Shown: positions 1-64,000 of the stretch, piece after piece
How positions within the stretch are numbered: the stretch's first letter is position 1
How the letters are laid out: the number at the start of each line of letters is the position of its first letter
Origin: an uncultured Candidatus Saccharibacteria bacterium
GTDB lineage: Bacteria > Patescibacteriota > Minisyncoccia > Phycocordibacterales > UBA2100
Length of the DNA: 64,000 nt
Direction of reading: 5' to 3'
Assembly: GCA_964623775.1 (NCBI GenBank)
Contig: CAZUVH010000001.1
Span: 220,784-284,783 of the forward strand
Made by a program: the position numbers and the translations under genes
Notes under the pieces: model-generated
Seen by the model: the letters and a program-made list of their open reading frames with translations, nothing else
Databases searched by the model: none
Told to the model about the DNA's origin: nothing

Positions 1-206
1 ACGCACTCCTTGAGAATGTCCTTGAACTTCGCGAGGATCTCATGACGCACGATCTTCTGCTTGTGCTGACGCAACTCGGACGGGAGGCGCTCGGTGAGCG
101 TCTCCGCGAGCTTGTCGAGATTGCCGGGCGGCTTCTGCCGACCGATGAGTGAGCGGACCGTGTCGGTCAGCCACTGGTCGAAGTTCGGTTTGCTCTGGGT
201 AGTCAT
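1..206 (-). CDS. hypothetical protein, partial (runs off window start); N-terminus MTTQSKPNFDQWLTD...
   Basis: Minus-strand ATG at 206 has an AAAGGAGGA Shine-Dalgarno 5 nt upstream; frame stays open to position 1; absent from the ORF track because it is truncated; no recognisable family. Confidence 0.45.
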   Translation of the reverse strand, partial: MTTQSKPNFDQWLTDTVRSLIGRQKPPGNLDKLAETLTERLPSELRQHKQKIVRHEILAKFKDILKEC

Positions 207-278
207 AGCGTCCTCCTTTTGAGTGGCGCAGGTGGGATTTCATAGACGGCCGCCATATGCGGCCGTCCGTACTCGGGT

Positions 279-902
279 TTACGCAGAATCTTTCGAGGAA
301 ACCACGCGCAGTTTTGCTTGTGGTTTCTTTTTGTTGGCAAGGCGCTCGAAATGCCTTTTGTCGGCTTGTCGTTCGAAGAAGATGCTTTGCTTCGTTTCGG
401 AAGCGATCGGCTCTTCGAAATTCACGCCGGTCGATGCGCGCGAATGCGCGCACGCATAGAACGCCTTGGGGTGATCCTTGATACCGAGGTGCCTGATGAT
501 GATCGCGTCCATGGCGAGGATCAGGAAGTACCACAGATTGTAGGTACTCGGATCATCGAACCACGGGACACTCGGGCAATACGGCAGGTAACCGAGCAGG
601 AAAAGACTGAGCGCCGCCTTGTGGATGCGCTGCCTGTTGACCTGCATATTCGGGCACTGCTTCGTGCCCGTAATCGGGCCGGCAATATACACGAACACAA
701 AGTATTTCGGGCTCGGCTCGGGAAAACCCTGTTCTCGAAGCCGCTTTTGCAGCCGCTTGAGATAACTGGGAGTGATGCCGAACGGTAATTTCTTTGAATT
801 GCCGACGATTTGTTCGAGCGACAATTTCATCACGCGTTCGATGATCTCACTGGTAGGAAGTTTCGTGAGATCCCCGAGAACATCATTTGTCGGTAACGTC
901 AT
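279..902 (-). CDS. DUF4406-like / nucleoside 2-deoxyribosyltransferase-like fold protein with ~80-aa N-terminal extension
   Basis: 207-aa ORF with AAGGAGG SD 6 nt upstream of the ATG at 902; motif VYIAGPITG...GY.PY.P...MDAIII resembles DUF4406/deoxyribosyltransferase-like proteins; overlapping plus-strand ORFs are Arg-rich and lack an RBS. Confidence 0.4.
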   Translation of the reverse strand: MTLPTNDVLGDLTKLPTSEIIERVMKLSLEQIVGNSKKLPFGITPSYLKRLQKRLREQGFPEPSPKYFVFVYIAGPITGTKQCPNMQVNRQRIHKAALSLFLLGYLPYCPSVPWFDDPSTYNLWYFLILAMDAIIIRHLGIKDHPKAFYACAHSRASTGVNFEEPIASETKQSIFFERQADKRHFERLANKKKPQAKLRVVSSKDSA

Positions 903-1197
903 CGCTACCTCCTTGTTGTTGGTTGATGTGAAGTCAAAGACCTCTTTGGAATTGTTGCAATTAAAAAACGCAGGCTATTCCTGCGTATTGCGACAACTCC
1001 ACTTTCCTGCGTGACATCCTTCGATGTGATGATAACTCTTCGAGACGAAGGTAAGCGCACGCATGCCGTCATTGTGGGATATATGATGAAGACCACAATG
1101 GGGGTTTATCCCCAGCCTTGTACACACCTTATCCACTTTTGCGAGGGATTGACACAGGAAGCTTTCGTTTTGGCGTAAAGTCTGTCATCATGTCGCT

Positions 1198-1710
1198 ATG
1201 AAAGGCCTTGAAAAAGTATCTTCACAAATACCTACGCGCAACACGTCGCTTGAACGTGGAGATGGTAAGCCGCTTCGTTTCGAAGATAAGCGGAGTCCCG
1301 ACTTTCCTTCGGCGTTCGATGCGGAGGCATTTCTACGAGATCTTAGTGTCGCCATGGACGGGAGTAAACTCTTCAAGGCAGGCATAACGAAATATGGTAA
1401 ATATTTTCAGCCCGGTACGGCAGAATCCGATCACTTCACTGAGAGCTTGCGCGATGCACAGGCTATTGCCGTCACGTTAGAAAACTGGAACAGAATGATG
1501 GGAATCACCAATGAAAGTCAGACTGTGGCGACCATTGATGCGATCATTGATAAAGACAATATAAAGAGGACGCAGATGCGATTTAACGAGGACGGCACAT
1601 ATCGGGCCGGGTCACTTACACAAACCCTTGTCGGGGACGAATTGAAAAAATTGCAAAGTGAGATGGAAGAATCCCTTATTTCCAATGATAATGAGTCACG
1701 TAATGTATGA
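1198..1710 (+). CDS. hypothetical protein (170 aa)
   Basis: Its stop overlaps the murA start in an ATGA arrangement at 1707-1710 (translational coupling); no recognisable domain; TAAAGT -10-like box 16 nt upstream. Confidence 0.55.
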   Translation: MKGLEKVSSQIPTRNTSLERGDGKPLRFEDKRSPDFPSAFDAEAFLRDLSVAMDGSKLFKAGITKYGKYFQPGTAESDHFTESLRDAQAIAVTLENWNRMMGITNESQTVATIDAIIDKDNIKRTQMRFNEDGTYRAGSLTQTLVGDELKKLQSEMEESLISNDNESRNV

Positions 1711-3011
1711 ACTATAAAGTGGTGGGCGGTAAATCGCTTTCAGGTAGCGTCGTTACGAATCGTTCAAAGAACGCTGCGGTGGCGCTCCTATGCGCGTCCC
1801 TGCTCAATCGCGGCACGACCACGCTCAAGCGTATGCCGCGCATCGAAGAGGTAAAGCGCCTCATCGAAGTCTTGCTCAGTATCGGAGTACACGTTGAATG
1901 GCAGGAGAGTGGCGATATCGTCATTACGCCGCCGGCGAATCTCGATTTATCCAAAATCAATCAGGAGGCGGCGAGCCGCACGCGATCGATTGCGATGTTT
2001 GTTGCGCCGCTCGCGCACCTTCTCGGCTCATTTGAATTACCTGCTCCCACGGGATGTGATCTCGGGAAGCGCTCGCTTGGTGCGCATATCGATGCGCTGC
2101 AAAAGCTCGGTATCGAAATCACCGGCAACGAAAATGCACATTCGTACCACGTGGAGACGAAAGACGTACATCCGGCGGAGATCATCATGTATGAAGCTTC
2201 TGACACGGGCGTCGAGAACGTCCTCATGGCTGCGGCGAAAATTCCTGGCACGACGACGATCAAATTCGCAAGCGCGAATTACATGGTGCAAGACCTCTGT
2301 GTTTTCTTGCAGCAGTGTGGCGTGAAGATCGATGGGATAGGCACGACGACGCTCGTGGTGACGGGAGTCAAGGATATCAATGCAAATCTGATCGGTATCC
2401 CGAGCGAAGACCCAATCGAATCGATGTTCTTCATCGCACTCGCGGCGACGACCGGCTCAGAAATCACGATTGAGCGTTGCCCGATGGATTTTCTTGAGCT
2501 TGAACTCTATACACTCTCGCAAATGGGCCTGGAATATACACGTGGGGAATCGTATGTCTCTGAAAACGGCCACACGATATTGCGTGACCTTGTGATAAAA
2601 AAATCAAATCTCGTGGGCGCACCGGAAAAGATCGCACCGCGCCCGTATCCGGGTATTAATATCGACAATCTTCCGTTTTTTGTGCCCGTGGCCACGCAGG
2701 CAAGAGGGAAGACCATGATTCACGACTGGGTCTACGATGGCCGCGCGAAGCACTATATGGAAATGGCGAAGCTCGGCGCAAAAATGGAAATGCTTGATCC
2801 GCATCGCGTCGTCATCGAGGGTCCGACCACATTGCATGCTGCGGTGATCGAAGCGCCGCCAGCGCTCCGACCCGCGACACTTCTCCTTATCGGGATGCTC
2901 GCGGCAGAAGGGGAGTCGATGCTCAAAAACGTGTATCCGATCTCCCGCGGCTACGAAAATCTCCACGAGCGCCTCGCCGCACTCGGCGCCTCTGTAGAGG
3001 CAGTGGAGTAG
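1707..3011 (+). CDS. murA: UDP-N-acetylglucosamine 1-carboxyvinyltransferase
   Basis: 434 aa; N-terminal KSLSGSV..SKNAAVALL motif and overall EPSP-synthase-like MurA architecture. Confidence 0.9.
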   Translation: MNYKVVGGKSLSGSVVTNRSKNAAVALLCASLLNRGTTTLKRMPRIEEVKRLIEVLLSIGVHVEWQESGDIVITPPANLDLSKINQEAASRTRSIAMFVAPLAHLLGSFELPAPTGCDLGKRSLGAHIDALQKLGIEITGNENAHSYHVETKDVHPAEIIMYEASDTGVENVLMAAAKIPGTTTIKFASANYMVQDLCVFLQQCGVKIDGIGTTTLVVTGVKDINANLIGIPSEDPIESMFFIALAATTGSEITIERCPMDFLELELYTLSQMGLEYTRGESYVSENGHTILRDLVIKKSNLVGAPEKIAPRPYPGINIDNLPFFVPVATQARGKTMIHDWVYDGRAKHYMEMAKLGAKMEMLDPHRVVIEGPTTLHAAVIEAPPALRPATLLLIGMLAAEGESMLKNVYPISRGYENLHERLAALGASVEAVE

Positions 3012-3343
3012 TGCTACTATTTGTAGATACAAGTTTTAAACTCTATATGGATCAAACAACAAGTCCCGTTTCACCTGCTAGCTCGGAGGTCACCTGGGCC
3101 ATCGCTGCCACTTTTTGGTGGGCGTGGTGCTGGCGCGCAGCGTTAGTAGGAATCGGTGGGGCAATGGCAATAGGCTTCGTATTCGGTTTTGTCGGCGTCA
3201 TACTGGGCGCAGATGTGGTCACGATAACGCTAGTTTCCCAGATCCTAGGGGGTATCCTCGGGATCGTAGTAGGCATATATTTTATAAAATCTCTTCTCAA
3301 TAAGGATTTCAAGACTTTTAAAGTGACTGTAACGCGTAAATAA
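3011..3343 (+). CDS. small hydrophobic membrane protein
   Basis: GTG at 3011 overlaps the murA stop TAG (3009-3011); alternative ATG at 3047; two predicted TM helices (WWAWCWRAALVGIGG..., GILGIVVGIYFI). Confidence 0.45.
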   Translation: MLLFVDTSFKLYMDQTTSPVSPASSEVTWAIAATFWWAWCWRAALVGIGGAMAIGFVFGFVGVILGADVVTITLVSQILGGILGIVVGIYFIKSLLNKDFKTFKVTVTRK

Positions 3344-3475
3344 ATCCCTGCTGATTGGATAAAAAATATGGGGATTGATAAATTCGTACAGTTTGCAAAG
3401 GACAAGGCTAAGGATGTCGTCGATGCACGCAATTTACATCTCAAAGATCCGGCGTTATCAAGTCAGTAAAGTATT

Positions 3476-3883
3476 ATGAGAGCAAATGCAAAGTCAGGTG
3501 GCGTGATGCTTGTGATGATTGGCCCCGTGCTTTCTATGGTCGCCTTCGCCTTCGTCAATCCCCCGATCGGAGGCCTACTTATTTTAATTGGTTTGTTACT
3601 TTGGGCAGCTGGAGTTCTCACGTTGATCTATGTCAAGGCGCGACTCTATGGGATCCGAGGCCTACCCCTTTCATTGGTTTTATTTATCGGTCTCGTTATC
3701 GTCACAATAGCAGATTATATTTCTGGTCTACACGCGCCCAACGACGGCATAAGGGGGCTGGAGCTCATTCCCCTCTTTTTTATCACCTTCATCGCGTTTG
3801 CCTTTTTGAATATCGCGCTTATACGAAATAAGCCAGGTTCTCTTGATGGATTCCTGCAGGCACTTCGGGATTATAAAGATTGA
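3476..3883 (+). CDS. integral membrane protein (4 predicted TM helices)
   Basis: 135-aa hydrophobic ORF; TAAAGT -10-like box 3 nt before the ATG, no SD. Confidence 0.5.
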   Translation: MRANAKSGGVMLVMIGPVLSMVAFAFVNPPIGGLLILIGLLLWAAGVLTLIYVKARLYGIRGLPLSLVLFIGLVIVTIADYISGLHAPNDGIRGLELIPLFFITFIAFAFLNIALIRNKPGSLDGFLQALRDYKD

Positions 3884-3916
3884 CTTGGAAATCCGTGGAG
3901 GCGGTAGAATAACCAC

Positions 3917-4171
3917 ATGAATCAAGCTTGGAAATGGGCGGCCGGAATTCTTGTCGCCATTTTTGTGTTTGGCGGAATGTATTTGAGCGGCTGTGGCGGG
4001 AATATCAATCCGCTTCATTGGACGGTCTCGTGGTACGCGTTTGCGACAGGGCCATCTGAGTATCTTCGCGAATTACATAATCTGTGCTCGTTCAAGCCAG
4101 TTACTCGTGAAGATGTGATGGGCGAGAAAGATCCACCTGCGCCGCTGCCGTCGGTGAATCCGTGGGATTGA
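3917..4171 (+). CDS. small membrane/lipoprotein-like protein
   Basis: 84 aa; N-terminal hydrophobic segment followed by LSGC lipobox-like motif; GGAGG 16 nt upstream. Confidence 0.4.
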   Translation: MNQAWKWAAGILVAIFVFGGMYLSGCGGNINPLHWTVSWYAFATGPSEYLRELHNLCSFKPVTREDVMGEKDPPAPLPSVNPWD

Positions 4172-4232
4172 AACATGTGGCGAGCTTGATTCGATGGAGT
4201 ATAACTGGCAAATCAACTAGAATAGTCACATT

Positions 4233-4314
4233 GGGCATGTGGCGGAATTGGTATACGCGTGCGTCTCAGAAGCGCATCCCGCAAGGGTTGGGAGTTCGAG
4301 TCTCCCCATGCCCA
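4233..4314 (+). tRNA. tRNA-Leu, anticodon CAG, class II with long variable arm
   Basis: Hand fold: acceptor GGGCATG/CATGCCC; D-stem GCG/CGC with loop GAATTGGTATA (G18G19 present); anticodon stem TGCGT/GCGCA, loop CTCAGAA; variable arm TCCCGCAAGGGTT; T-arm GGGAG-TTCGAGT-CTCCC; discriminator A; CCA not encoded. Confidence 0.85.
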
Positions 4315-4315
4315 C
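4297..4315 (+). repeat. 19-bp direct repeat copy 1 (CGAGTCTCCCCATGCCCAC), the 3' end of tRNA-Leu
   Basis: Identical 19-mer recurs at 4454..4472. Confidence 0.8.
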
Positions 4316-4430
4316 TCGCGAAGCGAGTGGCGTTCCGCATGCCTGCGCATGCGGAACTGGGGACGAGAAGGGCGGAGCGATGTCGCAAAAGCTTTTGCGA
4401 CCGCGAGCCGGGGTCGCGGAAATTCCGAGC
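4312..4430 (+). other. four consecutive GC-rich hairpins between tRNA-Leu and its 3'-end duplicate (possible att scar or structured RNA)
   Basis: CCACTCG-cgaag-CGAGTGG; GTTCCGCATGC-ctgc-GCATGCGGAAC (11-bp stem); TCGCAAAAG/CTTTTGCGA 18-bp perfect palindrome; CCGCGAG-ccgggg-TCGCGG; no T-tracts. Confidence 0.4.
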
Positions 4431-4453
4431 GGCGGCGATGAATTATTCGTGAC

Positions 4454-4472
4454 CGAGTCTCCCCATGCCCAC
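4454..4472 (+). repeat. 19-bp direct repeat copy 2 (duplicate of tRNA-Leu 3' end)
   Basis: Exact match to 4297..4315; no upstream tRNA body, so not a second tRNA. Confidence 0.8.
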
Positions 4473-4532
4473 AACAGAAGAGACTCGCCAACCACAACTT
4501 TCGCCGTCTTGGGAAAGGGTTGTTTCGCTTGC

Positions 4533-4540
4533 TGTATAAT
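4533..4540 (+). promoter_or_regulatory. extended -10 promoter element TGTATAAT upstream of the Cache-HAMP gene
   Basis: TGnTATAAT at 4533-4540; weak AAAGGA SD follows; ATG at 4566. Confidence 0.45.
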
Positions 4541-4565
4541 TTAAAAGGACATAGCAAACCCAAAA

Positions 4566-6152
4566 ATGATAAAAAAAATAACCGGGGTTTTTGCCCAAAT
4601 TTTCAACCAAAAAAGTATTAGGACTGAAGTCCTGGCGCTTTTGCTGTGCATTGTCTCAATATCAGTGATTGCCGTTATCTTTTTGGAAGTGAGCTCCATT
4701 TTGATATTGAGGGATAAGGCCCAGGAGACGACTTCTGTCGCCCTGCGCGGGGAGACAGAGAAACTTTTTAATGAACTCACCAAGGCGGCAGCCGAGAAAA
4801 ATGACCTGATTTTCCACGAGATAGCTACTGATGCCAGTAAGGCTGCAAAATACGCTGAAAACATCTTTGAGAACCCCCAAGCCTTTGTGCGGGGTTCCTA
4901 TTGGCGGTATGACGACCAGGTTTTCAGGGGCGACAAAGGGCAATATATGAATGGGGCGGACGATCTCTCTTCGGTTTTCATACCCAATCATGTTGTCATC
5001 ACCGATGATTTGAAAAAAAGAGTGGAATTGAGTGCGTATTTGGAGTTTATCTTTCCAAAAATTCTAGAAAAAAAACCAGATGCAGTAGCGATCTGGATGA
5101 TCGGCCACCAGGGAGAATCGAGATACTATCCTAATATAGGTCTTGGCAACATAGCGCCTCCAGACGAAAAAGTCACCGAAGAGGTTTTTTTCGTAATAGC
5201 TAATCCGGAAAATAACCCGGAGAAAGAAGTTGTTTGGACACCGGTCTATGATGATCCTGCAGGGCAGGGACTAATGATAACTGCCTCGGCGCCGATATAC
5301 ACAAAGCAAAAAGGTTTTATGGGAGTTTTGGGTATTGACGTTACCCTCACAAAAATACTTGAGAACGTTGAGGAATACAGCCCCATAGAGGACGCAGATT
5401 CGTTTATCATTGATGAGCGAGGATACGCCATTGCCCTATCAGACGAAGCGCACCAAGAACTCCTTGGGAGGAGTCCGGAAAAAAAAGAATTCGGCGTAGA
5501 TCTAAATGGAGTTACCAAGGAACTCGACTCAGTCATCAGTGAGATGAAAAAAGGCTCGACGGGCAATAAGACCATAACTTTGTGGGGCAGAGAACAGTAC
5601 ATTTCCTACGCTCCGATGAAGAGCACGAAATTTAGCCTTGGAATGTTCGTAGAAAAATCAGTGATGGAAAAAACAGCTACTGGTCTCGAAAAAGAAATGA
5701 ACAGTTCGGCCTGGGAAATGATTTTTTTCCGTCTCTTTCCCCTTAGTCTACTAATCCTTCTAGTCGCCTGGCTCGTAGTCTATTGGTACATGAACCACCG
5801 AATAACTCAGCCGCTGAGCAGTTTAACGAGGACAGCGGAAGAGTTGTCGGGTGGCAAAATGGAGGTCAGATCGGATATCGTCTCGGAAAATGAAATTGGA
5901 CAACTGGCGAAGGTGTTTAATCAGATGGCCGCGCAGCTCCAAGAGCACTATAGCGGCTTGCAGCAAAAGGTCGAAGAAAGAACAACTGAGGTTGAGAAGA
6001 CCAAAGGCAAAGTAGAGACAGTTAATCAAGAGTTGTTGAAAAAAGTGGAGGAGCTTGATCGAATAAATAAACTGATGATTGACCGGGAACTGAAGATGAT
6101 AGAAATGAAAAAAGAAGTAGAGGCTCTGAGGCAAGCTCAGGGTAAAAATTAA
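4566..6152 (+). CDS. Cache (dCache_1-like) / HAMP domain membrane sensor without recognisable output domain
   Basis: 528 aa; TM1 near the N-terminus, ~330-aa extracytoplasmic domain, TM2 (LFPLSLLILLVAWLVVYWY), canonical HAMP (RITQPLSSLTRTAEELSGG...IGQLAKVFNQMAAQL), then ~70-aa coiled coil; no kinase, MCP signalling or GGDEF domain. Confidence 0.6.
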   Translation: MIKKITGVFAQIFNQKSIRTEVLALLLCIVSISVIAVIFLEVSSILILRDKAQETTSVALRGETEKLFNELTKAAAEKNDLIFHEIATDASKAAKYAENIFENPQAFVRGSYWRYDDQVFRGDKGQYMNGADDLSSVFIPNHVVITDDLKKRVELSAYLEFIFPKILEKKPDAVAIWMIGHQGESRYYPNIGLGNIAPPDEKVTEEVFFVIANPENNPEKEVVWTPVYDDPAGQGLMITASAPIYTKQKGFMGVLGIDVTLTKILENVEEYSPIEDADSFIIDERGYAIALSDEAHQELLGRSPEKKEFGVDLNGVTKELDSVISEMKKGSTGNKTITLWGREQYISYAPMKSTKFSLGMFVEKSVMEKTATGLEKEMNSSAWEMIFFRLFPLSLLILLVAWLVVYWYMNHRITQPLSSLTRTAEELSGGKMEVRSDIVSENEIGQLAKVFNQMAAQLQEHYSGLQQKVEERTTEVEKTKGKVETVNQELLKKVEELDRINKLMIDRELKMIEMKKEVEALRQAQGKN

Positions 6153-6325
6153 AATAGTCATGGCGGCATAGGGAATACCGTACTTGCATACGAAGTATGC
6201 GACAAATTTTGCCACGGGTGCATGGCCAGCTCTTTTGCGGGGCAGACAGGCGCAAATTAATGTGCGATTGACTTTTTTGAAATAAGTGACATAGTAGCGC
6301 AGGACAAATAATGTAGGAGGGTCCG

Positions 6326-6877
6326 GTGGCCCAATCTCAGAGAGTACTCAGACGTGCAGGCAGGGTCCTGATGGTTGCCCTCGTCGTGCTGCTGGTCCTG
6401 GTGGAGGACATTCTCCGCTTTGCCGGCTTTGTCGTCCGTAAAATTCTCCCTGCCGACTTCGAGGAATACCTGCGAAGTAAGTCGAATGCTTTTGCATTCG
6501 GCGTCGTCGGAGTCGCGGCGGTCGTCTACGTCATCATCCACGCGGTTGAATACGACGCATTTTGGGCCGGATTTTATTGGACCGGTATCTCTCTCATGAT
6601 CTTCTCGAAGATCTATACCGTATCGGTACTTGGCTATCTCTGTCGCGTCTACTCCGATCGGCTGCTAGCCGTCTCGTGGATCAAGCGGACGTGGAATCTG
6701 TACCTTTCGGCGAAACAGTGGCTGAAGAGTTTTCAGTGGTACAAAATCGCTCATGCATTCGTCGTGCGCGTCAAAGAGGGGATGAAAGCGATGATCAGGA
6801 GATTCCGCGAGCGATTCCAGGGGAACTCTATGTTTGCGGTCGCCTGGCGGATCATCCGTATGCGCCGCCGTTCTTGA
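6326..6877 (+). CDS. hypothetical membrane protein
   Basis: GTG start with GGAGG SD 5 nt upstream; 3-4 predicted TM helices; followed by terminator. Confidence 0.55.
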   Translation: MAQSQRVLRRAGRVLMVALVVLLVLVEDILRFAGFVVRKILPADFEEYLRSKSNAFAFGVVGVAAVVYVIIHAVEYDAFWAGFYWTGISLMIFSKIYTVSVLGYLCRVYSDRLLAVSWIKRTWNLYLSAKQWLKSFQWYKIAHAFVVRVKEGMKAMIRRFRERFQGNSMFAVAWRIIRMRRRS

Positions 6878-6884
6878 TACAAAT

Positions 6885-6912
6885 GCCCTCCGTTTCGGAG
6901 GGCATTATATTT
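6885..6912 (+). terminator. rho-independent terminator
   Basis: GCCCTCCG-ttt-CGGAGGGC stem followed by ATTATATTT. Confidence 0.7.
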
Positions 6913-6939
6913 GACATGAATGTAATTTACATGTACAAT
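6911..6939 (+). promoter_or_regulatory. sigma70-type promoter
   Basis: TTGACA (6911-6916), 17-nt spacer, TACAAT (6934-6939); drives the 6988 gene. Confidence 0.65.
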
Positions 6940-6987
6940 ATTTAAAGTCATTCCGGCCATGAGGCCCAGAAAGCAGAGGAGAGTGCA

Positions 6988-7434
6988 ATGGAGACCAAGC
7001 GTTATACCTTTTCTGTCGGCAACGAAGTCAAGTTCACGGCGGCCGTAAAGGCCATCTTCAGCAACGACGCGGCGCATGAGGGCGACCACATCATCGTCGA
7101 GATTCGCGCCGTCCCACGTACCGAGAACGATCCCTTCTCGCCCAACTACATGGGCGCACAAGAGGGACAGGATGCCGTCGGCCACCATCAGCAGGTGCGC
7201 TTCGAAGGGCACGACAACTGGGTCAGCGGCGCATTGCTCGAGCCCACGCACGAGTGGAATTCGTTCGATCAGGCGATGTTCGCTCAAGGCCTCGATCAAT
7301 TCTTCGACGGACTTTTCGATGCTGCGAGGAAGGGCGACATCTCGTATCAAGAGATCGAGCAACGGTTCTTCCCCCCGGACATGCGATCTCGGGCCCGCGC
7401 AGCTGCCGAAGAACAGTTGGCCCTTGACCTCTGA
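6988..7434 (+). CDS. hypothetical protein (148 aa, acidic)
   Basis: GAGGAGAG SD upstream; consensus promoter upstream and terminator downstream; opposite-strand ORF 6751..7362 is Arg/Leu-rich antisense. Confidence 0.6.
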   Translation: METKRYTFSVGNEVKFTAAVKAIFSNDAAHEGDHIIVEIRAVPRTENDPFSPNYMGAQEGQDAVGHHQQVRFEGHDNWVSGALLEPTHEWNSFDQAMFAQGLDQFFDGLFDAARKGDISYQEIEQRFFPPDMRSRARAAAEEQLALDL

Positions 7435-7457
7435 ATCGTCGGCATATTCCTAAGTTC

Positions 7458-7489
7458 ACCGCCTCCTACTCGGGGGCGGTTCTTTTTTG
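7458..7489 (+). terminator. rho-independent terminator
   Basis: ACCGCCTCC-tact-CGGGGGCGGT hairpin followed by TCTTTTTTG. Confidence 0.7.
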
Positions 7490-7505
7490 TATCCCCGCAG
7501 CAGCT

Positions 7506-7534
7506 TTGACACCATTTTGGCGCGCGCCATACTT
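7506..7534 (+). promoter_or_regulatory. sigma70-type promoter placed for a leaderless transcript
   Basis: TTGACA (7506-7511), 17-nt spacer, ATACTT (7529-7534), 7 nt, ATG 7542; the TTG start in the ORF track is actually this -35 box. Confidence 0.55.
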
Positions 7535-7541
7535 TGGGGAT

Positions 7542-7982
7542 ATGACACATCATTATTTGCATGCAGATAAATTAGAAAAGTATAGTTTCTTGTGGTCGGA
7601 GGCTCGATTAATCATTGCAGCCGCGGCTCTCCTCATGGGAGGAGTACCGCCGCTCTTTTTGATCCTTCCCGCGTCGGCTTTCAGCGCGATGCTCCTCAAA
7701 GTGTGCTGGCTGATCTCGGGTGCGGCAGCCGTTTACCTCGCATACCGCTGGCACATGGCCAAGTACACGCTCTTGGGCAGGAAGGATTCGACGGACATGA
7801 CGGCATTCCTCGTCATGATCCTGTCTGGTATCAACCTCGGATGGACGGGCGTCTCTGGCAACAATTTCGGTATGTCGATTTGGTCCGGCCGATTCATTTT
7901 CATCGTGGTCGGCATTCTCTACCTCTGGGCAGCGTACTACCTCTGGAATAGATGGAACAAGGCTGGTAAGCGCCTCTTCTAA
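7542..7982 (+). CDS. membrane protein (4 predicted TM helices)
   Basis: ATG 7 nt downstream of the -10 box; hydrophobic 146-aa product; strong terminator downstream. Confidence 0.55.
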   Translation: MTHHYLHADKLEKYSFLWSEARLIIAAAALLMGGVPPLFLILPASAFSAMLLKVCWLISGAAAVYLAYRWHMAKYTLLGRKDSTDMTAFLVMILSGINLGWTGVSGNNFGMSIWSGRFIFIVVGILYLWAAYYLWNRWNKAGKRLF

Positions 7983-8000
7983 CCGTTCATAAAGAAAAAC

Positions 8001-8023
8001 TGCCCGAAGTCGGGCAGTTTTTG
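8001..8023. terminator. bidirectional rho-independent terminator
   Basis: CTGCCCGA-ag-TCGGGCAG flanked by an A-tract upstream and TTTTT downstream; sits between convergent genes. Confidence 0.75.
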
Positions 8024-8026
8024 TAA

Positions 8027-8692
8027 TTATCGAGTTTCTACGACCTCGACTCTCGCAGGTCCACGGAGAACCCGTGCAAATTTGTACTCGAATGTACCAG
8101 CCCAGAGTTCGATTATTTTTTCGGCGACCCATTTCGTTTTGAGAGCATCTTTGGGAACAGGAGCCCCGCTTCTTTCCCAGAATTGCGTGGACATCCCGCC
8201 CGGCCCAACCACCAATACTTTCCCGACCCTATCATCGAGCGATACGGAGTTGGCCAACATGCCGAGTCCAGCCTTAACAGCTGTATACATCGGCTCAAGT
8301 AAACGCGGAGTCCATTGCGACGTTGAAGTGATTGCAATGAAACCCGGGAGTACTTCTTGTGCATGAAGAATTTTCTGCAAAAAAAGCGCAGACGCAAGAA
8401 GACCTACTCGGTTCATTTTTTCAATGTCTGCGTCGCTCAAATCGCTAATCTTTCCTTCTTGGTAAAAGCCAGCAGCGTAGGCAAGTGTGTCTATACACGG
8501 CAGTTCGGTGAGAAGCTGGGTCACCCCTTGGCCGAGTGAATCAGAGTCCAGATCGAGTCGTAGAAATGTTACGCGGTCGTCTTTAGGATCGTGTCGGCCT
8601 GTCACAAAAACCTTGTTGTTTTTCGCGAAGATTAGGGCGATTTCCAGACCGAGACCTGAACTCCCGCCAATAACCAAAACGTTTTTTATCAT
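8027..8692 (-). CDS. short-chain dehydrogenase/reductase (SDR) family oxidoreductase
   Basis: VLVIGGSSGLGLEIA Rossmann motif, YTAVKAGL (YxxxK) catalytic motif; start chosen at MIKNV with GGGAGAA SD 8 nt upstream rather than the upstream ATG of the ORF track. Confidence 0.75.
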   Translation of the reverse strand: MIKNVLVIGGSSGLGLEIALIFAKNNKVFVTGRHDPKDDRVTFLRLDLDSDSLGQGVTQLLTELPCIDTLAYAAGFYQEGKISDLSDADIEKMNRVGLLASALFLQKILHAQEVLPGFIAITSTSQWTPRLLEPMYTAVKAGLGMLANSVSLDDRVGKVLVVGPGGMSTQFWERSGAPVPKDALKTKWVAEKIIELWAGTFEYKFARVLRGPARVEVVETR

Positions 8693-8766
8693 TACTCTGA
8701 TTCTCCCATCATTACGAAAAGAGCCAACTGGCACTCACTATACTGCAAAGGGAACGGAACGGATAT

Positions 8767-9201
8767 TTAGTGCGTAAATACAAAGACGAAGATCGATAGA
8801 GCTCCGTTTATGAGGCGATCGAATCCGTCGCTACTGGTCACGACGGTTGCGGCGATGCGCGGATCGACGTGCTTCTTTTCGGGACTCGGCTTTGGGGCGA
8901 TCTCAGGCATCGTGAGCATCGGCACCTTCTTCTCCGGCTTCAATGCCGGCATGCCCATTTCATCGATCGTGACCGGCTGCGGCATGATGGGCTCTTTCGG
9001 TGGCTTTGGCGCCTCGGGTAGCGTAGGGGGCACCAGTGCGGGGATTTTTGTCGGCTGTGCAACGCCAGTGATCGGCGCCGGCTTTTTGGGGGCAGAAGGG
9101 CTGGATTCTGGCACTGGGGCGGTGATGTACCACACATAGGCGACAACGAGCATTGTCGCTGCGAATATCTTCCAGAAGATCTTCGCGTTTTCTTTTGTCA
9201 T
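8767..9201 (-). CDS. Pro-rich membrane-anchored protein (last gene of the VirD4-like operon)
   Basis: N-terminal TM (IFWKIFAATMLVVAYVWYI), then PKKPAP...PKPPKEP...PKPSPEKK region; antisense Gly-rich ORF 8810..9139 is the mirror artefact; the strand choice is inference from operon context. Confidence 0.4.
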   Translation of the reverse strand: MTKENAKIFWKIFAATMLVVAYVWYITAPVPESSPSAPKKPAPITGVAQPTKIPALVPPTLPEAPKPPKEPIMPQPVTIDEMGMPALKPEKKVPMLTMPEIAPKPSPEKKHVDPRIAATVVTSSDGFDRLINGALSIFVFVFTH

Positions 9202-9235
9202 ACCCCGTATACCTGCAGTGTACGCACAATGAGTT

Positions 9236-10510
9236 TTAGCGCAATTGGTGTTGTAGAGTGGTCTCCACGAGCGCTCGGGGCCATCCATAGGCGAGCCGAT
9301 TGAGGGTCACCACCTTCTCGGTGATAGGCGAGGGAGGTGCCTCCTGGGGCGCGAGGCTTCTGCCCGAGAAAACCTCGCTCGTCTTGCCGTCGATCATGAG
9401 TTTTATATAGAAATTGAAACGTGGAAGGCCGAGGAAATCGGCTTCGTGGATCCCCGCCATCTCGCGCGAGAGGATTTTGGCATCCTCGACGCCCACTTCG
9501 AATGCGGCGAGCGTGCCCACGTTGCCGAGGACTGCGTCTTTGATATTTTCCGGCAGCTGCGAGAAATACTGGTTGGTGAGATGCATGCCGAGTCCATATT
9601 TACGTGATTCGCTGAGGAGGGAGGCAAACGTGTCTGTCGCAAAATTCTGAAACTCGTCGACGTAGAGGTAGAAGGGCGCGCGATCATCCGCCGATCTCTT
9701 GGCGCGCTTGAGAGTCGCTGCTTGTAGTCGAGACATAAGGATGAGGCCAAGCATGTGCGCGTTGATCTCGCCGATTTTCCCCTTCGAGAGGTTGCAAAGC
9801 ACGATTTTGCGATTGTCCATCATTTCGCCAAAATCGAACGAGCTCACGTGCTGGCTCATGATGTTGCGCATGAGCGCGTTGTTCATAAAGGGGCCGAATT
9901 TGGACATGAAGTAATTCAGCATTTCGCTCTTGTGGAAGTCCGACGTCTTCTGCATCTGCTTGGTCCAAAAGTCGATGACGAGAGGATCGGTGAGGTGCGC
10001 GCGTTTTTGCCGCTCGAATTCACGATCGACGAAGAGCCGGGGGATCTCGAGAATACTGCCGCCCTCAGGACCAGTCATCACGGTGAGCGCCGCGTTGCGC
10101 AACCAGTGTTCGAATTGCGGACCGATGACACCGGTTTTCTTGGGATCAAAGAGTTTGTAGAAAATCTGAATGCATTCGTTGACCAGGAAATCTTTCTCGA
10201 ATTCGTCGTGCGCCTCGAGGAGATTGAGCCCCATCGGGAATTCCGTATCGCTCGGATTGAAAAGCACCACATCCTGCAGCCGCTCACGCGGGATATGCGC
10301 GAGGAGCCAATCGATCGACTCTCCGTGTGGGTCGATATAGCAGGCGCCATCACCGTTTTCAATATCTTGGAGGCACATGTTTTGGAAGACTGTCGACTTA
10401 CCGACACCCGTCTTACCGATCATGTACATGTGGCGCAGACGATCGGCGGGCTTGAAGCCGATGAGATTTCTTTTGCCGCGATGGACGCTTTCGCCGATGT
10501 GAATGTTCAT
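9236..10510 (-). CDS. VirD4/TraG-like coupling-protein-type P-loop ATPase (TrwB_AAD_bind/DUF87-like), soluble, no N-terminal TM
   Basis: Walker A MIGKTGVGKST; YIDPHGE matches the coupling-protein DPKGE motif; Walker B FYLYVDEFQNF; start overlaps the upstream small gene (ATGA). Confidence 0.65.
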   Translation of the reverse strand: MNIHIGESVHRGKRNLIGFKPADRLRHMYMIGKTGVGKSTVFQNMCLQDIENGDGACYIDPHGESIDWLLAHIPRERLQDVVLFNPSDTEFPMGLNLLEAHDEFEKDFLVNECIQIFYKLFDPKKTGVIGPQFEHWLRNAALTVMTGPEGGSILEIPRLFVDREFERQKRAHLTDPLVIDFWTKQMQKTSDFHKSEMLNYFMSKFGPFMNNALMRNIMSQHVSSFDFGEMMDNRKIVLCNLSKGKIGEINAHMLGLILMSRLQAATLKRAKRSADDRAPFYLYVDEFQNFATDTFASLLSESRKYGLGMHLTNQYFSQLPENIKDAVLGNVGTLAAFEVGVEDAKILSREMAGIHEADFLGLPRFNFYIKLMIDGKTSEVFSGRSLAPQEAPPSPITEKVVTLNRLAYGWPRALVETTLQHQLR

Positions 10511-10746
10511 ATGAGTGAAATGTCGAGTTTTTTCTGGATAAAGTATTCGGACTTGAGCGTCTTGTTGAGTTCTTTCCGTACCGCCTCCGTCTTCGCGTCG
10601 GATTCGATCATGGCGACGAGCGATTGGTGTTCATACTCGATCTTCTTTTCGAGTGCGTGGAGAAGGGCAGGGCTGATATCGCGCGCCACTGAGGCGAGCA
10701 TGTCGCGGCGTTGCTCCACCATCTTTTGTGCGTGAGCGTGTGTCAT
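10507..10746 (-). CDS. small helical protein (79 aa), translationally coupled on both sides
   Basis: Start overlaps the Clp-like stop (ATGA) and its stop overlaps the VirD4-like start (ATGA). Confidence 0.5.
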   Translation of the reverse strand: MTHAHAQKMVEQRRDMLASVARDISPALLHALEKKIEYEHQSLVAMIESDAKTEAVRKELNKTLKSEYFIQKKLDISLI

Positions 10747-12401
10747 ACAGTGCCAAGGAGTGATTGGACTAATAAGGTCTCGCAGGTTTCCTCGACAAAT
10801 CGCTTCACGGGACGTGCTCCGAAGCGGGGATCTGAGAGGTGTGCGATCTTCTCTCGCATCGCGGCGGGTTCGATGTCGAATTGCACGCGATGTTTTGAGA
10901 GACGCTTCTCGATCTTCTTGATCTCAAGCTCGGCGATTGAGACGAGACTCTTGGTAGAGAGGGGATTGAAAATGAGCACAGCATCGAAACGGTTGATGAA
11001 TTCGAGTCGAAAAGTCTTGGCGAGTATGGGCAGGATCTTTTCTCGCACCACGGACTCATCGCCAAGATCGTCGCCATGCTCGAATGCCTGAAGTATTTCC
11101 GCGACACCCGTATTGGATGTCGCCATGACGATCGTGTTGCGTGCGTCGACTGTCTCATTCTGTCCGGAGGTGAGTCGGCCGTCGTCGAGTACCTGGAGGA
11201 AGATGTCGAAGACTTTTGGATGCGCTTTTTCTATTTCGTCGAGCAGGATGAGAGAGTACGGCTCTTTGCGCAACGCATTGGTGAGCGCGCCGCCCTCGTC
11301 GTAGCCCACGTATCCCGGCGGTGAGCCCACGAGCCTCTGCACCGTGTGATCTTGCTGGAATTCCGACATGTCGAATCGAGCAAAGCTCTCCGACCGACCA
11401 AACATTATCTCCGCGACGCACTTAGCGGTCTCTGTCTTGCCGACACCTGAGGGGCCGAGCATGAGGAACGACCCGAGCGGACGATTTGGATTACGTAGTC
11501 CGAGCTTTGCCCGCTGCAGAGTCGCGGCGATTTTCCTGATCGCACTGGATTGATCGACGATCCGCTCGTTGAGCCGCTCCTCGAGATCCTTCACTCCCGC
11601 GAGTTCATTCTGTGAGAGTTGCGATTCCGGTACGCCCGTTTTGGGTGCGACGACATGCGAGATCGCCTCGCGTGTGAGTACTCGCTGACTTTTCGAGGCG
11701 GCGTACGAAATACTTTCGTCGAGCAGGTGGATCGCCGACTGCGGCATTTGCCCAAGAGTGGGGAAGCGCTCGGTGTGCGCCACGATCTCTTGGAGCGATT
11801 CATCCGGTACGATCACGCGATGGCGCGCATTGAGGCGCGGCAATTTCTCCGAAAGTATTCGTGTGTGCTCTCCGGCGCTCTGTCCCTTGAGATTGATCAC
11901 CTCAAATTCCTGCACGAGCGACGGGTGCTCTTGTTCGAGCCAGGCAAATTCATGCGGTTCGAGTGTAAGGACGACATGCACGTGCTGATCTTTGAGCAGC
12001 TTTTTGTACAAGCGGTACATGCGATGCGTGAGCGTCGCATTGCGGGTGATTTCGCGGCCAAAATCGTCGACGAATATCACGCTATGCGGCACCTGCGAAA
12101 ATGCTTCCGCATACCGCTCTTCGAGTGCGCCGTCATTGTCGAGCGCGTAGAGATGCGAAGTATCAAATTGGAGGAGTGCATATGAGTCGTATTTTGCGTT
12201 ACCGCTCATGCGCTTCATCGCGCCATAGACAAGCATTGATTTGCCGATACCGTTTGGCCCCACGATGAGCGCATTATTTTTGATCCTCCGGCCGAAGACG
12301 CGGTAGAGGCGATCGATCTCACTTTCGCGCCCCACGATTTTCGGAAGCCGCGGAGCTTCTTGGCGGAGATTATAGTAGGCGATTTTTTTCGGATCAGTCA
12401 T
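10743..12401 (-). CDS. Clp/Hsp100-family double-AAA+ ATPase lacking N- and M-domains (ClpA/ClpB D2-like C-terminal half)
   Basis: D1 P-loop LIVGPNGIGKS and Walker B VIFVDDFG; D2 LMLGPSGVGKTETAK, GSPPGYVGYDEGG, SLILLDEIEKAHPKVFDIFLQVLDDGRLT are hallmark ClpA/B D2 signatures; only 552 aa. Confidence 0.7.
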   Translation of the reverse strand: MTDPKKIAYYNLRQEAPRLPKIVGRESEIDRLYRVFGRRIKNNALIVGPNGIGKSMLVYGAMKRMSGNAKYDSYALLQFDTSHLYALDNDGALEERYAEAFSQVPHSVIFVDDFGREITRNATLTHRMYRLYKKLLKDQHVHVVLTLEPHEFAWLEQEHPSLVQEFEVINLKGQSAGEHTRILSEKLPRLNARHRVIVPDESLQEIVAHTERFPTLGQMPQSAIHLLDESISYAASKSQRVLTREAISHVVAPKTGVPESQLSQNELAGVKDLEERLNERIVDQSSAIRKIAATLQRAKLGLRNPNRPLGSFLMLGPSGVGKTETAKCVAEIMFGRSESFARFDMSEFQQDHTVQRLVGSPPGYVGYDEGGALTNALRKEPYSLILLDEIEKAHPKVFDIFLQVLDDGRLTSGQNETVDARNTIVMATSNTGVAEILQAFEHGDDLGDESVVREKILPILAKTFRLEFINRFDAVLIFNPLSTKSLVSIAELEIKKIEKRLSKHRVQFDIEPAAMREKIAHLSDPRFGARPVKRFVEETCETLLVQSLLGTV

Positions 12402-12407
12402 ACATTA

Positions 12408-13922
12408 CTAGCCAGCGCGGCGCATGCTTATTCCGTTCAACGTGCGACGCGAAGTGGTCTGTACCGGAGTGTTGTCGTTTTGAGGTGGGGAATAGCGTGT
12501 CGGTCGCAGCACCTCGGGGTTCACAGATTCTCGTGTGGCGACAAAACGTGGAGTGGTCGGGATGCCGAGTGCGCGCTGTAGAATCTCCGCGCCAGTCATG
12601 ACACGTTCGCTCCTCGTCTCCTCTGCGGCAGGTATATCGATTGTCTCAGCTCGCGCAGGCTTTTCATGGGTAGTCTGTGCCGGGAGTCGCTCCCTCTCGA
12701 CCGAACTCCGTACCACATGGTCTTGCTCCCGTGTCTCACCACTGCTTTTGATATTGATTATTTCTTCGTGTCGCGCGCGATGTTCTCCGAGAGGGAGCGA
12801 CTCCCGGACCACTTCAACTTCTGGTTTTTCTGCAATCGAGAGCTCTGTTTCCTCGAGGCCTTTTTCTTCAACAATCCTCTGCTCCATCTTGGGGATCACC
12901 ACCTCGCGTATCAGTCGTGTGATCGGCTCATTGAAAAGGGGAGCTGGCTCGATTTTCACCGCGGCCTCGGGCGACTCAACGGCGAGCTCTTTTGACGCAG
13001 GGCTCGCTTCCTGTTCTTGTTGTGCAAGCTTAGCTTGCTCAACTGGCGGTTCGGCCCCTTTTTCTTCGACGCTCTCGACGAATACGGGGAGTGATTCAAA
13101 AATCTTTTCTCGCACGGGTTCTGGAGTAGGGGATTCGGGAGCCAAAAAGCGAGAGAGCCAGGATTTTTCTGCCACCTCCTCTTTTTCTTCTGCAATTTCT
13201 GGCGCAGCTTCGTTCACGATCGGCGTTTCAAAATACGTTTCAGCGGGTACTCCGCTATAAAAAGTCGTTTCATGCATGTGGGCGACTGTTTCTTGCACTA
13301 CTTCGATCTGCTCCTCCACTACTTCTTGTGGACTTTCGTGCCACTCGACATGGTGGTCCTTCTCGGAGCTTTCAGAAGTCTCTTCACCTTCAAATTCGTC
13401 ATCCTCTTCATCCTCTCCGATCATCGTCGAGCGGATTTCGTAGCTCACACTGCCATCGGGTGCGCGGAGAAGGTGCGTGACATGTAAAATCTCTTCGCCA
13501 GCGCGCTCCTCGATGTAATCGGGGAGGCGAATCATCGATTCACCGCTCTTCAAAAGCTCGAGCGTCTCGTGGTGCGCTGCGCGGTACCCGTCGTCGTACC
13601 CGCTGTCGATTTTCTCAGTGAGCGATTCTCCCGTACGCGTGTCGACTATCCCTTTGCCATCAAACATATACTCACCCGAGCTGCGGTGGGTGAGCTCCCA
13701 ATCCTCGATCTGGCCACCCTTGTGCTCCAAGATGTCTTGCAGCGCCGGGTCGTCTGTCTCTTTTGAAATTTCGGACTCGTCTTCAAAATCTTTCTCGTCA
13801 TTCTCAAAATCCTCCCGTGCTTTTTCAGCCTCGAGGTCTCTCTCGATATCGCGCAAAATCTCCTCATCTGTGTAGTGTTCTGTTTCGGTGGGCATATATA
13901 CAGCATTCAAAACTCCCGACAC
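12408..13922 (-). CDS. highly acidic Glu-rich low-complexity protein (first gene of operon)
   Basis: 504-aa ORF, GTG at 13922 or ATG at 13895; about 25% D/E; 6-nt gap to the Clp-like gene; no domain recognised. Confidence 0.45.
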   Translation of the reverse strand: MSGVLNAVYMPTETEHYTDEEILRDIERDLEAEKAREDFENDEKDFEDESEISKETDDPALQDILEHKGGQIEDWELTHRSSGEYMFDGKGIVDTRTGESLTEKIDSGYDDGYRAAHHETLELLKSGESMIRLPDYIEERAGEEILHVTHLLRAPDGSVSYEIRSTMIGEDEEDDEFEGEETSESSEKDHHVEWHESPQEVVEEQIEVVQETVAHMHETTFYSGVPAETYFETPIVNEAAPEIAEEKEEVAEKSWLSRFLAPESPTPEPVREKIFESLPVFVESVEEKGAEPPVEQAKLAQQEQEASPASKELAVESPEAAVKIEPAPLFNEPITRLIREVVIPKMEQRIVEEKGLEETELSIAEKPEVEVVRESLPLGEHRARHEEIINIKSSGETREQDHVVRSSVERERLPAQTTHEKPARAETIDIPAAEETRSERVMTGAEILQRALGIPTTPRFVATRESVNPEVLRPTRYSPPQNDNTPVQTTSRRTLNGISMRRAG

Positions 13923-14191
13923 GTGCCGGGGTCTAAATGTGTAAAGCGAGTGCTTCCACAGGGGACTTGGCGCGAGTCGAACATAGCCCTGAACGATCAG
14001 GGGAATGTGTGGGATCCGGCTTTACGGTTACGCGATAGCGAGGGAATTGCACCCTACTTCACCGACACACCTACGAAATGAATACCACGGTCATTATGAC
14101 ACCAGATCAGTATAGATATCTGTGGACAGTGTATTACATCACAGAGCCGCCTTTGTGTCCCTAGTCCCCGGTGCTATATTCGTGGAAATTT

Positions 14192-14785
14192 ATGAACCAG
14201 CCAACTGACCACGGTTCTCAAAAGCCGGACGAACTCTCATTGGCGAAAGACTTTCGCAACAATTCGCGTGAAATGCTTATGTTTGCCATGCGTCGAGGCT
14301 GCGAGTTGGCAGATGAGTTTACTCGCCTTGAGGTTCAGATCGCCGCACTCCTGTTTCCTGTTGCTGGAATCTTCCTCGCTTATTTTACAGCAGCCTCACT
14401 CGACACTAGTGTTACCGCCACGCTCATGCGATTAGGTTTTGCATTTGCTCTTTTCTTCCTAATTGCTTCGCTTGTAATGGGTCTCTTGCATATCAAGCGA
14501 AAAGAAAAGTTTTGGGACGAGGCCCATGTTGCTAGCGTCTCGCGCTTTGATCATTGGACAGCGATGCTGAAAAACGGCGGATCTTTTAAAGAGACCTACG
14601 AATTTCACAGTGGTGTGGGACTCGGTGCGTATGGCGTCAAAACTTCACCTGTATGGACTTGGATACTTCAGACGATTTTTCTCGCAATCGCGATAGGTCT
14701 TTTCTTCGTGTTGGCCATGGTGTTTCTGTTTGGTCATTTCACTAATCAACATGCCGCCCTCATTGAGCGCTCATTGGGCTTATAA
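14192..14785 (+). CDS. hypothetical membrane protein
   Basis: ATG at 14192 (ORF track uses GTG 14171); 4 predicted TM helices; followed by a strong terminator. Confidence 0.5.
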   Translation: MNQPTDHGSQKPDELSLAKDFRNNSREMLMFAMRRGCELADEFTRLEVQIAALLFPVAGIFLAYFTAASLDTSVTATLMRLGFAFALFFLIASLVMGLLHIKRKEKFWDEAHVASVSRFDHWTAMLKNGGSFKETYEFHSGVGLGAYGVKTSPVWTWILQTIFLAIAIGLFFVLAMVFLFGHFTNQHAALIERSLGL

Positions 14786-14837
14786 TATAATGATCACCCT
14801 ATGAAAGACGGTCGCATCATCACATGGTAATGAAAAA

Positions 14838-14858
14838 CCCCCAGAAATGGGGGTTTTT
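14838..14858 (+). terminator. rho-independent terminator
   Basis: CCCCCA-gaaa-TGGGGG followed by TTTTT. Confidence 0.8.
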
Positions 14859-14861
14859 CTA

Positions 14862-14869
14862 TGTATAAT
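14862..14869 (+). promoter_or_regulatory. TG-extended -10 box (TGTATAAT) for a leaderless murD transcript
   Basis: TATAAT at 14864-14869 lies 7 nt before the murD ATG (14877); no SD. Confidence 0.5.
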
Positions 14870-14876
14870 CATTCCG

Positions 14877-16193
14877 ATGAGTGGGTATGAAGAACTATTT
14901 CGTGGCAAGAAAATCACAGTCATGGGACTGGGGATGCTTGGGCGTGGGGTGGGGGATGTGGAATTTTTGGCGAGGTGTGGTGCGGAGGTACTGGTGACGG
15001 ATAAGAAAAGGGAGGGCGAGCTTGCCGAGTCGATCGAGCGTTTGCAGGAATTCCCCGATGTCACATTTCATCTCGGCGGCCACAAGATCGAGGATTTTCA
15101 GCATTGCGACATGGTGCTCAAGGCCGCTGGTGTACCGCTCGACTCACCGGAAATCGCGGCGGCACGTGCGGCCAATATTCCCGTGTATATGTCGACCGCA
15201 CTTTTTGCAAAATACGCTGCAGAAGCTGGGGCGATTGTCGTAGGGATTACCGGTACGCGCGGCAAATCGACGGTGACACACATGATTCATCATGGACTCG
15301 AGCACGTGGGGAAGCGCTCACACCTGGGCGGCAATGTGCGCGGCAAGTCCACGCTCGCGATGTTGCCGGAAATAGAGAAGGGTGATTATTGCGTCCTCGA
15401 GCTCGACTCGTGGCAGCTGCAGGGATTTGGCGATCTCAAGATTTCTCCGCACGTCGCCGTATTCACCAATCTGATGACCGATCACCTCAATTACTATCCG
15501 GACATGGAGACGTATTTTGCCGACAAGGCTGCTATTTTCAGATATCAAAAAGCGGGGGATGCGCTCGTAGTCGGAGGCGCGATAGAGGAGCGCATTGTGG
15601 CGGATCATCCGCCGGTTGTGCCCACGGTGCCGCCTGCGATACCGAAAGAATGGAAATTGCTCGTGCTCGGTGAGCACAATAGAGAGAACGCCGCGCTCGC
15701 TGCGGGCGCGCTTTTTGCGCTCGGGCTTTCGCAGGGCGAAGTGAGCGCTGCGCTGGGATCATTTGACGGGCTTGAGGGCAGGCTCCAGCTCGTGCGTGAG
15801 ATCGACGGCGTGATGATCTGCAACGACAACAACGCGACGACGCCGGAAGCGACGATCGCCGCGATCGCGACGCTCGCAGATGATGGAAAAAAGGTCATAT
15901 TGATCGTGGGAGGCGCAGACAAGAGTCTTGCGCTCGAAGACTTGGCGAGGACGATCAACGAACATGTCGCCGCCACGGTCACATTGAGTGGCACGGGCAC
16001 ACAAAAATTGGTACCGCTCCTGACCGCTCCCTGCGTCCCCGAAGAATCTCTGAGGAGTGCATTTCTGCACGCGATGCAGCTCGCAAAAAGCGGTGACATC
16101 ATTCTCTTCAGCCCCGCGTTCGCATCATTCGGGATGTTCCGCAACGAGTACGACCGCAACGATCAATTCTTGAAGATCGTCAAAGAATTTTAA
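14877..16193 (+). CDS. murD: UDP-N-acetylmuramoylalanine--D-glutamate ligase
   Basis: N-terminal ITVMGLGMLGRGV NAD-like fold, GITGTRGKST P-loop, LVLGEHNRENAALA; the ORF-track start at 14847 reads through the terminator, so ATG 14877 was chosen. Confidence 0.85.
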   Translation: MSGYEELFRGKKITVMGLGMLGRGVGDVEFLARCGAEVLVTDKKREGELAESIERLQEFPDVTFHLGGHKIEDFQHCDMVLKAAGVPLDSPEIAAARAANIPVYMSTALFAKYAAEAGAIVVGITGTRGKSTVTHMIHHGLEHVGKRSHLGGNVRGKSTLAMLPEIEKGDYCVLELDSWQLQGFGDLKISPHVAVFTNLMTDHLNYYPDMETYFADKAAIFRYQKAGDALVVGGAIEERIVADHPPVVPTVPPAIPKEWKLLVLGEHNRENAALAAGALFALGLSQGEVSAALGSFDGLEGRLQLVREIDGVMICNDNNATTPEATIAAIATLADDGKKVILIVGGADKSLALEDLARTINEHVAATVTLSGTGTQKLVPLLTAPCVPEESLRSAFLHAMQLAKSGDIILFSPAFASFGMFRNEYDRNDQFLKIVKEF

Positions 16194-16200
16194 ATAGAAA

Positions 16201-16223
16201 CCCCGCGGTATCCGCGGGGTTTG
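16201..16223. terminator. bidirectional terminator
   Basis: CCCCGCGG-tat-CCGCGGGG palindrome flanked by A- and T-tracts between convergent genes. Confidence 0.75.
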
Positions 16224-16234
16224 ATGTCTTTTCG

Positions 16235-16777
16235 TTATTGTCGGGCCTCGTTTTCTCGATCGATCCTGATCCATGTAGCTGCGCTCACGAAAACGTATGC
16301 GGCGTTGAGGAAGAAGAACACCCATGCGCCTGCGCTGTACGCGTAGATCACGAGGAACACGCCGCCGGCCGCCAACATAAGAAACGCACTCTGCCACGGC
16401 AGTGCCATAAGCCCGATGATGATCAGAAGGAGTCCGAGTGAGCCAATCCACGTCCACGTGTCGGTGATGCTTCCACTGACAGAGAGACCCGCACAGGTGA
16501 GTGCTGTGAACATAAGCATCGCTGGCACGCTTTTCTCTCGAGAAAATCCCAGCATCTGCGATCCGCTCCACATGCAGACGAGCACCTGGAGCAGGGCGAA
16601 GACGTCATTGTGCAGGAAAAGTTTCGCGTATATGGCGAGCACGAACGCACCGAGCATCGTGAATCCATCGCGGTATCGATCGGACGCGACGCCGATGATG
16701 ATCAGGATAAATGCTGCATAGGCGAGTCCGTTCCATGCGGTACTGATCGGCGATGTGAATCCCAGCAATTCCAACAT
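16235..16777 (-). CDS. integral membrane protein (5-6 predicted TM helices)
   Basis: 180-aa hydrophobic ORF; no family assigned. Confidence 0.5.
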   Translation of the reverse strand: MLELLGFTSPISTAWNGLAYAAFILIIIGVASDRYRDGFTMLGAFVLAIYAKLFLHNDVFALLQVLVCMWSGSQMLGFSREKSVPAMLMFTALTCAGLSVSGSITDTWTWIGSLGLLLIIIGLMALPWQSAFLMLAAGGVFLVIYAYSAGAWVFFFLNAAYVFVSAATWIRIDRENEARQ

Positions 16778-16850
16778 TGAGCTCTCCCGTGATGTTCTGC
16801 CGACATTAAAGCCGAGCAGGGGACGATGTCAACTGAATCAACAGATTCGA

Positions 16851-17120
16851 TTATGAACTCTGCGCAGGGACACGCTCGCGCAGGAGTGCGATGCCTTTTT
16901 GCATAGCTTCAGTGGTCTCGGGGTCTTTTTCGAGATCGACTATTGTCTGTTGAAGGACGCTGTCGATGCCGTTGCTGTTGTCGAAAAGGTACGAGGGGAA
17001 CTCTTGGAATTTTTCAAAATATTGCTGAAACGTTTTCTTTCGAACATCCGGATTTTTGCTCGTCGCGCCTTCTTTCAGGTCGGCAAAATTGAATTTTGGC
17101 TGTTTTTCCCTTTTTACCAT
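16851..17120 (-). CDS. hypothetical protein (approx. 89 aa)
   Basis: Start placed at ATG 17120 (MVKREKQPKF...) with a TACAAT box 8 nt upstream; the longer ORF-track start (17210) would overlap the divergent gene. Confidence 0.4.
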   Translation of the reverse strand: MVKREKQPKFNFADLKEGATSKNPDVRKKTFQQYFEKFQEFPSYLFDNSNGIDSVLQQTIVDLEKDPETTEAMQKGIALLRERVPAQSS

Positions 17121-17176
17121 TACGCGTATTGTAGCGCGTATTATTTTGCGCGATAGATAGCGGAAGAATGTCGCGT

Positions 17177-17184
17177 TGTATACT
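17177..17184 (+). promoter_or_regulatory. TG-extended -10 box (TGTATACT) for a leaderless transcript
   Basis: 7 nt upstream of ATG 17192; same geometry as murD. Confidence 0.45.
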
Positions 17185-17191
17185 GTTTTAT

Positions 17192-18073
17192 ATGCGTGAA
17201 GCATTTCCAAATAAGAACAAAGACGCGGCGGAAAAAAACTCCGAAGTTTTTGTCAGTGAGTGGGATAGGGAAATTCTCGAAAAAGGCGCGCATGGCGTTA
17301 TCTCGAAAATACTGGAAGATTTTGACGGGCCCCCTGACGTGATCGTATTACCAGAGACCTCAGCGCGACCACTTTTTTATGTGCTACGGCCAGTCTTTCA
17401 AAAGTTACAGGAGACCGGTGGTACTCAGATGCCGAGGTTTTATTTTTTTAATACAAAAAAGCCGAGCATAGCACTTTCCGTAGAGGAGCGTGCCAAAGGT
17501 GGTTTTGAAGACGAATACGTAACAATCGATTCAACCGAAGAATTACGGCGGCTCATTGAGGAAATGGGATATCCTCCGAATGTGACAGAACACCAATTGA
17601 AAGAAGCGGAACCCGAGAAAATGAAGGAGGCCAGGGATTTGATGAAAGAGCGCGCCCACGAAATCCTTGATCGTGCACCTGGTGCACGAATCGCAATCGT
17701 TGATGAATATGAATCGAATGGTTATACAGTTCGGGAAGTGCGCCGTGCTTTTTCGAATCCAGAGCTTCCAGCGTATTCAATTTTTGCAGATTATCCCACT
17801 CAGACTCATGCGGGCACGACCATTAATGCTAATCGCGAAGGTAACCCGCGACGCCACAACAAAGCAAAATTAACCTATTCCGATGAACCTGCCGTGGGTG
17901 TACAAAAAAATAAACATGAATTTTTTGAAAAATACACGTTAGCAATCAGGAATTCTCACGATCCGCAGGATTTAGAGCAACAAAAAGCAACTTTGCGAAA
18001 AGAATTGATAGTAGTTGGAGAAAAGGTTGCGAACACTATCTTAAAAGAAATATCCGACAAAAAGGCGGCATGA
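17192..18073 (+). CDS. phosphoribosyltransferase-like domain protein
   Basis: RIAIVDEYESNGYT matches the type I PRTase PRPP-binding motif (hhhhDD/E....G.T); stop overlaps the murC start (ATGA); start at MREAF rather than the ORF-track 17168. Confidence 0.4.
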   Translation: MREAFPNKNKDAAEKNSEVFVSEWDREILEKGAHGVISKILEDFDGPPDVIVLPETSARPLFYVLRPVFQKLQETGGTQMPRFYFFNTKKPSIALSVEERAKGGFEDEYVTIDSTEELRRLIEEMGYPPNVTEHQLKEAEPEKMKEARDLMKERAHEILDRAPGARIAIVDEYESNGYTVREVRRAFSNPELPAYSIFADYPTQTHAGTTINANREGNPRRHNKAKLTYSDEPAVGVQKNKHEFFEKYTLAIRNSHDPQDLEQQKATLRKELIVVGEKVANTILKEISDKKAA

Positions 18074-19350
18074 ACATTCCACAGAACATATATATGATCG
18101 GTATCGGCGGCATAGGGATGTCGGCGCTCGCGCAATTGCTGCGCCACCAGGGTCATGAGGTGTCGGGATCGGATCGCGAAGCATCGCCCGTCACTATGCT
18201 GCTCGTCGAGAAGGGTATCCATGTCGAGATCGGACAGAGCGAGAAAAATATCCCCGCAGGCTGCGAGCTCGTGATCTATAGCGACGCGGTACCCTCGAGT
18301 AATCCTGAGCGCGAACACGCCAAGAAAAAAGACATTCCTGAGATGCCGTACTTCGAAGCGCTCGGCGAAGTGACGAAAAATACCAAGACGATTGCCGTTG
18401 CGGGCACGCACGGCAAGACGACCGTGACGGGAATGCTCGCGAAGATTTTGGAATACGCAAAAAAGGAGCCGACAGCGATCGTGGGCTCGATTGTGCGTGA
18501 TTTTGGATCGAATTTCTTGCCGGGCACCGAAGATCTTTTCGTCGTCGAAGCGTGCGAGTACCGCGACCACCTGCTCAGGCTCTCGCCACACATTCTCGTG
18601 ATTACAAATCTTGAGCTCGATCACACGGATTACTTCCCAAATCTTGAAGCTCTGCAAAACACATTCAGAAAAGCAGTCGAGCGAGTCCCCGTCGACGGCG
18701 CGATCGTCGCAAATCCCTATGATCCGGTTGTTGCGGCTGTCCTCGGCCATGCGAAGGCACCCATAATCGACTACACGACGCAGACAGTGCCGCGGCTCGA
18801 GTTGATCGGCGAGTTTAATTCGCAAAACGCGCAGGCTGCAAAAGCGGCGGCTCGCACCGCATTTCCGCACCTGCAGGAAGAGTACACCGACCGCGCACTT
18901 CTCGAATTCAAGGGTTCGTGGCGCAGGTTTGAGTATCGCGGCGAGACGCCGAGCGGGGCCGTCGTGTACGACGATTATGCGCATCACCCGACGGCAATAA
19001 AGAAGACGATCGAGGCCGCACGCGAGAGATTCCCCGATAAGCGCATCATTGTCGCTTTCCACCCGCATCTGTATAGTCGCACCAAGAGTTTCCTCAACGA
19101 ATTCGCTGAAGCGCTCTCTGCGGCAGATGAGGCGATCGTGGCGCCCATATACGCTGCACGCGAGACACCTGATCCCGAGGTCTCCAATCACATACTCGCG
19201 AATCTCGCGCTGGGGAAAGGTGGGGATGTAATCGCACTCGATTCATTCGACGAGATCCGCGACCGACTGCTCGGTGAAGACAAAAATTCGCTCATCATCA
19301 CCATGGGCGCAGGCGATATCTACAAAGTCGCCGAACAAATCGCGGATTGA
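18070..19350 (+). CDS. murC: UDP-N-acetylmuramate--L-alanine ligase
   Basis: IYMIGIGGIGMSALAQLL N-terminus, AVAGTHGKTT P-loop, Mur ligase middle/C domains; 426 aa. Confidence 0.9.
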   Translation: MNIPQNIYMIGIGGIGMSALAQLLRHQGHEVSGSDREASPVTMLLVEKGIHVEIGQSEKNIPAGCELVIYSDAVPSSNPEREHAKKKDIPEMPYFEALGEVTKNTKTIAVAGTHGKTTVTGMLAKILEYAKKEPTAIVGSIVRDFGSNFLPGTEDLFVVEACEYRDHLLRLSPHILVITNLELDHTDYFPNLEALQNTFRKAVERVPVDGAIVANPYDPVVAAVLGHAKAPIIDYTTQTVPRLELIGEFNSQNAQAAKAAARTAFPHLQEEYTDRALLEFKGSWRRFEYRGETPSGAVVYDDYAHHPTAIKKTIEAARERFPDKRIIVAFHPHLYSRTKSFLNEFAEALSAADEAIVAPIYAARETPDPEVSNHILANLALGKGGDVIALDSFDEIRDRLLGEDKNSLIITMGAGDIYKVAEQIAD

Positions 19351-19371
19351 TGGCTGTGCTATTGTTTCCTC

Positions 19372-21219
19372 ATGGAAAAACAGAAGCATCCGCTCCATCT
19401 CAAAAATCCCGAGCTCCAGACTTCTGCCGAAGTGAACCGCGCAGTCAAGCGGCACGAACGTCACGATGATGAAAAGATCCCCAACAACCCCTCCGAACGC
19501 ATCGAGGCGTACATGGGTCGTCTCGAGAATGTCTTTCTCAATCCTGACGAGCGGACTCGCACGCGCAATCTGGAAATGTTCCGCGATAAAATATACGACG
19601 CGCTTATCATCAAAAAAGATAACTTTCCCGATTCGTATTTCGAACTTCAGAAACGCATCGCCCGTGAACGCGGCCAGAATATTGAAGTAATTCCGGCCGA
19701 TGTCCGCGAGCAGATGATGGACACCGCCATCGAGGATCAACGACATTCTCTCGACGCGTGGATGGAATATCTCACCTCGCCGAACGCCGTGTATCCAGCA
19801 TGGTTCAAATATTACGCATGGAATCAGATCATAAAGCTCTCGCAATTCGACAAAGAACGCGGCGAATTCAAGAAACGCACCGACTCCACCGTCGCTCCGT
19901 ATCCGGAAATCTATCGTGAACCTTTGGCCCAGATCGCCGATCTCTATGAGCGCGTAAAGGATAACAACAAAGATTCGGAAGCCCGTCGAGAATTCGACAG
20001 AAAATTTCCGGCTCTGTACGCCGAACTTATCTCAAAATCCCTCGCCGCTTCGATGGAGAACCGCGAGGAGGTTCGCGGACAATGGATAAAATACGAACAG
20101 GGGAACGATGAGGCCGCGCAAAAGCTGTTCGAGTCGCTCGAAGGAAAAGGAACCGGATGGTGTACCGCCGGCCGTTCGACCGCCGAAACGCAGATCGAGT
20201 CCGGCGACTTCTATGCGTACTATACGTACGGCAAAGATGGCACTCCAAGCCAGCCGCGCCTTGCCATCCGCATGGATGGAAAAGACAGGATTGGCGAGGT
20301 CAGAGGTATTCTTCCGCATCAGGGAGTGGAACCGGTCGTACAGGAAGTGCTCGACGACAAGCTCAAAGAATTCGGAGATGAGGCGGAGGTATATCGCAAA
20401 AAAAGCGAGGATATGCGACGTCTCACCTCCCTTGAGCGTGCATACGAAAAGGGCGAACAATTCACGAGGGATGATCTGGTTTTTTTGTATGAAATAAACT
20501 CAACTATTGATGGTTTTGGGTACAAAAAGGATCCTCGTATCGAAGAACTTCGCGCTGACCGGAATCTGGAGGAGGATATACTTACCATCTTTGAATGCGC
20601 AAAAGAGGAAATCGCTCACGTGCCGAGCGAAATAACCGAAAATACCAAAGCATATGTCGGACAGCTTGAGCCGGGCATTTTCCAGAAGCTTCCGGCAACT
20701 TTGGAGCATGTATATACGTCATTCCCCGAAAAGGAAATCCGACGTGAAAGTGTCGAAATCGGTGGCAAAACTACCGAGCAATTGATACACGAAATGGAAA
20801 AGGCCGATATTCACATTTCCGATTATGCGCGGAGCATGCTTCGAAACTCGAAAGAATTCATCCCAAAAAAAAATTCGGAGGACATGACGCTTATCCACCT
20901 CACGGTCGGTGATCTTGGCTTCAGAACGAGCGCGACCGCCGACCAGATATTCGAGCGGGCGCAACAGCTCGGTTTGGAACTTTGCCCGTCGGATACCGGT
21001 CCCAATTGGCGGCTAAAGTACCGCAATCAACCTTTGGGAGAATGGATCTGCATGGGCATGAAGCAAATAACCAGCTCTGATGGACTCCCAAGCATCTTCA
21101 TACTAGATCGCGGTGACGTTGGCTTGTGGCTGGCCACCGCCTCGGCGGAATTTGACCACAGGTGGAGTTCGGACAATGTGTTCATTTTCCGTCTCCGCAA
21201 GGCGTCTCCTGAATCTTAG
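19372..21219 (+). CDS. large hypothetical soluble protein (615 aa)
   Basis: Long uninterrupted ORF with balanced composition; no motif recognised; followed by a terminator-like hairpin. Confidence 0.55.
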   Translation: MEKQKHPLHLKNPELQTSAEVNRAVKRHERHDDEKIPNNPSERIEAYMGRLENVFLNPDERTRTRNLEMFRDKIYDALIIKKDNFPDSYFELQKRIARERGQNIEVIPADVREQMMDTAIEDQRHSLDAWMEYLTSPNAVYPAWFKYYAWNQIIKLSQFDKERGEFKKRTDSTVAPYPEIYREPLAQIADLYERVKDNNKDSEARREFDRKFPALYAELISKSLAASMENREEVRGQWIKYEQGNDEAAQKLFESLEGKGTGWCTAGRSTAETQIESGDFYAYYTYGKDGTPSQPRLAIRMDGKDRIGEVRGILPHQGVEPVVQEVLDDKLKEFGDEAEVYRKKSEDMRRLTSLERAYEKGEQFTRDDLVFLYEINSTIDGFGYKKDPRIEELRADRNLEEDILTIFECAKEEIAHVPSEITENTKAYVGQLEPGIFQKLPATLEHVYTSFPEKEIRRESVEIGGKTTEQLIHEMEKADIHISDYARSMLRNSKEFIPKKNSEDMTLIHLTVGDLGFRTSATADQIFERAQQLGLELCPSDTGPNWRLKYRNQPLGEWICMGMKQITSSDGLPSIFILDRGDVGLWLATASAEFDHRWSSDNVFIFRLRKASPES

Positions 21220-21273
21220 CGCTCCGATTTTTGTCTCTTTGCCTTCTGTTTTCGCAACTTTCTTCATTTCTTT

Positions 21274-21299
21274 CCGCCGCGATGGCGGGTAGGTTTTTT
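21274..21299 (+). terminator. putative rho-independent terminator
   Basis: CCGCC-gcgat-GGCGG followed by gtaggTTTTTT. Confidence 0.45.
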
Positions 21300-21768
21300 A
21301 CGAAAAAATTTCCGGTTCCGGATTGGGATTTTTTTCCTTAAAGACGAGGATTTTGTATCCGAAAAAATTTCCGAGAACGGATACCGGTATCGTCATGAGT
21401 ACTGCGATGTTTGCCCAAAGTTTTGGCGAGATTCCCTCCGGTGCGCCAAGAACATTTACCAAGAACGAAATAATGGCGACGTTGAGGAGGGCTACACTGC
21501 TGGAGACGGAGAAGAACAAGACGTATTCGCGACGCGCCGTCTCTTTATCTTTGACCTTAAACACCAAAAATTTATTCCAGAAGAATGAGTGCGTGACGAC
21601 GATCGCAAAGGTGATCAGTGAGAAGAACGTAATCTCGATACCCTCGGTGATGCCGGAGACCCACAGGAAGATGTTGAAAATACTGAGGCTGAGGACGGTG
21701 TTGAGTACGCCAACAAGCGCATACCGGACGAATTTCCAGCCCAAGATCTTCTGCAAGAGGAGATACAT
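21298..21768 (-). CDS. GtrA family protein (polysaccharide synthesis, flippase-associated)
   Basis: KFVRYALVGVLNTVLSLSIFNIFL...WNKFLVFK matches GtrA family; 4 TM helices; start at MYLLLQK (21768) rather than the ORF-track 21837. Confidence 0.65.
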   Translation of the reverse strand: MYLLLQKILGWKFVRYALVGVLNTVLSLSIFNIFLWVSGITEGIEITFFSLITFAIVVTHSFFWNKFLVFKVKDKETARREYVLFFSVSSSVALLNVAIISFLVNVLGAPEGISPKLWANIAVLMTIPVSVLGNFFGYKILVFKEKNPNPEPEIFS

Positions 21769-21855
21769 CCCAAAAGAATACGGGCCCAGGTGCCTAGTGT
21801 AAAGGCGGGCTCTGTTGCATAGACGCACGGTACGCATCCGTGATAGTGTCCACGC

Positions 21856-22554
21856 ATGGAAGAATCCGAAGAGTCAAAGGGCAAACTTTCAATAGTCGCG
21901 ACACCCATCGGCAATATGGGGGATATTACCTTTCGCGGTCTGTGGAATCTCAAGGAGTGCACGGCTATTTATGCAGAAGATACGCGGGAGATTTTGAAAT
22001 TGCTCAATCACTATGGTCTGCGCAAATCCGTATTTCGCCTCGACGCGGCAATGGAGGATAAGAAGGCGAAAGAGGTGATCGAAAAATTGGAGGCGGGCGA
22101 ACATATCTGCTACGTGACCGACGCCGGGACGCCGGGGATCTCAGATCCAGGGGCGAGGCTCGTCGCGCGCGTACGAAGGCTCGCACCGGACGTCGTGATC
22201 GACGCGATCCCGGGTGCTTCGGCGCTCACGGCTGCGATTTCGATCTCGGGCGCCGATCTCGATTCGTTTACCTTTCTCGGATTCTTGCCGCACAAAAAAG
22301 GCCGTCAGACCACTCTGAAACGAATCGCAAAAAGCGAGATTCCTGTGATCCTGTACGAATCTCCGCACCGGATTTTGAAACTCTTGAAAGAGCTTGAGGG
22401 TGTCGGCATTGAGAAAGTCTCGATCGGACGCGAGCTCACCAAGATGCACGAGGAAATGATAAGTGGCTCACCTAAAGAGCTCGCAAAAGATTTGGAGAAG
22501 CGAAAAGCAGTGAGAGGTGAGTTTGTCGTGATTGTCGAACCCAAAGGAGCTTAG
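21856..22554 (+). CDS. rsmI: 16S rRNA (cytidine1402-2'-O)-methyltransferase
   Basis: LSIVATPIGNMGDIT signature and tetrapyrrole-methylase fold length (232 aa). Confidence 0.85.
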   Translation: MEESEESKGKLSIVATPIGNMGDITFRGLWNLKECTAIYAEDTREILKLLNHYGLRKSVFRLDAAMEDKKAKEVIEKLEAGEHICYVTDAGTPGISDPGARLVARVRRLAPDVVIDAIPGASALTAAISISGADLDSFTFLGFLPHKKGRQTTLKRIAKSEIPVILYESPHRILKLLKELEGVGIEKVSIGRELTKMHEEMISGSPKELAKDLEKRKAVRGEFVVIVEPKGA

Positions 22555-23396
22555 AACGGCCGCGGTCTATCTATATCGTACTTTTTTGCCGCATCCTGAA
22601 ATGTTTCGGGGTATTGTTTCTGGCCTTCCTCGGAAAGACCGGACTTTTCGATAGCTTCATCAAAGGTCTCTACTTTCGGAGAGTGTCTCTCTTCGTTGAT
22701 AGTCCTCTTTTTCAACATACTCATATTTGCGTCCCTCCCTGGGAAAAACCGCGCTTTGCGTAGGTATGCCTGAGTATAGGGGAATAGTTTCCCACCGATA
22801 TCGAGGCCGGTAAAAAGATGACTCTGCCAACCGCCGGCAAATATCTCACCAGATATACTGTCGAAATTCTTAAGCTCTTTTCCTATTGGTGAAGAAAGAA
22901 GTTGGATCTGGGTATCCTTGTCGCTCAGCCGACTTTCCATGAGTGCTTGCAGCTCATTTTTCAGGTGCCATCCGAATCGTTTCCGAATGTAGTCTTTTTT
23001 GTAAATACTCTGTTCGCCAAAAGAGGTTATAGGGAATGTGACGCCCTCCTCTTTGACTTTTCTCTTGATCTCAGAATAGTAGGGACTCGATATAAAATCC
23101 GCTTCGTCGAAAAAGATGTGCAAATCGATGTCGGTCTTTTTCGCGGTTTCTTCGGTCAGCACTTTACCTTTTGTTAGAGAACCAAAAAGGGAAAAGGCGA
23201 GGTTAACTCCAGGAAACTTCTTTTGCAGTTCATCGCAAGATTCTTTGACAGCTTTGTACCGCTCGCGTGAGATCGGATCTTCGGAGATTTTGAAACGTTC
23301 AGGGGAAGGCGTGTAGGGTACTTTTTTCTGACGCTCCATGCTCATATCATCACAGTATACCAATATCGACGTATTCTTTGCGACGTGAAATCTCAC
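22551..23396 (-). CDS. nucleotidyltransferase (Pol-beta superfamily) domain protein
   Basis: FGSLTKGKVLTEETAKKTDIDLHIFFDEAD fits the GS..G....DxD NTase core; long C-terminal region unassigned; true start may be the internal MSMERQ. Confidence 0.4.
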   Translation of the reverse strand: MRFHVAKNTSILVYCDDMSMERQKKVPYTPSPERFKISEDPISRERYKAVKESCDELQKKFPGVNLAFSLFGSLTKGKVLTEETAKKTDIDLHIFFDEADFISSPYYSEIKRKVKEEGVTFPITSFGEQSIYKKDYIRKRFGWHLKNELQALMESRLSDKDTQIQLLSSPIGKELKNFDSISGEIFAGGWQSHLFTGLDIGGKLFPYTQAYLRKARFFPGRDANMSMLKKRTINEERHSPKVETFDEAIEKSGLSEEGQKQYPETFQDAAKKYDIDRPRPF

Positions 23397-23414
23397 CGTG
23401 GTATACTCCTTGCC

Positions 23415-23654
23415 ATGACAGCAGACGCACTCATTATTCTTGCGGGGACATTGGTCGCAGTAATCCCATTTCTCGGGTTTCCATCATCGTGGGATCGTGT
23501 GTTTTTCTTTGTGCTCGGAGTGTTTGTCGTCGCGCTCGGTATCGCGGTCAGGAGGAAGCAGGTAGCACACCGACCGGAGGTAAAGCCGACACTTTTTGCA
23601 GAAAGCCAGCCAAATCTTTCTGCTCAGAGTGTCCATCATGAAGCAGATAAGTAA
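23415..23654 (+). CDS. small membrane protein (2 predicted TM helices)
   Basis: Start at MTADALII; overlaps the start of the next gene. Confidence 0.35.
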   Translation: MTADALIILAGTLVAVIPFLGFPSSWDRVFFFVLGVFVVALGIAVRRKQVAHRPEVKPTLFAESQPNLSAQSVHHEADK

Positions 23655-24897
23655 ATTTGGGCGCAATAGTTTTGTTGCTATTGGCGGCATCGCGTTTGCG
23701 GGTGCAGGCATGACGATTGCAGCGTACACCGTGCCCTCACTTAGTCCCGAAGTCGCTTTCGTCCGGACACCGGCGGCAGTCGAGCAGGCATTGCCGGGGC
23801 CGCAAGAGCCCGAGAAGCCGGTCGTGACGCACATACCGACGCCTGTCCCCGTAAAAGCGATCTACATGACTCAGTGTGTCGTCGGCACGCCATCGTTTCG
23901 TGCTGATCTCGTGAAGCTCGTCGATGAGACCGAGCTCAATTCGATCATTATTGATATCAAGGATTTTACCGGGGGTATCGCATTTCCTGCGCCTGACGAC
24001 CCGCTTCTCAAGGATTACCGATCGACAAAGTGCGGAGCGGCCGACATGAAGGACTTCGTGCGATCATTGCACGACAAGGGTATTTACGTGATCGGGCGCA
24101 TCACTGTCTTCCAAGACCCTCTGCAGGCTTCCAAATACCCCGAGCTCGCAGTGCAGAAAAAAGGCGGCGGCGTCTGGCACGATCACAAAGGTCTTGCGTT
24201 TATCGACGTGGGTGCAAAAGCGCACTGGGATTACATTGTTGAGCTCTCGCGCTACTCGTATGAAGAAATCGGGTTTGATGAGCTCAATTACGATTACATC
24301 CGCTTTCCTTCGGATGGTCCGATGGACCAGGCAGTGTACAGCCACAGTGTGGCTCTGGGGAAATCAAAATCAGGAGCGCTCGAAGAATTTTTCAAATATC
24401 TCAACGAGAAAGTGAAGCCGATGGGCATCGTTACTTCCGCCGATCTTTTCGGCTACATAACGGTGCATGAAGACGACCTCGGTATTGGGCAGCTGCTCGA
24501 GCGTGCGCTGCCGCATTTCGACTACATAGCCCCGATGGTCTATCCATCTCACTACAACAGCGGCTTTGCGGGTGTGAAGAATGTGAATTCGAATCCGTAT
24601 CTCATCGTGTATGAGTCGATGAAGACGGCGGTCGAGCGCACGATCGCGACGACGACATCGGTCTATTTCCTAGGCGCTGTACCGATCGCTTCTACCTCCC
24701 CGCAGCTCTATCACAAGCCGGCGTATGACAAATCCAAAATGCGCCCGTGGCTCCAGGCATTTGATTATCCGGTGCCATATACGCCAAAGATGGTGGAGGA
24801 TCAGATCAGAGCAAATACCGACTCCGGCCTCGATTCGTATTTTATGTGGGATGCGGCCAATAAATACCGGAGCTTGCGCGAAGTGCTTGCTGAATGA
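23638..24897 (+). CDS. putative glycoside-hydrolase-like TIM-barrel protein (DUF4015/GHL-type), membrane-anchored
   Basis: N-terminal TM anchor, then VKAIYMTQCVVGT...NSIIIDIKD and later YDYIRFP blocks typical of putative-glycoside-hydrolase DUF4015 proteins. Confidence 0.45.
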   Translation: MKQISKFGRNSFVAIGGIAFAGAGMTIAAYTVPSLSPEVAFVRTPAAVEQALPGPQEPEKPVVTHIPTPVPVKAIYMTQCVVGTPSFRADLVKLVDETELNSIIIDIKDFTGGIAFPAPDDPLLKDYRSTKCGAADMKDFVRSLHDKGIYVIGRITVFQDPLQASKYPELAVQKKGGGVWHDHKGLAFIDVGAKAHWDYIVELSRYSYEEIGFDELNYDYIRFPSDGPMDQAVYSHSVALGKSKSGALEEFFKYLNEKVKPMGIVTSADLFGYITVHEDDLGIGQLLERALPHFDYIAPMVYPSHYNSGFAGVKNVNSNPYLIVYESMKTAVERTIATTTSVYFLGAVPIASTSPQLYHKPAYDKSKMRPWLQAFDYPVPYTPKMVEDQIRANTDSGLDSYFMWDAANKYRSLREVLAE

Positions 24898-24915
24898 ACG
24901 TGGTATTATTTCGCC

Positions 24916-25140
24916 ATGGAAAATTTTGAACAAGCAAAGAAAGTTGCGAGCCATGAATTGCCAGAACATTCGGGCATTAATGGATCTGAATTACAGCTGC
25001 CGACCCCGACACCGGAAATAGAAAAGAAACCGGAAATTTCACCGGCGGAGCTCAATGACCTCATTCAAAATCCAGAGAAACAGTGGGACAAAGACGAGGA
25101 GCGGGACAATCCTGCCAAAAAGGGACCAACAATTCACTAA
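24916..25140 (+). CDS. small acidic protein (74 aa)
   Basis: Followed by a perfect palindromic terminator. Confidence 0.4.
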   Translation: MENFEQAKKVASHELPEHSGINGSELQLPTPTPEIEKKPEISPAELNDLIQNPEKQWDKDEERDNPAKKGPTIH

Positions 25141-25153
25141 TTGAAAAAAATTA

Positions 25154-25182
25154 CCCGCCGCGAATAATTCGCGGCGGGTTTT
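25154..25182. terminator. bidirectional terminator
   Basis: CCCGCCGCGAAT-a-ATTCGCGGCGGG 12-bp stem flanked by A- and T-tracts. Confidence 0.8.
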
Positions 25183-25183
25183 G

Positions 25184-25753
25184 TTATGCGTATTCGGGGA
25201 GCGCCCGTATCGCAGGAAGGAGCTGTGAGATTCGCAGGTCGACGCCGATCGTTTGCCAGGCTTTTCTGACGACAAAAGGATTGCTGTCGGCGGTGGCCAA
25301 ATGGAGGAGTCTGAGAACAGCTTGAGTCTTGCCGCCGCCAAACCCGTCGCGTGTCGTCTCGAGAATTACCTTGTCGAGCACATTGTCGAGTACGTCCCGA
25401 CTCCTTGAGAATATAGGAGTCGCCAATAGTGTACGGGCGAAGTGATCTCTCTTGGCGGGTTCATCCGTGTAATTGAGCCCATCAATCAGCAATTCCCACA
25501 GGTATGCGCGAGTAATGGGAAGCGGATATGTGAGCTCATAAGGAATTTTTTGCATGAGCTCAATCGCCTTGTCGGCCACCTTGGTTATCACCGGTGGATA
25601 AGCGGGAATTCCATAAAAGCGTACGATTTTTTCGGCAACCTTCTTCAGCTCCTCATCATCCGCACTATCTTTAGCAAGGACGGCCTTTCCCACAAATATG
25701 AGCTCGTGGGCTTCGATTTGATTTTTTACCGGCACTTCGGTGACTGTAGTCAT
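25184..25753 (-). CDS. hypothetical protein (189 aa, helical)
   Basis: AAGGAGAA SD 6 nt upstream of the ATG at 25753. Confidence 0.55.
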   Translation of the reverse strand: MTTVTEVPVKNQIEAHELIFVGKAVLAKDSADDEELKKVAEKIVRFYGIPAYPPVITKVADKAIELMQKIPYELTYPLPITRAYLWELLIDGLNYTDEPAKRDHFARTLLATPIFSRSRDVLDNVLDKVILETTRDGFGGGKTQAVLRLLHLATADSNPFVVRKAWQTIGVDLRISQLLPAIRALPEYA

Positions 25754-25889
25754 GACATTCTCCTTGAGGGCCTAGACCCTCTTCTGGTGTCAGTGAGGTC
25801 GAAACCTCGGTTTGTGGACTCTGAAGCGGCGCGAACGACGCTTTGTCCGGGCGCATAAAACCATAAATTCTCCCGAGGAGCAATATTTT

Positions 25890-25898
25890 TGATATACT
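25890..25898 (+). promoter_or_regulatory. TG-extended -10 box (TGATATACT) for a leaderless transcript
   Basis: 6 nt upstream of ATG 25905; no SD. Confidence 0.45.
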
Positions 25899-25904
25899 TT
25901 CTAT

Positions 25905-28139
25905 ATGACACCTGGTCATCAGGATGATGATCGTCGCATTACCTACTTCGCGGCGACGCATACAAGAGGCAAGCGCGAAATGTTTGGCATTCGCGGTATT
26001 GATCGCAGCAAACACATCTACGTGATCGGTAAGACGGGTATGGGCAAATCGACCATGCTCGAAAACCTAGCTATACAGGACATTCAAAACGGGGAGGGCA
26101 TTGCCTTTATCGATCCGCACGGTTCTACCGCGGAAAAGCTCCTCGATTTCGTGCCGCACGATCGCATCAACGATGTCATCTATTTCGCGCCCTTTGATAC
26201 GGATCACCCAGTCGGCTTCAACGTGATGGAGGATGTGGGCTACGACAAGCGTCACCTCGTCGTCTCGGGCCTCATGGGCGCGCTCAAGCGCATCTGGGTG
26301 GACGCGTGGAGCGCTCGTATGGAATATATCTTGCAAAATACGTTGCTCGGACTTCTCGAGTATCCCGGCTCGACGTTGCTCGATGTGAATAGAATGCTCA
26401 CCAACAAAAATTTCCGCAACGCAGTCATTGAGAAGATCACTGACCCGATTGTGAAAGCTTTCTGGACCGACGAATTTGCCAATTTTACCGACACGTACAC
26501 ACGCGAAGCGACGCCGGCGATTCAGAACAAGATCGGCCAATTCGTCGCAAATCCGCTGATACGCAACATCGTCGGACAGCCGACATCCTCGTTTGATATC
26601 CGCAAAGCGATGGACGAAAAAAAGATTTTTATCGTCAACCTCTCAAAGGGCCGCATGGGCGAGACAAATGCATCGCTCCTCGGCTCGATGCTCACGGTCA
26701 AAATCTATCTCGCGTCGATGTCGCGCGCCGATGAACCGCCTACGCGCATGGCCAAGCTGCCACGATTCTTTTTCTACGTCGACGAATTCCAGTCGATGAT
26801 GAACGAAGCTTTCGCCGACATCCTCTCGGAATCGCGCAAATACAAACTCGCTCTCACTCTGGCCAACCAGTACATCGAACAAATGGAAGAGGAGGTGCGC
26901 GATGCCGTTTTCGGCAACGTCGGTACGCTGATCACGTTCCGCGTCGGCCCATTTGATGCGGAGGTGCTGAAGACCGTCTTTGAGCCCACGTTTACAGCGG
27001 AAGATTTGGTGGGGCTCGGGGTCGGGCAGATCTACCTTACCCTCATGATTGACGGCGTGGGCTCGCCGCCGTTTTCTGCCGAAACGATCCCTCCGATCGA
27101 AGCGCCGACGATCTCGTATCGTGAAGATGTCGTGACACAATCGCGTGAGAAATATGCGCGACCGCGCGCCGACGTGGAAGCGACGATCAGTCAAAAGCAA
27201 TCCGAGTTCGTCATGCCTCCGCCGGCACCGAAAGAAAAAAGATATGGAGGAGGGGGAGGCGGATTCAAGCCGACGCCGAGCCCCATAGAGCAGCGGCGCG
27301 CTGCTGCTCCTCGCGAAGAAGCCCTTGGCCGTAGCCAGACGGGCGAGGCGGGGAATTTTGACCGACGAACGGGGGAATTCGTCCGCAGGGAAGAGGAGTC
27401 GAATGATCGTGTCTACGTGCCACCTACTCGTCCGATGGCTTCGATGAATCCGCCGCAAGCAGGCGCCCCGCAGCAAAGCGTCGGGCATGCAGGGCAGGTC
27501 GCACCCCTCGGCCATAGACCTACGGGCGAGGCTCGCCCAGCAACACCACCTCCACCACCGCGCCCAGCGCAACCGACGGAGGAAGAAAAGCGCAATGCGC
27601 TACGCGCTGCGATATCGCTCGCGGGCCGCGCTTCGGCAGCGCCTCCCTCTCCAGCCACGGCAAAATCTCCGGCAGAGCTTCTGCGCGAACGTCTATCGGG
27701 CGGCGGCGGCCCAAAGATCCAGGCTCCCAAGCCTCCATCGCCACCACAGCAGAATCGACCGCAGCCGACTCCTGCTCCACGACCCGTGCACGCACCCCCT
27801 TCACCGCGCACACCACAAGCACAACCGGATCGTTCTTGGGATTCCGCTGCGCCCCTTGGCCGTAGCCAGACCCTCGGGCGTAACCCTATGGGCGAGTCGG
27901 GCGAGGCGCGGCCCGCACAGCCCCGCGAAGATCGACGTGAGCACAATCCAAATCCTCTTGGCCGTAACGCGGGCGAAACGCAACATACCCCCCGCGTAGA
28001 CACGTCTCAACAACAGGGAGCAGCACCGCGTCCGGAGATTCGACCGATGCCACCTGAACCGCCCAAGCAACAAGGAGCTAGCGAGGTCTCAATCGAAATG
28101 TTAAAACGGGTACTCAATGAGGTTAAAGACGATCAATAG
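25905..28139 (+). CDS. VirD4/TraG-like coupling-protein-type ATPase paralog with ~330-aa Pro/Gly/Ala-rich disordered C-terminal tail
   Basis: Walker A VIGKTGMGKST, FIDPHGS, Walker B FFYVDEFQSM; about 40% identity to the 9236..10510 product over the ATPase core; tail carries four PLGR-x(2-4)-GE repeats. Confidence 0.65.
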   Translation: MTPGHQDDDRRITYFAATHTRGKREMFGIRGIDRSKHIYVIGKTGMGKSTMLENLAIQDIQNGEGIAFIDPHGSTAEKLLDFVPHDRINDVIYFAPFDTDHPVGFNVMEDVGYDKRHLVVSGLMGALKRIWVDAWSARMEYILQNTLLGLLEYPGSTLLDVNRMLTNKNFRNAVIEKITDPIVKAFWTDEFANFTDTYTREATPAIQNKIGQFVANPLIRNIVGQPTSSFDIRKAMDEKKIFIVNLSKGRMGETNASLLGSMLTVKIYLASMSRADEPPTRMAKLPRFFFYVDEFQSMMNEAFADILSESRKYKLALTLANQYIEQMEEEVRDAVFGNVGTLITFRVGPFDAEVLKTVFEPTFTAEDLVGLGVGQIYLTLMIDGVGSPPFSAETIPPIEAPTISYREDVVTQSREKYARPRADVEATISQKQSEFVMPPPAPKEKRYGGGGGGFKPTPSPIEQRRAAAPREEALGRSQTGEAGNFDRRTGEFVRREEESNDRVYVPPTRPMASMNPPQAGAPQQSVGHAGQVAPLGHRPTGEARPATPPPPPRPAQPTEEEKRNALRAAISLAGRASAAPPSPATAKSPAELLRERLSGGGGPKIQAPKPPSPPQQNRPQPTPAPRPVHAPPSPRTPQAQPDRSWDSAAPLGRSQTLGRNPMGESGEARPAQPREDRREHNPNPLGRNAGETQHTPRVDTSQQQGAAPRPEIRPMPPEPPKQQGASEVSIEMLKRVLNEVKDDQ

Positions 28140-29049
28140 AGGGGCGGGTGAGCGCAAGCAGCAGAGTGAGTATTTCTTGCCTGCGGAACGCCACAAGGGT
28201 ACTTCCATTTTTCTAAGCAGATGCTCCGCTAAGAAAAATTGGTCGCTCGCTGCGTTCAGACAGGTCCTCGGCTTCAAAACACTCACCCTGCTGCTCACGC
28301 TTTGTTTGGTGGTGCCGGGGGCTGTAAGAGCCGAGATTGTGGTGACGGAAATCATGTACGATCTGCCGACAGGTTCGGATGCGGGCAGGGAATGGATCGA
28401 GGTATATAATTCCGGGCCAACCACTGTTGATCTCTCGGCACTGCGACTTTTTGAAAATGGTACGAATCACAAAATAAGTGGAGCCGGGACGCTGGCGCCG
28501 AATATGTATGCAGTCATCGCAGATAACCCTACGAAATTCAAGATAGATTGGCCGCAGTATTACGGACTACTTTTCGACAGCGCGTTTACACTTGGCAATG
28601 ACGGCGATTCGATCGAATTGCGCGACGCCAGTTCGACCGTGCATAGTGCCGCGACATTCACGAAATCGCTCGGCGCAGCAGGAGACGGAAATTCATTGAA
28701 TAAAGAGCCCAGTGGGTCGACGTTTGCGCCGCGCACTCCAACGCCTGGCGCGATGATGTCTCAAGATGTGGTCGCGCCGAAGACGAAGTCCGTTGTTGAG
28801 CAGAAGGTTGTCCAGAAGGAAACAGATACTACTGCCGTGCCAGAAAAAGAAGACTCGACGATCGCCAATACGCCGGTCGAGGTATCGGACGTCTCGCAAG
28901 TCGCAGCGGCGGTTGTCGCGAGTGACGATGCGACGCCTCCGTGGCAGTGGTGGCTTGCCGCCGGGCTCCTCGCCTCATCGACAGCCGGCGCTATCATATT
29001 TGCTCGCCGCTTCGCAAAAGATGAGTGGGATATTGTTGAAGAGAATTAA
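28117..29049 (+). CDS. lamin tail domain (LTD) protein with N-terminal signal/anchor and C-terminal TM
   Basis: EIVVTEIMYDLPTGSDAGREWIEVYNSGPTTVDLSALRL matches the LTD (PF00932) consensus; hydrophobic LTLLLTLCLVVPGAVRA and C-terminal WWLAAGLLASSTAGAIIF; the ATG overlaps the upstream gene by 23 nt and the true start is uncertain. Confidence 0.6.
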   Translation: MRLKTINRGAGERKQQSEYFLPAERHKGTSIFLSRCSAKKNWSLAAFRQVLGFKTLTLLLTLCLVVPGAVRAEIVVTEIMYDLPTGSDAGREWIEVYNSGPTTVDLSALRLFENGTNHKISGAGTLAPNMYAVIADNPTKFKIDWPQYYGLLFDSAFTLGNDGDSIELRDASSTVHSAATFTKSLGAAGDGNSLNKEPSGSTFAPRTPTPGAMMSQDVVAPKTKSVVEQKVVQKETDTTAVPEKEDSTIANTPVEVSDVSQVAAAVVASDDATPPWQWWLAAGLLASSTAGAIIFARRFAKDEWDIVEEN

Positions 29050-29849
29050 ATCCCGGAAGAATTGATCAGTCGCAAGAATTCCTTTTCTGTCTCAGGTGTG
29101 ATTGCTTGGAAGAATTGGGTCATAAGTGTATCGAGCCCCGTGTCCTCAATATAATGTTCGCGAGCATATTTCAAGTGATTCGCTGTAAACTCCTCTGCAC
29201 CTTTAAATCCGAAGTAATTTTTAAGTTGTGCCATTCGCTCCGCTATTTCATTCGGGCTACTCATGTACGCCTGTAGTCCCCCCGAAATTTTACCGTCCGC
29301 CTCTGCTTCAACTGCAAGAGGGTCAAAAAGTTGCGCACGATCAGAATCAGCTTTTGTATATGTGATCAGATCAAAATTAAATCCGGGAGCAAAGTATTCG
29401 CGCAAACCCCCATAACGTCGTACCTTGTGGCCTTTTTCATGTGCCTCTACAGCACTCATCTTTTTTGGGTCCTGCAGTTTCCCGTGCGGCATCCATGCAG
29501 CCGGCATAGTGCTACTATCGGGACCCCTCTCTTCAAAATTTATCGGAGTAGAGGTCTCAATTTCTTCCAAGCTCTTTAAAAATTTCTGGGTTATCTCTTC
29601 GCGTGTTTTGTGTATATATGGTTCAGCCGGACCCCGTTTAATTTTTCCCGCCTCATCCTTAATTAGCTTTCTTCGCATCGAAGGTCGGCCAAGCTCCGCT
29701 TTCTCCAAAAGATCGATCACCTGCTTTTGAATCACAGGGTTTCTGAGTCGTTGGAAGAGAAGAAGCGATTCATTGCCTTCGTAATTTGCTTGTCTCGCCA
29801 CTTCCTCCATAGAAGGTTCTTTTGGTGTATTTCGTGGTATTTCTCGCAT
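29046..29849 (-). CDS. hypothetical protein with HExxH motif (possible metallopeptidase)
   Basis: VEAHEKGH motif; TATACT box 8 nt upstream of the ATG; convergent 4-nt overlap with the LTD gene. Confidence 0.45.
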   Translation of the reverse strand: MREIPRNTPKEPSMEEVARQANYEGNESLLLFQRLRNPVIQKQVIDLLEKAELGRPSMRRKLIKDEAGKIKRGPAEPYIHKTREEITQKFLKSLEEIETSTPINFEERGPDSSTMPAAWMPHGKLQDPKKMSAVEAHEKGHKVRRYGGLREYFAPGFNFDLITYTKADSDRAQLFDPLAVEAEADGKISGGLQAYMSSPNEIAERMAQLKNYFGFKGAEEFTANHLKYAREHYIEDTGLDTLMTQFFQAITPETEKEFLRLINSSGI

Positions 29850-29894
29850 CACGGCTCAGTATACCCGTTCCTTTTCTTGGTGTAATCTGGGGTT

Positions 29895-30764
29895 ATGGCA
29901 GAAAAAGAGACAGTGGTTGTGACAGGTGGCGCGGGGCTTATCGGCCCGAGCCTAATCGAGCTTTTGCTCAAGAAGTACCACGTGGTCTCACTCGACAATT
30001 ACTTCATCGGCAAAAAAGAGAATCATATCGAGGGTGCAGAATACGTGGAAGGGCACACGAAAGATATTGAGCAATTATTGGCGACCGTCGACCCGAAGAT
30101 TATTTTTCACCTTGGGGAGTATTCGCGCGTCGAGCAGAGCTTCGACGATCTTGAGGAAGTATGGGAGAGTAACGTGCACGGTACATTTCGCGTTTTCGAT
30201 TTTTGGCGCAAGAAAAAGTGCAAACTCGTCTATGCTGGATCAAGCACGAAATTTGCGGACGGTGGACTCGGCAGATATCAAAGCCCGTATGCATGGATGA
30301 AAGCGACCAACACGGAACTCGTTCAGAATTTTGGCAATTGGTTCAAGCTTTCATACGCGATCACATATTTTTACAACAACTACGGACCACGCGAACTCTC
30401 CGAAGGGCCGTACGCATCTGTGATCGGGAGGTTCAAGCAGCAGTATTGGGCAGGAGAGCCGATCTCAGTCGTCGCTCCTGGTACGCAGAAGCGTAATTTC
30501 ACCTATGTAGGTGATACAGCGCGTGCGCTTTTCATGATTGGAGAAGGCGGGCAAGGTGATGAGTACGGTATTGGAAGCCCGGAGTCGTATACCGTTTTAG
30601 AGATAGCAAAAATGTTCTCTGACAACATCCACATGCTTCCCGAGCGGCAGGGGAATCGCATGGATTCGGTCGTCGACACAACACGCATCGAAAAAGAATT
30701 TGGCTGGAAGCCGGAGATGACGGTACGGCAGTATATTGAGTCGCTCAAACAACGGAAGCAATAG
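29895..30764 (+). CDS. NAD-dependent epimerase/dehydratase family protein (extended SDR)
   Basis: VTGGAGLIG Rossmann motif, YAWMK (YxxxK); 289 aa. Confidence 0.7.
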   Translation: MAEKETVVVTGGAGLIGPSLIELLLKKYHVVSLDNYFIGKKENHIEGAEYVEGHTKDIEQLLATVDPKIIFHLGEYSRVEQSFDDLEEVWESNVHGTFRVFDFWRKKKCKLVYAGSSTKFADGGLGRYQSPYAWMKATNTELVQNFGNWFKLSYAITYFYNNYGPRELSEGPYASVIGRFKQQYWAGEPISVVAPGTQKRNFTYVGDTARALFMIGEGGQGDEYGIGSPESYTVLEIAKMFSDNIHMLPERQGNRMDSVVDTTRIEKEFGWKPEMTVRQYIESLKQRKQ

Positions 30765-30812
30765 TTGGCTTTAAATAGGGGTATTTTAGGTATGGACAAG
30801 CACTGTCTAATG

Positions 30813-30821
30813 TGATATAAT
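30813..30821 (+). promoter_or_regulatory. TG-extended -10 box (TGATATAAT)
   Basis: Upstream of the 30859 gene, which has a CCGGAGG SD. Confidence 0.5.
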
Positions 30822-30858
30822 ATTAAATAGTTAATTTAGACTCAAACCGGAGGCTCTC

Positions 30859-31305
30859 ATGGGCTGGCTTACACAGTCGTTCATCGCGGTCGCGTTTTTG
30901 ACGCCCGCGTGGCTTGCGATCCCGTTTTTCCAAAGGAATTTCGGGGTTTCGGCAGGCGCGTTTCTCGTCTGGTATTTCGTCGGCACATCGCTCTCGGTCG
31001 CACTCTTCGGAGTGCCCCGGCAAGCGCTCGTGCCTTCGGTACCGCTCGTGGTCGCGATCACGGTCGTCGGCTGCGTATTCGGTGGTATTGCCAACGGTTC
31101 GCTTTTCAGCGCCGTTGCCGGTGCGCCGAATCCGGGTCTTGCTGTCGCTATCTCAAATGGTGCAGCACTGACGACGTTCGTTGCCGCAGTCGTATTCTCA
31201 CGATTATGGCCGACGCACTTTGCTGCCGCGGAGTTCAGTATCCAATCACTGATCGGCGCGGTACTTATCGTCGCCGGGGCGGCACTCATCGCAATCAAAT
31301 CCTGA
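30859..31305 (+). CDS. small 4-TM membrane protein, EamA/DMT-like (ArnE/ArnF-like lipid-sugar flippase subunit candidate)
   Basis: 148 aa, four hydrophobic helices, located inside the glycan cluster; the function is inference. Confidence 0.4.
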   Translation: MGWLTQSFIAVAFLTPAWLAIPFFQRNFGVSAGAFLVWYFVGTSLSVALFGVPRQALVPSVPLVVAITVVGCVFGGIANGSLFSAVAGAPNPGLAVAISNGAALTTFVAAVVFSRLWPTHFAAAEFSIQSLIGAVLIVAGAALIAIKS

Positions 31306-31362
31306 TCAGCCTGATTTTCCAGACGCGCGAGCAGTAGCTCGCGCGTCTCTCTTCTTTTCTAT

Positions 31363-32598
31363 ATGATTACTGCAATGAAGCGTGTCCTCATCTTTTCACT
31401 CGCATACCAGCCGTACGTAGGCGGCGCGGAGATTGCGATCAAAGAGATTACGAACCGTATCGGTTCCGGTGAATATATTTTCGATCTCATTACGCTCCGC
31501 TTTGATCGCAAGCTGCCTCGCGTGGAGCGCATCGGCAATGTGAATGTGCATCGCATTGGATTTGCCGCAGATAATCCAAAAGTATCCGATCGGGCGATTC
31601 CGTTCATGCTGAGGCTCTCAAAAATCCTCTTCCCGGTGACGTCGTTCATAAAAGCAGTCTCGCTTCATCGCAGGTATAACTACAGTTTGGTCTGGGCGAT
31701 GATGGCCAATCACGCCGGATTCGGTGCTCTTTTTTTCAAGCTGATGCATCCGAAGGTGTCGTACCTGCTTGAACTACAAGACGGTAACTCACTCGAGCAG
31801 GTAAAAAAGCGACAGCCGATTCTGCGCTTCCTCTGGCCGCTCTATAGCCTTATCTACACGAAAGCCAATGCGATTAAGGCGATCTCGAAATTCATAGAAC
31901 GATTGGCACGTGATGCTGGGTATCATGGGCGCATCGAAGTCATTCCCAATGGCGTCGATACCGCAAAATTCTCAGCTCCCGTTCCCGAGAGTCGTCTGCA
32001 GGAACTGAAGGCGAGATACGGTAAACACATGGGTGACATTTTCCTCTTTACCGCCTCGCGGCTTGTGCTCTCGCGCGGCGTCGAAGACGTCATTCGCGCC
32101 CTCCGACATCTCCCGCTTGAGGTGAAATTTCTGATTGCGGGCGACGGGGAAGATCGCGACAAGTTGGAGCAAATCGCAAAAGATTGCGGCGTCGAGGGAC
32201 GTGTTATTTTTGCGGCTCATATTGAGCACAAAGATCTTCCTGCGCTTCTCAAAATCTCCGACATCTTCGTACGCCCTTCGATAATCGAGGGCATGGGCAG
32301 CGCTTTCATCGAGGCATTTGCAGCCGGCATACCGGTCGTCGCGACGCCGGTGGGCGGCATACCGGATTTCCTTTTTGATCCCGAGCGCACGCCTGGTGTT
32401 GAGCAGACAGGGGTCTTCTGCAATCCGCGCGATCCCGAATCGGTCGCACGTGCCGTCAAGCGCTACCTCGATGACCCGCAGCTTGTCGCGACCGTTGTCA
32501 AAAACGCAAAAGCGCTTGTGGACGACAAGTACGATTGGGACATGATTTCATTCGCGCAAAAAAACCTCTTTGATACTTTGATTTTGAATGGCAAGTAG
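31363..32598 (+). CDS. glycosyltransferase family 4 (GT-B)
   Basis: EGMGSAFIEAFAAGIPVVATPVGG (EX7E motif); alternative start at 31375 (MKRVLIFS). Confidence 0.8.
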   Translation: MITAMKRVLIFSLAYQPYVGGAEIAIKEITNRIGSGEYIFDLITLRFDRKLPRVERIGNVNVHRIGFAADNPKVSDRAIPFMLRLSKILFPVTSFIKAVSLHRRYNYSLVWAMMANHAGFGALFFKLMHPKVSYLLELQDGNSLEQVKKRQPILRFLWPLYSLIYTKANAIKAISKFIERLARDAGYHGRIEVIPNGVDTAKFSAPVPESRLQELKARYGKHMGDIFLFTASRLVLSRGVEDVIRALRHLPLEVKFLIAGDGEDRDKLEQIAKDCGVEGRVIFAAHIEHKDLPALLKISDIFVRPSIIEGMGSAFIEAFAAGIPVVATPVGGIPDFLFDPERTPGVEQTGVFCNPRDPESVARAVKRYLDDPQLVATVVKNAKALVDDKYDWDMISFAQKNLFDTLILNGK

Positions 32599-32617
32599 CC
32601 CATGGTAGGCTCGGTGC

Positions 32618-33616
32618 ATGAAAACGAGAAAAACAATACTCGTGACCGGAGCGGCTGGTTTTATTGGCTTCCATCTCACGCGGAGGCTTCTTAAGGACGG
32701 TTATTGTGTGGTCGGCGTGGATTGTATCTCGGACTACTATGACGTGCGTCTAAAAAACAGACGTCTAGCCATCTTAAAAAAAGAGAAGGCATTTACATTC
32801 GTAAAAAAATCCGTCGCAGATTACGCGTCGATTGACCGCATCGTAAAAAAGGTGAGACCAGATGATATCGTGCATCTCGCGGCACAGGCTGGCGTACGTT
32901 ACTCCCTCGTCAATCCTTGGATATATGCGGATGCGAACTATTTGGGCACCATGAACATGTTCGAGACGGCGCGTCGCAACAACCTTCCGCGTGTTATCTA
33001 TGCGTCATCAAGCTCAGTATACGGAGCCAACAAAGAAATGCCGTTCAAAGAGAGTGATCGGACCGATTTACCCGTCTCCATCTACGGCGCGTCAAAGCGT
33101 GGCAATGAGATTCTCGCGCGCTCGTACCATCATCTTTTTGGCCTCGAGGTTATCGGGCTCCGATTTTTCACAGTGTATGGCCCCTGGGGCAGGCCTGACA
33201 TGGCGCTCTACAAGTTCGCGCGCCGCATACTGCAGGGTCAGCCCATAGAACTCTACAACCACGGACACATGAAGCGCAGTTTTACGTATATTGATGACAT
33301 TGTGGAAGCCATTGTGAGCGTAATAAAAAGTACCCCGAAAGGACGGTATGAGCTCTACAATGTCGGTGGAGCGGAGGCTGTTTCGCTTATCAAATTCGTC
33401 CAACTCATTGAAAAAACGCTCGGCATGAAAGCAAAAAAAATAATGAAACCGCTCCAGATGGGGGATGTCCCAGAGACTGTCGCCGACACGACGAAAGCGG
33501 AGCGTGAGCTCGGCTACAAAGCCAAGACCTCGATCGAGGAGGGCATCGCACAGTTCTCAAAGTGGTTCCTTGAAAACAAGAAATTCACGCTTTCCCTGAA
33601 AGAGCCGAAGCAGTAG
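32618..33616 (+). CDS. NAD-dependent epimerase, UDP-glucuronate 4-epimerase-like
   Basis: ILVTGAAGFIGFHLTRRLL...DYYDVRLK N-terminus and YGASK catalytic motif resemble the Cap1J/LpsL-type UDP-GlcA epimerases. Confidence 0.6.
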   Translation: MKTRKTILVTGAAGFIGFHLTRRLLKDGYCVVGVDCISDYYDVRLKNRRLAILKKEKAFTFVKKSVADYASIDRIVKKVRPDDIVHLAAQAGVRYSLVNPWIYADANYLGTMNMFETARRNNLPRVIYASSSSVYGANKEMPFKESDRTDLPVSIYGASKRGNEILARSYHHLFGLEVIGLRFFTVYGPWGRPDMALYKFARRILQGQPIELYNHGHMKRSFTYIDDIVEAIVSVIKSTPKGRYELYNVGGAEAVSLIKFVQLIEKTLGMKAKKIMKPLQMGDVPETVADTTKAERELGYKAKTSIEEGIAQFSKWFLENKKFTLSLKEPKQ

Positions 33617-33625
33617 GATTAGGCA

Positions 33626-34612
33626 ATGCGGGTTGTTATTGCCACAGGAATTTATCCCCCCGAAGTAGGGGGTCCCGCACTGTATGCGCAGGGGGTCGAG
33701 CGTGCTCTCGTGGAGATGGGACACATAGCACCACGTGTCGTATTCAGTGCTTTGAAAAAATATCCCCCCGGGATACGACATTTGGTGTATTTATGGAAGC
33801 TCTTTTTCATGGCGCGCGGAGCTGATGCCATTTTCGCGTTCGATACATTTAGTGCCGGAGTCCCGGCAGCACTGGTGGGTTCGATACGTCGCATACCAGT
33901 CGTTGTTCGGGTGGGAGGGGATTTCGTCTGGGAACATTATATTGAGCGTACGCATGAGCGTATGCCGCTCTCAGAATTTTATCGCAGTAAGCGACCACTC
34001 AACTGGACAGAACGAATCGCTTTTTACCTCGTGAGCTGGATGATCGGTCGCTCAAAGCTTGCATTTAATACCGAGTGGCTTCTCGAGATTTGGCGCGAGC
34101 CGTATCGAATACAAGCTTCACGTGCAGTTGTGGCCCCCAATGTGATCGGCGAGCGCCTGCCGTCTATTGGGACAGATAATACGATATTGCTTTACGGTAG
34201 AAATATTGCGCTCAAGAATTCCGATGCTTTCAAGCGTGCGTTTGAAAAAGCACGCTCGCACGGCGTTACCCTTGAGCTCGAAGAGGGCAGAGTTACGCAC
34301 GAAGAACTGATAGAACGAATTCGACATGCCTATGCGATTGCGGTACCTTCGATATCTGATGTCGCGCCGAATACGGTCATTGATGCGATACGCTGCGGCA
34401 AGCCTTTCATTCTCACGAAATACTCCGGATATGCCGAACGTTTCGGTCGACTTGGTGTAGTGGTCGACCCATTGTCCGAGGACGATATGGCAGAAGGTAT
34501 CAAGAAGATTGCGGATGACGAGACCTACAAATCCCTTGCGTCACGCATCGCAGATTTCAAGGAGGTGCGCACCTATAGAGACGTCGCGGAAGAGTTTCTC
34601 AAGCTCCTCTAG
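33626..34612 (+). CDS. glycosyltransferase (GT-B fold, GT1/GT4-like)
   Basis: Two-Rossmann-domain organisation and co-location in the cluster; divergent sequence. Confidence 0.45.
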   Translation: MRVVIATGIYPPEVGGPALYAQGVERALVEMGHIAPRVVFSALKKYPPGIRHLVYLWKLFFMARGADAIFAFDTFSAGVPAALVGSIRRIPVVVRVGGDFVWEHYIERTHERMPLSEFYRSKRPLNWTERIAFYLVSWMIGRSKLAFNTEWLLEIWREPYRIQASRAVVAPNVIGERLPSIGTDNTILLYGRNIALKNSDAFKRAFEKARSHGVTLELEEGRVTHEELIERIRHAYAIAVPSISDVAPNTVIDAIRCGKPFILTKYSGYAERFGRLGVVVDPLSEDDMAEGIKKIADDETYKSLASRIADFKEVRTYRDVAEEFLKLL

Positions 34613-35340
34613 TTTGTTTTGTGAGCCTTGATGATGAGGCCCGTCCCAATGAAGGAAAGTATTGAGTGATCAAGTTTTTCGAATATTTTTGATTGAAGAA
34701 CGGTCGTTCGGTGAAATATACGGTCAAGCGGATAGGGGATGAGCTTGAAATTGTAATAGATCGAGTAGTCGGTCGCGAAACCATTTTCCGAAAGTAGTGC
34801 GACTGCGCGGCTCATTGTGTATTCGCGATGTGTCACGCTACCAGGTCTCGGGCCCTTAAAAAGTCGTACGACCCAGAGAAGTATTCGGTTAAAGGCGCGA
34901 TACGGGCTTGTGTAATTCGGGAAGGTGATTATAAGGGTGCCGTTTGGCTTCAGGATACGCGAAGCCTCTTTGAGAAATTTATTTTCGTCCTCGAGGTATT
35001 CAATAAGTCCCATAGCGGTCGCGATGTCGAATCGGCTGTCCTCAAATGGTAATTCGTACGCATCGCCAACAACCGCTTCTACGTCAGGAAATTCCTCTTT
35101 AGCCCTTGCTATCATTTCGGGCGCCGCGTCGACACACGCGACCGTACAGCCTTTGTCACGGAGCGCTTGTACCATGACCCCGGGGCCCGACGCGATATCA
35201 ACGACGCTTTTCCCGTCTTCAACAAGCGCAAGCACTTTTTCGCGACGTACCCGAAATTGGTAACCCTCCGCCGTTTCTCGCTCGTATTCTGCACGGTACG
35301 CCCTACTTTTTTTATTGAAATACGTTACTTCGTTTCGCAT
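34609..35340 (-). CDS. class I SAM-dependent methyltransferase
   Basis: VVDIASGPGVM motif I and LKPNGTLIITFPN motif; convergent 4-nt overlap with the upstream GT. Confidence 0.7.
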   Translation of the reverse strand: MRNEVTYFNKKSRAYRAEYERETAEGYQFRVRREKVLALVEDGKSVVDIASGPGVMVQALRDKGCTVACVDAAPEMIARAKEEFPDVEAVVGDAYELPFEDSRFDIATAMGLIEYLEDENKFLKEASRILKPNGTLIITFPNYTSPYRAFNRILLWVVRLFKGPRPGSVTHREYTMSRAVALLSENGFATDYSIYYNFKLIPYPLDRIFHRTTVLQSKIFEKLDHSILSFIGTGLIIKAHKTN

Positions 35341-36310
35341 ATTTTTTCAGTGATTTCAAAAATAATCTCACACCTGAGGCTATTGCTGCAAATGCTGGCG
35401 TGTCGTCCGACATATCCATGACCATGCGTCGGAGCCGGTACCTTTTTGTATCTTTTGTATTAGTGCCCTCAAGGGTTGTAAGGGCGTGTGTAAACCGGCC
35501 CTCTTCGAGCACGCGCTCAACAGTATCATTCCAATCGCCCGGTTGCCCGTTGGGGTAGGCAAACACGCCCGAGAGAGTCACGCCTTCCGACTCAAGCGCC
35601 TCCTTGGATCCGCTGATTTCACTTCGGACACACTCCGTTGATTCAAGAGAAAGGATGGGGTGACTTTTTGTGTGAGCTCCATATGTAATGGAGTGGTCCG
35701 CCATTTCCAGTATTTCTTCATGCGCGAGAGGGGCGTATACAGCTCGGTCGCCACTGAAGTCGGTGAGTGCCGCCCCGGACTCTTTTTCAAAGGATTGGAG
35801 GCGCGCTTCGCGCTCATCGGTCGATAGTTTCTTCAGCTCATTTCGCAAGCGAATGTCGAGCCGGATCTTCTCGGCACTACTCTCTGACCGCATCCCGGTT
35901 GCATATTCGAGTCGATCGACCCAGAGAGGTTTTTTCCCGAGCACAAAATCGGTTGCGAGAAACATCGTCGCGGGAACACCGATATCTTTCAAAATGGGAA
36001 ACGCGTGCGTATAAAAATTACGATAACCGTCGTCGAACGTGATTACGAGTGAATACGGCGGAAGTGTGCCAGTTTCCATTCGCGAGATCGCGTCATCGAG
36101 ACCCAGAATCGTATAGTGTCGCCTGAAGTAGTGTACCTGTCTTTCAAAATGCTTTGGTGCGATGAACTTGCCGCGATAATTGTAGATGCCCGGTCCCTTT
36201 TGCGGAGCCACACCGTGATAGAGTAGGATGGTTAACTCATGCCTATGGACGAATCGAAGCACAGCGGCGAAGCCCGTATAGAAGAACATAATGAGAAGAA
36301 AACGCCCCAT
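35312..36310 (-). CDS. polysaccharide deacetylase (carbohydrate esterase family 4, NodB homology)
   Basis: ITFDDGY motif 1 and AHTKSHP His motif; overlaps the downstream methyltransferase by 29 nt. Confidence 0.75.
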   Translation of the reverse strand: MGRFLLIMFFYTGFAAVLRFVHRHELTILLYHGVAPQKGPGIYNYRGKFIAPKHFERQVHYFRRHYTILGLDDAISRMETGTLPPYSLVITFDDGYRNFYTHAFPILKDIGVPATMFLATDFVLGKKPLWVDRLEYATGMRSESSAEKIRLDIRLRNELKKLSTDEREARLQSFEKESGAALTDFSGDRAVYAPLAHEEILEMADHSITYGAHTKSHPILSLESTECVRSEISGSKEALESEGVTLSGVFAYPNGQPGDWNDTVERVLEEGRFTHALTTLEGTNTKDTKRYRLRRMVMDMSDDTPAFAAIASGVRLFLKSLKKYAKRSNVFQ

Positions 36311-37396
36311 TCCTCGGATAGTATCCCATTTTCACTCATTTCAGTAGGCACAGAGACTGCGCTTTTCGATCGGCAATCACGCGTGCGCGAGCGTATTCTC
36401 ATGTACGCAAGACGATTCAAAAAAACCGACATGATCGTTATGTGCGGTCGCCGGTATGCAAAAGAACATGTCGGATCCGTCACCCTTCATCCCACGAATT
36501 CGTACACGCCGCCCCTCAGATTGCTCGATGCAGTTAGGATCGGCCGCACGATCAGGGGTGCGGACATTGTCACCACACAAGACCCTTTCGAGACCGGCCT
36601 CGCCGCATGGATCATCGCGCAAGCGAAAGGATTGCCACTCCATGTACAGGTTCACACTGATCTTTTTTCGCCCGCGTACGGTGCACTCAACCTGAAGAAT
36701 CGTATTCGCGTCAAAATAGCGAGATTTGTGCTACGGAGGGCCACGCGCATCCGCGTCGTATCAGCACGAATAAAACGATCAATTGAAGAGCAACTCAGCC
36801 CGACAGCCACCATTACCGTTTTACCGATATTCACCGATATCGAGCGGTTTAAACATGCGCCGTTTGATCGTGATTTGATTCAACGATTTTCCGCATTCAC
36901 CAAAAAAATTCTGGTGGTGTCACGGCTCGAGCCGGAAAAGAACGTCGCGCTCGCGATCCGGTCATTTGCAATGGCAGCGCCGAAAGACGCGTGCCTCATT
37001 ATTGTCGGCGGCGGCACTCTTCGCGCTTCACTCGGGAAAACGGTAGCCGAACTTAAAATAGCCAACCGCGTCTTTTTCGAAAATCCGGCCGATGTTGCGC
37101 TGTACTATAAACTGGCCGATCTTGTCCTCGTACCGTCTCACTACGAAGGATATGGCCTTGTCGTTTTGGAAGCGCTCGCGGCAGGCAAGCCGGTTCTTTC
37201 GACTGACGTCGGTGTTTCAAGAGAGTCAGGGGCACTTATCGCTACACGCGACACTTTTGCGGATTCTCTCCGAGAATGGTTTAAAAGCGGCCCTCGAGTG
37301 GGTCATATGGGGCCGTACCCATACAGAAATTTCGAAGAATACGTAAGTGCATATTGTGAAGATATTGCGGCGTGCATGAGCGGAAAAGGAAAATAA
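36239..37396 (+). CDS. glycosyltransferase family 4
   Basis: EGYGLVVLEALAAGKPVLSTDVG (EX7E); the listed start overlaps the divergent deacetylase start by 72 nt, so the true start may be internal (for example M at 36401). Confidence 0.7.
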   Translation: MPMDESKHSGEARIEEHNEKKTPHSSDSIPFSLISVGTETALFDRQSRVRERILMYARRFKKTDMIVMCGRRYAKEHVGSVTLHPTNSYTPPLRLLDAVRIGRTIRGADIVTTQDPFETGLAAWIIAQAKGLPLHVQVHTDLFSPAYGALNLKNRIRVKIARFVLRRATRIRVVSARIKRSIEEQLSPTATITVLPIFTDIERFKHAPFDRDLIQRFSAFTKKILVVSRLEPEKNVALAIRSFAMAAPKDACLIIVGGGTLRASLGKTVAELKIANRVFFENPADVALYYKLADLVLVPSHYEGYGLVVLEALAAGKPVLSTDVGVSRESGALIATRDTFADSLREWFKSGPRVGHMGPYPYRNFEEYVSAYCEDIAACMSGKGK

Positions 37397-37450
37397 GGGT
37401 TACAATCCCGCCCTTTCCCGGAAAGAAAGGGCGGGATACAATGCCATCTT

Positions 37451-39409
37451 ATGGCTAAGCCACTGATCGGTTTCATAGGTCAGGGATACATCGGTAAGAA
37501 TTATGCCGATGATTTTGAGCGTCGCGGATACGAGACGGTCCGTTATGCGCTCGAGGAGCCGTATCGCGCCAATAAAGAAAAGATCAAGGATTGTGATTAT
37601 GTATTTATCGCCGTACCGACCCCGACGACCCCGGAAGGTTTCAGTGCGCATATCGTAAAGGATGCGATCGGGCTTGTGGGAAAAGGTAAAACTGCCGTCA
37701 TCAAATCGACGATTGTTCCCGGCACCACCAAGAAGTTTCAGGAGGATTACCCGGATCGTACCGTCGTCTACTCGCCGGAATTTTTGAGTGAAGCGACAGC
37801 TGCACACGACGCAGCGCATCCCTACATGAACGTTGTTGGTCTTACGAAAGACACCGCGGAGCAAAAAGCAAAAGCCGCGGAAATTCACGCTATTCTTCCG
37901 GAAGCCCCTTTCTCGCACACATGTACGAGCACCGAGGCCGAGATCGTCAAATATTCACACAACGGCGCTGCATACACCCAAATTATTTTTTTCAATTTGA
38001 TGTATGAGCTCGCAAAGCAAAAGGGATGTGATTGGGAAGCCATTCAACAAGCACTCGAGCATGATCCGTGGATTCCGAGCAGGTACGCGCGTCCGGTCCA
38101 CAAAAGTGGGCGCGGCGCAGGCGGTCATTGTTTTATTAAGGACATAGCAGCAATTCGTCGTGAGTATGAGAAACATTTCGCAAACTCTTCAGGTGTCGCT
38201 GTGTTCGACGCGATGGAGAAGAAGAATATCGACCTTTTACGTTCTTCGGACAAAGATCTCGATCTCCTTTCGGATGTGTACGGAACTTCCGTTCTCGAAG
38301 GTAAATTCCAGAAGCAAGAAGTAGAGAAATTGAGTTCGCTACGCGGACACATGAAGGTGCTTGTCTGTACGGAAGCAATTGACCAGTCAGATCCGCTGCT
38401 CGGATTCTTTCATCGGTGGCTTGAGGAATTCGCCCGCCACGCGCATCGCGTGCACGTGATCTGCCTCGGCTACGGCGGGGGAAGATTGCCGGGCAACGTG
38501 ATCGAACATTCTCTCGGTAAAGAATCAATGACCGGTGCGCGTCTTTGGAAGCGCGCGCTCTACTCGCTGAAGCTTCTGCGTCACGCGTGGAATAACAGTG
38601 ATGATTACGAGACTGTCCTCGTTCATCTCTCGCCGGAATACCTGCTCGTCGCTGGTCTCTTGTGGCGCATGCTCGGTAAGCGCGTCGGCTTTTGGTACAA
38701 CGATAGTGAGGGCAGTTGGAGGGTGCGTGCGGCGATCTCGCTCGCCGACGTTGTGTTCTATTCGAATCCCGATTCTTACGCTGCAGGATATTCGCACGCC
38801 CGCAAGATACCAATGGGCGTCGACGTTGATATGTACGCCAAAGACCACCTGAGAGAGCCCGACTCACTGCTCTTCCTCGGACGCATCTCTCCGGCAAAAC
38901 ACCTCGACGAGGTCTTCAGGGCTCTCTCGAGGCTCAAGAAGCATTCGACGCTCGATGTATATGGGACACCGGGGCCGGGCAATGCCGATTATGCTCGCGA
39001 CCTCCAGGTACGTTTCCAGAGCCTCGAGAAGAGTGGCGCACTGCGCTATCGCGGTGCCGTAGCGCACGCAGAGACACCCTCTGTATATGGCACACATGAT
39101 ATTTTCATTCACACGGGTACGCTTCGCGGATTCAATAAGACACTCCTCGAAGCAATAGCGGCTGGAAACATCGTCGTCACCTCGGAGCCCAGTATGCGCG
39201 GTGTCGTCAGTGATTCCTTGTTTGTCAAAGAACCCACAGAGTCGGCGGTAGCGGCAGCGATCAATACCGCCCTCTCACTCTCTGAGACGCAAAAAAGTGA
39301 AGAGCGCTCTCGCTTACGAGCCTATGTTAGACGCGAGCACTCGCTTTCTTCGGTCGTGCCTGTCATGCTTGAAATGCTCGCGCGCCCAGGTGGTGAGGCG
39401 AATACCTAA
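37451..39409 (+). CDS. fusion: UDP-glucose/GDP-mannose dehydrogenase family (N-terminal ~300 aa) plus GT-B glycosyltransferase-like domain (C-terminal ~340 aa)
   Basis: IGFIGQGYIGKNYA NAD-binding motif, GGHCFIKD catalytic-Cys motif; C-terminal half (VLVCTEAIDQSDPLLGFFHRWLEEFARHAHRVHVICL...) is a paralog of the next gene. Confidence 0.65.
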   Translation: MAKPLIGFIGQGYIGKNYADDFERRGYETVRYALEEPYRANKEKIKDCDYVFIAVPTPTTPEGFSAHIVKDAIGLVGKGKTAVIKSTIVPGTTKKFQEDYPDRTVVYSPEFLSEATAAHDAAHPYMNVVGLTKDTAEQKAKAAEIHAILPEAPFSHTCTSTEAEIVKYSHNGAAYTQIIFFNLMYELAKQKGCDWEAIQQALEHDPWIPSRYARPVHKSGRGAGGHCFIKDIAAIRREYEKHFANSSGVAVFDAMEKKNIDLLRSSDKDLDLLSDVYGTSVLEGKFQKQEVEKLSSLRGHMKVLVCTEAIDQSDPLLGFFHRWLEEFARHAHRVHVICLGYGGGRLPGNVIEHSLGKESMTGARLWKRALYSLKLLRHAWNNSDDYETVLVHLSPEYLLVAGLLWRMLGKRVGFWYNDSEGSWRVRAAISLADVVFYSNPDSYAAGYSHARKIPMGVDVDMYAKDHLREPDSLLFLGRISPAKHLDEVFRALSRLKKHSTLDVYGTPGPGNADYARDLQVRFQSLEKSGALRYRGAVAHAETPSVYGTHDIFIHTGTLRGFNKTLLEAIAAGNIVVTSEPSMRGVVSDSLFVKEPTESAVAAAINTALSLSETQKSEERSRLRAYVRREHSLSSVVPVMLEMLARPGGEANT

Positions 39410-39413
39410 AACA

Positions 39414-40451
39414 ATGACAAAAGGTCACAGACTTTTGATAGTCACACAGGCGGTTGATCTCGACAGTCCCGTATTAGGGTTCTTTCATCGGTGGATAGAA
39501 GAGATCGCAACCCACTTCGAGAGCGTAGTTGTCATCTGCCTGTTCGAGGGTCGCCATTCACTCCCGCAAAATGTCGAAGTATTTTCGCTCGGCAAAGAAA
39601 AAAGGGAAGCCTATAAACCAGAATATGCGCAAAGATTTTTAGCGCTCGTGTGGGGACTACGAGGTCGTTACGACAGTGTATTTGTGCACATGAATCTGGA
39701 GTACGTTCTTCTTGCTGGCTGGCTCTGGATGTTGCTCAGGAAGCCCGTCTACCTCTGGCGTAATCACTATCAGCGGAGTCCATTCATGGGTTTCGCCGCT
39801 TTTTTCTGCAAAAAAATGTTTTGTACGTCTGAGTATTCGTACAATGCAAAATATAAAAAAACAGTGCTCATGCCGCTTGGTATCGACACAGATACGTTCA
39901 AGCCCCTCGACTTACCGCGCTTGCAATCGGTCCTATCGATCGGACGCATCGCGCCCTCAAAGCAGCTTGAAATCCTGATCGATGCGATCGCCCTTCTCGC
40001 AAAAGACAATATCAAATTAGGGACGCACATATATGGCGAGGCATTGCCCCAGGATATGAAGTATCTTGCGGATTTAAAAAAACGCGCACAAGGTGCTCGG
40101 ATTGAACATCTGATTGAATTCCATCCGGGCGTGCGTAATAGCGATACCCCGGCACTTTACAGTGCGCACGAAATATTCGTGAACTGCAGTAGAAGCGGTA
40201 TGTACGATAAGACAATCTTTGAGGCTCTCGCGTGTGGCGCGCTCTCGATAGCATCGAGCGGAGACTATGCTGATGTTGCGGACAAACGACTCACTTTTGA
40301 TGGCACTCCAGAAAGCCTCGCCGACACCCTCAAGATCATGCTCAAGCTGTCGGCAGAGGAGAGGGCGAATATACGAAACGAGTCACGGGGACTGGTCGAA
40401 AAGAATAGTGTACGTGCCCTTGGCCGTAGGCTAGCCGAAGAGGTACAATAA
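39414..40451 (+). CDS. glycosyltransferase-like protein, paralog of the C-terminal domain of the preceding fusion
   Basis: LLIVTQAVDLDSPVLGFFHRWIEEIATHFESVVVICL aligns with the fusion's C-half; start at MTKGH (39414), 4 nt after the upstream stop. Confidence 0.6.
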   Translation: MTKGHRLLIVTQAVDLDSPVLGFFHRWIEEIATHFESVVVICLFEGRHSLPQNVEVFSLGKEKREAYKPEYAQRFLALVWGLRGRYDSVFVHMNLEYVLLAGWLWMLLRKPVYLWRNHYQRSPFMGFAAFFCKKMFCTSEYSYNAKYKKTVLMPLGIDTDTFKPLDLPRLQSVLSIGRIAPSKQLEILIDAIALLAKDNIKLGTHIYGEALPQDMKYLADLKKRAQGARIEHLIEFHPGVRNSDTPALYSAHEIFVNCSRSGMYDKTIFEALACGALSIASSGDYADVADKRLTFDGTPESLADTLKIMLKLSAEERANIRNESRGLVEKNSVRALGRRLAEEVQ

Positions 40452-40457
40452 GCCACC

Positions 40458-41993
40458 ATGCGATTTCTAAGGATCAACTGGTTGCCGCTCATTGTGGTTG
40501 GGATGGGTTTTTGCGCTTCACTCGCGCTTGCGCTCGCCCCCCTCAATTTTCTTCTCTTGAATACGATTCCAGATGATTCTTTTTATTACTTTCAGATCGC
40601 TCGAAATATCGTCCACGGCCTCGGCTCCACATTTGATGGGATAAATCTCACGAACGGCTATCACCCGCTCTGGATGCTCCTTCTTCTGCCAATATTTGCG
40701 TATTTTTCGTCACCTGTCGTAATGGATGTAGCGCCCATCCATGCCGCGTTGTCGCTCTCCGCGGTATTCAACGCCGGGATCGGATTGGTGCTTTTCGTAA
40801 TTATTTCACGATACACGTCGAACGCTTGGATAAAAGCTCTCGCCCTTGGTGCTTGGTTTTTCAACCCCTTCAATCTGTATTCGATGGCTGACGGGCTTGA
40901 GACGGCTCTTTCAATACTGCTCATCGCGTCATTTTTCCTCACCGCACTACGTTTTCAGGATCGGAGGACCTTGAGAAGCCTTGCCCTCGTGGGTGTTGTC
41001 GCAGGCTTTATGATGCTCGCGCGCCTCGATAATGTTTTTTATTTTCTTATGTTTCTCTCGTGGCTCGTATATGACGGTGGTATACGCGCTAGCATGCGCA
41101 ACGTACTGTTTGTCGGGGTCATTGCATCGATTGTTGTCTCGCCATGGCTCTTGTGGAATTTTTTCACGTTTGGCATGTTCCTCACATCTGCTTCCGCAGC
41201 ATATACGATCGTTAATCACCGAATCATCTATCAGGACAATGGGGAAACGCTTTTTCAGACATTGAAGGCCATCGTATTCATGACTGACTATTCACTGCGA
41301 CAATTTGTCATCCCACGGACAGGAGCGCCGTCAGTTTTCTTCACACTTCTCGGATTGACTGCGATTTGGTTTATGTTGGCTGAGGGACGATTACGCAGTT
41401 TCATTCGATCAATACCGCTCGAGCTTTTTCTCGTTGGGGGATGGGCGCTGATCTTCATCGCGAATGCCAGTATCCGATGGTCTCCTCGCGAATGGTACTT
41501 TGTCGCGCTCAACTTTTTTATTGCGATATGGATTGCCTGGCTTTTAGAAAAGTTACGGGAGAGCGGAAAGTTGCGCATGAGCTTGGTTGCGCTCGTCGCG
41601 TGCTTTGTCGCAGCGCTCTACTTTATAAGTTGGGAAAAATATCTTCACAACGCTTACAGTAATAGTCCGCAAGTCCTCGAAGCAACGCTCTGGATGAACG
41701 ACAATCTTCCAAAAGGCTCGGTCATTGGCGCCTTTAATGCGGGGATGGAGGGGTATTTTTCCACGAATCGTTTAATTAATTTGGATGGACTTGTGAACAA
41801 TGAGGCGTACGAGGCGATACGCGACAGGCGGCTGTGGGGCTATGTGAAAGAGGAGAGAATCGAATATCTCGCCGATCAAGGGAAACATGTCCAGTACCGA
41901 ATGAGAAGCTCTTTAGGTATTCCGAATGTTCTCGACGAGCTTGAAATTTTGCACGAGACAGCTGGAGGACCCGCTGTGTACAGGATCAAATAA
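40458..41993 (+). CDS. polytopic membrane protein, putative GT-C-type glycosyltransferase
   Basis: About 12 TM helices; DD motif in the first loop (IPDDSFYYFQIARNI) and a soluble C-terminal domain; the fold assignment is inference. Confidence 0.4.
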   Translation: MRFLRINWLPLIVVGMGFCASLALALAPLNFLLLNTIPDDSFYYFQIARNIVHGLGSTFDGINLTNGYHPLWMLLLLPIFAYFSSPVVMDVAPIHAALSLSAVFNAGIGLVLFVIISRYTSNAWIKALALGAWFFNPFNLYSMADGLETALSILLIASFFLTALRFQDRRTLRSLALVGVVAGFMMLARLDNVFYFLMFLSWLVYDGGIRASMRNVLFVGVIASIVVSPWLLWNFFTFGMFLTSASAAYTIVNHRIIYQDNGETLFQTLKAIVFMTDYSLRQFVIPRTGAPSVFFTLLGLTAIWFMLAEGRLRSFIRSIPLELFLVGGWALIFIANASIRWSPREWYFVALNFFIAIWIAWLLEKLRESGKLRMSLVALVACFVAALYFISWEKYLHNAYSNSPQVLEATLWMNDNLPKGSVIGAFNAGMEGYFSTNRLINLDGLVNNEAYEAIRDRRLWGYVKEERIEYLADQGKHVQYRMRSSLGIPNVLDELEILHETAGGPAVYRIK

Positions 41994-42012
41994 TTGTGGT
42001 ACGGTGCGGCCG

Positions 42013-43305
42013 ATGGTCCGATTCACCGAACTTGATCCGGCTGCCTTTAAGGGGGCGATTGTAATCGTGGATATCGACGGTACGCTCACGAACGATCGCA
42101 ATACGGAGGTTGACCAGACTGCGAAGCGTCAGCTTATGACTATCGCAGCGCAGGCGAGTGTCTACCTCTGCTCCAATAGCTCAAGTACCGCGCGATTTTG
42201 GCAGCTTGCGAGAGAGACCGGTACGGTATATCTCGGTACGACACTTCGAAAGCCCGACCCTCGTATACTGAAATTGATTCCTGACATCGCCGACAGACGT
42301 ATTGTAGTGATTGGTGACAAGCATCTGACCGATGGGCGGTTTGCGAAAAAAATCGGTGCCGAATTTGTGCACATCTCTCGCGTTACGCATGAGTCCGATC
42401 GGGCAGTGGTTACATTTACCTATCTCATTGACGATCTTTTTACCGCGGGCTTGCGTAAGCTTCACGTCGTCACCCCATATATCCAATTGATGAGGCCGAT
42501 GCAGTGGGTAAAAAATCTGCTCGTCTTTGCCCCCATATTTTTTGCGCACCAAGTATTCAATACTTCGATTCTCGCGAGTGGCGTGCTCGCATTCATTGTG
42601 TTCTCACTCTCTGCGAGCGCTGTATACGTGATGAATGATCTCGCGGACAAAGAGGGTGATCGCGCGCACCCGAGGAAGCGATTCCGTCCGATTGCCCGCG
42701 GTGCCGTCAACGAGACGAAAGCGACCGCGTTCATTGCAATGCTTCTTGCGGTTGCGGCGATTGCACTTGCATTCGTGCCTGCACTTTTGCCCGTGGCACT
42801 GATCTACTTTGGTCTGAATGTCATGTATTCATTCCGTCTCAAGCACGTCGCAGTAGTCGATGTGCTTCTTGTCGCGATCTTTTATATCTTGCGTGTGATT
42901 GCCGGTGGCATGGCCACCGACCTCCCGCTCTCGCCGTGGATTATCTTGTGCGTGCTCTTCGGTTCACTTTTTATTATTGTCGGAAAGCGTCGCGCCGAAG
43001 CACAGCTTACGTCAAAGCGTTCCGTTCTCGATTCATATTCTCCGCAAGCCCTCGATGCGATGCTTAATGTCACCGCGGGACTTGCGATAATCTCATACGG
43101 GCTCTATTCAATTCTCGGACACAACTCACCGCAGCTTGTCTATTCGACGATCTTCGTCGCGTTTGTTTTTTTGCGCATGCTCAATGATATCTACATGCGA
43201 CCGAGCGACGCCGAGGCCCCCGAGCTGCTTGTATTTAAGGACCGATGGATTCTTGCCTCCTTCGCGGGCTGGGTCATGTACGTGTTTTGGATTTTTTATT
43301 TCTAG
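42013..43305 (+). CDS. fusion: HAD-family phosphatase domain plus UbiA-family prenyltransferase (decaprenyl-phosphate phosphoribosyltransferase-like)
   Basis: N-terminal IVIVDIDGTLT (HAD motif I) and VVIGDK (motif IV-like); C-terminal RPMQWVKNLLVFAPIFFA, NDLADKEGD (NDxxDxxxD), HPRKRFRPIARG; 7-8 TM helices. Confidence 0.65.
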   Translation: MVRFTELDPAAFKGAIVIVDIDGTLTNDRNTEVDQTAKRQLMTIAAQASVYLCSNSSSTARFWQLARETGTVYLGTTLRKPDPRILKLIPDIADRRIVVIGDKHLTDGRFAKKIGAEFVHISRVTHESDRAVVTFTYLIDDLFTAGLRKLHVVTPYIQLMRPMQWVKNLLVFAPIFFAHQVFNTSILASGVLAFIVFSLSASAVYVMNDLADKEGDRAHPRKRFRPIARGAVNETKATAFIAMLLAVAAIALAFVPALLPVALIYFGLNVMYSFRLKHVAVVDVLLVAIFYILRVIAGGMATDLPLSPWIILCVLFGSLFIIVGKRRAEAQLTSKRSVLDSYSPQALDAMLNVTAGLAIISYGLYSILGHNSPQLVYSTIFVAFVFLRMLNDIYMRPSDAEAPELLVFKDRWILASFAGWVMYVFWIFYF

Positions 43306-43341
43306 CTTTTCATCCTGGTCGTAGTGCGCTACGCTGACGCA

Positions 43342-44379
43342 ATGGCAAGGTACTTCATCACAGGTGGCGCCGGTTTCCTCGGCATCAATATGGTGCGTCA
43401 TCTTCTCAAGAACGGACACCTTGTCACATCGTACGATCTTGCACCGTTTGACTACCCGGAGCGCGCGCATATAACCGAAGTAACGGGCGATATACGCGAC
43501 AAGGATAGGCTTGCGGCGAGCATGAAGGATATCGACATTGTCATTCACACGGCCGCGGCACTCCCGCTGTACTCAGCAGAAGATATTCGCTCGACCGATA
43601 TCGACGGCACACGCAACGTTCTCGAAGTAGCAAAGCAGAGTGGAGTTTCTCGCGTGATCCACATATCCTCGACGGCTGTCTATGGGATACCGGATCACCA
43701 TCCGCTGTATGAACACGATGCGCTCAAAGGTGTCGGCGAATACGGCAAAGCGAAAATTGCCGCTGAGGAGATCTGCCTTGAATATCGCAAGCACGGCATG
43801 TGCGTGCCCATTATCAGACCCAAATCATTCATCGGTCCTGAGCGGCTCGGCGTGTTTGCACTCTTCTATGATTGGGCAGCCGATGGTCATGGGTTCCCCA
43901 TGATCGGCAGCGGGCGCAATCGGTATCAACTCCTCGACGTTGAGGATTTGTGCGACGCGATCTATCTGTGCGCCACGAAGGACATGAATTCGGTGAATGA
44001 TACGTTCAACATCGGTGCCGAGGAGTTTACGACGATGAGGGAGGACTACCAGGCCGTGCTCGACCGTGCGGGTTTTGGCAAGAAGATTACCGGATTGCCG
44101 GCCGCGCCTGCCATATGGACTCTGCGCATCCTTGAGGCCATGCATCTCTCGCCGCTCTATAAATGGGTTTATGAGACCGCCTCGAAAGACAGTTTCGTTT
44201 CTATCGATAAGGCCAAGCATAAACTCGGCTTCAAGCCAAAATTTTCCAATAAAGACTCGCTGATACGCAACTACGAATGGTACGTTTCGCACCGCAACGA
44301 ATTCAAGAATGCGAGCGGCGTATCGCACCGCGTACCATGGAAGCAGGGGATTCTCTCCATTGCCAAAGTTTTTTTCTAA
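43342..44379 (+). CDS. NAD-dependent epimerase/dehydratase (SDR), candidate lipid-linked-pentose 2'-epimerase
   Basis: ITGGAGFLG, YGKAK (YxxxK); adjacent to the HAD-UbiA fusion; the epimerase role is inference. Confidence 0.6.
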   Translation: MARYFITGGAGFLGINMVRHLLKNGHLVTSYDLAPFDYPERAHITEVTGDIRDKDRLAASMKDIDIVIHTAAALPLYSAEDIRSTDIDGTRNVLEVAKQSGVSRVIHISSTAVYGIPDHHPLYEHDALKGVGEYGKAKIAAEEICLEYRKHGMCVPIIRPKSFIGPERLGVFALFYDWAADGHGFPMIGSGRNRYQLLDVEDLCDAIYLCATKDMNSVNDTFNIGAEEFTTMREDYQAVLDRAGFGKKITGLPAAPAIWTLRILEAMHLSPLYKWVYETASKDSFVSIDKAKHKLGFKPKFSNKDSLIRNYEWYVSHRNEFKNASGVSHRVPWKQGILSIAKVFF

Positions 44380-47219
44380 CCTTCCTTGCGACCAGTGACG
44401 ATAAAAAGCGCGCCTTCGTTGGCGATCGAGCTGAGCCAGGATATTTGCGTGGCTGCGCGAGCGACGCTACTTCCAGGCAAAGTCCGTTTAAACAGATCCT
44501 CACCGGTCTTACTGCCGTCGGTACCCATGATTGAGGGATATGCATTGAGATACGAGACCTTGTTCTCGTCGAACCACTCCATCACTTCACCTATTGAATG
44601 CCATGTTTCGTGCGGGTTGTAGTACTGGTCTTTGACCCAGATATCAGCCTTGCGAGCGTCGCGGATACGATTGCGCACGACGTAGTCGATCTTCGTGCCA
44701 AAGACTCTGATGAGCTTCGAGCGGATCCAGGTGGGGATTCGCGCGTAGCTGTTGTAGAGGCCAACGACGATGAGCCCGCCTGGCTTTGCCTTCTTCACAA
44801 TTTCCGCGAATGCTTTGCGAGCGTCTTTCGTATGGTGAAGTACGCCGGAGGAGATGACGACATCAAATGAATTGTCTTCAATGCCAAGATCGAAAATGTT
44901 CATTTGTACAAAGCCCACGCGCGGTACTGCGTTCTTGATCTTGTGATCGATCGCGAGTTTAAGGCTCGAAAGCGAAAGGTCGATGCCGAGGACGTGGTTA
45001 TTGTTGAGTGAGAGGAAGTGCGAGAGCTGGCCGGTACCGCATCCGCATTCGAGAACAAGTTTGTTGAAACCGATCGATTCAAGCAGGCCTTTGGCAAAAG
45101 GATTTTTCTCACCCCGGACGACGAGGTCTCCAAAATTTTGCACACCGTCGTAATTTGGGAATGGATTTTCTTCGTAGAACGCCTTTATTTTGCCCGTCAC
45201 GGGATCTTTCTCTTCCGAATCGATGCCAGTAAGGAGTGATGGCACACCGTCTTGATCACTAAGTCGTTTTCCTTTGGCATGGAAGGCGCCATCGGATCGT
45301 GTCACACTTGCGCCACCTAGATCCCGCGGCGTCTTCAAATGTTTGAGAAGTGGCTCCGGAATCAAGCCGTCTCCTTGTTTTGTACCCACTGCCAACTGGT
45401 CTTTCTTGAGCAGTACGACGTTGCCTATTACGAGAGCATCCATCTCTGTCATCATGAAACAGCGATATGCATCTTCCGGCGTCATTACGATTGGTTCGTC
45501 CCGGACGTTGAAGCTTGTGTTGACCACCACACCGTATCCGGTCAGTTTTTTAAATTCCTGAAGGAGACTCCAGAAGCGCTCATTCGTTTGTTTGGAAACG
45601 GTCTGAACGCGTGCCGAGTAATCAAGGTGCGTGACCGCCGGAATATCGGAGCGCAGGGCGTTGAGACGCTCTGTGAGCGAGCCGTCAGTTTTGCCCGGCA
45701 ATCGTCGCGACTTTTTTACCGGCACGGTGAAAAGCATGTAAGGCGACGTCCCTTTCATGTCGAAATACTCCGTTGCGTCCTCTTCGAGGACAGCAGGAGC
45801 AAATGGCCTGAAGCCTTCGCGGTATTTGATATCGAGATTCAGTTTCTTTTGCATGACAGGGCTCCGTGCATCGGCGAGAACACTGCGATTGCCGAGTGCG
45901 CGGGGCCCCCATTCCATCCTGCCTTGCATCCAGCCCACGATGTTGCCGTCAGCAAGGAGTTGAGCTGTTTGCGCGTACACCTCACCGACATCTTTGTGTG
46001 CCGTAAAATGTGCCCCAAATCTCTGCAGGATGCGCACAGTGTCGGCATCCTCGTATGAGGGTCCAAAATATGAGCCCGACATAGAGTCATGCTTGTCGAT
46101 CGTCCGTCTGCCATCAAAGGTGAGATAGTGGGCGATGAGTGCTGAGCCGAGTGCGCCGCCAGCATCACCAGCAGCTGGCTGTACCCACACGTGATCAAAG
46201 ATTCCCGCGTCACGGATTTTTGCATTAGCGACACAATTGAGGGCGACACCGCCTGCCATGACGAGGTTTCTCGAACCCGTAAGTTTTTTTGCGGTCCTCG
46301 CAAGGCGCAGCATCACTTCTTCCGTGACTTCTTGCGCAGCGAGCGCGAGATCCATATATTCCTCTTTGAGATCGTCGTCCGTTTTGCGTGCAGGGAAGCC
46401 AAAAAGTGCCTCCCATTTTTCGTCATTGACGGTGCGCAGTGTTGTCGCAAAAGTGAAATACGACATGTTGAGATAGAGCGAGCCATCGTCCTTGAGGTCA
46501 ATGAGCTCCTTGTAGATACGATTTTTGAAACTGAGCACACGCTCACTACCTTTTTTGCCGTACGGGGCGAGGCCCATGAGTTTATATTCGCCGTCATTTA
46601 TTTTGAAACCGCAGTAGTAGGTAAAAGCTGAGTAGAGGAGGCCAAGCGAGTGAGGAAAGTGCATCTCCTTCAATATCTCAATCTCCTTGCCCTTACCTCT
46701 GCCAATTGTCGTGGTCGCCCATTCGCCTACGCCGTCGACCGTAAGAATCGCGGCTTCCTCAAAGGGTGATGGGTAAAAGGCGCTCGCGGCATGCGAGAGG
46801 TGGTGCTCAGGAAAAAGGAGGCGTGGCTTACTCGGCAGCTTCCTGCCCTCTATCTTCTCGAGCTCTGAAATAAGGTTGCGGCGCGTGAAGATTTTTTCTT
46901 TGATCCAGATTGGCATCGCTCGTGTAAAGCTGACAAATCCTTGTGGCGCATAGCGATGGTATGTCTCAAGCAAACGTTCAAATTTGAGGATTGGCTTATC
47001 GTAGAAGACGATCGCATCGAGCTCGGAAGGCTTGAGACCATACTCTTCAAGCATCCAACGGACAGCGCGCGCGGGGAATGACTCGTCATTTTTCTTCCGG
47101 CTAAAGCGTTCTTCGCTTGCAGCCGCGACTATTTTACCGTCGATGAGGAGCGCTGCTGCTGCGTCGTGGTAGTAGGCAGAGATGCCCAGTATTACGGTTC
47201 TGCGGCTGGAAGAGTTCAT
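44376..47219 (-). CDS. fusion: NodU/CmcH-family carbamoyltransferase (N-terminal ~600 aa) plus class I SAM methyltransferase (C-terminal ~300 aa)
   Basis: ILGISAYYHDAAAALLIDGKIVAAASEERFSRKKND carbamoyltransferase N-terminus; C-terminal VLECGCGTGQLSHFLS and KPGGLIVVGLYN methyltransferase motifs; 947 aa. Confidence 0.75.
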   Translation of the reverse strand: MNSSSRRTVILGISAYYHDAAAALLIDGKIVAAASEERFSRKKNDESFPARAVRWMLEEYGLKPSELDAIVFYDKPILKFERLLETYHRYAPQGFVSFTRAMPIWIKEKIFTRRNLISELEKIEGRKLPSKPRLLFPEHHLSHAASAFYPSPFEEAAILTVDGVGEWATTTIGRGKGKEIEILKEMHFPHSLGLLYSAFTYYCGFKINDGEYKLMGLAPYGKKGSERVLSFKNRIYKELIDLKDDGSLYLNMSYFTFATTLRTVNDEKWEALFGFPARKTDDDLKEEYMDLALAAQEVTEEVMLRLARTAKKLTGSRNLVMAGGVALNCVANAKIRDAGIFDHVWVQPAAGDAGGALGSALIAHYLTFDGRRTIDKHDSMSGSYFGPSYEDADTVRILQRFGAHFTAHKDVGEVYAQTAQLLADGNIVGWMQGRMEWGPRALGNRSVLADARSPVMQKKLNLDIKYREGFRPFAPAVLEEDATEYFDMKGTSPYMLFTVPVKKSRRLPGKTDGSLTERLNALRSDIPAVTHLDYSARVQTVSKQTNERFWSLLQEFKKLTGYGVVVNTSFNVRDEPIVMTPEDAYRCFMMTEMDALVIGNVVLLKKDQLAVGTKQGDGLIPEPLLKHLKTPRDLGGASVTRSDGAFHAKGKRLSDQDGVPSLLTGIDSEEKDPVTGKIKAFYEENPFPNYDGVQNFGDLVVRGEKNPFAKGLLESIGFNKLVLECGCGTGQLSHFLSLNNNHVLGIDLSLSSLKLAIDHKIKNAVPRVGFVQMNIFDLGIEDNSFDVVISSGVLHHTKDARKAFAEIVKKAKPGGLIVVGLYNSYARIPTWIRSKLIRVFGTKIDYVVRNRIRDARKADIWVKDQYYNPHETWHSIGEVMEWFDENKVSYLNAYPSIMGTDGSKTGEDLFKRTLPGSSVARAATQISWLSSIANEGALFIVTGRKEG

Positions 47220-47238
47220 ACAAAGAGTCCGAGTCTGT

Positions 47239-47388
47239 TTAGAATATCGTGTAGATGAACGGTGCTACAGCCGATGACCCCGCGACCACAACAAGCGAAC
47301 CCGCGACCAAAAGCACAATGAGTGCCGGTAAAAGCCAAAATTTTTTCCGCTCCCTCAGAAATCCCCACATGTCCTTCAAAAAGTCCAT
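47239..47388 (-). CDS. DUF5989/SxtK-like small membrane protein (49 aa), not in the supplied ORF track
   Basis: MDFLKDMWGFLRERKKFWLLPALIVLLVAGSLVVVAGSSAVAPFIYTIF: a K/R cluster then TM then APFIYTxF is the signature of the small proteins that accompany SxtJ-like and carbamoyltransferase genes; 14 nt after the SxtJ-like stop, 20 nt before the carbamoyltransferase start. Confidence 0.55.
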   Translation of the reverse strand: MDFLKDMWGFLRERKKFWLLPALIVLLVAGSLVVVAGSSAVAPFIYTIF

Positions 47389-47402
47389 TGTATTTAAGTT
47401 AA

Positions 47403-47774
47403 CTAATAAGGCCTCTCAATTTTATCCGCTGTAGTCCATCCATTCCTGTCAACGAAGGCACTTGCTCGTTCCGGATGTGGCACGAGATCTCTCGCGTCGC
47501 CTTTTATGAAACGAAGCATGTAGCCGATCGGTGTAATAATCGCGAAAAAAACAAGACCAAAGAATATTTTGCTCACTATCTTTTGAAGAAGTTCAGCAAG
47601 CTTTAGCCATGCGTACCCGAGCGGCCATAAAACTTTCGGAAAAAAAAGGAGTGCTACAAGAATGAATGAGGTGGCTGCGAAAGCCCACGCCGTCCCTTTG
47701 TATCCAAAATAGAGAAAAATGAGAGAGAAGATAATCCCTGTGTCACGGACCCATTTTTCGTTCATTTCTGGCAT
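47403..47774 (-). CDS. SxtJ-like small membrane protein
   Basis: 123 aa, 3 TM helices; position upstream of the carbamoyltransferase with a DUF5989-like gene between, as in saxitoxin sxtI/J/K-type triads. Confidence 0.5.
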   Translation of the reverse strand: MPEMNEKWVRDTGIIFSLIFLYFGYKGTAWAFAATSFILVALLFFPKVLWPLGYAWLKLAELLQKIVSKIFFGLVFFAIITPIGYMLRFIKGDARDLVPHPERASAFVDRNGWTTADKIERPY

Positions 47775-47818
47775 GGCGAGAGTATAACAGGGGGGTTTTC
47801 TTTATCAAACGAGGCGGT

Positions 47819-49066
47819 ATGATGGCACACATGCGAAATTTTCTGGCGAACACGATACTCGTGCTCCTCAGTATTTTCGGGGCCATCGTTCTTGTCGATG
47901 TACTCCTCCACTTCTCGCAAGTCCAATATCGATACGTAAGTCCCCAGGCTCCGAAAGGGTACTTCCAGTTTGATCCGGAGCTCGGGTATGACATTGTCCC
48001 AAATTTCGCGACTAGCACGCACCGTTTCTCGGATTTGAATTACCCGATGTGGGGGAACTCGATCGGCTGTTTTGATACTGAATATGACGGTTCGACACCG
48101 TACATATATGTGGGCGGCGACAGTATGGCCTGGGGTTTCGCACGACTGGAGGATAAGTGGGGCAAGAAAGTTCAGAATCTGCTCGGTATTCGCACCGTGA
48201 CCTGTGGCGTCAACGGATTCGGGGCACGGCAAGAAGTGATCAAGGCGCGTCGCACGATTTCCAAATTACCAGAGCCTCCGAAAGTCATGATTGTCACATA
48301 CTTCAACAACGATGTCGGCGATGATACGGTGTTTCCGAATTACAACATCGTTGACGGGTACGTTGTGTTCGGACAGGGTCAATGCTCCTTGGAGCAAAAA
48401 TTAGAGATCTCGCCGCTTGAAGCTACGAGTACATGCAATGTTGCGCCAATGAAATATCCGTGGTTCCAGTATTTCAAATTCAAGCTCGGATTGAATTCCG
48501 TGTTATACAGCATGGTTTCGCAATCGTTTGGCAAAAAGATCAAAAGTGCTTTGCAGCCATACAAAGATCACCTGGGCTTTTTGAGTCCAATTTTTCCGTG
48601 GCTCGTACCGCCGAAGCCGACCGAGGTGGAGAAAGAGATTGCCGTGCAGCAGACCAACACCGACCTCGTGTGGAAATTCCACGAAAGTAACGTTCTCGCC
48701 ATGAAGAAACTAGCCGATTCGTACGGTGCGAAACTCATGTTCATTGTGATACCGGATGATGAGTCGGTGTATGCGACGAGTACGAAACCTGAGTGGATTA
48801 CGCAGCGAATGGTCACCTTCCTCAAGGCCAATAACATCCACCATATTGATCTCTGGCGGGATTTTCATGATCGTAATCATGGTAAAGAGCGTACGTTCTT
48901 CTGGCCGCTCAATGGTCACATCAATGTCGAGGGCAATCAATTGACCGGTCTGCTGGTAACGAAATACGTGCTTGAAAATCGATTGATCGATCTCGAAACA
49001 AGCGCCGAGATACTGAAATCGATCAATGAGGAAATTGACCGTGATTTTCCCGTTATCACGAAATAA
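47819..49066 (+). CDS. SGNH/GDSL-like hydrolase family protein, membrane-anchored
   Basis: N-terminal TM anchor; YIYVGGDSMAWG (GDS block); AGGCGG SD 3 nt upstream. Confidence 0.45.
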   Translation: MMAHMRNFLANTILVLLSIFGAIVLVDVLLHFSQVQYRYVSPQAPKGYFQFDPELGYDIVPNFATSTHRFSDLNYPMWGNSIGCFDTEYDGSTPYIYVGGDSMAWGFARLEDKWGKKVQNLLGIRTVTCGVNGFGARQEVIKARRTISKLPEPPKVMIVTYFNNDVGDDTVFPNYNIVDGYVVFGQGQCSLEQKLEISPLEATSTCNVAPMKYPWFQYFKFKLGLNSVLYSMVSQSFGKKIKSALQPYKDHLGFLSPIFPWLVPPKPTEVEKEIAVQQTNTDLVWKFHESNVLAMKKLADSYGAKLMFIVIPDDESVYATSTKPEWITQRMVTFLKANNIHHIDLWRDFHDRNHGKERTFFWPLNGHINVEGNQLTGLLVTKYVLENRLIDLETSAEILKSINEEIDRDFPVITK

Positions 49067-50174
49067 ACGCAAGGATAGCTCGAGCCCGAGCACCCCACGT
49101 GTATTTTTTCACTTCTTCTTTTGCGCGTGCAGCCTTCAGGCGCGCCTCGTCGGGATGGGATAGAGCGTATTCAATTTGCATTGCAAGAGAATGCTCATCA
49201 TCGGGGGTAAACCAAAAAGCCGTTTCATCCGATAAAATTTCGCGTATGCTCGGTAGATCCGACGCTACAATCGGCACACCTGCGGCCATGTACTGAAAAA
49301 GCTTAAGCGGAGAAGTATAAAGCGACGAAATCTTTGATTTTGCACTGTTGGGCAGCACAAGTACGTCTGCGCTCATGAGGTATTGTGGGATCGCTTCACG
49401 GGCCTGGTATCCGACAACGTGCACGTAGGGATGTGCGTATGTCTTTTTAAATTCGGCGAGCTCATGATCTACTCCTCCCATAAGTACCGTTTCTATTTCG
49501 TGCGATGCGATGGACGCCGCTCTGGCCAGTACGTCGGCGCCCTTCCATGTATAAAAATGTCCCGTATAGAGCGCAATTTTCTTTTCGGGATTCACATTGT
49601 ATTTTTCCCATATCTGGCGAGAAGGCTGAATATCAAACTCGCTGAGATCGACCGCATCCGGTGCGACTATGATTTTGTCTGCGGGGGTACCGAGCTCGAT
49701 CAGTGCCGACTTTAGACCCGCACTAATAACAACGACTTTGTGCGAACGCGAGATTGCACGTCTAAATAAGAATGTCTTGTCGGGGATATTGTGAATTTCG
49801 AGTACGATATTTGAAGATCGGGCGATGAGGGCAATCTGGTAGTCGCGCGTGTATACAATTGTCCCCGCATATTTCTTTACCCATACAAAGAAAAGAAACG
49901 TGATTTGATCGAGAGAGAATGAGACGCGCGATTTCTCGAATCTACTGAGAAGATCAGTTGACCAAAGTCTGGTAAGGGAAAAATTACGCTTGATCCCGTA
50001 GTATTCAAACGGGTCGCTCTTGAGGATGCCGTGATGACGCGTGGGCACAGCTAATTCAACGAGATGCCCCTCTGATGCGAATTGCTCGCACATCTTCATT
50101 ATTGCGTAGCCGTGTGCCCTGCCGGTTGGAAGACGTACGAGTGTGACGTAAGATATCTTGGTCGGCCGCTGCAT
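49056..50174 (-). CDS. glycosyltransferase family 4
   Basis: GT-B two-domain layout; C-terminal LFQYMAAGVPIVASD EX7E-like region. Confidence 0.65.
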   Translation of the reverse strand: MQRPTKISYVTLVRLPTGRAHGYAIMKMCEQFASEGHLVELAVPTRHHGILKSDPFEYYGIKRNFSLTRLWSTDLLSRFEKSRVSFSLDQITFLFFVWVKKYAGTIVYTRDYQIALIARSSNIVLEIHNIPDKTFLFRRAISRSHKVVVISAGLKSALIELGTPADKIIVAPDAVDLSEFDIQPSRQIWEKYNVNPEKKIALYTGHFYTWKGADVLARAASIASHEIETVLMGGVDHELAEFKKTYAHPYVHVVGYQAREAIPQYLMSADVLVLPNSAKSKISSLYTSPLKLFQYMAAGVPIVASDLPSIREILSDETAFWFTPDDEHSLAMQIEYALSHPDEARLKAARAKEEVKKYTWGARARAILAFIS

Positions 50175-50275
50175 ACAAAGAACTATACCCCGTTAGAAAG
50201 ACAGGTAAAAGATTAATTAAAAATACTATGAAACCACTATCAGTAATCTCCCGAACTTTCTAACGGGGTATACCC

Positions 50276-51151
50276 ATGAATCGCATTGCTCACAAAATAC
50301 TTTTCACTCTGCTTCGGCCATTGCGGGGCCTCGGTCTGCGAAGATTTTCCATCGTTCGAAAAATTCTCGGGTCACTCAAAGAAAATATCGCGATAGTGCG
50401 CGGTCACACCATGTATCTGGATCCGGCAGATTTCGCCGTGTCCGAAGAAATAAGCAAAGGAGACTACGAGTCATCGGAGGTTTCCGTAGTGACGAAGCTC
50501 ATAAAGCCCACGGACACGATTCTTGATCTTGGGGCGAATATCGGGTATTTCACCATGCTCTTCTCTGACCTCGCGTCGAGTGGAAATGTGCACGCTTTCG
50601 AGCCGTCTCCGAGAACGTTCGGATTTTTACAGAAAAATATCAGCGCGAATGGCATGAAAAATGTGGTACTTCACGAGACAGCAGTCGGAGAACATGACGG
50701 TGAAGCCGATTTGTACATAAACGAGTACAACAGGGGAGATAATCGCGTATACCCGTCTTTCAACGCGAAAGGAGTACGGATCCGTATGTCGAAGGTGGAC
50801 AGCATCATTCCTTCAAATACGAAAGTGGACATGATCAAAATCGATATTCAGGGATTTGAGGTCCATGCGCTTCGTGGCATGGAGCGTGTCTTGCGCGAGA
50901 ATCCTGCGCTCTACATGCTCGTCGAATGTTGGCCAAAGGGGTTGCAGAAGGCCGGCAGTTCAGTCGAGGCACTTTTTAGTGTACTCGAGTCAGAGGGTTT
51001 TTCGTGGTGTTTTATCGACGATGAAAAACAAGCACTACGCAGGGTAGAAAAAGAGGAGATTGTTAAAAAATTTCCTGCCGACCAAGACGCATATGCAAAT
51101 CTCTTGTGTTGGAAGGGGAAGGCGCTTCCTGAATCGATTGCCGTCACGTAG
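50276..51151 (+). CDS. FkbM family methyltransferase
   Basis: ILDLGANIGYFT and IKIDIQGFE blocks typical of FkbM-type methyltransferases. Confidence 0.7.
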   Translation: MNRIAHKILFTLLRPLRGLGLRRFSIVRKILGSLKENIAIVRGHTMYLDPADFAVSEEISKGDYESSEVSVVTKLIKPTDTILDLGANIGYFTMLFSDLASSGNVHAFEPSPRTFGFLQKNISANGMKNVVLHETAVGEHDGEADLYINEYNRGDNRVYPSFNAKGVRIRMSKVDSIIPSNTKVDMIKIDIQGFEVHALRGMERVLRENPALYMLVECWPKGLQKAGSSVEALFSVLESEGFSWCFIDDEKQALRRVEKEEIVKKFPADQDAYANLLCWKGKALPESIAVT

Positions 51152-51174
51152 CTGTTGCCTAGAAATATCTGAAC

Positions 51175-52170
51175 GTGACTGGTAAGGGGATTCGTGGCAA
51201 AATCTCCTCTATGTGGTGGGGAAAGAAAGAACAGAAAAAAGACGCCCCGACTATTCTAATTACAGGGGGGCTCGGGTTTATTTTTTCGCACGTCACCGAA
51301 TACTATGTCAAGAAGGGGTGGAATGTTGTCGTTGTCGACAACCTATCCGAAGGGAGCAACCCTAGCATCGTCGACGGTTCTTTCAAGCACATTAATGCTC
51401 ACATGGCGAAACTTGATGTGGTGGAAAAAATCGTGAGAGAACAACCCGACTATATCGTGCACGCGGCGGCGATTACTGATGTTGATTATTCCATCCGAGA
51501 GCCGCGCCGCACCTTTGAGAAAAATGTGCAGGGGACGACGCATGCTTTCGAGGCTGCGCGGCAATTACCGCAGCTGCGGAAAATCATGTATGTATCCACT
51601 GATGAGATCTACGGAGAATGCGACCATCCAATGCGCGAGGATGAGATGTTGGCGCCGCGAAGCCCGTATGCGTGCTCAAAGGCCGCTGGCTCACTCATGC
51701 GCACGGCATACGAGAATACGTATTCCAATTTGAGCGGCAAGACAGTTGAAATACGCCCGTGTAACGCATTTGGTCCGCGGCAGGATACGCCGAAGATACT
51801 TTCACGCATCAAGCACAGTCTCAATACGAATGAGCCCATCCCGCTTCACAATGAGGGAAAAGGGTATCGCGAATTTCTGTACGTAAAGAATATCCCGACC
51901 GCGGTCGATCTCGTGCTTCATCAAGGGGAAGGGGTCTACAATGTCGGCAGCGGTGTCGGATTTACCGTCACGGACCTTTTACAAAAAGTGGAGGATGTGA
52001 CCGGTAAGAAAATAGCGACAACACCGCACCAGCGGCCTGGTATGGATATGAAGTACCAAACGGACTCCTCTCGCATACGAGCGCTCGGGTGGAAGCCTGA
52101 ATATTCCTTTGAAGAGGGCCTTAAAGAATACTTATCGCTTCCAGAAGACAAACCATGGAGCGAAAGATGA
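51175..52170 (+). CDS. NAD-dependent epimerase/dehydratase (dTDP-glucose 4,6-dehydratase-like)
   Basis: ILITGGLGFIFSH, YACSKAAGS (YxxxK); internal start MWWGKKEQ is possible. Confidence 0.65.
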   Translation: MTGKGIRGKISSMWWGKKEQKKDAPTILITGGLGFIFSHVTEYYVKKGWNVVVVDNLSEGSNPSIVDGSFKHINAHMAKLDVVEKIVREQPDYIVHAAAITDVDYSIREPRRTFEKNVQGTTHAFEAARQLPQLRKIMYVSTDEIYGECDHPMREDEMLAPRSPYACSKAAGSLMRTAYENTYSNLSGKTVEIRPCNAFGPRQDTPKILSRIKHSLNTNEPIPLHNEGKGYREFLYVKNIPTAVDLVLHQGEGVYNVGSGVGFTVTDLLQKVEDVTGKKIATTPHQRPGMDMKYQTDSSRIRALGWKPEYSFEEGLKEYLSLPEDKPWSER

Positions 52171-53261
52171 AAATTCTTTTTTCTGTACCACGATTCAGTG
52201 TAGGTGGTGCGGAAAAATTTCTCATACATCATCTCTCCTCGATTGACAGGGAGAAGTATGAAGTGACGCTCGTGACCATTTTCGACGAGCAAAAAGATTC
52301 TTCGTGCGCAGATCAGGTACATATCGATCATTGTTTCCGTGCACGTTCGACATGGGACTTCCGTGCATTTCTCAAGATGATTTCGTATGTAAAGGAGGGA
52401 CGCTTCGACGCCGTTGTCACCCACCTTTTTACAGCCAATTTGCTTATACGTATCGCGGCGATTGTCGCCCGGGTGCCGGTCATCATAAGTTACGAACACA
52501 ATATTTATCCCAACAAGCGGTATTGGCAGATTGTTGTAGACAAAATCCTTTCGTGGTTCACCGATCGCATCATCGTCGACTCCGATGCCGCAAAGACATT
52601 CACCGCAAGGCAAGAGTACATCCCGCTCAGAAAGTTTCTGACAATAATAATCCCGCCCCTCCTGGACGATAGACCGCGTCGGTCTCGTGACCAGGTACTA
52701 TCGGAGCTGGGAATTCCAAACGATGCGCTTATTGTTGTTACGGTGAGTCGCCTCGTCGTGGATAAGGGGCACAAATATCTAGTGGCTGCGACGCCAGAGG
52801 TGCTCAAAAAATATCCAAATGTCTATTTTCTCGTAGGGGGCTGGGGCCCCCTCAAAGAAGAGCTTGAGGCGCAGGTGAGGAGGCTTAACGTCGGCGAGCA
52901 TGTGCGCATTCTGGGCAGGGTAGATGGGCAAGAATTCACTTCAATTGCCGATCTCTACGTCGACCCCTCCATATCGACCGATCTCCCCATCGGCATCATG
53001 GAAGCAATGACAAAAGGTAAGGCGATTGTGGCCACGATGGTCGGTGAAATACCGAACTTCGTTCAGGATGGTAAAACTGGGCTCATCGTACCGCCCGCGA
53101 ATCCGTTAATGCTTGCGGCCGCCATTGACCGAATGCTCGGCGACGCATCGCTCCGAAAGCAATATGGGGCTGCAGCTAGGGTGAAAGTGGATGAATACTC
53201 TCTCGATAATTATATGCGGACATTTGATGAGCTGATATATGCGTTGGTACGAAAAAATTAA
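52167..53261 (+). CDS. glycosyltransferase family 4
   Basis: MKILFSV start overlaps the upstream stop as ATGA; LPIGIMEAMTKGKAIVATMVG EX7E region. Confidence 0.7.
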   Translation: MKILFSVPRFSVGGAEKFLIHHLSSIDREKYEVTLVTIFDEQKDSSCADQVHIDHCFRARSTWDFRAFLKMISYVKEGRFDAVVTHLFTANLLIRIAAIVARVPVIISYEHNIYPNKRYWQIVVDKILSWFTDRIIVDSDAAKTFTARQEYIPLRKFLTIIIPPLLDDRPRRSRDQVLSELGIPNDALIVVTVSRLVVDKGHKYLVAATPEVLKKYPNVYFLVGGWGPLKEELEAQVRRLNVGEHVRILGRVDGQEFTSIADLYVDPSISTDLPIGIMEAMTKGKAIVATMVGEIPNFVQDGKTGLIVPPANPLMLAAAIDRMLGDASLRKQYGAAARVKVDEYSLDNYMRTFDELIYALVRKN

Positions 53262-54906
53262 ATCATTTGCAAAGAGGGAGTGGCCTCTGCTCTCAATACT
53301 TGTACTTGCGTTCTTGCTCCGTGTAGTCGGAGTTGGGTATGGACTACCGCTCACGGTCGTCAATGATGAGACGCATTTTACTTTTGCCGCGCTCCAGATG
53401 ATGCAATCACAAACACTTATACCTGCGCTTCAGCCGGAATTTTTCCAGAGCATCCTCCCGTATCCCGTGTATCTTTCGTACATTCTCCTCATTCCGTTCG
53501 TGCTCATACTTGGATTCAAGTTTTTGCTTTGGCAGGGGAGTACAGCGATGTTGCAGGCGCATCTTCTCACGGACCTCTCGGTGTTCTTCATCACTGCGCG
53601 CTTATTTAGCGTGCTCCTCGGTGTACTTTCCGTTTATCTCGTATACCGCATTAGTGAAGCTGTATTCAGGTCGCGTGTAGCTGCTGCTGCAGCAGCTTTT
53701 CTGCTCTCGACGAGCCTGCTCCATGTAGCGCTCTCAATGGTGGGAAGAAATTGGATGCCGATATCGTTCATTTTCTTACTCGTCCTCTATGTGCTCACGA
53801 AAAGCGATTTGGGCGTACGTCGGCGATACCTGCTCGTTTTCATCATCGCGGGTATAGGTATGGGGATTTCGTCGTTCGTGGTACTCGCGCTCGTTATGGC
53901 GGGAATCTTCTATCTCCTATTTGACTCTGCGGGGCTGCGGCGGATACGGCAGGATTTGCCGCTCATGGGTCTCAGTGCGCTTATATTCCTTGCTCTTGCG
54001 GTCATCCCAAACTTTTTGTGGCGCTCGGGAAATACGTTTACGAAGGATATTTCGATTTATAATTCGAAGTCTCTCGTTGGATTCTTATCAAGTCCCTTAG
54101 AAACGCTCTCACAACTCGCATACTCGGAGACCGTCCTCATGAGCCTTTTTGTAGTCGGGGCAATTTTACTCTTCAGGCAGCATCGACGCTGGGTCGCCTT
54201 CCTCACTTCATGGTTTTTGCTCTATTCGTTCATTTTTTATTACGCGTTCAGGTTCGAGCCCCGATTTTTCTTGCCGCTTGTCCCTATTTTTGCAATCGCG
54301 GGCGGATACGCACTTTCACAGCTATGGGGACGACGCGCAGCATCTGTCCTTGCACTTGTACTTCTCTCCATTCCGCTTTTCGCCGCCCTTCGTCTATCGC
54401 AGCTTTCTCTGCAAGGGGACACGCGTGAGCAGGCGCGTGCGTGGGCGCTCCGGCATCTTGCGTCCGACGATAAATTGCTCGTGTATTCTTCAGCGCTTCA
54501 CATTCCGACTGATGCGGCTGCAGTTGAGGAGCTGAGAGCTATTGATCCAAACGCACTCCGTAAGATCGATGATGCAGATGCGACGCTTGATCGAAAAGAC
54601 AATTTTCACGTGCTCAACAATCTTACGTCGCTCATCGACACGCCATTCATGGTTGACTTGCCCACATATGCTCGAGATCAGGGATACGCGCATTTTCTTC
54701 TTGAGCCCCGTTCTCTCGTGGGTGCGGGAGCGACCACTACTGCGGCGCTCAACTCCTTGGTTAGTCGAGGCAATCTCGTGGCTCGTTTCGATGGGTTTGA
54801 TGCGCGCATGTCCATTTGGGAGAGTGCTTTCCTCGATTCCTTCATGCGATTATTTACTGACAAGATGTTGGGACCCGACATCTTTATATATGAACTTCAT
54901 AACTAA
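53239..54906 (+). CDS. GT-C glycosyltransferase (ArnT/PMT-like, GT39/83-type)
   Basis: VVNDETHFTFAA DE motif in the first periplasmic loop; about 11 TM helices plus a C-terminal soluble domain. Confidence 0.6.
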   Translation: MRWYEKIKSFAKREWPLLSILVLAFLLRVVGVGYGLPLTVVNDETHFTFAALQMMQSQTLIPALQPEFFQSILPYPVYLSYILLIPFVLILGFKFLLWQGSTAMLQAHLLTDLSVFFITARLFSVLLGVLSVYLVYRISEAVFRSRVAAAAAAFLLSTSLLHVALSMVGRNWMPISFIFLLVLYVLTKSDLGVRRRYLLVFIIAGIGMGISSFVVLALVMAGIFYLLFDSAGLRRIRQDLPLMGLSALIFLALAVIPNFLWRSGNTFTKDISIYNSKSLVGFLSSPLETLSQLAYSETVLMSLFVVGAILLFRQHRRWVAFLTSWFLLYSFIFYYAFRFEPRFFLPLVPIFAIAGGYALSQLWGRRAASVLALVLLSIPLFAALRLSQLSLQGDTREQARAWALRHLASDDKLLVYSSALHIPTDAAAVEELRAIDPNALRKIDDADATLDRKDNFHVLNNLTSLIDTPFMVDLPTYARDQGYAHFLLEPRSLVGAGATTTAALNSLVSRGNLVARFDGFDARMSIWESAFLDSFMRLFTDKMLGPDIFIYELHN

Positions 54907-55366
54907 CGTCCTTCAAAAGGTAGCCAATACAGTGGGGCTCGGCGGACACTTTGAAGCACACAAGCACCATGTCCCGCGCATGGGCCGCGTCATGATCGTT
55001 GGCGGTATCGGAGCCATACTTCAAACGATTATTTTCGAAATTCTCGGCATTTGGCTCAGGCTGGTCGCGCCGAGTACGGCGACCTTGATCGGAGCTTTGG
55101 CTGCGACCCTTTCCAATTTTCTCCTCAATGAGCGTTTTAATTTCCACGACGTCGTCGATCATGCAAAGCCGAAGTATCGACGCATGCTCAAGTTTTACTT
55201 TGTGGGTCTCGGATCCCTGGCCACTCAGTGGACGTGCGTATTTATTGCAGAGCAATTCACGCACGACGCCCTGTTACTGAACCTTGCCTTCATTGTAGGC
55301 GTTGGTATCGGTTTTTTCTTCAACTACACGGGCTACTATTTCTTCGTGTGGCGGAGAAAGAATTAA
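54890..55366 (+). CDS. GtrA family protein
   Basis: MNFITNV start overlapping the upstream gene end by 17 nt; 4 TM helices; second GtrA paralog in the window. Confidence 0.55.
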   Translation: MNFITNVLQKVANTVGLGGHFEAHKHHVPRMGRVMIVGGIGAILQTIIFEILGIWLRLVAPSTATLIGALAATLSNFLLNERFNFHDVVDHAKPKYRRMLKFYFVGLGSLATQWTCVFIAEQFTHDALLLNLAFIVGVGIGFFFNYTGYYFFVWRRKN

Positions 55367-55386
55367 TCTTTCTTGAAAGGTAATTG

Positions 55387-56835
55387 CTACATCGTCCTCT
55401 CAAATCTGATGAGTCTCCGTATGTGCGGTAAAAGCATGCTTATGCCGAGGCCAGCGAGGAGTAAAAGAAATGGTTCCGCAACCATGCGATACCGCGTATC
55501 ATCGCTGATCGGGCCAATCATGAGTGCATATGCATTGATGAGGGCGAATGCGCAGAGGACCCAGAGCGCCTGTTTATCCCGTCGCTTTGTCCAGGTGTAG
55601 AGTGAAACCAGTGCCGCATAGAGCGCAGAAAGATACACGATGACCCATCCAAGCCGCTCCAGCAGTCGTGGAATATGTGTGAATGTCTGGACGAATGCCT
55701 CGTGCCAACGCTTTTGCGTGATGAGACCCCATGCGCCCTCTCCCCTCGGGGGATCGCCGTCCAAGATACCGAATTGATACATGTGGTATTGCACATTGAC
55801 GATGCTTGAAGTCACGAAGAGTTGTGCAGATTTAAAAAGATAGAATGCGACGAATTGGAAAGGACGTTCGACAATTCTTTCCATTGAGATTTCGTCGAGC
55901 CGCTCCACATATTGGAACTGTCGCAAAATTATTTCGTCGCTAGTCCCAAATTCGCGTTCACTGCGCACCCTCTGTATTTCCTGGTAATTGACACCAGTGC
56001 GGATTTGTTCAAGGAGCACCGTGTGGAACGCATAGAATTGCCATGCGCGCGACGAAGCAAACGCGAAATGACCCGCTTGGATATAGTTGCGCATCATCCA
56101 CGGACTCATTATCAAAAAAGCGGTAAAAAGGAAAATCATCGCGTTTCTAAGTGCGATTTTCCATGACTCTGAGTGCGCGAACGCCATGGCTGCAATAATA
56201 GGCGCGAGATAATATCCGACGGGACGTACGTAGATGGAGAGACCAAACAAAACTCCAGCAACGAGAACAGGCAGCCACCAACGTCGATGCGTGGCGCCGA
56301 TTGCGTACACGCTACCGATAAAAAGAAGCATAAAAAATGATTCACTGATCGGTATCCATGCAGCGTATATGACGATCGGGTCGATCATATAGATTAGAGC
56401 TGCAGCGAGCGCTATTGACCTTCTGAAATATCTAACACCAATCAGGTATATGAGTGCGACAGTGCAGGCCGTGAATGCTATTTGGAAGAACGGGACAATG
56501 AGTAATGTGCCGAACACCAGCATCACAAAAACAAAAAAAGCAGGGTATCCGGGTACGCGCCCAGCTTCGAGCGGGTATGAGGGCGAAACAGCGAAGCGGT
56601 GGTCGTTGATCATACTCTCCGCGAGATGTTTATATTCGATCGTGTCGGCGTAGTCTGGGAGTTCGAGCCCGATCATTTTTTCTGGCGAGGCACCGTTTGA
56701 CGATGCGATGAGAAAAAGTACGGTGAAGATAATGAGGTAGAGGAAAATACACGCACTCCCGAGGAGGCGCGCAATTTGCATGTCTGTGCGAGGTCGTCTC
56801 AAGATGCTAACGACGTCCATAAGGGTATCGGGCAT
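55387..56835 (-). CDS. GT-C glycosyltransferase-like polytopic membrane protein (PMT_2/ArnT-like)
   Basis: 482 aa, about 11 TM helices, periplasmic loop after TM1; within the glycosylation cluster. Confidence 0.5.
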   Translation of the reverse strand: MPDTLMDVVSILRRPRTDMQIARLLGSACIFLYLIIFTVLFLIASSNGASPEKMIGLELPDYADTIEYKHLAESMINDHRFAVSPSYPLEAGRVPGYPAFFVFVMLVFGTLLIVPFFQIAFTACTVALIYLIGVRYFRRSIALAAALIYMIDPIVIYAAWIPISESFFMLLFIGSVYAIGATHRRWWLPVLVAGVLFGLSIYVRPVGYYLAPIIAAMAFAHSESWKIALRNAMIFLFTAFLIMSPWMMRNYIQAGHFAFASSRAWQFYAFHTVLLEQIRTGVNYQEIQRVRSEREFGTSDEIILRQFQYVERLDEISMERIVERPFQFVAFYLFKSAQLFVTSSIVNVQYHMYQFGILDGDPPRGEGAWGLITQKRWHEAFVQTFTHIPRLLERLGWVIVYLSALYAALVSLYTWTKRRDKQALWVLCAFALINAYALMIGPISDDTRYRMVAEPFLLLLAGLGISMLLPHIRRLIRFERTM

Positions 56836-56839
56836 TGTA

Positions 56840-57814
56840 TCACTTCGTCAGGAAAATTCTCCAACTCATGCCTCGTCGTTGCGTCACTTGGTATTGGCTG
56901 ATTCCAGCTGACTCTAGCCAATCAGTGATATTGTCGCGCGAGATGTAGTGCGTGATCGGGGTGATCAATTGGTCGTAGGGGGTATTCCAAATTTCTTTGA
57001 AAGGGAAGTCGAACCACATATGCACATATGCAGCCATTGGCAGTTTTTCATACAGCTTCGGTGCTATGGCATGAATCGGTCGATAAACGAGTTTCGTTAC
57101 AAGGTATACCGGGAGTGTGATGAACCACGAGATAATGAGCAGCAGTCCCTCCGGTATTTTTGAGGTCACGTACCTTCGTAAAGGCTCGACGGTGTAGCGG
57201 ACAAGTCCGGTTCCCTCGTAGCCGTATACCCATACCGACATTGAGCCGCCTGGTTTGACCAGCGATACAAGTTTTAGAAAACCCTCTTTGGGATCTGGTA
57301 GGTGATGAAGCACTCCTACGCTGTATACATAATCAAAGCTCTCGGGTTTGAAGGGAAGTCGTCGTATGTCGCCGCGGATCAGTTGAATTTTTTCCGGATG
57401 CTTCGCGTGTGTGGGGATGTAGCGACGGGCGGACGCGATTGATCCCGTGCCGTAGTCAACCGCCGCGATCATCCTTGCACCAAAACTTTCGGCGATTACG
57501 GAGTGTTTACCCTTTCCGCACCCGGCGTCGAGCACTAATTTGTCTTTAAAAAACTCTGGCTTGACCGGATGTATCCAATCCAAGAACTGATCCCTGTATA
57601 TATCGTAATTATCGTCAAATTTTTCCCACTCATATCCAAATCTCTCGGCAGTCAGACTGCTTTGATCCTGGATTTCGTCCGGCACCATCATTGGCACTCC
57701 TTCTGTCACAGGGAAAGTTGAACTACAGTTACCGCATACGAACACCCCGCTCCCCATACGAAGATCACCCCTGCATTTCGGACAAGCAATCAGATCGATT
57801 ATTTCCTGTGTCAT
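56840..57814 (-). CDS. class I SAM methyltransferase with N-terminal Trm112-like zinc ribbon
   Basis: CPKCRGDL...CGNC zinc-ribbon; VLDAGCGKG motif I; LVKPGGSMSV. Confidence 0.65.
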   Translation of the reverse strand: MTQEIIDLIACPKCRGDLRMGSGVFVCGNCSSTFPVTEGVPMMVPDEIQDQSSLTAERFGYEWEKFDDNYDIYRDQFLDWIHPVKPEFFKDKLVLDAGCGKGKHSVIAESFGARMIAAVDYGTGSIASARRYIPTHAKHPEKIQLIRGDIRRLPFKPESFDYVYSVGVLHHLPDPKEGFLKLVSLVKPGGSMSVWVYGYEGTGLVRYTVEPLRRYVTSKIPEGLLLIISWFITLPVYLVTKLVYRPIHAIAPKLYEKLPMAAYVHMWFDFPFKEIWNTPYDQLITPITHYISRDNITDWLESAGISQYQVTQRRGMSWRIFLTK

Positions 57815-57855
57815 GGCGATGTTTGAAACATACTATCATTCAATTCACTCCAGTT

Positions 57856-57880
57856 AAAAACCCCGCCTTTCGGCGGGGTT
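57856..57880 (-). terminator. rho-independent terminator after the FN3 gene
   Basis: CCCCGCC-gaaa-GGCGGGG then TTTTT on the minus strand. Confidence 0.7.
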
Positions 57881-57899
57881 GCAGGAATAATTCAAATGA

Positions 57900-59651
57900 C
57901 TACTGCGCCGGCTTTATGGCTAGCACCACCTGATCGATGTCGCCTACGAGAGACCAATTCGTAGTCATTGACTCCGCGCCGGCAGAGGAGGCAGCGTTCT
58001 TTTGTGAGCCCGTATTTGGACCGAGGAAATCAAGATCTCGGAAGAAATACGTCTGCGACTCGCTGGTGCCGTACGTGGACACTACAACGTCCTGATTGGC
58101 TTGCGCGTTAGGACCGGCATAATATCCGGTACCGAGCAGCAAGTCTTTTCCAACTGTAGTTGTTACATTAGTAGTTTGCGAAGAAGTTATATTGCCATTG
58201 TAGGTAACCTTATAATCGTCCACTGGATTCGTTTGGGCTGCATTGTGGAGAGTCATAACGTAATAATTCAGAGTATATCCACCCGAACCATCCGTATAGG
58301 AAACACTAAACTGACCTGATGTAGGATTTGTCAGATACCCCATTGCCCATCCAGCACGATTCGACGTACCTGTTGCGGTCACAATCGTGAGACTTTGCCC
58401 ATTGAGCATTGCAGACGGAAGCCCCGCAGAGAGTTGAGAGCCCGTGGCGAATATTGCTACGAATAATTTGCTCGCGCCTCCTGATGGAACCGTGTAGCTG
58501 AACGATTGTGTGGTCGTCCCAGTCTTTTGATGAGCAGTGAATGGAAGATCGTCCATGATAGAGGGGGGTGCATCAATGGTCGCCGAAACGGTATTACTGT
58601 ACGCAGATTCTCCAGCAAGTCCTAACGCACGGACTTTGTAATAGTACGTTCCATTCGCAAGACCTGGATCAATATATGTTGTTACATTCGGGCTTGTTGT
58701 CGCGATTTGAGACATTGAACTTGTCGAGAGGCCGCGTTCGATAGAGTAGGCGATTTCGACTCCCGAATTGTCTGTCCAATTAAGGATTACGTTTGTTGAA
58801 GATGCCGTGGCCGTAAGGTTCGTGGGTAAAGCTATTATCGTAGTTGTCGTGGCGTAGTTGCTGTAATTTGAGTATGCGCCTGAATTAAACGTGCGGACAC
58901 GATGATAGTATGTAGTACCCTCGCTCAATCCTAAATCGAAGTATGTGGTAACACCCGCGCTTGTTGTTGCGACCGCAGTCCAATTCACGACGTCAGTGCT
59001 TCTCTCTAAATTAAAGCCGTCCTCAACCGTGCTGTTGTCATCCCACGTTAATCGGATCATAGATGTTGATGTGGAAAGACCAGATAAATTGGAGGGTGCG
59101 GTAAGAGGAGAGTATGTGATGACAGTGCTCAGCCGTGAAAGTCGCGCGCCCTTTGTGCTTGATGTAAGTACCGCACCAGTCTCAAGAGTTGAACCAGAAG
59201 ATTTTACATGCGAGAGGCTGCTAAAAGTGGTTGTGCTAAGTTCTACAGGCGTAGTGCCGGTGAGAGAATAGCTTCCCGAGTCGGCGCTATTTACTCCATT
59301 GAACCGATAGAAAACGTTCATTACGGGATTCGTGCCGCCAGCATTTGCGCGGGAGGCGCACGGTTTGATTGCGATTGCCGTAATTACTGCACCGTTGGGT
59401 ATGGATGTGAGACTCACGCCGTAAGAGTCACGATTCCCAATAGTGTTCGTTGAATTGTGGTCCGTCGTACCGTTGCAGGTAGTTTCATCCACAAGCACGA
59501 AATGCGACGAACCCGTTTTTGGAGTCCATTGCGTGTAAAAACCATCGGACGTTGGCATGAGAGTTCCGCTCGTCGCTGCTGAGACAACCGATGCTGTGAA
59601 AAACGCTAGTAAAGCGATGCCTGAGATTCCGCCGATATGTTTTTTATTCAC
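57900..59651 (-). CDS. secreted Ser/Thr-rich protein with two fibronectin type III domains
   Basis: Signal peptide (GISGIALLAFFTASVVSAAT); FN3 repeats (IRLTWDDNSTVEDGFNLERS...YYHRVRTFN and ILNWTDNSGVEIAYSIERG...YYYKVRALG); GTG start; 583 aa. Confidence 0.6.
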   Translation of the reverse strand: MNKKHIGGISGIALLAFFTASVVSAATSGTLMPTSDGFYTQWTPKTGSSHFVLVDETTCNGTTDHNSTNTIGNRDSYGVSLTSIPNGAVITAIAIKPCASRANAGGTNPVMNVFYRFNGVNSADSGSYSLTGTTPVELSTTTFSSLSHVKSSGSTLETGAVLTSSTKGARLSRLSTVITYSPLTAPSNLSGLSTSTSMIRLTWDDNSTVEDGFNLERSTDVVNWTAVATTSAGVTTYFDLGLSEGTTYYHRVRTFNSGAYSNYSNYATTTTIIALPTNLTATASSTNVILNWTDNSGVEIAYSIERGLSTSSMSQIATTSPNVTTYIDPGLANGTYYYKVRALGLAGESAYSNTVSATIDAPPSIMDDLPFTAHQKTGTTTQSFSYTVPSGGASKLFVAIFATGSQLSAGLPSAMLNGQSLTIVTATGTSNRAGWAMGYLTNPTSGQFSVSYTDGSGGYTLNYYVMTLHNAAQTNPVDDYKVTYNGNITSSQTTNVTTTVGKDLLLGTGYYAGPNAQANQDVVVSTYGTSESQTYFFRDLDFLGPNTGSQKNAASSAGAESMTTNWSLVGDIDQVVLAIKPAQ

Positions 59652-59830
59652 AAAGATCTAAAGGATTAAAATAATCCTCGTATTATTGCACGGTCTCCAT
59701 GAAGCCTGATCGGTGTCTTGTGTATAAAATATTAAGCAGCATTCAAATAAAAAGACGTGATACAACAATCAGAAGATAACTGCAGGCCATGGATAAGACC
59801 AATTTTCAGACTTTGCTCTAATGACAATCA

Positions 59831-59856
59831 AAAAAGCCCCACCAAGAAGGTGGGGC
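59831..59856 (-). terminator. rho-independent terminator
   Basis: GCCCCACC-ttctt-GGTGGGGC then TTTTT on the minus strand. Confidence 0.7.
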
Positions 59857-59864
59857 CCAAGTTG

Positions 59865-60539
59865 TCAGGCGCTGTCGCGCCAATCAAGGTACGCGAGGAC
59901 GGTTTCCGCATCCACGAGATCGCCTTTTTCGTGATACGTATGGATTCTCCGTATCTCTTTCGCGATCACGTCGGACCGTTTAGCCGAAGGCTCATTCTGG
60001 GAGTGCTTCATCGGCTCGTTCCAATCGAGTGGACAGCCGACCTGGTTGTAAACTTTCAGCTCCGGGTACTCTTTCAAGAGAACGGACACAACGGTGATGA
60101 AGGCACGGAGTTGGTGGAAGGGCGTGGCGGTAATGATTATCTTTTTCCAACCCTTTTCTTTAATGTAATTCACCATCGCGGTCAATTCCGTCAGTGTGTT
60201 GGCCGGTCCGCGAACGTCGAACGATTCGACGGTAGGAATGTCGATATCGGAACGATCTAGTTTATCCATCCAAACGGATGCTCCAGCATATCCGCACATT
60301 TCTTCTGTTGCATCGATGTTGTTGGAGACGACCAGTCGGCCGATGGGGCTCGAGCCGCAATGTCTGTCGAGGACAGAATTTTCATTGTCGCGCGTTTGTG
60401 CGACAAGATACGCAGCATCGGGTCTACCTGTTGACCACGGGTAAGGATCGCTCATCACTCGGATGGCGAGTTCCGTTAGTTTCGATTCGTTGATCACGTC
60501 GCTCTCCGCTGATCTGAAGTGGCAAAATTCTGCGTGCAA
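59865..60539 (-). CDS. YdcF/DUF218 (ElyC/SanA-like) family protein
   Basis: 224 aa; the central region resembles DUF218 proteins associated with envelope polymer synthesis; low confidence. Confidence 0.35.
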   Translation of the reverse strand: MHAEFCHFRSAESDVINESKLTELAIRVMSDPYPWSTGRPDAAYLVAQTRDNENSVLDRHCGSSPIGRLVVSNNIDATEEMCGYAGASVWMDKLDRSDIDIPTVESFDVRGPANTLTELTAMVNYIKEKGWKKIIITATPFHQLRAFITVVSVLLKEYPELKVYNQVGCPLDWNEPMKHSQNEPSAKRSDVIAKEIRRIHTYHEKGDLVDAETVLAYLDWRDSA

Positions 60540-60559
60540 TTATAGCATTTATAGTCCAA

Positions 60560-61348
60560 ATGTCAAGTTATAGATTGATATTACACAAGGAGTCAGCTAG
60601 AATCCGCTGCATGTGGAACAACAAGTCGGTATCCGTGGTGATGCCGACATATCGCGAAAAAGACTCCATCAAAGCGAAGATCGAGGACTTTTTGGCTACC
60701 GGATTGGTAGACGAAGTGATCGTTTGCAACAACAATGCCGAGGCGGGTACTGATGATGAAATTCGGAAAATCAAATCCGATAAGATCAAAATTATATATG
60801 AAAAGAGGCAAGGTTATGGGTATGCACTGCAGTCGGCGCTTCTCGGTGCGACAGGAGATCTCGTCGTAAGTATCGAGCCCGATGCGACGTATATAGGGAA
60901 GGACTTGAAGCGATTTCTCGTCCTCTCGGAAGATTTTCCAGTCGTTTTCGGTTCCCGAGTCATTAGGAAAACAATCAATCCCGAATGGGGTTATTGGCGC
61001 CGCGAGGTGAACTTTCTATACGGCACACTCATCCATCTTTTATTTAACACAAACACGATCACTGATATCGGGTGTACGTATAAATTAATGAAACGAGAAG
61101 TGATCCATGCGCTCGCGCCGCATTGGCGACATGGCTCGTCTCTTTTTGCGACTGAGCTCTTGCTACTGACGATAGCAAAGGGCAACAAGTTCATAGAGAT
61201 ACCGGTGACTTTTGAGGCGCGCGTCGGCGGCTCCTCGGTAATCGGCAGTAATTGGAAGTTGGCCAAGCTTGGCCTGGAAGGGTTGTGGCAGATCGTTGCG
61301 GCCTGGGTCAGATGGCTGATCCATGGTAAAAATCTGGAACATGTGTAG
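60560..61348 (+). CDS. glycosyltransferase family 2, polyprenyl-phosphate sugar synthase (DPM1/GtrB-like)
   Basis: VSVVMPTYREKD, DxD-type region in DLVVSIEPDATY; ~250-aa catalytic domain without a long TM tail; alternative start ATG 60611. Confidence 0.7.
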   Translation: MSSYRLILHKESARIRCMWNNKSVSVVMPTYREKDSIKAKIEDFLATGLVDEVIVCNNNAEAGTDDEIRKIKSDKIKIIYEKRQGYGYALQSALLGATGDLVVSIEPDATYIGKDLKRFLVLSEDFPVVFGSRVIRKTINPEWGYWRREVNFLYGTLIHLLFNTNTITDIGCTYKLMKREVIHALAPHWRHGSSLFATELLLLTIAKGNKFIEIPVTFEARVGGSSVIGSNWKLAKLGLEGLWQIVAAWVRWLIHGKNLEHV

Positions 61349-62888
61349 CATCGCGGGAATCATCGGAGGAACTGGCGTCGACAAGATGCTTGCGGTCCAG
61401 ACGCATCGTGCGCCTGACGAAAGCGGTGTCTATCGCGAAAAAAATCTGGAGCTCGGCATGGGCCGTCTCAAGATCATCGATCTGAAGTCTCCAGGTCTTT
61501 CACCGTACCAAGAGGATGGGTACGTGCTGTGCTACAACGGCGAAATCTACAACTATATCGAGCTCAAAAAAGATCTTGAAAAGCTTGGGTGGAAATTCCA
61601 TACAACGTCCGACACTGAGGTGTTGATGAAGTCGTGGCGCGAGTGGGGAGTGAAGATGTTCGACAAGCTCAACGGCATGTTCGCGTTTGCGATCTACGAC
61701 CCCAAGAAGAAGAAATTGCTGCTCGGACGCGATATCGCGGGCGAGAAGCCGTTGTATTACTATCATCGTGGAAATAAATTTGTATTTACTTCCGAAGCAA
61801 AGGCGCTTCCAGAGGTACTTGATTTGAAGCCGAGAGAGGACGAATTTTTTGAAGCCTTCCAGCACTGCTTCGTGACGACGCTCTGGAAAGATGTGATGGA
61901 ACTGCCACCCGCACACTATCTCGAATACGATATCGCCAAGAATTCAAAAAAGATCGTTGAATACTGGAAATTCGTGCCGCGTGCAATCAATTTGAAGACG
62001 GTACAGGAGGAGCTTGAAAGTCTTCTTGAGGATTCCGTAAAGCTTCGTTTTCGAAGCGATGTTCCTGTCGGGATCTATTATTCCGGCGGTATCGACTCTT
62101 CGCTCATCGATACATTTCATACGTACGACCACAAATTCTACTTTGACAATACTGCGAAAGGGATGGAGAAAGAATTTTTCAGCAAAATTCCACAGGTGCT
62201 CCACCACCTCGATTTCCCCGTCGGGTCATTCGGATTCTTCGGCATGTGGAAGCTGGCCGAAATGGCGAGTAAAAAAGTGCGCGTGATCATCTCCGGTGAA
62301 GGCGCCGACGAACTTTTTGGCGGATACGTACGATATTTGCCGATTGCTCGCGAATACGAGCTTCGTAAAAAATTTCCTTCCTACAATTATCTCTTCGGTA
62401 AATATTTCAATGACGATTACCTCACGGCCTTTGCCAAGATTACGGCGCGCAATGACAATGTGGATTTTGTAAAGGAGAAATTGCGTCCCTATTTTGAAAT
62501 GTTCGACGATCCGGTCAATGCGATGGGTTTTGCCGATTTCAAGCTGATCTTTCCGAGTCTCCTCCAGATGGGCGATCGTATGGCGGGCGCCTTTGGGATC
62601 GAAAATCGCTGCCCATTTCTTGACCGCCGTCTTATCGAATTCGGCTTCAGCTTGCCGCCGGAATATAAGATTGATACTCTTGAGCCGAAGGTCCTGCTGC
62701 GACGGATCGCGGAGAAGCGTGGCTTGGTAGAGCCGCTCCGTATGGAAAAACGCGGCATGTCTGTCCTCTACAACAAGTGGAAGGGCATTCCGGGCTGGGA
62801 TCGCACGCACTACTTCGAATTTCTCAAATCTACATGGCACAAAAATCATCAAAAAAAACAGTCGGGAAGAAAGGGAAGGTCCTCGTAA
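61341..62888 (+). CDS. asparagine synthase (glutamine-hydrolysing) family amidotransferase
   Basis: MCSIAGIIGG N-terminal nucleophile Cys; YYSGGIDSS PP-loop. Confidence 0.75.
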   Translation: MCSIAGIIGGTGVDKMLAVQTHRAPDESGVYREKNLELGMGRLKIIDLKSPGLSPYQEDGYVLCYNGEIYNYIELKKDLEKLGWKFHTTSDTEVLMKSWREWGVKMFDKLNGMFAFAIYDPKKKKLLLGRDIAGEKPLYYYHRGNKFVFTSEAKALPEVLDLKPREDEFFEAFQHCFVTTLWKDVMELPPAHYLEYDIAKNSKKIVEYWKFVPRAINLKTVQEELESLLEDSVKLRFRSDVPVGIYYSGGIDSSLIDTFHTYDHKFYFDNTAKGMEKEFFSKIPQVLHHLDFPVGSFGFFGMWKLAEMASKKVRVIISGEGADELFGGYVRYLPIAREYELRKKFPSYNYLFGKYFNDDYLTAFAKITARNDNVDFVKEKLRPYFEMFDDPVNAMGFADFKLIFPSLLQMGDRMAGAFGIENRCPFLDRRLIEFGFSLPPEYKIDTLEPKVLLRRIAEKRGLVEPLRMEKRGMSVLYNKWKGIPGWDRTHYFEFLKSTWHKNHQKKQSGRKGRSS

Positions 62889-63757
62889 CAGGGGCCTCCG
62901 GTTTCATTGCTTCTACATTGATACCCGCTTTTTTGAAGGCGGGTTATGAGGTTACGGGTATCGATCGGCTCGATTGCGAGCATATCCCGAAGCAAAAAGG
63001 ATTTACGTTTAAAAAGATGGACGTCGCCGATCTCGATTCGGTCAAAGGATTTGATTATGTGGTCAGTCTCGCTTTCGCGACGAATATCCCAAAGTCAATT
63101 CTCGATCCGGTCGGTACGACCTACAACAACCTCGATCTCGGTGTGAAAATACTTGAGCTTTCAAGAGAGGCGGGAGTAAAGAAATTCATCTATCCGTCTA
63201 CCGCTTCACTCTATGGCAATCAACCGCTTCCGTGGAAAGAAGACATGAAAGTGTATCCGAACGAGCCGTACTCGCTTCAGAAATACGCTATGGAGCGATT
63301 TTGCGAATACTATGCGAATACGAGGGGATTACCGACCGTTGTCTTCCGACTCTTCCAAGTATTCGGTGAAAATCAGAGAAACGATACGGCGCTGTACAAG
63401 TTTTACCAGTGCCGCAAAGAGGGTAAGCCGATCCCGATTACACAGACGACCGCGCAGGCCGGCTTCAAGGGCGCAAAAAGAGATTTCATCTACACGGGAG
63501 ACATTGCTGAGGCATTCATGATGGCGATGGAATCAGACAGGGTGGGCAAGGGGGAGATTATCAATCTTTGTTCCGGCTACAACTACACGATTCGCGAGGT
63601 CGCAGAATTGATCAGTGATAAAATTGAATTCATTCCAAAGCGCGGATTTGAACTCGACGAGCATCTTGGGACGCCAGCAAAGGCAAAGAAGCTGCTCGGC
63701 TGGAAGGCGCACACGGATATCAAGGATTGGATGAAGCGATACGTGAAAACCATTTAA
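62834..63757 (+). CDS. NAD-dependent epimerase/dehydratase family protein
   Basis: VLVTGASGFIAS, YSLQK (YxxxK); the start overlaps the asnB-like 3' end by ~55 nt. Confidence 0.65.
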   Translation: MAQKSSKKTVGKKGKVLVTGASGFIASTLIPAFLKAGYEVTGIDRLDCEHIPKQKGFTFKKMDVADLDSVKGFDYVVSLAFATNIPKSILDPVGTTYNNLDLGVKILELSREAGVKKFIYPSTASLYGNQPLPWKEDMKVYPNEPYSLQKYAMERFCEYYANTRGLPTVVFRLFQVFGENQRNDTALYKFYQCRKEGKPIPITQTTAQAGFKGAKRDFIYTGDIAEAFMMAMESDRVGKGEIINLCSGYNYTIREVAELISDKIEFIPKRGFELDEHLGTPAKAKKLLGWKAHTDIKDWMKRYVKTI

Positions 63758-63776
63758 TACCTAACATGCTTACACA

Positions 63777-64000
63777 CTACGATTATTGCCGGATGTGTGG
63801 CTCGAAGAAGCTATCGAAGTTTCTTGATCTTGGCGATCAGCCACCTCCAAATCGCAATATACCGCCGAATTCGTGGCAGAAAGAGCCGGAACCGATTTAT
63901 CCTCTGCAGGTGTGGTTTTGTCACGACTGCGCACTCGTTCAGCTATGCGATATACCCTCGAAAGAAGAGATGTTCAGTGATTATCAATTTCTCTCGACTG
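63777..64000 (+). CDS. C-methyltransferase-like protein with N-terminal zinc-binding domain, partial (3' end beyond window)
   Basis: CRMCGSKKLSKFLDLGDQPP...YPLQVWFCHDCALVQL matches the putative-zinc-binding N-domain of sugar C-methyltransferases (TcaB9/NovU type). Confidence 0.5.

Follow-up and report, generated by a model that had tools for sequence, protein, structure and literature searches.

A probable surface-glycan biosynthesis and decoration locus spanning 44 kb or more in a Patescibacteria bacterium related to Kaiserbacteria

Gene content and extent of the locus

The analysed window comprises 64,000 nt. From position 29,895 onwards, domains with glycan-related roles occur in 27 of 29 ORFs (Pfam, NCBIfam), a density far above chance expectation (Table 1). 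The locus belongs to an uncultured, ultra-small member of the Patescibacteria (CPR) for which homology names Kaiserbacteria, Paceibacterota and Zambryskibacteria as relatives. Overall, genes for five extended SDRs, seven GT4s, one GT2, three GT-C enzymes, one GtrA protein, a CE4 deacetylase, an FkbM methyltransferase, three other methyltransferase domains (one of them fused to the carbamoyltransferase), AsnB and a carbamoyltransferase were identified, most of them with Pfam matches above threshold. The heavy sugar tailoring and the five extended SDRs proposed by the initial annotation were confirmed by Pfam, and its six or seven GT-B glycosyltransferases correspond to seven GT4-domain proteins. 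Only one of its two GtrA proteins lies in this range; the other is encoded at 21298-21837 (minus strand), 8 kb outside, and no third was detected with the GtrA HMM in the six-frame translation. Packing is operon-like from g08 through g13, with gaps of 4–54 nt.

Table 1 Features between position 29,895 and the window end (positions are those of the window; L numbers denote compared loci)
Gene	Position	Strand	Assignment	Basis	Orthologs
g01	29895..30764	+	extended SDR epimerase/dehydratase, 289 aa	Pfam Epimerase 125.7 bits	77% identical, same position (L003)
g02	30859..31305	+	small membrane protein, 148 aa, 4-5 hydrophobic segments	hydropathy	
g03	31363..32598	+	GT4; first gene of CPR-wide core	Glycos_transf_1 123 bits	38-77% identical, directly after TrwB-like gene (L003, L007, L008, L009, L013)
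g04	32618..33616	+	extended SDR, 332 aa	GDP_Man_Dehyd 206 bits, Epimerase 193 bits	
g05	33626..34612	+	divergent GT4, 328 aa; core gene	Glycos_transf_1 40.4 bits (cut-off 26.4)	half of double GT4, 734-769 aa (L003, L005); separate GT4 (L007-L009)
g06	34609..35340	-	class I SAM methyltransferase	Methyltransf_11 83.5 bits	
g07	35312..36310	-	CE4 polysaccharide deacetylase, N-terminal membrane anchor	Polysacc_deac_1 65.8 bits	
g08	36239..37396	+	GT4; core gene	Glycos_transf_1 89.7 bits	GT4-GtrA fusions, 516-522 aa (distant CPR loci L007, L009)
g09	37451..39409	+	truncated UDP-glucose-dehydrogenase-like module fused to GT4 (C-terminal half)	Pfam	fusion, 651-676 aa (L003, L005)
g10	39414..40451	+	GT4; core gene	Glycos_transf_1 50 bits	36-58% identical (CPR loci)
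g11	40458..41993	+	GT-C fold membrane glycosyltransferase, 511 aa	AlphaFold, Foldseek	directly upstream of UbiA gene (L005, L006, L009, L014, L018)
g12	42013..43305	+	N-terminal HAD phosphatase + UbiA-type polyprenyl-phosphate 5-phosphoribosyltransferase (PRP-PPPRS, ORF15 type)	NCBIfam NF008978	
g13	43324..44379	+	cytoplasmic extended SDR	SDR motifs, synteny	
g14	44376..47219	-	NodU-like carbamoyltransferase + SAM methyltransferase fusion, 947 aa	Pfam: Carbam_trans_N 299.7 bits, Carbam_trans_C 242 bits, Methyltransf_11 80 bits	74% identical (L003)
	47239..47388	-	DUF5989-like membrane peptide, 49 aa, beside carbamoyltransferase	ORF	
g15	47403..47774	-	SxtJ-like small membrane protein, 123 aa	SxtJ 20.3 bits, sub-threshold	56% identical, beside carbamoyltransferase (L003)
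g16	47819..49066	+	membrane-anchored protein, 415 aa, possibly SGNH/GDSL-like	Lipase_GDSL_2 18.9 bits (cut-off 32.9), sub-threshold	58% identical (L003)
g17	49056..50174	-	GT4	Glyco_trans_1_4 75 bits	70% identical, directly after SDR (L005, L006)
g18	50276..51151	+	FkbM-family methyltransferase	Methyltransf_21 55.4 bits; TIGR01444 106.5 bits (cut-off 37.7)	
g19	51175..52170	+	extended SDR	Pfam	84% identical (L005, L006)
g20	52167..53261	+	GT4	Glycos_transf_1 106 bits; gene call on identical contig	
g21	53239..54906	+	GT-C (PMT_2) membrane glycosyltransferase, 555 aa	PMT_2 42 bits (cut-off 26.1)	L003, L005, L006
g22	54890..55366	+	GtrA family, 158 aa	GtrA_DPMS_TM 53.5 bits (cut-off 26.1); gene call on identical contig	
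g23	55387..56835	-	GT-C (PMT_2) membrane glycosyltransferase, 482 aa	PMT_2 32.4 bits (cut-off 26.1)	L006, L007
g24	56840..57814	-	SAM methyltransferase with N-terminal Trm112p-like zinc ribbon	Methyltransf_11 66.6 bits, Trm112p 25.4 bits	
g25	57900..59651	-	secreted FN3-repeat protein, Ser/Thr-rich	fn3 30.4 bits, 2 repeats	
g26	59865..60497	-	210-aa protein, no family	gene call on identical contig	
g27	60611..61348	+	soluble GT2, DPM1/ArnC-like	Glycos_transf_2 61.8 bits	
g28	61323..62888	+	AsnB-type glutamine amidotransferase	TIGR01536 343.8 bits (cut-off 267.1); Pfam	
g29	62834..63757	+	extended SDR, 307 aa	Epimerase 161.6 bits	exact product on three contigs
	63766..64000	+	sugar C-methyltransferase, 5' end	zinc-ribbon N-terminus read in window	

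The cluster is real, and the ~34 kb assigned to it initially are a minimum, because the window ends inside it. It extends at least 9.7 kb past position 64,000, as read from an identical contig (L001; 0 mismatches over 11,167 nt), which carries 10 further glycan genes followed by an ABC exporter. The extension encodes the complete C-methyltransferase (409 aa, Methyltransf_13 and Methyltransf_14), a PseC/ArnB-like aminotransferase, ADP-heptose genes and a GT9. The exporter gene, of MsbA/PglK type, begins ~9.6 kb past the window end and is cut by the locus end, its assignment being based on precomputed Pfam matches (ABC_membrane and ABC_tran); the ABC_membrane type differs from Wzm/Wzt. The reported absence of wzx, wzy and an ABC exporter holds inside the window; the candidate ABC exporter lies just beyond it. 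From 29.9 kb to 9.7 kb past the window end, no gene was detected for a priming phosphoglycosyltransferase (WecA/WbaP type), a polymerase, a ligase or an LCP enzyme.

Sugar tailoring, GT4 and envelope-side genes

Among the SDRs, g01 reaches no NCBIfam equivalog, g04 stays under every equivalog cut-off, and g19 best matches dTDP-glucose 4,6-dehydratase below threshold (TIGR01181, 194 bits vs 365). The gene g06 belongs to a two-gene opposite-strand insertion and has no counterpart at the corresponding site of L003 and L005. The carbamoyl module around g14 is variable, g14 being present in L003 and lacking in L005 and L006. The adjacent 49-aa ORF, overlooked initially, has a layout near-identical to that of an ORF in L003 carrying PF19451 (DUF5989).

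The GT4 protein g05 corresponds to the N-terminal half of the double GT4 found in relatives. Also overlooked was the UGDH-like half of g09, which consists of an N-terminal and a central domain, includes the catalytic Cys motif, is devoid of the UDP-binding C-terminal domain and aligns to residues 91-319 of Klebsiella UGDH. The fusion recurs in ~50 database proteins, and its AlphaFold model (pLDDT 86.5) matches UGDH and the GT4 HepE in Foldseek. The GT4 half is paralogous to g10 (32% identity).

Among NCBIfam families, g07 comes closest to PgaB and IcaB (under cut-off), and a hydrophobic segment at residues 4-22 suggests action outside the membrane. A GGDS motif, together with a hydrophobic stretch near the N terminus (residues 12-30), agrees with the SGNH hydrolase proposed for g16, a call that stays weak at a sub-threshold Pfam score. 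The secreted protein g25, another feature initially overlooked, has a signal-like hydrophobic N-terminal segment (residues 6-24), 28% Ser+Thr and 13 N-x-S/T sequons (11 expected by composition); it is possibly a glycoprotein acceptor or a glycan-binding surface protein. No Pfam or NCBIfam match was obtained for g26 or, even at E<=5, for g02. The latter has no relative in any compared locus and is dissimilar to the EamA/SMR-like ORF of L018; as a flippase candidate it is speculative.

Putative modules for extracytoplasmic glycosylation

The proposal of extracytoplasmic glycosylation from lipid-linked monosaccharides by GT2, GtrA and GT-C proteins survived every test run, and so did the reading of the three GT-C candidates as glycosyltransferases rather than unrelated transporters. 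While g21 and g23 exceed the PMT_2 cut-off, g11 scores below it (21.6 vs 26.1) and was assigned by structure; PMT_2 is present in about half of the g11 homologs. Its AlphaFold model (pLDDT 93.6, pTM 0.92) displays ~11 TM helices followed by a C-terminal alpha/beta domain, and every PDB structure that it matches significantly in fold is a GT-C protein: ArnT (TM 0.60), AftB (TM 0.61, rmsd 5.8), PglB and STT3. Transporter folds reach TM ~0.1. D39-D40 after TM1 is invariant in 40 homologs.

The lipid-pentose module was corroborated by g12, which passes the NCBIfam cut-off for decaprenyl-phosphate phosphoribosyltransferase (212.6 bits vs 207) and is 38-40% identical to mycobacterial UbiA. Its invariant residues D21xD23 (HAD nucleophile), N209 D210 D213 D217 and R327/E330 include all catalytic residues mapped in the Citrobacter prototype, the spacing being that of the experimentally mapped N247 D248 D251 D255 and R366/E369 of ORF15; the NDxxDxxxD and R..E residues and the HAD DxD motif are required in C. 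youngae ORF15 (Kelly et al. 2024). The SDR g13 harbours GGAGFLG (residue 14) and YGKAK (residue 140), with no TM segment found by hydropathy. A homolog adjoins the UbiA gene in 14 of 15 CPR loci (62-83% identity; UbiA itself 36-70%), in one Spirochaete-labelled MAG and in Paenibacillus, where the UbiA operon holds a homolog of 50-52% identity. In contrast to non-CPR UbiA loci with DprE1-like or DprE2-like neighbours, no DprE1 or DprE2 is encoded in the window.

Together, g11–g13 match the three-component pentofuranose system of Citrobacter, in which a HAD-PPPRS, an SDR epimerase, a GT-C and a flippase are encoded in a GT4-rich, ABC-transporter-dependent O-antigen cluster (Kelly et al. 2024). 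No MATE or SMR flippase lies beside g12. An O-antigen as alternative product is inapplicable to a Patescibacteria genome. We propose g11 as pentofuranosyltransferase and g13 as polyprenyl-P-ribofuranose epimerase with an ORF13-like role. Since the g11 ortholog adjoins a GT2 gene in relatives and is fused with GT2 in one MAG, g11 could use a hexose donor instead; in five loci the ortholog directly precedes the UbiA gene.

The second module comprises g21 (~10 hydrophobic segments, D52-E53 in the first loop), the weakly paralogous g23, the candidate polyprenyl-P-sugar flippase g22 and g27. The closest solved relatives of g27, Pyrococcus DPMS (5mlz) and ArnC, are polyprenyl-phosphate sugar synthases, in agreement with the initial assignment; the best NCBIfam relatives, dolichyl-P-hexose transferase and AglJ, are both far under cut-off. 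We propose g27 as polyprenyl-phosphate hexose synthase and displaced core gene: it is 43% identical to a GT2 adjoining GT-C and UbiA genes in L007, and relatives show GT4-GtrA fusions as well as fusion or adjacency of GT2 and GT-C.

Proposed function and mosaic organisation

A three-stage scheme of tailoring, assembly with export, and extracytoplasmic decoration has, in our estimate, a little more than an even chance of being correct (about 0.55). Protein families, folds, active-site residues and gene order are demonstrated here, whereas every substrate, the matching of donors to GT-C enzymes, the role of the exporter and the acceptor are inferences. In the cytoplasm, nucleotide sugars would be modified by seven SDRs, the UGDH-like module, the PseC/ArnB-like aminotransferase, the C-methyltransferase, the AsnB-type amidotransferase, the carbamoyltransferase-methyltransferase and the ADP-heptose pathway, as judged from protein families. 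On the cytoplasmic side of the membrane, seven or eight GT4s and the GT9 would then build the glycan on a lipid carrier, and the MsbA/PglK-type exporter would probably export it; as no priming enzyme was found, the link of the GT4 step to the lipid carrier is assumed. Outside, the three GT-C enzymes would act with polyprenyl-phosphate monosaccharide donors. From PRPP, g12 would form polyprenyl-P-ribofuranose, the 5-phosphate being removed by the HAD domain, and g13 would epimerise it to another pentofuranose (xylofuranose is a guess by analogy with Citrobacter) for transfer by g11. The polyprenyl-P-hexose made by g27 would be flipped with the help of g22 and transferred by g21/g23, and the membrane-anchored CE4 and SGNH-like enzymes may edit acyl groups afterwards.

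The locus most likely yields a surface glycan that is assembled in the cytoplasm, leaves through the ABC exporter and receives side groups of pentofuranose and hexose on the outer side of the membrane. As the modules vary independently among relatives, more than one product is possible. The enzyme types in the cluster are already known, including the recently described system for extracellular addition of five-carbon sugars. The locus is a mosaic: conservation as a unit applies to a core (four GT4s, GtrA, GT2, GT-C, PRP-PPPRS and SDR) whose synteny extends to distant CPR lineages, whereas the presence of the carbamoyl, FkbM/SDR/GT4/GT-C and other modules differs even among close relatives (genomes with ~70% protein identity), so that the cluster is partly split among them. 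The core is enlarged here by variable modules, in a manner resembling serotype-determining loci.

Gene content and extent of the locus

Between position 29,895 and the end of the window, comparison of every ORF of at least 100 aa with Pfam and NCBIfam identified 29 genes, besides a small peptide and a final gene that is cut off by the window edge. Matches above threshold comprise five extended SDRs, seven GT4-domain proteins, one GT2, one GtrA and two GT-C proteins of the PMT_2 type, next to a CE4 deacetylase, an FkbM methyltransferase (TIGR01444, 106 bits), two free class I methyltransferases and an AsnB-type amidotransferase (TIGR01536, 344 bits). A carbamoyltransferase-methyltransferase fusion of 947 aa is accompanied by its usual small partners, a DUF5989-like peptide of 49 aa and an SxtJ-like protein. 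None of the GT4s and SDRs attains an NCBIfam equivalog cut-off, so that sugar specificities cannot be assigned. A family in Pfam or NCBIfam is lacking solely for the membrane protein g02 (148 aa) and for g26 (210 aa); a GtrA-, EamA- or SMR-like nature of g02 was considered and discarded, as neither Pfam at E ≤ 5 nor BLASTP returned a match.

The initial annotation had counted two GtrA proteins and an SGNH hydrolase in the cluster. A six-frame search with a custom GtrA HMM yielded g22 (Pfam, 53.5 bits versus a cut-off of 26.1) as the sole GtrA in this range, and one further ORF at 21.3 kb. The latter, a stand-alone gene (61 bits) 8 kb upstream of the cluster and adjoining RsmI and a family-less protein of 615 aa, is probably the second GtrA of that annotation. 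The match to SGNH hydrolases is sub-threshold. The gene at 37451 (g09) has to be corrected to a truncated UDP-glucose-dehydrogenase (UGDH)-like module fused to a GT4. Its N-terminal half retains the NAD-binding and central domains together with the catalytic Cys motif GGHCFIKD and is devoid of the UDP-binding C-terminal domain; the AlphaFold model of g09 (pLDDT 86.5) matches UGDH and GT4 structures. Modules of this type are widespread in Patescibacteria (55–79 % identity), where they occur fused to two types of GT4, to extended SDRs (~604 aa) or to a UDP-GlcNAc-2-epimerase domain, as well as alone at 361–378 aa.

The 30 kb upstream of the cluster have an ordinary gene content (MurA, tRNA-Leu, Cache/HAMP sensor, ClpB-like protein, two TrwB-like ATPases, MurD, MurC and RsmI). 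The GC content of 0.48–0.53 is flat over cluster and flanks, and a foreign island as judged by composition was rejected on this ground. The TrwB/TraD-like ATPase encoded just upstream of the cluster has 744 aa, is soluble and lacks a TM segment; its orthologs are found ahead of the GT4 core, with 65–68 % identity in four loci labelled Zambryskibacteria or "Saccharibacteria" (L007, L008, L009 and L013) and with 87 % identity in the closely related locus L003. Also located in this region are a lamin-tail-domain protein, which carries hydrophobic segments at its N- and C-terminus and is likely surface-anchored, and an extremely acidic 504-aa protein without family. The proteins encoded by the cluster are each alone in their own 90 % cluster, with exact copies on the NCBI contig and on Logan contigs. 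Named homologs belong to Patescibacteria throughout (Kaiserbacteria, Paceibacterota, Zambryskibacteria, Uhrbacteria and Peregrinibacteria), those from Kaiserbacteria sharing 71 % identity with g09 and 50–52 % with the GT-C protein g11.

A Logan contig (L001), identical to the window over 11,167 overlapping bases, demonstrates that the cluster carries on past the window end, and extends the view to about +9.7 kb. The 11 genes found there are listed in the table in their order; the locus is thus at least 44 kb long. Absence of an exporter, as initially annotated, holds for the window itself, but an ABC_membrane+ABC_tran gene follows within the next 9.7 kb. The glycan genes of this contig enclose a gene for a 23S-rRNA-intervening-sequence protein (~6.0 kb beyond the window end), and the GmhA-like isomerase (~7.5 kb beyond) bears a family-less N-terminal extension of ~135 aa.

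Coordinates of features in the window, in its continuation (L001) and in comparison loci
Feature	Sequence	Position	Strand
TrwB/TraD-like ATPase	window	9236–10510	−
Extremely acidic protein	window	12408–13922	−
Stand-alone GtrA-family gene	window	21298–21837	−
TrwB/TraD-like ATPase, soluble	window	25905–28139	
Lamin-tail-domain protein	window	28117–29049	
UGDH-like N-terminal half of g09	window	37451–38320	
g11, GT-C	window	40458–41993	+
g12, HAD-UbiA synthase	window	42013–43305	+
g13, SDR	window	43324–44379	+
1, sugar C-methyltransferase	past window end		
2, PseC/ArnB-like aminotransferase	past window end		
3, GT4	past window end		
4, DUF6165-like ORF	past window end		
5, methyltransferase	past window end		
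6, GT9 heptosyltransferase-like	past window end		
7, 23S-rRNA-IVP protein	past window end, L001	17203–17574	
8, ADP-heptose-6-epimerase-like SDR (245 bits vs cut-off 275)	past window end		
9, GmhA-like isomerase	past window end, L001	18674–19642	
10, HldE-domain-I-like kinase	past window end		
11, ABC_membrane+ABC_tran exporter	past window end		
g08-like GT4 with C-terminal GtrA	L007	5193–6743	
g08-like GT4 with C-terminal GtrA	L009	5284–6852	
GT2 and g11-like GT-C in one ORF	L009	7813–10011	
EamA/SMR-like membrane protein	L018	6711–7085	
Operon of P. silvae (GCA_003248275.1)	L088	2802–10053	

Predicted lipid-linked pentose and hexose donors, and the GT-C enzymes

The product of g12 consists of an N-terminal HAD domain followed by a UbiA domain. 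It scores 71.9 bits with Pfam UbiA (cut-off 34.2) and 212.6 bits with the model for decaprenyl-phosphate phosphoribosyltransferase (NF008978, cut-off 207), while staying below both sister models (NF008977, 187.8 versus 234; NF008976, 178.3 versus 474); its UbiA domain is 38–40 % identical to mycobacterial DPPR synthases. Across an alignment of 24 homologs, N209, D210, D213 and D217 of cytoplasmic loop II (NDxxDxxxD) and R327/E330 of loop IV are invariant, and so are D21, D23, G24 and T25 of the HAD domain, with D21xD23 as nucleophile motif. The HAD domain has sub-threshold matches to YqeG-type HAD-IIIA (33 bits) and Hydrolase_like. The same order of HAD and UbiA is found in ORF15 of Citrobacter youngae, which forms undecaprenyl-P-ribofuranose from PRPP (PMC11127046) and the key residues of which, according to mutagenesis and in vitro assay, are D18, N247, D248, D251, D255 and R366/E369 (PMC11127046). 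The spacing of the catalytic residues is the same in g12, D18 of ORF15 being equivalent to the HAD nucleophile, and g12 is predicted to be a HAD-fused polyprenyl-phosphate phosphoribosyltransferase (PPPRS) of the ORF15 type. Searches of phage and plasmid collections for relatives of the Citrobacter GT-C ORF12 and SDR ORF13 returned UbiA-domain matches only, none of which spans the HAD fusion, and no ORF13-bearing system; a literature search found no paper tying Patescibacteria to a DPPR synthase or pentose module.

No MATE or SMR flippase is encoded beside g12, the only candidates being the GtrA protein g22 and the family-less g02. In six other CPR loci, among them L018, the GT-C and UbiA genes are separated by one for an EamA/SMR-like membrane protein of 124 aa. 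The UbiA protein in these loci is without HAD domain, and the small protein fits the SMR-type flippase of published systems; the window holds no counterpart.

Immediately downstream of the UbiA gene, g13 encodes an extended SDR (Pfam Epimerase, 135.6 bits; GGAGFLG at residue 14, YGKAK at residue 140), which lacks a hydrophobic or TM segment and a signal peptide and is predicted to be cytoplasmic. Of 15 CPR loci, 14 have its ortholog adjoining UbiA, as has a MAG labelled Spirochaete (L027); the orthologs are 62–83 % identical across the CPR loci, compared with 36–70 % for the adjoining UbiA proteins. In CPR lineages with this degree of g13 conservation (loci L003–L018), neighbouring genes are merely 36–45 % identical; the constraint on this SDR is unusually strong. 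A HMMER scan of 1.84 billion representatives retrieved 434 clusters at E ≤ 1e-30 along a smooth identity gradient, including one of 52 % identity from Paenibacillus. The corresponding operon of P. silvae encodes, in this order, an aldo-keto reductase, UbiA (30 % identical to g12), a Polysacc_synt flippase, two GT2s, the SDR (50–52 % identical to g13) and an EEP phosphatase. It lacks a GT-C and may represent a variant of the pentose pathway in a Gram-positive that can be cultured. The adjacency of g13 and UbiA across loci, the P. silvae operon included, supports a role of g13 on the UbiA product. Neither DprE1-like (FAD_binding_4+ALO) nor DprE2-like (classical adh_short) genes were detected among the window ORFs compared with Pfam; such genes adjoin UbiA in 10 and 9 non-CPR loci, respectively. 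In Citrobacter youngae O2, the single SDR ORF13 (MH325884.1), a C3 epimerase, turns lipid-linked ribofuranose into xylofuranose (PMC11127046), and systems with ORF13 homologs lead to Xylf, those with DprE1/E2 to Araf (PMC11127046). By analogy to Citrobacter, the product of g13 may be xylofuranose.

Directly upstream of g12 lies g11, the AlphaFold model of which (pLDDT 93.6, pTM 0.92) adopts a GT-C fold. All of its top 37 Foldseek matches in the PDB are GT-C enzymes or subunits with a GT-C fold from membrane glycosylation complexes, including ArnT (TM 0.60), AftB (TM 0.61, rmsd 5.8), PglB/STT3/AglB, DPY19 and ALG9/12. All significant fold matches are of this kind and transporters reach TM values of ~0.1, which bears out the GT-C identity initially assigned to g11 against unrelated transporters. 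D39-D40 after the first helix is invariant in a 40-sequence alignment, and the invariant residues D40, Y43, Y44, H69, R344 and Y347 of the family resemble, as judged without alignment, the pattern D31, E34, Y35, H106, R349 and Y350 reported for the GT136 enzyme ORF12. With Pfam PMT_2 (threshold 26.1 bits), g11 scores 21.6 bits and is thus below threshold, although about half of its homologs have a precomputed match; g21 (42.0 bits) and g23 (32.4 bits) are above. For the latter two, the evidence for GT-C consists of the Pfam match and 9–10 hydrophobic segments; as read in single sequences, g21 has D52-E53 in its first extracytoplasmic loop, and the loop of g23 is D/E-rich. PDB sequence searches with g11 and g21 gave nothing at E ≤ 1.

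A second donor may be provided by the GT2 g27, the closest solved relatives of which are the Pyrococcus dolichol-P-mannose synthase (DPMS, E 1.4e-7) and ArnC. Its best NCBIfam models, dolichyl-P-hexose transferase and AglJ, are matched at only ~53 bits versus cut-offs of 325–375, and g27 is soluble without TM segment, whereas GtrB-type GT2s typically have a C-terminal membrane anchor. GtrA, GT2 and GT-C genes are not contiguous, g22 being flanked by g21 and g23, and g27 located 3.8 kb off behind g23–g26. In the Zambryskibacteria locus L007, an ortholog of g27 (43 % identity) is encoded directly between a GT4 and the GT-C/UbiA/SDR block. The "Saccharibacteria"-labelled MAG of L009 has the orthologous GT2 and a g11-like GT-C united in one ORF of 732 aa, which possibly is an assembly error, and a GT4 resembling g08 is fused to a C-terminal GtrA in both L007 and L009. 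These fusions in distant CPR loci support a functional link between the parts. The donor of g11 may be a pentose or a hexose, since both are compatible with the fusions.

Conserved core, variable modules and alternative readings

Three close relatives (L003, L005 and L006; 67–87 % protein identity) share a backbone of g01/g03, g05 and g08 (fused there), g09, g10, g11, g12 and g13, with g11 missing at the backbone position in L003. In L003, g13 is followed by the carbamoyl module, in L005 and L006 directly by g17–g21; g06/g07 (methyltransferase and CE4) form an opposite-strand insertion specific to the present genome. In distant CPR loci the order is TrwB-like ATPase, GT4, GT4, GT4(-GtrA), GT4, GT2, GT-C, (HAD-)UbiA and SDR. 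Together, these loci show a conserved core with variable modules; the ~34 kb initially described as a supercluster are conserved in their core and break up among relatives in their modules, which in part refutes a single supercluster.

The core (four GT4s, GtrA, GT2, GT-C, HAD-PPPRS and SDR) is tentatively read, at a probability of about 0.3, as specifying a Patescibacteria-wide envelope glycopolymer to which pentofuranose would be added outside the membrane, with the variable modules contributing strain-specific decoration for host/phage recognition and the SDR acting as a single-protein, DprE1/DprE2-independent epimerase of lipid-linked ribose. While families, folds, residues and synteny are shown by the analysis, substrates, donor-acceptor pairings and the acceptor are inferred in the following proposed scheme. 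Nucleotide sugars would be tailored in the cytoplasm and the glycan built on a lipid carrier by the GT4 and GT9 enzymes; an ABC protein of the MsbA/PglK type would then mediate export, and the GT-Cs would attach pentofuranose and hexose outside the membrane, where the membrane-anchored CE4 and SGNH-like enzymes may edit acyl groups. From 29.9 kb to +9.7 kb, neither a polymerase nor a ligase nor a priming phosphoglycosyltransferase was detected, and neither 29.9–64 kb nor the next 9.7 kb contain Wzx and Wzy or an ABC-2 Wzm/Wzt pair.

Modification of proteins instead of a polymer would have g21, g23 and possibly g11 act like actinobacterial Pmt, transferring single sugars from the polyprenyl-P-sugar products of g27 and g12/g13 to Ser/Thr residues in secreted proteins, with the FN3 protein g25, pilins or an S-layer protein as candidate acceptors. 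The true GT39 PMT domain is approached by g21 at 17.3 bits (versus 22.7), homologs of g11 bear the NCBI label "glycosyltransferase family 39", and arabinosylation of pilin by P. aeruginosa TfpW (TfpW/DPA) is a precedent for the pentose branch; PMT_2, however, is a broad family that takes in ArnT-like lipid and glycan transferases. Encoded between the GT-C genes and the GT2, g25 combines a signal-like N-terminus with 28 % Ser+Thr, but its N-glycosylation sequons (13 versus 11 expected by composition) are not enriched, no ortholog was found in the related loci compared, and Patescibacteria FN3 proteins are read as glycan-binding in the literature. Seven GT4s, the GT9, the CE4 and the ABC exporter moreover favour an oligo- or polysaccharide over single-sugar modification of proteins, and this reading is rather unlikely.

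It is likewise doubtful that genome compaction and repeated hot-spot insertion have merely gathered independent pathways (the CPR core, the carbamoyl/methyl module, the FkbM/SDR/GT4/GT-C block and the heptose/GT9 block) for two or more products. Consistent with such an assembly, the carbamoyl module of L003 is missing in L005/L006, where the FkbM block directly follows g13, g06/g07 interrupt two GT4s that are one gene in relatives, the core GT2 is displaced by 17 kb from its core neighbours, and the strand switches nine times. Mosaics, however, are also typical for single-product serotype loci, the genes are tightly packed throughout, and one GT2, one in-cluster GtrA and one exporter candidate without a primer do not add up to several pathways that are each complete in themselves. 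A secreted exopolysaccharide or capsule for host-cell attachment, as opposed to a wall- or membrane-anchored polymer, appears highly improbable: the CE4 has its nearest relatives in PgaB/IcaB, which deacetylate secreted poly-GlcNAc, and predicted EPS genes influence fitness in one cultivated Patescibacteria species according to the literature, but a synthase-type GT2 with membrane domains is lacking, and homologs of PgaA/PgaC, Wza/Wzc and Wzx/Wzy were not detected by Pfam in the window and the downstream contig.

Relation to known systems and significance

The pentose module belongs to the three-component system defined by Kelly et al. 2024, and every component of the locus is from a described enzyme family, involving no new principle. 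Shared with the Citrobacter prototype are a HAD phosphoribose phosphatase preceding a UbiA-type PPPRS with like catalytic residues and spacing, a cytoplasmic GalE-like SDR encoded alongside the synthase, a GT-C of ~11 TM helices in which TM1 is followed by an acidic motif and which has an additional domain at its C-terminus, and a GT4-rich, methyltransferase-containing and ABC-exporter-linked context. In contrast to the prototype, the synthase gene has no MATE/SMR flippase as neighbour, g11 ends in an alpha/beta domain in place of a beta-rich CBM, the patescibacterial host has no outer membrane or O-antigen, and the module belongs to a core conserved across the lineage instead of a serotype-specific add-on.

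With the mycobacterial decaprenyl-phosphoarabinose pathway (UbiA/Rv3806c, Rv3807c, DprE1/DprE2, Rv3789, Emb/Aft) the locus has in common the UbiA domain, a downstream GT-C (AftB ranks among the best fold matches of g11) and a GtrA-family flippase candidate; the combination of cytoplasmic GT4s, polyprenyl-P-sugar GT2 and GT-Cs follows the same logic as LM/LAM synthesis. It differs in the lack of DprE1 and DprE2, in its small GT-Cs (482–555 aa) without large Emb-type domains, and in the fused HAD phosphatase, the separate mycobacterial phosphatase Rv3807c being unrelated to HAD-family enzymes (PMC11127046). An ArnC/DPMS-related GT2, GtrA and ArnT-like GT-C folds recall the Gtr (GtrA/GtrB/GtrC, O-antigen glucosylation) and Arn (ArnC/ArnEF/ArnT, lipid A) systems, from which the locus is set apart by a GT2 without membrane helices encoded away from the GtrA and GT-C genes, by three GT-Cs and a second, PRPP-derived donor, and by the exclusion of LPS as acceptor. 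Similarly, a soluble DPM1-like GT2, PMT_2-family GT-Cs and a Ser/Thr-rich secreted protein nearby resemble actinobacterial O-mannosylation by Ppm1/Pmt, yet true PMT (GT39) is not attained and many extra Leloir GTs and sugar-tailoring enzymes are present. Clusters for ABC-dependent O-polysaccharides and Gram-positive S-layer glycans (slg) also contain many GT4s, nucleotide-sugar genes, an ABC exporter, methyltransferases as possible chain caps (FkbM, WbdD-like logic) and, in some S-layer glycans, heptose genes; here, however, the exporter is an ABC_membrane half-transporter and not Wzm/Wzt, and no WsaB/WaaL-type ligase or primer was found.

Patescibacteria represent a large share of bacterial diversity, and their cultivated members live attached to other cells, while their surface chemistry is essentially uncharacterised; publications on cultivated representatives do not go beyond FN3 surface proteins and EPS genes that are left unspecified. 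Against this background, a glycan locus occupies no less than 44 kb in a genome that is very compact. The findings extend the pentofuranose three-component pathway to Patescibacteria, and P. silvae, the SDR of which is 52 % identical, provides a culturable model for the step that is understood least. Common to loci labelled Kaiserbacteria-like, Zambryskibacteria and Saccharibacteria, the core is a concrete candidate, amenable to testing, for a surface glycan that CPR have in common; if the tentative reading of an envelope glycopolymer is true, this glycan would parallel teichoic acids or mycobacterial arabinan in function.

Follow-up and report, generated by a model that had tools for sequence, protein, structure and literature searches.

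What does a bacterium do with an enzyme that unites, in one polypeptide, an O-carbamoyltransferase (CT) and a SAM methyltransferase (MT)? A stretch of 64,000 nucleotides from an uncultured Candidatus Saccharibacteria bacterium – henceforth the window – raises this question, with a 947-aa protein of that kind encoded downstream of two small membrane proteins. A sequence-only reading had likened the operon to sxtI/sxtJ/sxtK of the saxitoxin cluster, a resemblance borne out by gene content and sizes, and had proposed that it carbamoylates and methylates a sugar. We find here a fused version of a cassette that occurs very widely, has never been characterised and is best known from the saxitoxin cluster. 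On balance, the locus probably serves to modify a glycan of the cell surface, or the lipid-linked precursor of such a glycan.

The operon and its divergent neighbour

Coordinates, strand and the APFIYTIF ending of the smallest product were all confirmed for the three minus-strand open reading frames (Table 1). Their spacers, of 19 and 14 nt, contain no terminator-like site, and we regard as fairly probable that the SxtJ-like, DUF5989 and CT::MT genes make a co-transcribed module, associated with a divergent SGNH gene. Public gene calls for the SxtJ-like frame begin 9 nt later. Only 7 nt separate the end of a promoter-like site from the ATG at position 47774, and the gene start is possibly leaderless; the site is weak evidence, because two such sites were found where 4.6 are expected by chance.

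Table 1. Features of the locus, in positions of the window
Feature	Position	Strand	Remarks
HAD-IIIA::UbiA polyprenyl-phosphate phosphoribosyltransferase and SDR epimerase/dehydratase-family protein	41926..44379	+	Convergent to the operon
CT::MT bifunctional protein	44376..47219	-	947 aa; O-carbamoyltransferase and SAM methyltransferase fused
Methyltransferase region, cassette-specific subfamily	44379..45281	-	Residues ~647-947
Linker with degenerate Trm112p-like ribbon	45231..45347	-	Residues ~625-663; alignment of fused homologues
YrdC-like adenylation domain (predicted)	45408..45965	-	Carbam_trans_C; GPRALGNRS 438-446, FRPFAP, THLDYSARVQ, NTSFN
Kae1-like acceptor/transfer domain (predicted)	46137..47192	-	Carbam_trans_N; H18 and H139, H143, D162, D352
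DUF5989 protein	47239..47388	-	49 aa, C-terminal end APFIYTIF; PF19451
SxtJ-like small membrane protein	47403..47774	-	123 aa; alternative start 47765 gives 120 aa
Promoter-like site TTGATA-16-TATACT	47781..47808	-	Consensus match only; weak
SGNH/GDSL-like protein (putative)	47819..49066	+	415 aa, divergent; one N-terminal membrane anchor, 4 conserved Cys

The 49-aa protein matches DUF5989 over its full length and far above chance (87.4 bits for a cutoff of 27, E 6.5e-25), as had been anticipated. It had also been described as unannotated, which is not the case: the gene is publicly called, with PF19451, and NCBI names its relatives 'DUF5989 family protein'. By alignment and hydropathy, its N-terminus is cationic (RERKK), a single helix spans the membrane, and the C-terminal APFIYT[IL]F is conserved. 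Its family comprises at least 8000 database clusters in many phyla, genome-reduced lineages included. The SxtJ identity of the 123-aa protein stands less firmly. It scores below the curated cutoff of the Pfam SxtJ profile (20.3 bits against 24.4, E 1e-3), but secondary evidence speaks for it: alignment to two PF19588-positive proteins (BLASTP 8e-7 and 1e-6), which occupy the equivalent position beside fused homologues and share with it a TPIG...R..G.D motif. Hydropathy shows two to three hydrophobic segments in the protein; past this motif, its C-terminal tail is charged.

The 415-aa protein has a weak Pfam match to Lipase_GDSL_2. Its alignment keeps S, G, N/D and H invariant; a profile built from it matches partners in other cassettes (3e-44 and 2e-37); its model is poor (pLDDT 50), with Foldseek matches that are nearly all SGNH. 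Motifs, profile and model together point to an SGNH/GDSL-like protein, probably extracytoplasmic.

A genuine and conserved fusion

Pfam recovers the domain layout that had been claimed, with Carbam_trans_N at residues 10-361 (E 4e-89), Carbam_trans_C at 419-604 (E 3e-72) and Methyltransf_11 at 723-819 (E 2e-22). NovN (1e-91), GdmN and TobZ (3e-78) can be aligned with the CT part over its whole length. Residues assigned to Fe binding or to the role of general base in GdmN (PMC9633730) are all invariant here in alignment to the GdmN and NovN structures; H18 (the base) and the Fe ligands H139, H143, D162 and D352 are invariant across 18 fused proteins. The carbamoyltransferase domains thus appear complete, with all catalytic residues intact. 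Hydropathy detects no hydrophobic segment in the CT::MT protein, while each small partner has such segments; it is predicted to be a soluble enzyme.

In the methyltransferase we recognise FYEENPFPNYD, LECGCGTGQ (SAM motif I, residues 723-731, which contains the GCGTG noted earlier), GIDLS, GVLHHT and DQYYNPHE. Its AF2 model (pLDDT 65) has the sugar O-methyltransferases RebM and AtmM among its top Foldseek matches, which are generic fold matches, with a TM of about 0.45. In the linker, four cysteines (CPxC...CxxC) are present in distant fused homologues and lost in the clade of the window; the Trm112p Pfam match is faint, and seen in one homologue (P0071).

Could an assembly or frameshift artefact have united two separate genes? 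CT and MT genes are separate in most relatives, and frameshifts break the CT::MT gene in some long-read MAGs (loci L007 and L032). Against this, the same intact frame, coding for a 100% identical protein, was retrieved from three independent assemblies, one NCBI contig (352,595 bp) and two independent assemblies of SRA runs. Fused proteins of 940-1000 aa, at 46-79% identity, exist in several lineages, and fused genes also turn up in genomes of Spirochaetales, Fibrobacterota and Chromatiaceae. A conserved linker is common to more than 20 fused database clusters, and an independent library holds eight full-length fused representatives. We therefore give an artefact next to no chance: the fusion is real and conserved in related genomes, where the sequence-only reading had suggested looking for it.

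We place the methyltransferase in a small, dedicated subfamily, which counts 389 clusters at E<=1e-30. It keeps company with the CT, SxtJ and DUF5989 cassette in 21 of the 24 loci examined, and the fusion therefore marks a functional link. The three remaining loci have no CT within the flank, and one of these is at a contig end. Gene order is variable, and the methyltransferase is more often a neighbouring gene than fused to the CT, split equivalents being found in many phyla. In a rough tree the fused forms spread over at least three to four clades. The two small genes also accompany unfused CTs at 62-71% identity, so that the triad does recur with carbamoyltransferases elsewhere, as had been stated; at this same identity, the window CT is far closer to a large uncharacterised environmental clade than to TobZ, GdmN or NovN. 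SGNH genes are a frequent fourth partner, echoing sxtI-J-K-L, and are absent from three bare triads. CT, MT, SxtJ, DUF5989 and SGNH are thus linked at the level of the cassette. New with respect to the sequence-only reading are a methyltransferase subfamily tied to this cassette, split counterparts of the fusion in many phyla, and a recurrent partner, the divergent SGNH/GDSL-like gene.

What would be modified, and where

The glycan setting that had been claimed is plainly there: the operon lies among GT4, GT2, GT-C/PMT_2, FkbM, AsnB, SDR and deacetylase genes. Because of these surroundings – glycosyltransferases, GT-C enzymes, a polyprenyl-phosphate phosphoribosyltransferase – carbamoylation and methylation of a sugar is our best reading, the glycan substrate being inferred from context. 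In the same direction, one triad in another locus immediately follows GlmS-like, carbamate-kinase-family and OTCase genes. Judging from solved homologues, the 947-aa enzyme would work in the cytoplasm, its YrdC-like domain making carbamoyl-AMP from carbamoyl phosphate and ATP, and its Kae1-like domain moving the carbamoyl group onto an acceptor hydroxyl, with the Fe centre (H139/H143/D162/D352) and H18 as base. The fused methyltransferase might then act on that substrate too, in a step coupled to the first, and methylate either a neighbouring position or the carbamate just formed. The SxtJ-like and DUF5989 proteins could be obligate partners that tether the soluble enzyme to the cytoplasmic side of the membrane; the membrane-anchored SGNH protein may work on the other side, with an esterase or editing function.

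The context of other copies is less uniform, which tempers the sugar proposal. Some bare triads are found away from any glycan cluster (loci L006 and L090), and the cassette is not intrinsically glycan-specific: for its saxitoxin copy, the presumed substrate is a soluble alkaloid. The cassette might then tailor a diffusible small molecule of the saxitoxin, aminoglycoside or ansamycin type, the nearby glycosyltransferase genes being coincidental; all its solved and characterised relatives (NovN, GdmN, TobZ), as well as SxtI, act on secondary metabolites. Yet a scan of the window from 28 to 64 kb found no gene for a scaffold, be it PKS, NRPS, amidinotransferase or another, almost all neighbours belong to sugar pathways, similar sugar clusters surround homologues (L003-L005, L087, L088), and the breadth of DUF5989, down to genome-reduced lineages, is atypical for a specialised metabolite. 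We find this improbable.

Another possibility places the acceptor on a lipid carrier. The HAD::UbiA protein (212 bits against NCBIfam NF008978, equivalog cutoff 207) and its SDR companion abut the operon, the SDR gene overlapping the end of the CT::MT gene by 4 nt, and the pair is syntenic with it in L001 and L003. The acceptor could be a polyprenyl-phosphate-linked monosaccharide made by this pair, modified on the cytoplasmic face, then flipped and used by GT-C enzymes, with the SxtJ-like and DUF5989 proteins binding or flipping the carrier. A soluble enzyme with membrane partners, in a cluster holding three GT-C/PMT_2 genes, would suit this scheme. However, synteny is restricted to these close relatives, the pair being absent from all the more distant cassettes; the small proteins have only one and two to three hydrophobic segments; and the triad of the saxitoxin cluster would be left unexplained. 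All this makes it unlikely, if worth keeping in mind.

Finally, one may imagine a trans-membrane relay resembling PatA/PatB or OatA O-acetylation, where the enzyme would activate the carbamoyl group, the two small proteins would carry it across, and the SGNH protein would be the actual transferase, with a polymer outside the cytoplasm as acceptor. The membrane anchor, conserved cysteines and probable outside orientation of that protein fit, as do the frequency of SGNH genes in cassettes and the presence of PatB, a peptidoglycan O-acetyltransferase, among the fold matches of its low-confidence model. But the CT retains its complete acceptor-side machinery (H18 and the Fe site), some triads lack any SGNH gene, and the small proteins are much smaller than MBOAT or AT3 translocators: this relay is very unlikely. 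We continue to prefer the tailoring of a glycan or its precursor on the cytoplasmic side of the membrane.

Comparison with known systems

The sxtI-sxtJ-sxtK(-sxtL) segment is the closest counterpart. There too, a class III O-carbamoyltransferase (~610-630 aa) adjoins an SxtJ-family membrane protein (~125-135 aa) and a frame of ~50 aa, with a GDSL/SGNH protein of ~400-430 aa alongside. SxtI, proposed to work with SxtJ and SxtK (all biochemically uncharacterised through 2025-26), shares with the window CT its putative catalytic motif, GPRALG(N)RS (preprint). In the window, by contrast, the order is J-K-I, the SGNH gene is divergent, the CT bears a C-terminal methyltransferase, and the context is that of glycan synthesis, with no saxitoxin scaffold genes nearby. 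Size and position, not sequence, make the 49-aa protein SxtK-like and suggest the SGNH gene as a positional counterpart of sxtL.

TobZ, GdmN and NovN have the same two-domain make-up, Kae1-like and YrdC-like. Fe ligands and general base are identical to those of these class III enzymes, and carbamoyl-AMP chemistry is therefore expected. The three, however, act alone on antibiotics, no SxtJ or DUF5989 partners being described for them in the literature consulted, and in GdmN a C-terminal dimerisation domain takes the place of the linker and methyltransferase of the window protein.

In Nod factors, NodU (carbamoyl) and NodS (N-methyl) modify the same terminal sugar, thus pairing a NodU/CmcH-family carbamoyltransferase with a SAM methyltransferase. 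These are two separate proteins, and neither has SxtJ/DUF5989 partners. Among NCBIfam models, NodU matches the 947-aa protein best, with 167 bits for a cutoff of 1000, and we rejected orthology; identity of the methyltransferase with NodS was rejected too (E 0.21, 11.8 bits for a cutoff of 24).

In noviose, one and the same sugar is O-methylated and O-carbamoylated, owing to NovP and NovN, and WbdD, a fused kinase-methyltransferase, caps the terminus of an O-antigen glycan. These are functional analogies, with sequence kinship limited to the CT family (NovN) or to the generic methyltransferase fold; by such analogy, we may speculate that the window enzyme terminates or caps a glycan.

The fused protein and its operon

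The 947-residue protein joins an O-carbamoyltransferase (CT) to a SAM methyltransferase (MT), an architecture proposed in the sequence-only reading and borne out by Pfam, where both parts score above their cutoffs. Carbam_trans_N covers residues 10-361 (299.7 bits, cutoff 24, E = 4e-89), Carbam_trans_C residues 419-604 (242 bits, cutoff 27, E = 3e-72), and Methyltransf_11 (80.2 bits, cutoff 21.2, E = 2e-22) together with four more methyltransferase models falls at residues about 720-830. Alignment with GdmN, whose iron-binding residues and general base are described in PMC9633730, places the Fe ligands of the Kae1-like domain at H139, H143, D162 and D352 and its general base at H18, opposite H133, H137, D156, D333 and H27 of GdmN. 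This catalytic set is invariant in all 18 fused proteins that we aligned. The YrdC-like motifs of the CT part are also intact (GPRALGNRS; THxDYSARxQ, of the form THxDxSARxQ; NTSFN). Judged by sequence, this is a carbamoyltransferase of class III in the usage of PMC9633730, which shares a superfamily with NodU and is not its orthologue (167.3 bits, against a cutoff of 1000 for NF041651). The best named relatives of the CT part in a database homologue search are from Patescibacteria.

Positions of features in the window
Feature	Position	Strand	Remarks
VirD4/TraD-like coupling-protein gene	9236..10510	-	
ClpB/ClpA-like ATPase	10743..12401	-	552 aa, without N-terminal half
VirD4/TraD-like coupling-protein gene	25905..28139	+	
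Dehydrogenase-GT4 protein	37451..39409	+	652 aa
GT-C/PMT_2 gene	40458..41993		
HAD-IIIA::UbiA, then SDR	41926..44379	+	convergent neighbours of the operon
CT::MT	44376..47219	-	947 aa
DUF5989 protein	47239..47388	-	49 aa, C-terminus APFIYTIF
SxtJ-like	47403..47774	-	123 aa
Promoter-like site	47781..47808	-	consensus match only
SGNH/GDSL-like protein	47819..49066	+	415 aa, divergent; single N-terminal hydrophobic anchor, four conserved Cys, GGDS motif
GT-C/PMT_2 gene	53239..54906		
GT-C/PMT_2 gene	55387..56835		
Second methyltransferase	56840..57814	-	
Fibronectin type III/Ig-like repeat protein	57900..59651	-	583 aa

A fusion of this kind might come from a frameshift or from faulty assembly. 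This explanation is rejected: a 100% identical protein is encoded in an NCBI contig of 352,595 bp and in two separate SRA-run assemblies, and the same three-domain layout is found in six further clusters at 71-79% identity and in more than a dozen at 46-52%, so that the fusion is conserved in related genomes. Some of these homologues are named just 'methyltransferase domain-containing protein'. A rough neighbour-joining tree, computed without support values, scatters the fused forms over at least three or four separate clades, and unfused CTs give the CT domain of the window higher scores than other fused CTs do. It thus appears, at the level of sequence comparison, that the fusion arose, or split, more than once. 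Repeated fusion or splitting is the classic sign of two activities that work on one substrate. Two frames found in long-read metagenome-assembled genomes, a CT::MT (8034..10846 of locus L007) and a CT (11441..13485 of locus L032), are broken into many short frames. This looks like assembly indel error rather than pseudogenisation, and it calls for caution when fusions are counted in such genomes.

According to the ORF listing, the fused gene is the last of a three-gene operon with spacers of 14 and 19 nt; we looked for terminator-like sites between the three genes and found none. A TTGATA-16-TATACT match, which has an extended TG, stops 7 nt short of the ATG of the SxtJ-like gene; on the opposite strand, the SGNH gene starts 44 nt from the same ATG. 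With this arrangement the transcript would be leaderless and the divergent control region very compact. Promoter-like sites are no commoner here than in shuffled sequence. The 49-residue protein matches PF19451 (DUF5989) over its full length, as had been suspected (residues 1-49 of 49, 87.4 bits, cutoff 27, E = 6.5e-25). It had been called unannotated as well, which does not hold: its exact sequence is already recorded with PF19451. The suggested SxtJ-like identity of the first gene fares less simply. The protein stays below the gathering score of PF19588 (20.3 bits, cutoff 24.4, E = 1e-3; its orthologue in the closely related locus L003 reaches 24.1 bits). We retain the assignment because BLASTP aligns it to two PF19588-positive proteins encoded beside fused homologues, in the same genomic position (8e-7 and 1e-6), and all three have a TPIG...R..G.D motif. 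Hydrophobic segments number two or three in the SxtJ-like protein and one in the DUF5989 protein, which has a cationic N-terminus; CT::MT has none.

This triad of SxtJ-like, DUF5989 and CT genes reaches well beyond the fusion. Unfused CTs at 62-71% identity to the window CT domain are very numerous, and each of the five that we examined is directly preceded by an SxtJ-family gene and a 49-aa DUF5989 gene, in keeping with the expectation that the same small genes accompany carbamoyltransferases elsewhere. The DUF5989 profile retrieves at least 8000 clusters, and NCBI uses the name 'DUF5989' in cultured Salidesulfovibrio and Pseudodesulfovibrio. In a 6.9-Mb genome (locus L091, 1408..9023) a bare triad lies directly downstream of genes for a GlmS-like amidotransferase, a 439-aa unknown protein, a member of the amino-acid kinase family, which includes carbamate kinase, and an OTCase-family protein. 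This arrangement suggests a local supply of carbamoyl phosphate and a link to amino sugars.

The methyltransferase subfamily and the SGNH-like partner

The motifs LECGCGTGQ, an acidic residue after strand 2, GVLHHT and a C-terminal DQYxHPHE are invariant in the fused proteins, and mark the C-terminal domain as a predicted class I SAM-dependent methyltransferase with a GxGxG SAM motif. It is not a NodS (PF05401: 11.8 bits, cutoff 24, E = 0.21). The linker between CT and MT carries a CPxC...CxxC Trm112p-like ribbon in distant fused homologues, the cysteines of which are gone in the clade of the window. An AF2 model of the domain is of moderate quality (pLDDT 65). Nearly all of the best 50 Foldseek matches listed for it have the class I methyltransferase fold, and the best include the sugar O-methyltransferases RebM and AtmM, at a TM of about 0.45; these matches are generic and do not single out a substrate.

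Searched against 1.84 billion representative proteins, a profile built from the last 308 residues finds only 389 clusters at E<=1e-30. The best 150 of these comprise 8 full-length fusions, about 9 apparent fusion fragments and, for the rest, stand-alone proteins of 300-350 aa. We fetched loci from species-representative genomes with this profile and scanned their six-frame ORFs with HMMs built here for CT, MT, SxtJ-like, DUF5989 and SGNH proteins. Full-length MT matches occur at 24 loci. At 21 of these a CT is fused to the MT or lies within a few kb of it, and SxtJ-like and DUF5989 genes are nearly always present as well; at one of the three others the sequence ends 318 nt past the MT gene. 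Gene order varies (J-K-CT-MT, CT-J-K-MT, J-K-MT-CT and CT::MT-J-K, where J and K are the two small genes), and the hosts range over Acidobacteriota, Nitrospirae, Bacteroidetes/Ignavibacteria, Omnitrophota, Planctomycetales, Spirochaetales, Fibrobacterota, Proteobacteria and Peregrinibacteria; the closest species-representative genome by MT domain is labelled Alphaproteobacteria. Being almost confined to CT cassettes, that is, to triads with optional MT and SGNH genes, the subfamily probably either recognises a product that is already carbamoylated or prepares the acceptor. The second methyltransferase of the cluster has the same layout of ribbon plus methyltransferase as the C-terminal half of the fusion, and keeps its N-terminal CPKC...CGNC Trm112p-like zinc ribbon intact. 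We rejected it as a paralogue of the fused subfamily: the core fold is all that they have in common (33% identity over 108 aa).

The divergent 415-residue protein is a recurrent partner. Its match to Lipase_GDSL_2 lies below the cutoff (18.9 bits against 32.9), which its counterpart in locus L004 passes with 46.3 bits. In a five-way alignment of cassette partners the invariant columns include G100, S102, G130, N164, D165 and H367, and among them is the SGNH signature: the catalytic Ser (block I GDS), Gly (II), Asn (III) and His (V). Pairwise BLASTP against the positional counterparts gives nothing significant (E 0.036-1.7), so that the kinship appears at the level of motif and profile; with E-values of 3e-44 and 2e-37, the SGNH profile matches genes located just after unfused CTs. 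A word-indexed homologue search returns just five close relatives. The resulting AF2 model is poor (pLDDT 49.8), and the fold evidence is therefore no more than suggestive; almost all of its significant Foldseek matches, PatB included, are SGNH enzymes or scaffolds with that fold. The partner is not universal, being missing from three bare triads. The top SGNH-like fold matches of this poor model also include CgnD, from the pathway to crocagin. Crocagin is a carbamoylated and N-methylated peptide natural product; the match may be a coincidence, or CgnD may be another SGNH protein that accompanies carbamoyl and methyl tailoring.

Genomic surroundings

The operon had been placed inside a glycan cluster, and rightly so: from about 34.6 kb onwards, Pfam and NCBIfam assign almost every gene of the window to sugar metabolism. 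Besides several GT4, one GT2 and three GT-C/PMT_2 glycosyltransferases, the cluster encodes one methyltransferase of the FkbM type, two other methyltransferases, SDR epimerases/dehydratases, a polysaccharide deacetylase and an AsnB-type amidotransferase. The SDR gene next to the operon overlaps the stop of CT::MT by 4 nt, and the HAD-IIIA::UbiA protein before it scores 212 bits where the NCBIfam equivalog for decaprenyl-phosphate phosphoribosyltransferase requires 207. Together with the three GT-C genes, this pair looks, from its predicted families, like a pathway to a lipid-linked pentofuranose donor, comparable to the mycobacterial decaprenyl-phospho-arabinose route. We considered the pair as part of the cassette and rejected it as lineage-specific: it is syntenic with the operon only in the closest relatives, and when 19 window neighbours were compared with all fetched loci by phmmer, strong matches came only from L003. 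More distant cassettes lie among other sugar genes (dTDP-sugar enzymes, Wzy-like proteins, AsnB, deacetylases); near some of them there are no sugar genes. We regard a surface glycan or a lipid-linked sugar, with some reserve, as the likeliest substrate; the product may instead be a small molecule.

Two further proteins of the cluster deserve mention. One combines partial N-terminal and central domains of a UDP-glucose/GDP-mannose dehydrogenase with a GT4 domain, and is kept in L003 (14282..16237, 651 aa); its dehydrogenase part is seemingly truncated (profile positions 71-184 of 187) and may therefore be a binding module, not an active enzyme. The other carries fibronectin type III and Ig-like repeats and may sit at the cell surface; it is possibly a target of glycosylation, or else a component that binds glycans. 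Genes in the upstream part include murA, murD and murC, VirD4-like genes and a short ClpB-like gene. The bin at 26-28 kb has the highest GC of the window (0.587, against about 0.50), and with the VirD4/TraD-like and ClpB/ClpA-like genes it may mark a mobile or secretion-related region. An Rfam scan of the window yields a tRNA-Leu only.

Proposed function and the saxitoxin cluster

By homology to TobZ and GdmN, the YrdC-like domain would make carbamoyl-AMP, from which the Kae1-like domain would transfer the carbamoyl group onto a hydroxyl of the acceptor. Every catalytic residue is kept, which argues that the enzyme itself completes the transfer; the full residue set and the existence of triads free of SGNH both oppose a relay in the style of O-acetylation. 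As CT::MT has no hydrophobic segment and its small partners have them, we infer that the SxtJ-like and DUF5989 proteins would tether the enzyme to the inner face of the membrane. Methylation would take place at a neighbouring position or at the carbamate nitrogen.

A far more speculative view, which we think improbable as a whole, would make of the triad with its optional SGNH and MT one widespread membrane-associated machine that carbamoylates envelope glycans or their lipid-linked precursors. There, sxtI-J-K-L would be a co-opted copy and the MT would act on the CT product, for instance by methylating the nitrogen of the new carbamate, which would yield an N-methylcarbamoyl sugar. We know of no such sugar in bacterial glycans.

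To our knowledge, carbamoylated surface glycans have rarely been looked for. The gene signature would make them findable in cultured carriers, such as a Salidesulfovibrio-type genome, as a shift of +43 Da, or +57 Da with the methyl group. The fused gene ties MT to CT, and offers a single polypeptide for tests of coupled carbamoylation and methylation.

SxtJ and SxtK have borne the label 'unknown, probably work with SxtI' from the description of the saxitoxin cluster onwards, and reviews and preprints up to 2025-26 add no more. Our literature search found no paper on DUF5989 or on a CT-MT fusion, and no protein named SxtK is among the 120 matches listed for the DUF5989 profile search. What is already known is the triad and its link to CTs, at the level of annotation, and the presence of fused proteins in public databases; what is new is the variant architecture, the recognition of a dedicated MT subfamily and the recurrent SGNH partner. 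The small proteins travel with a highly conserved CT in thousands of clusters from many phyla, mostly among sugar genes, and the MT and SGNH modules recur with them.

We scanned with Pfam and NCBIfam all ORFs between 34.6 and 64 kb that were judged to be genes and reach 110 aa, together with ten of the large ORFs below 28 kb; they contain sugar-pathway, cell-wall and housekeeping families only, and no saxitoxin scaffold genes (sxtA-type PKS-like genes, an amidinotransferase, dioxygenases). In the saxitoxin cluster the order is sxtI (carbamoyltransferase), sxtJ, sxtK (54 aa) and sxtL (GDSL lipase), and all four genes fall in one class of phylogenetic origin. The cassette of the window mirrors this sxtI-J-K-L set, with the SGNH/GDSL-like protein as putative counterpart of SxtL and the 49-residue protein as that of SxtK; what the latter two share is their size (49 against 54 aa) and their position after an SxtJ-family gene. 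The gene signature would also help to find out what SxtJ and SxtK do in toxin-producing cyanobacteria.
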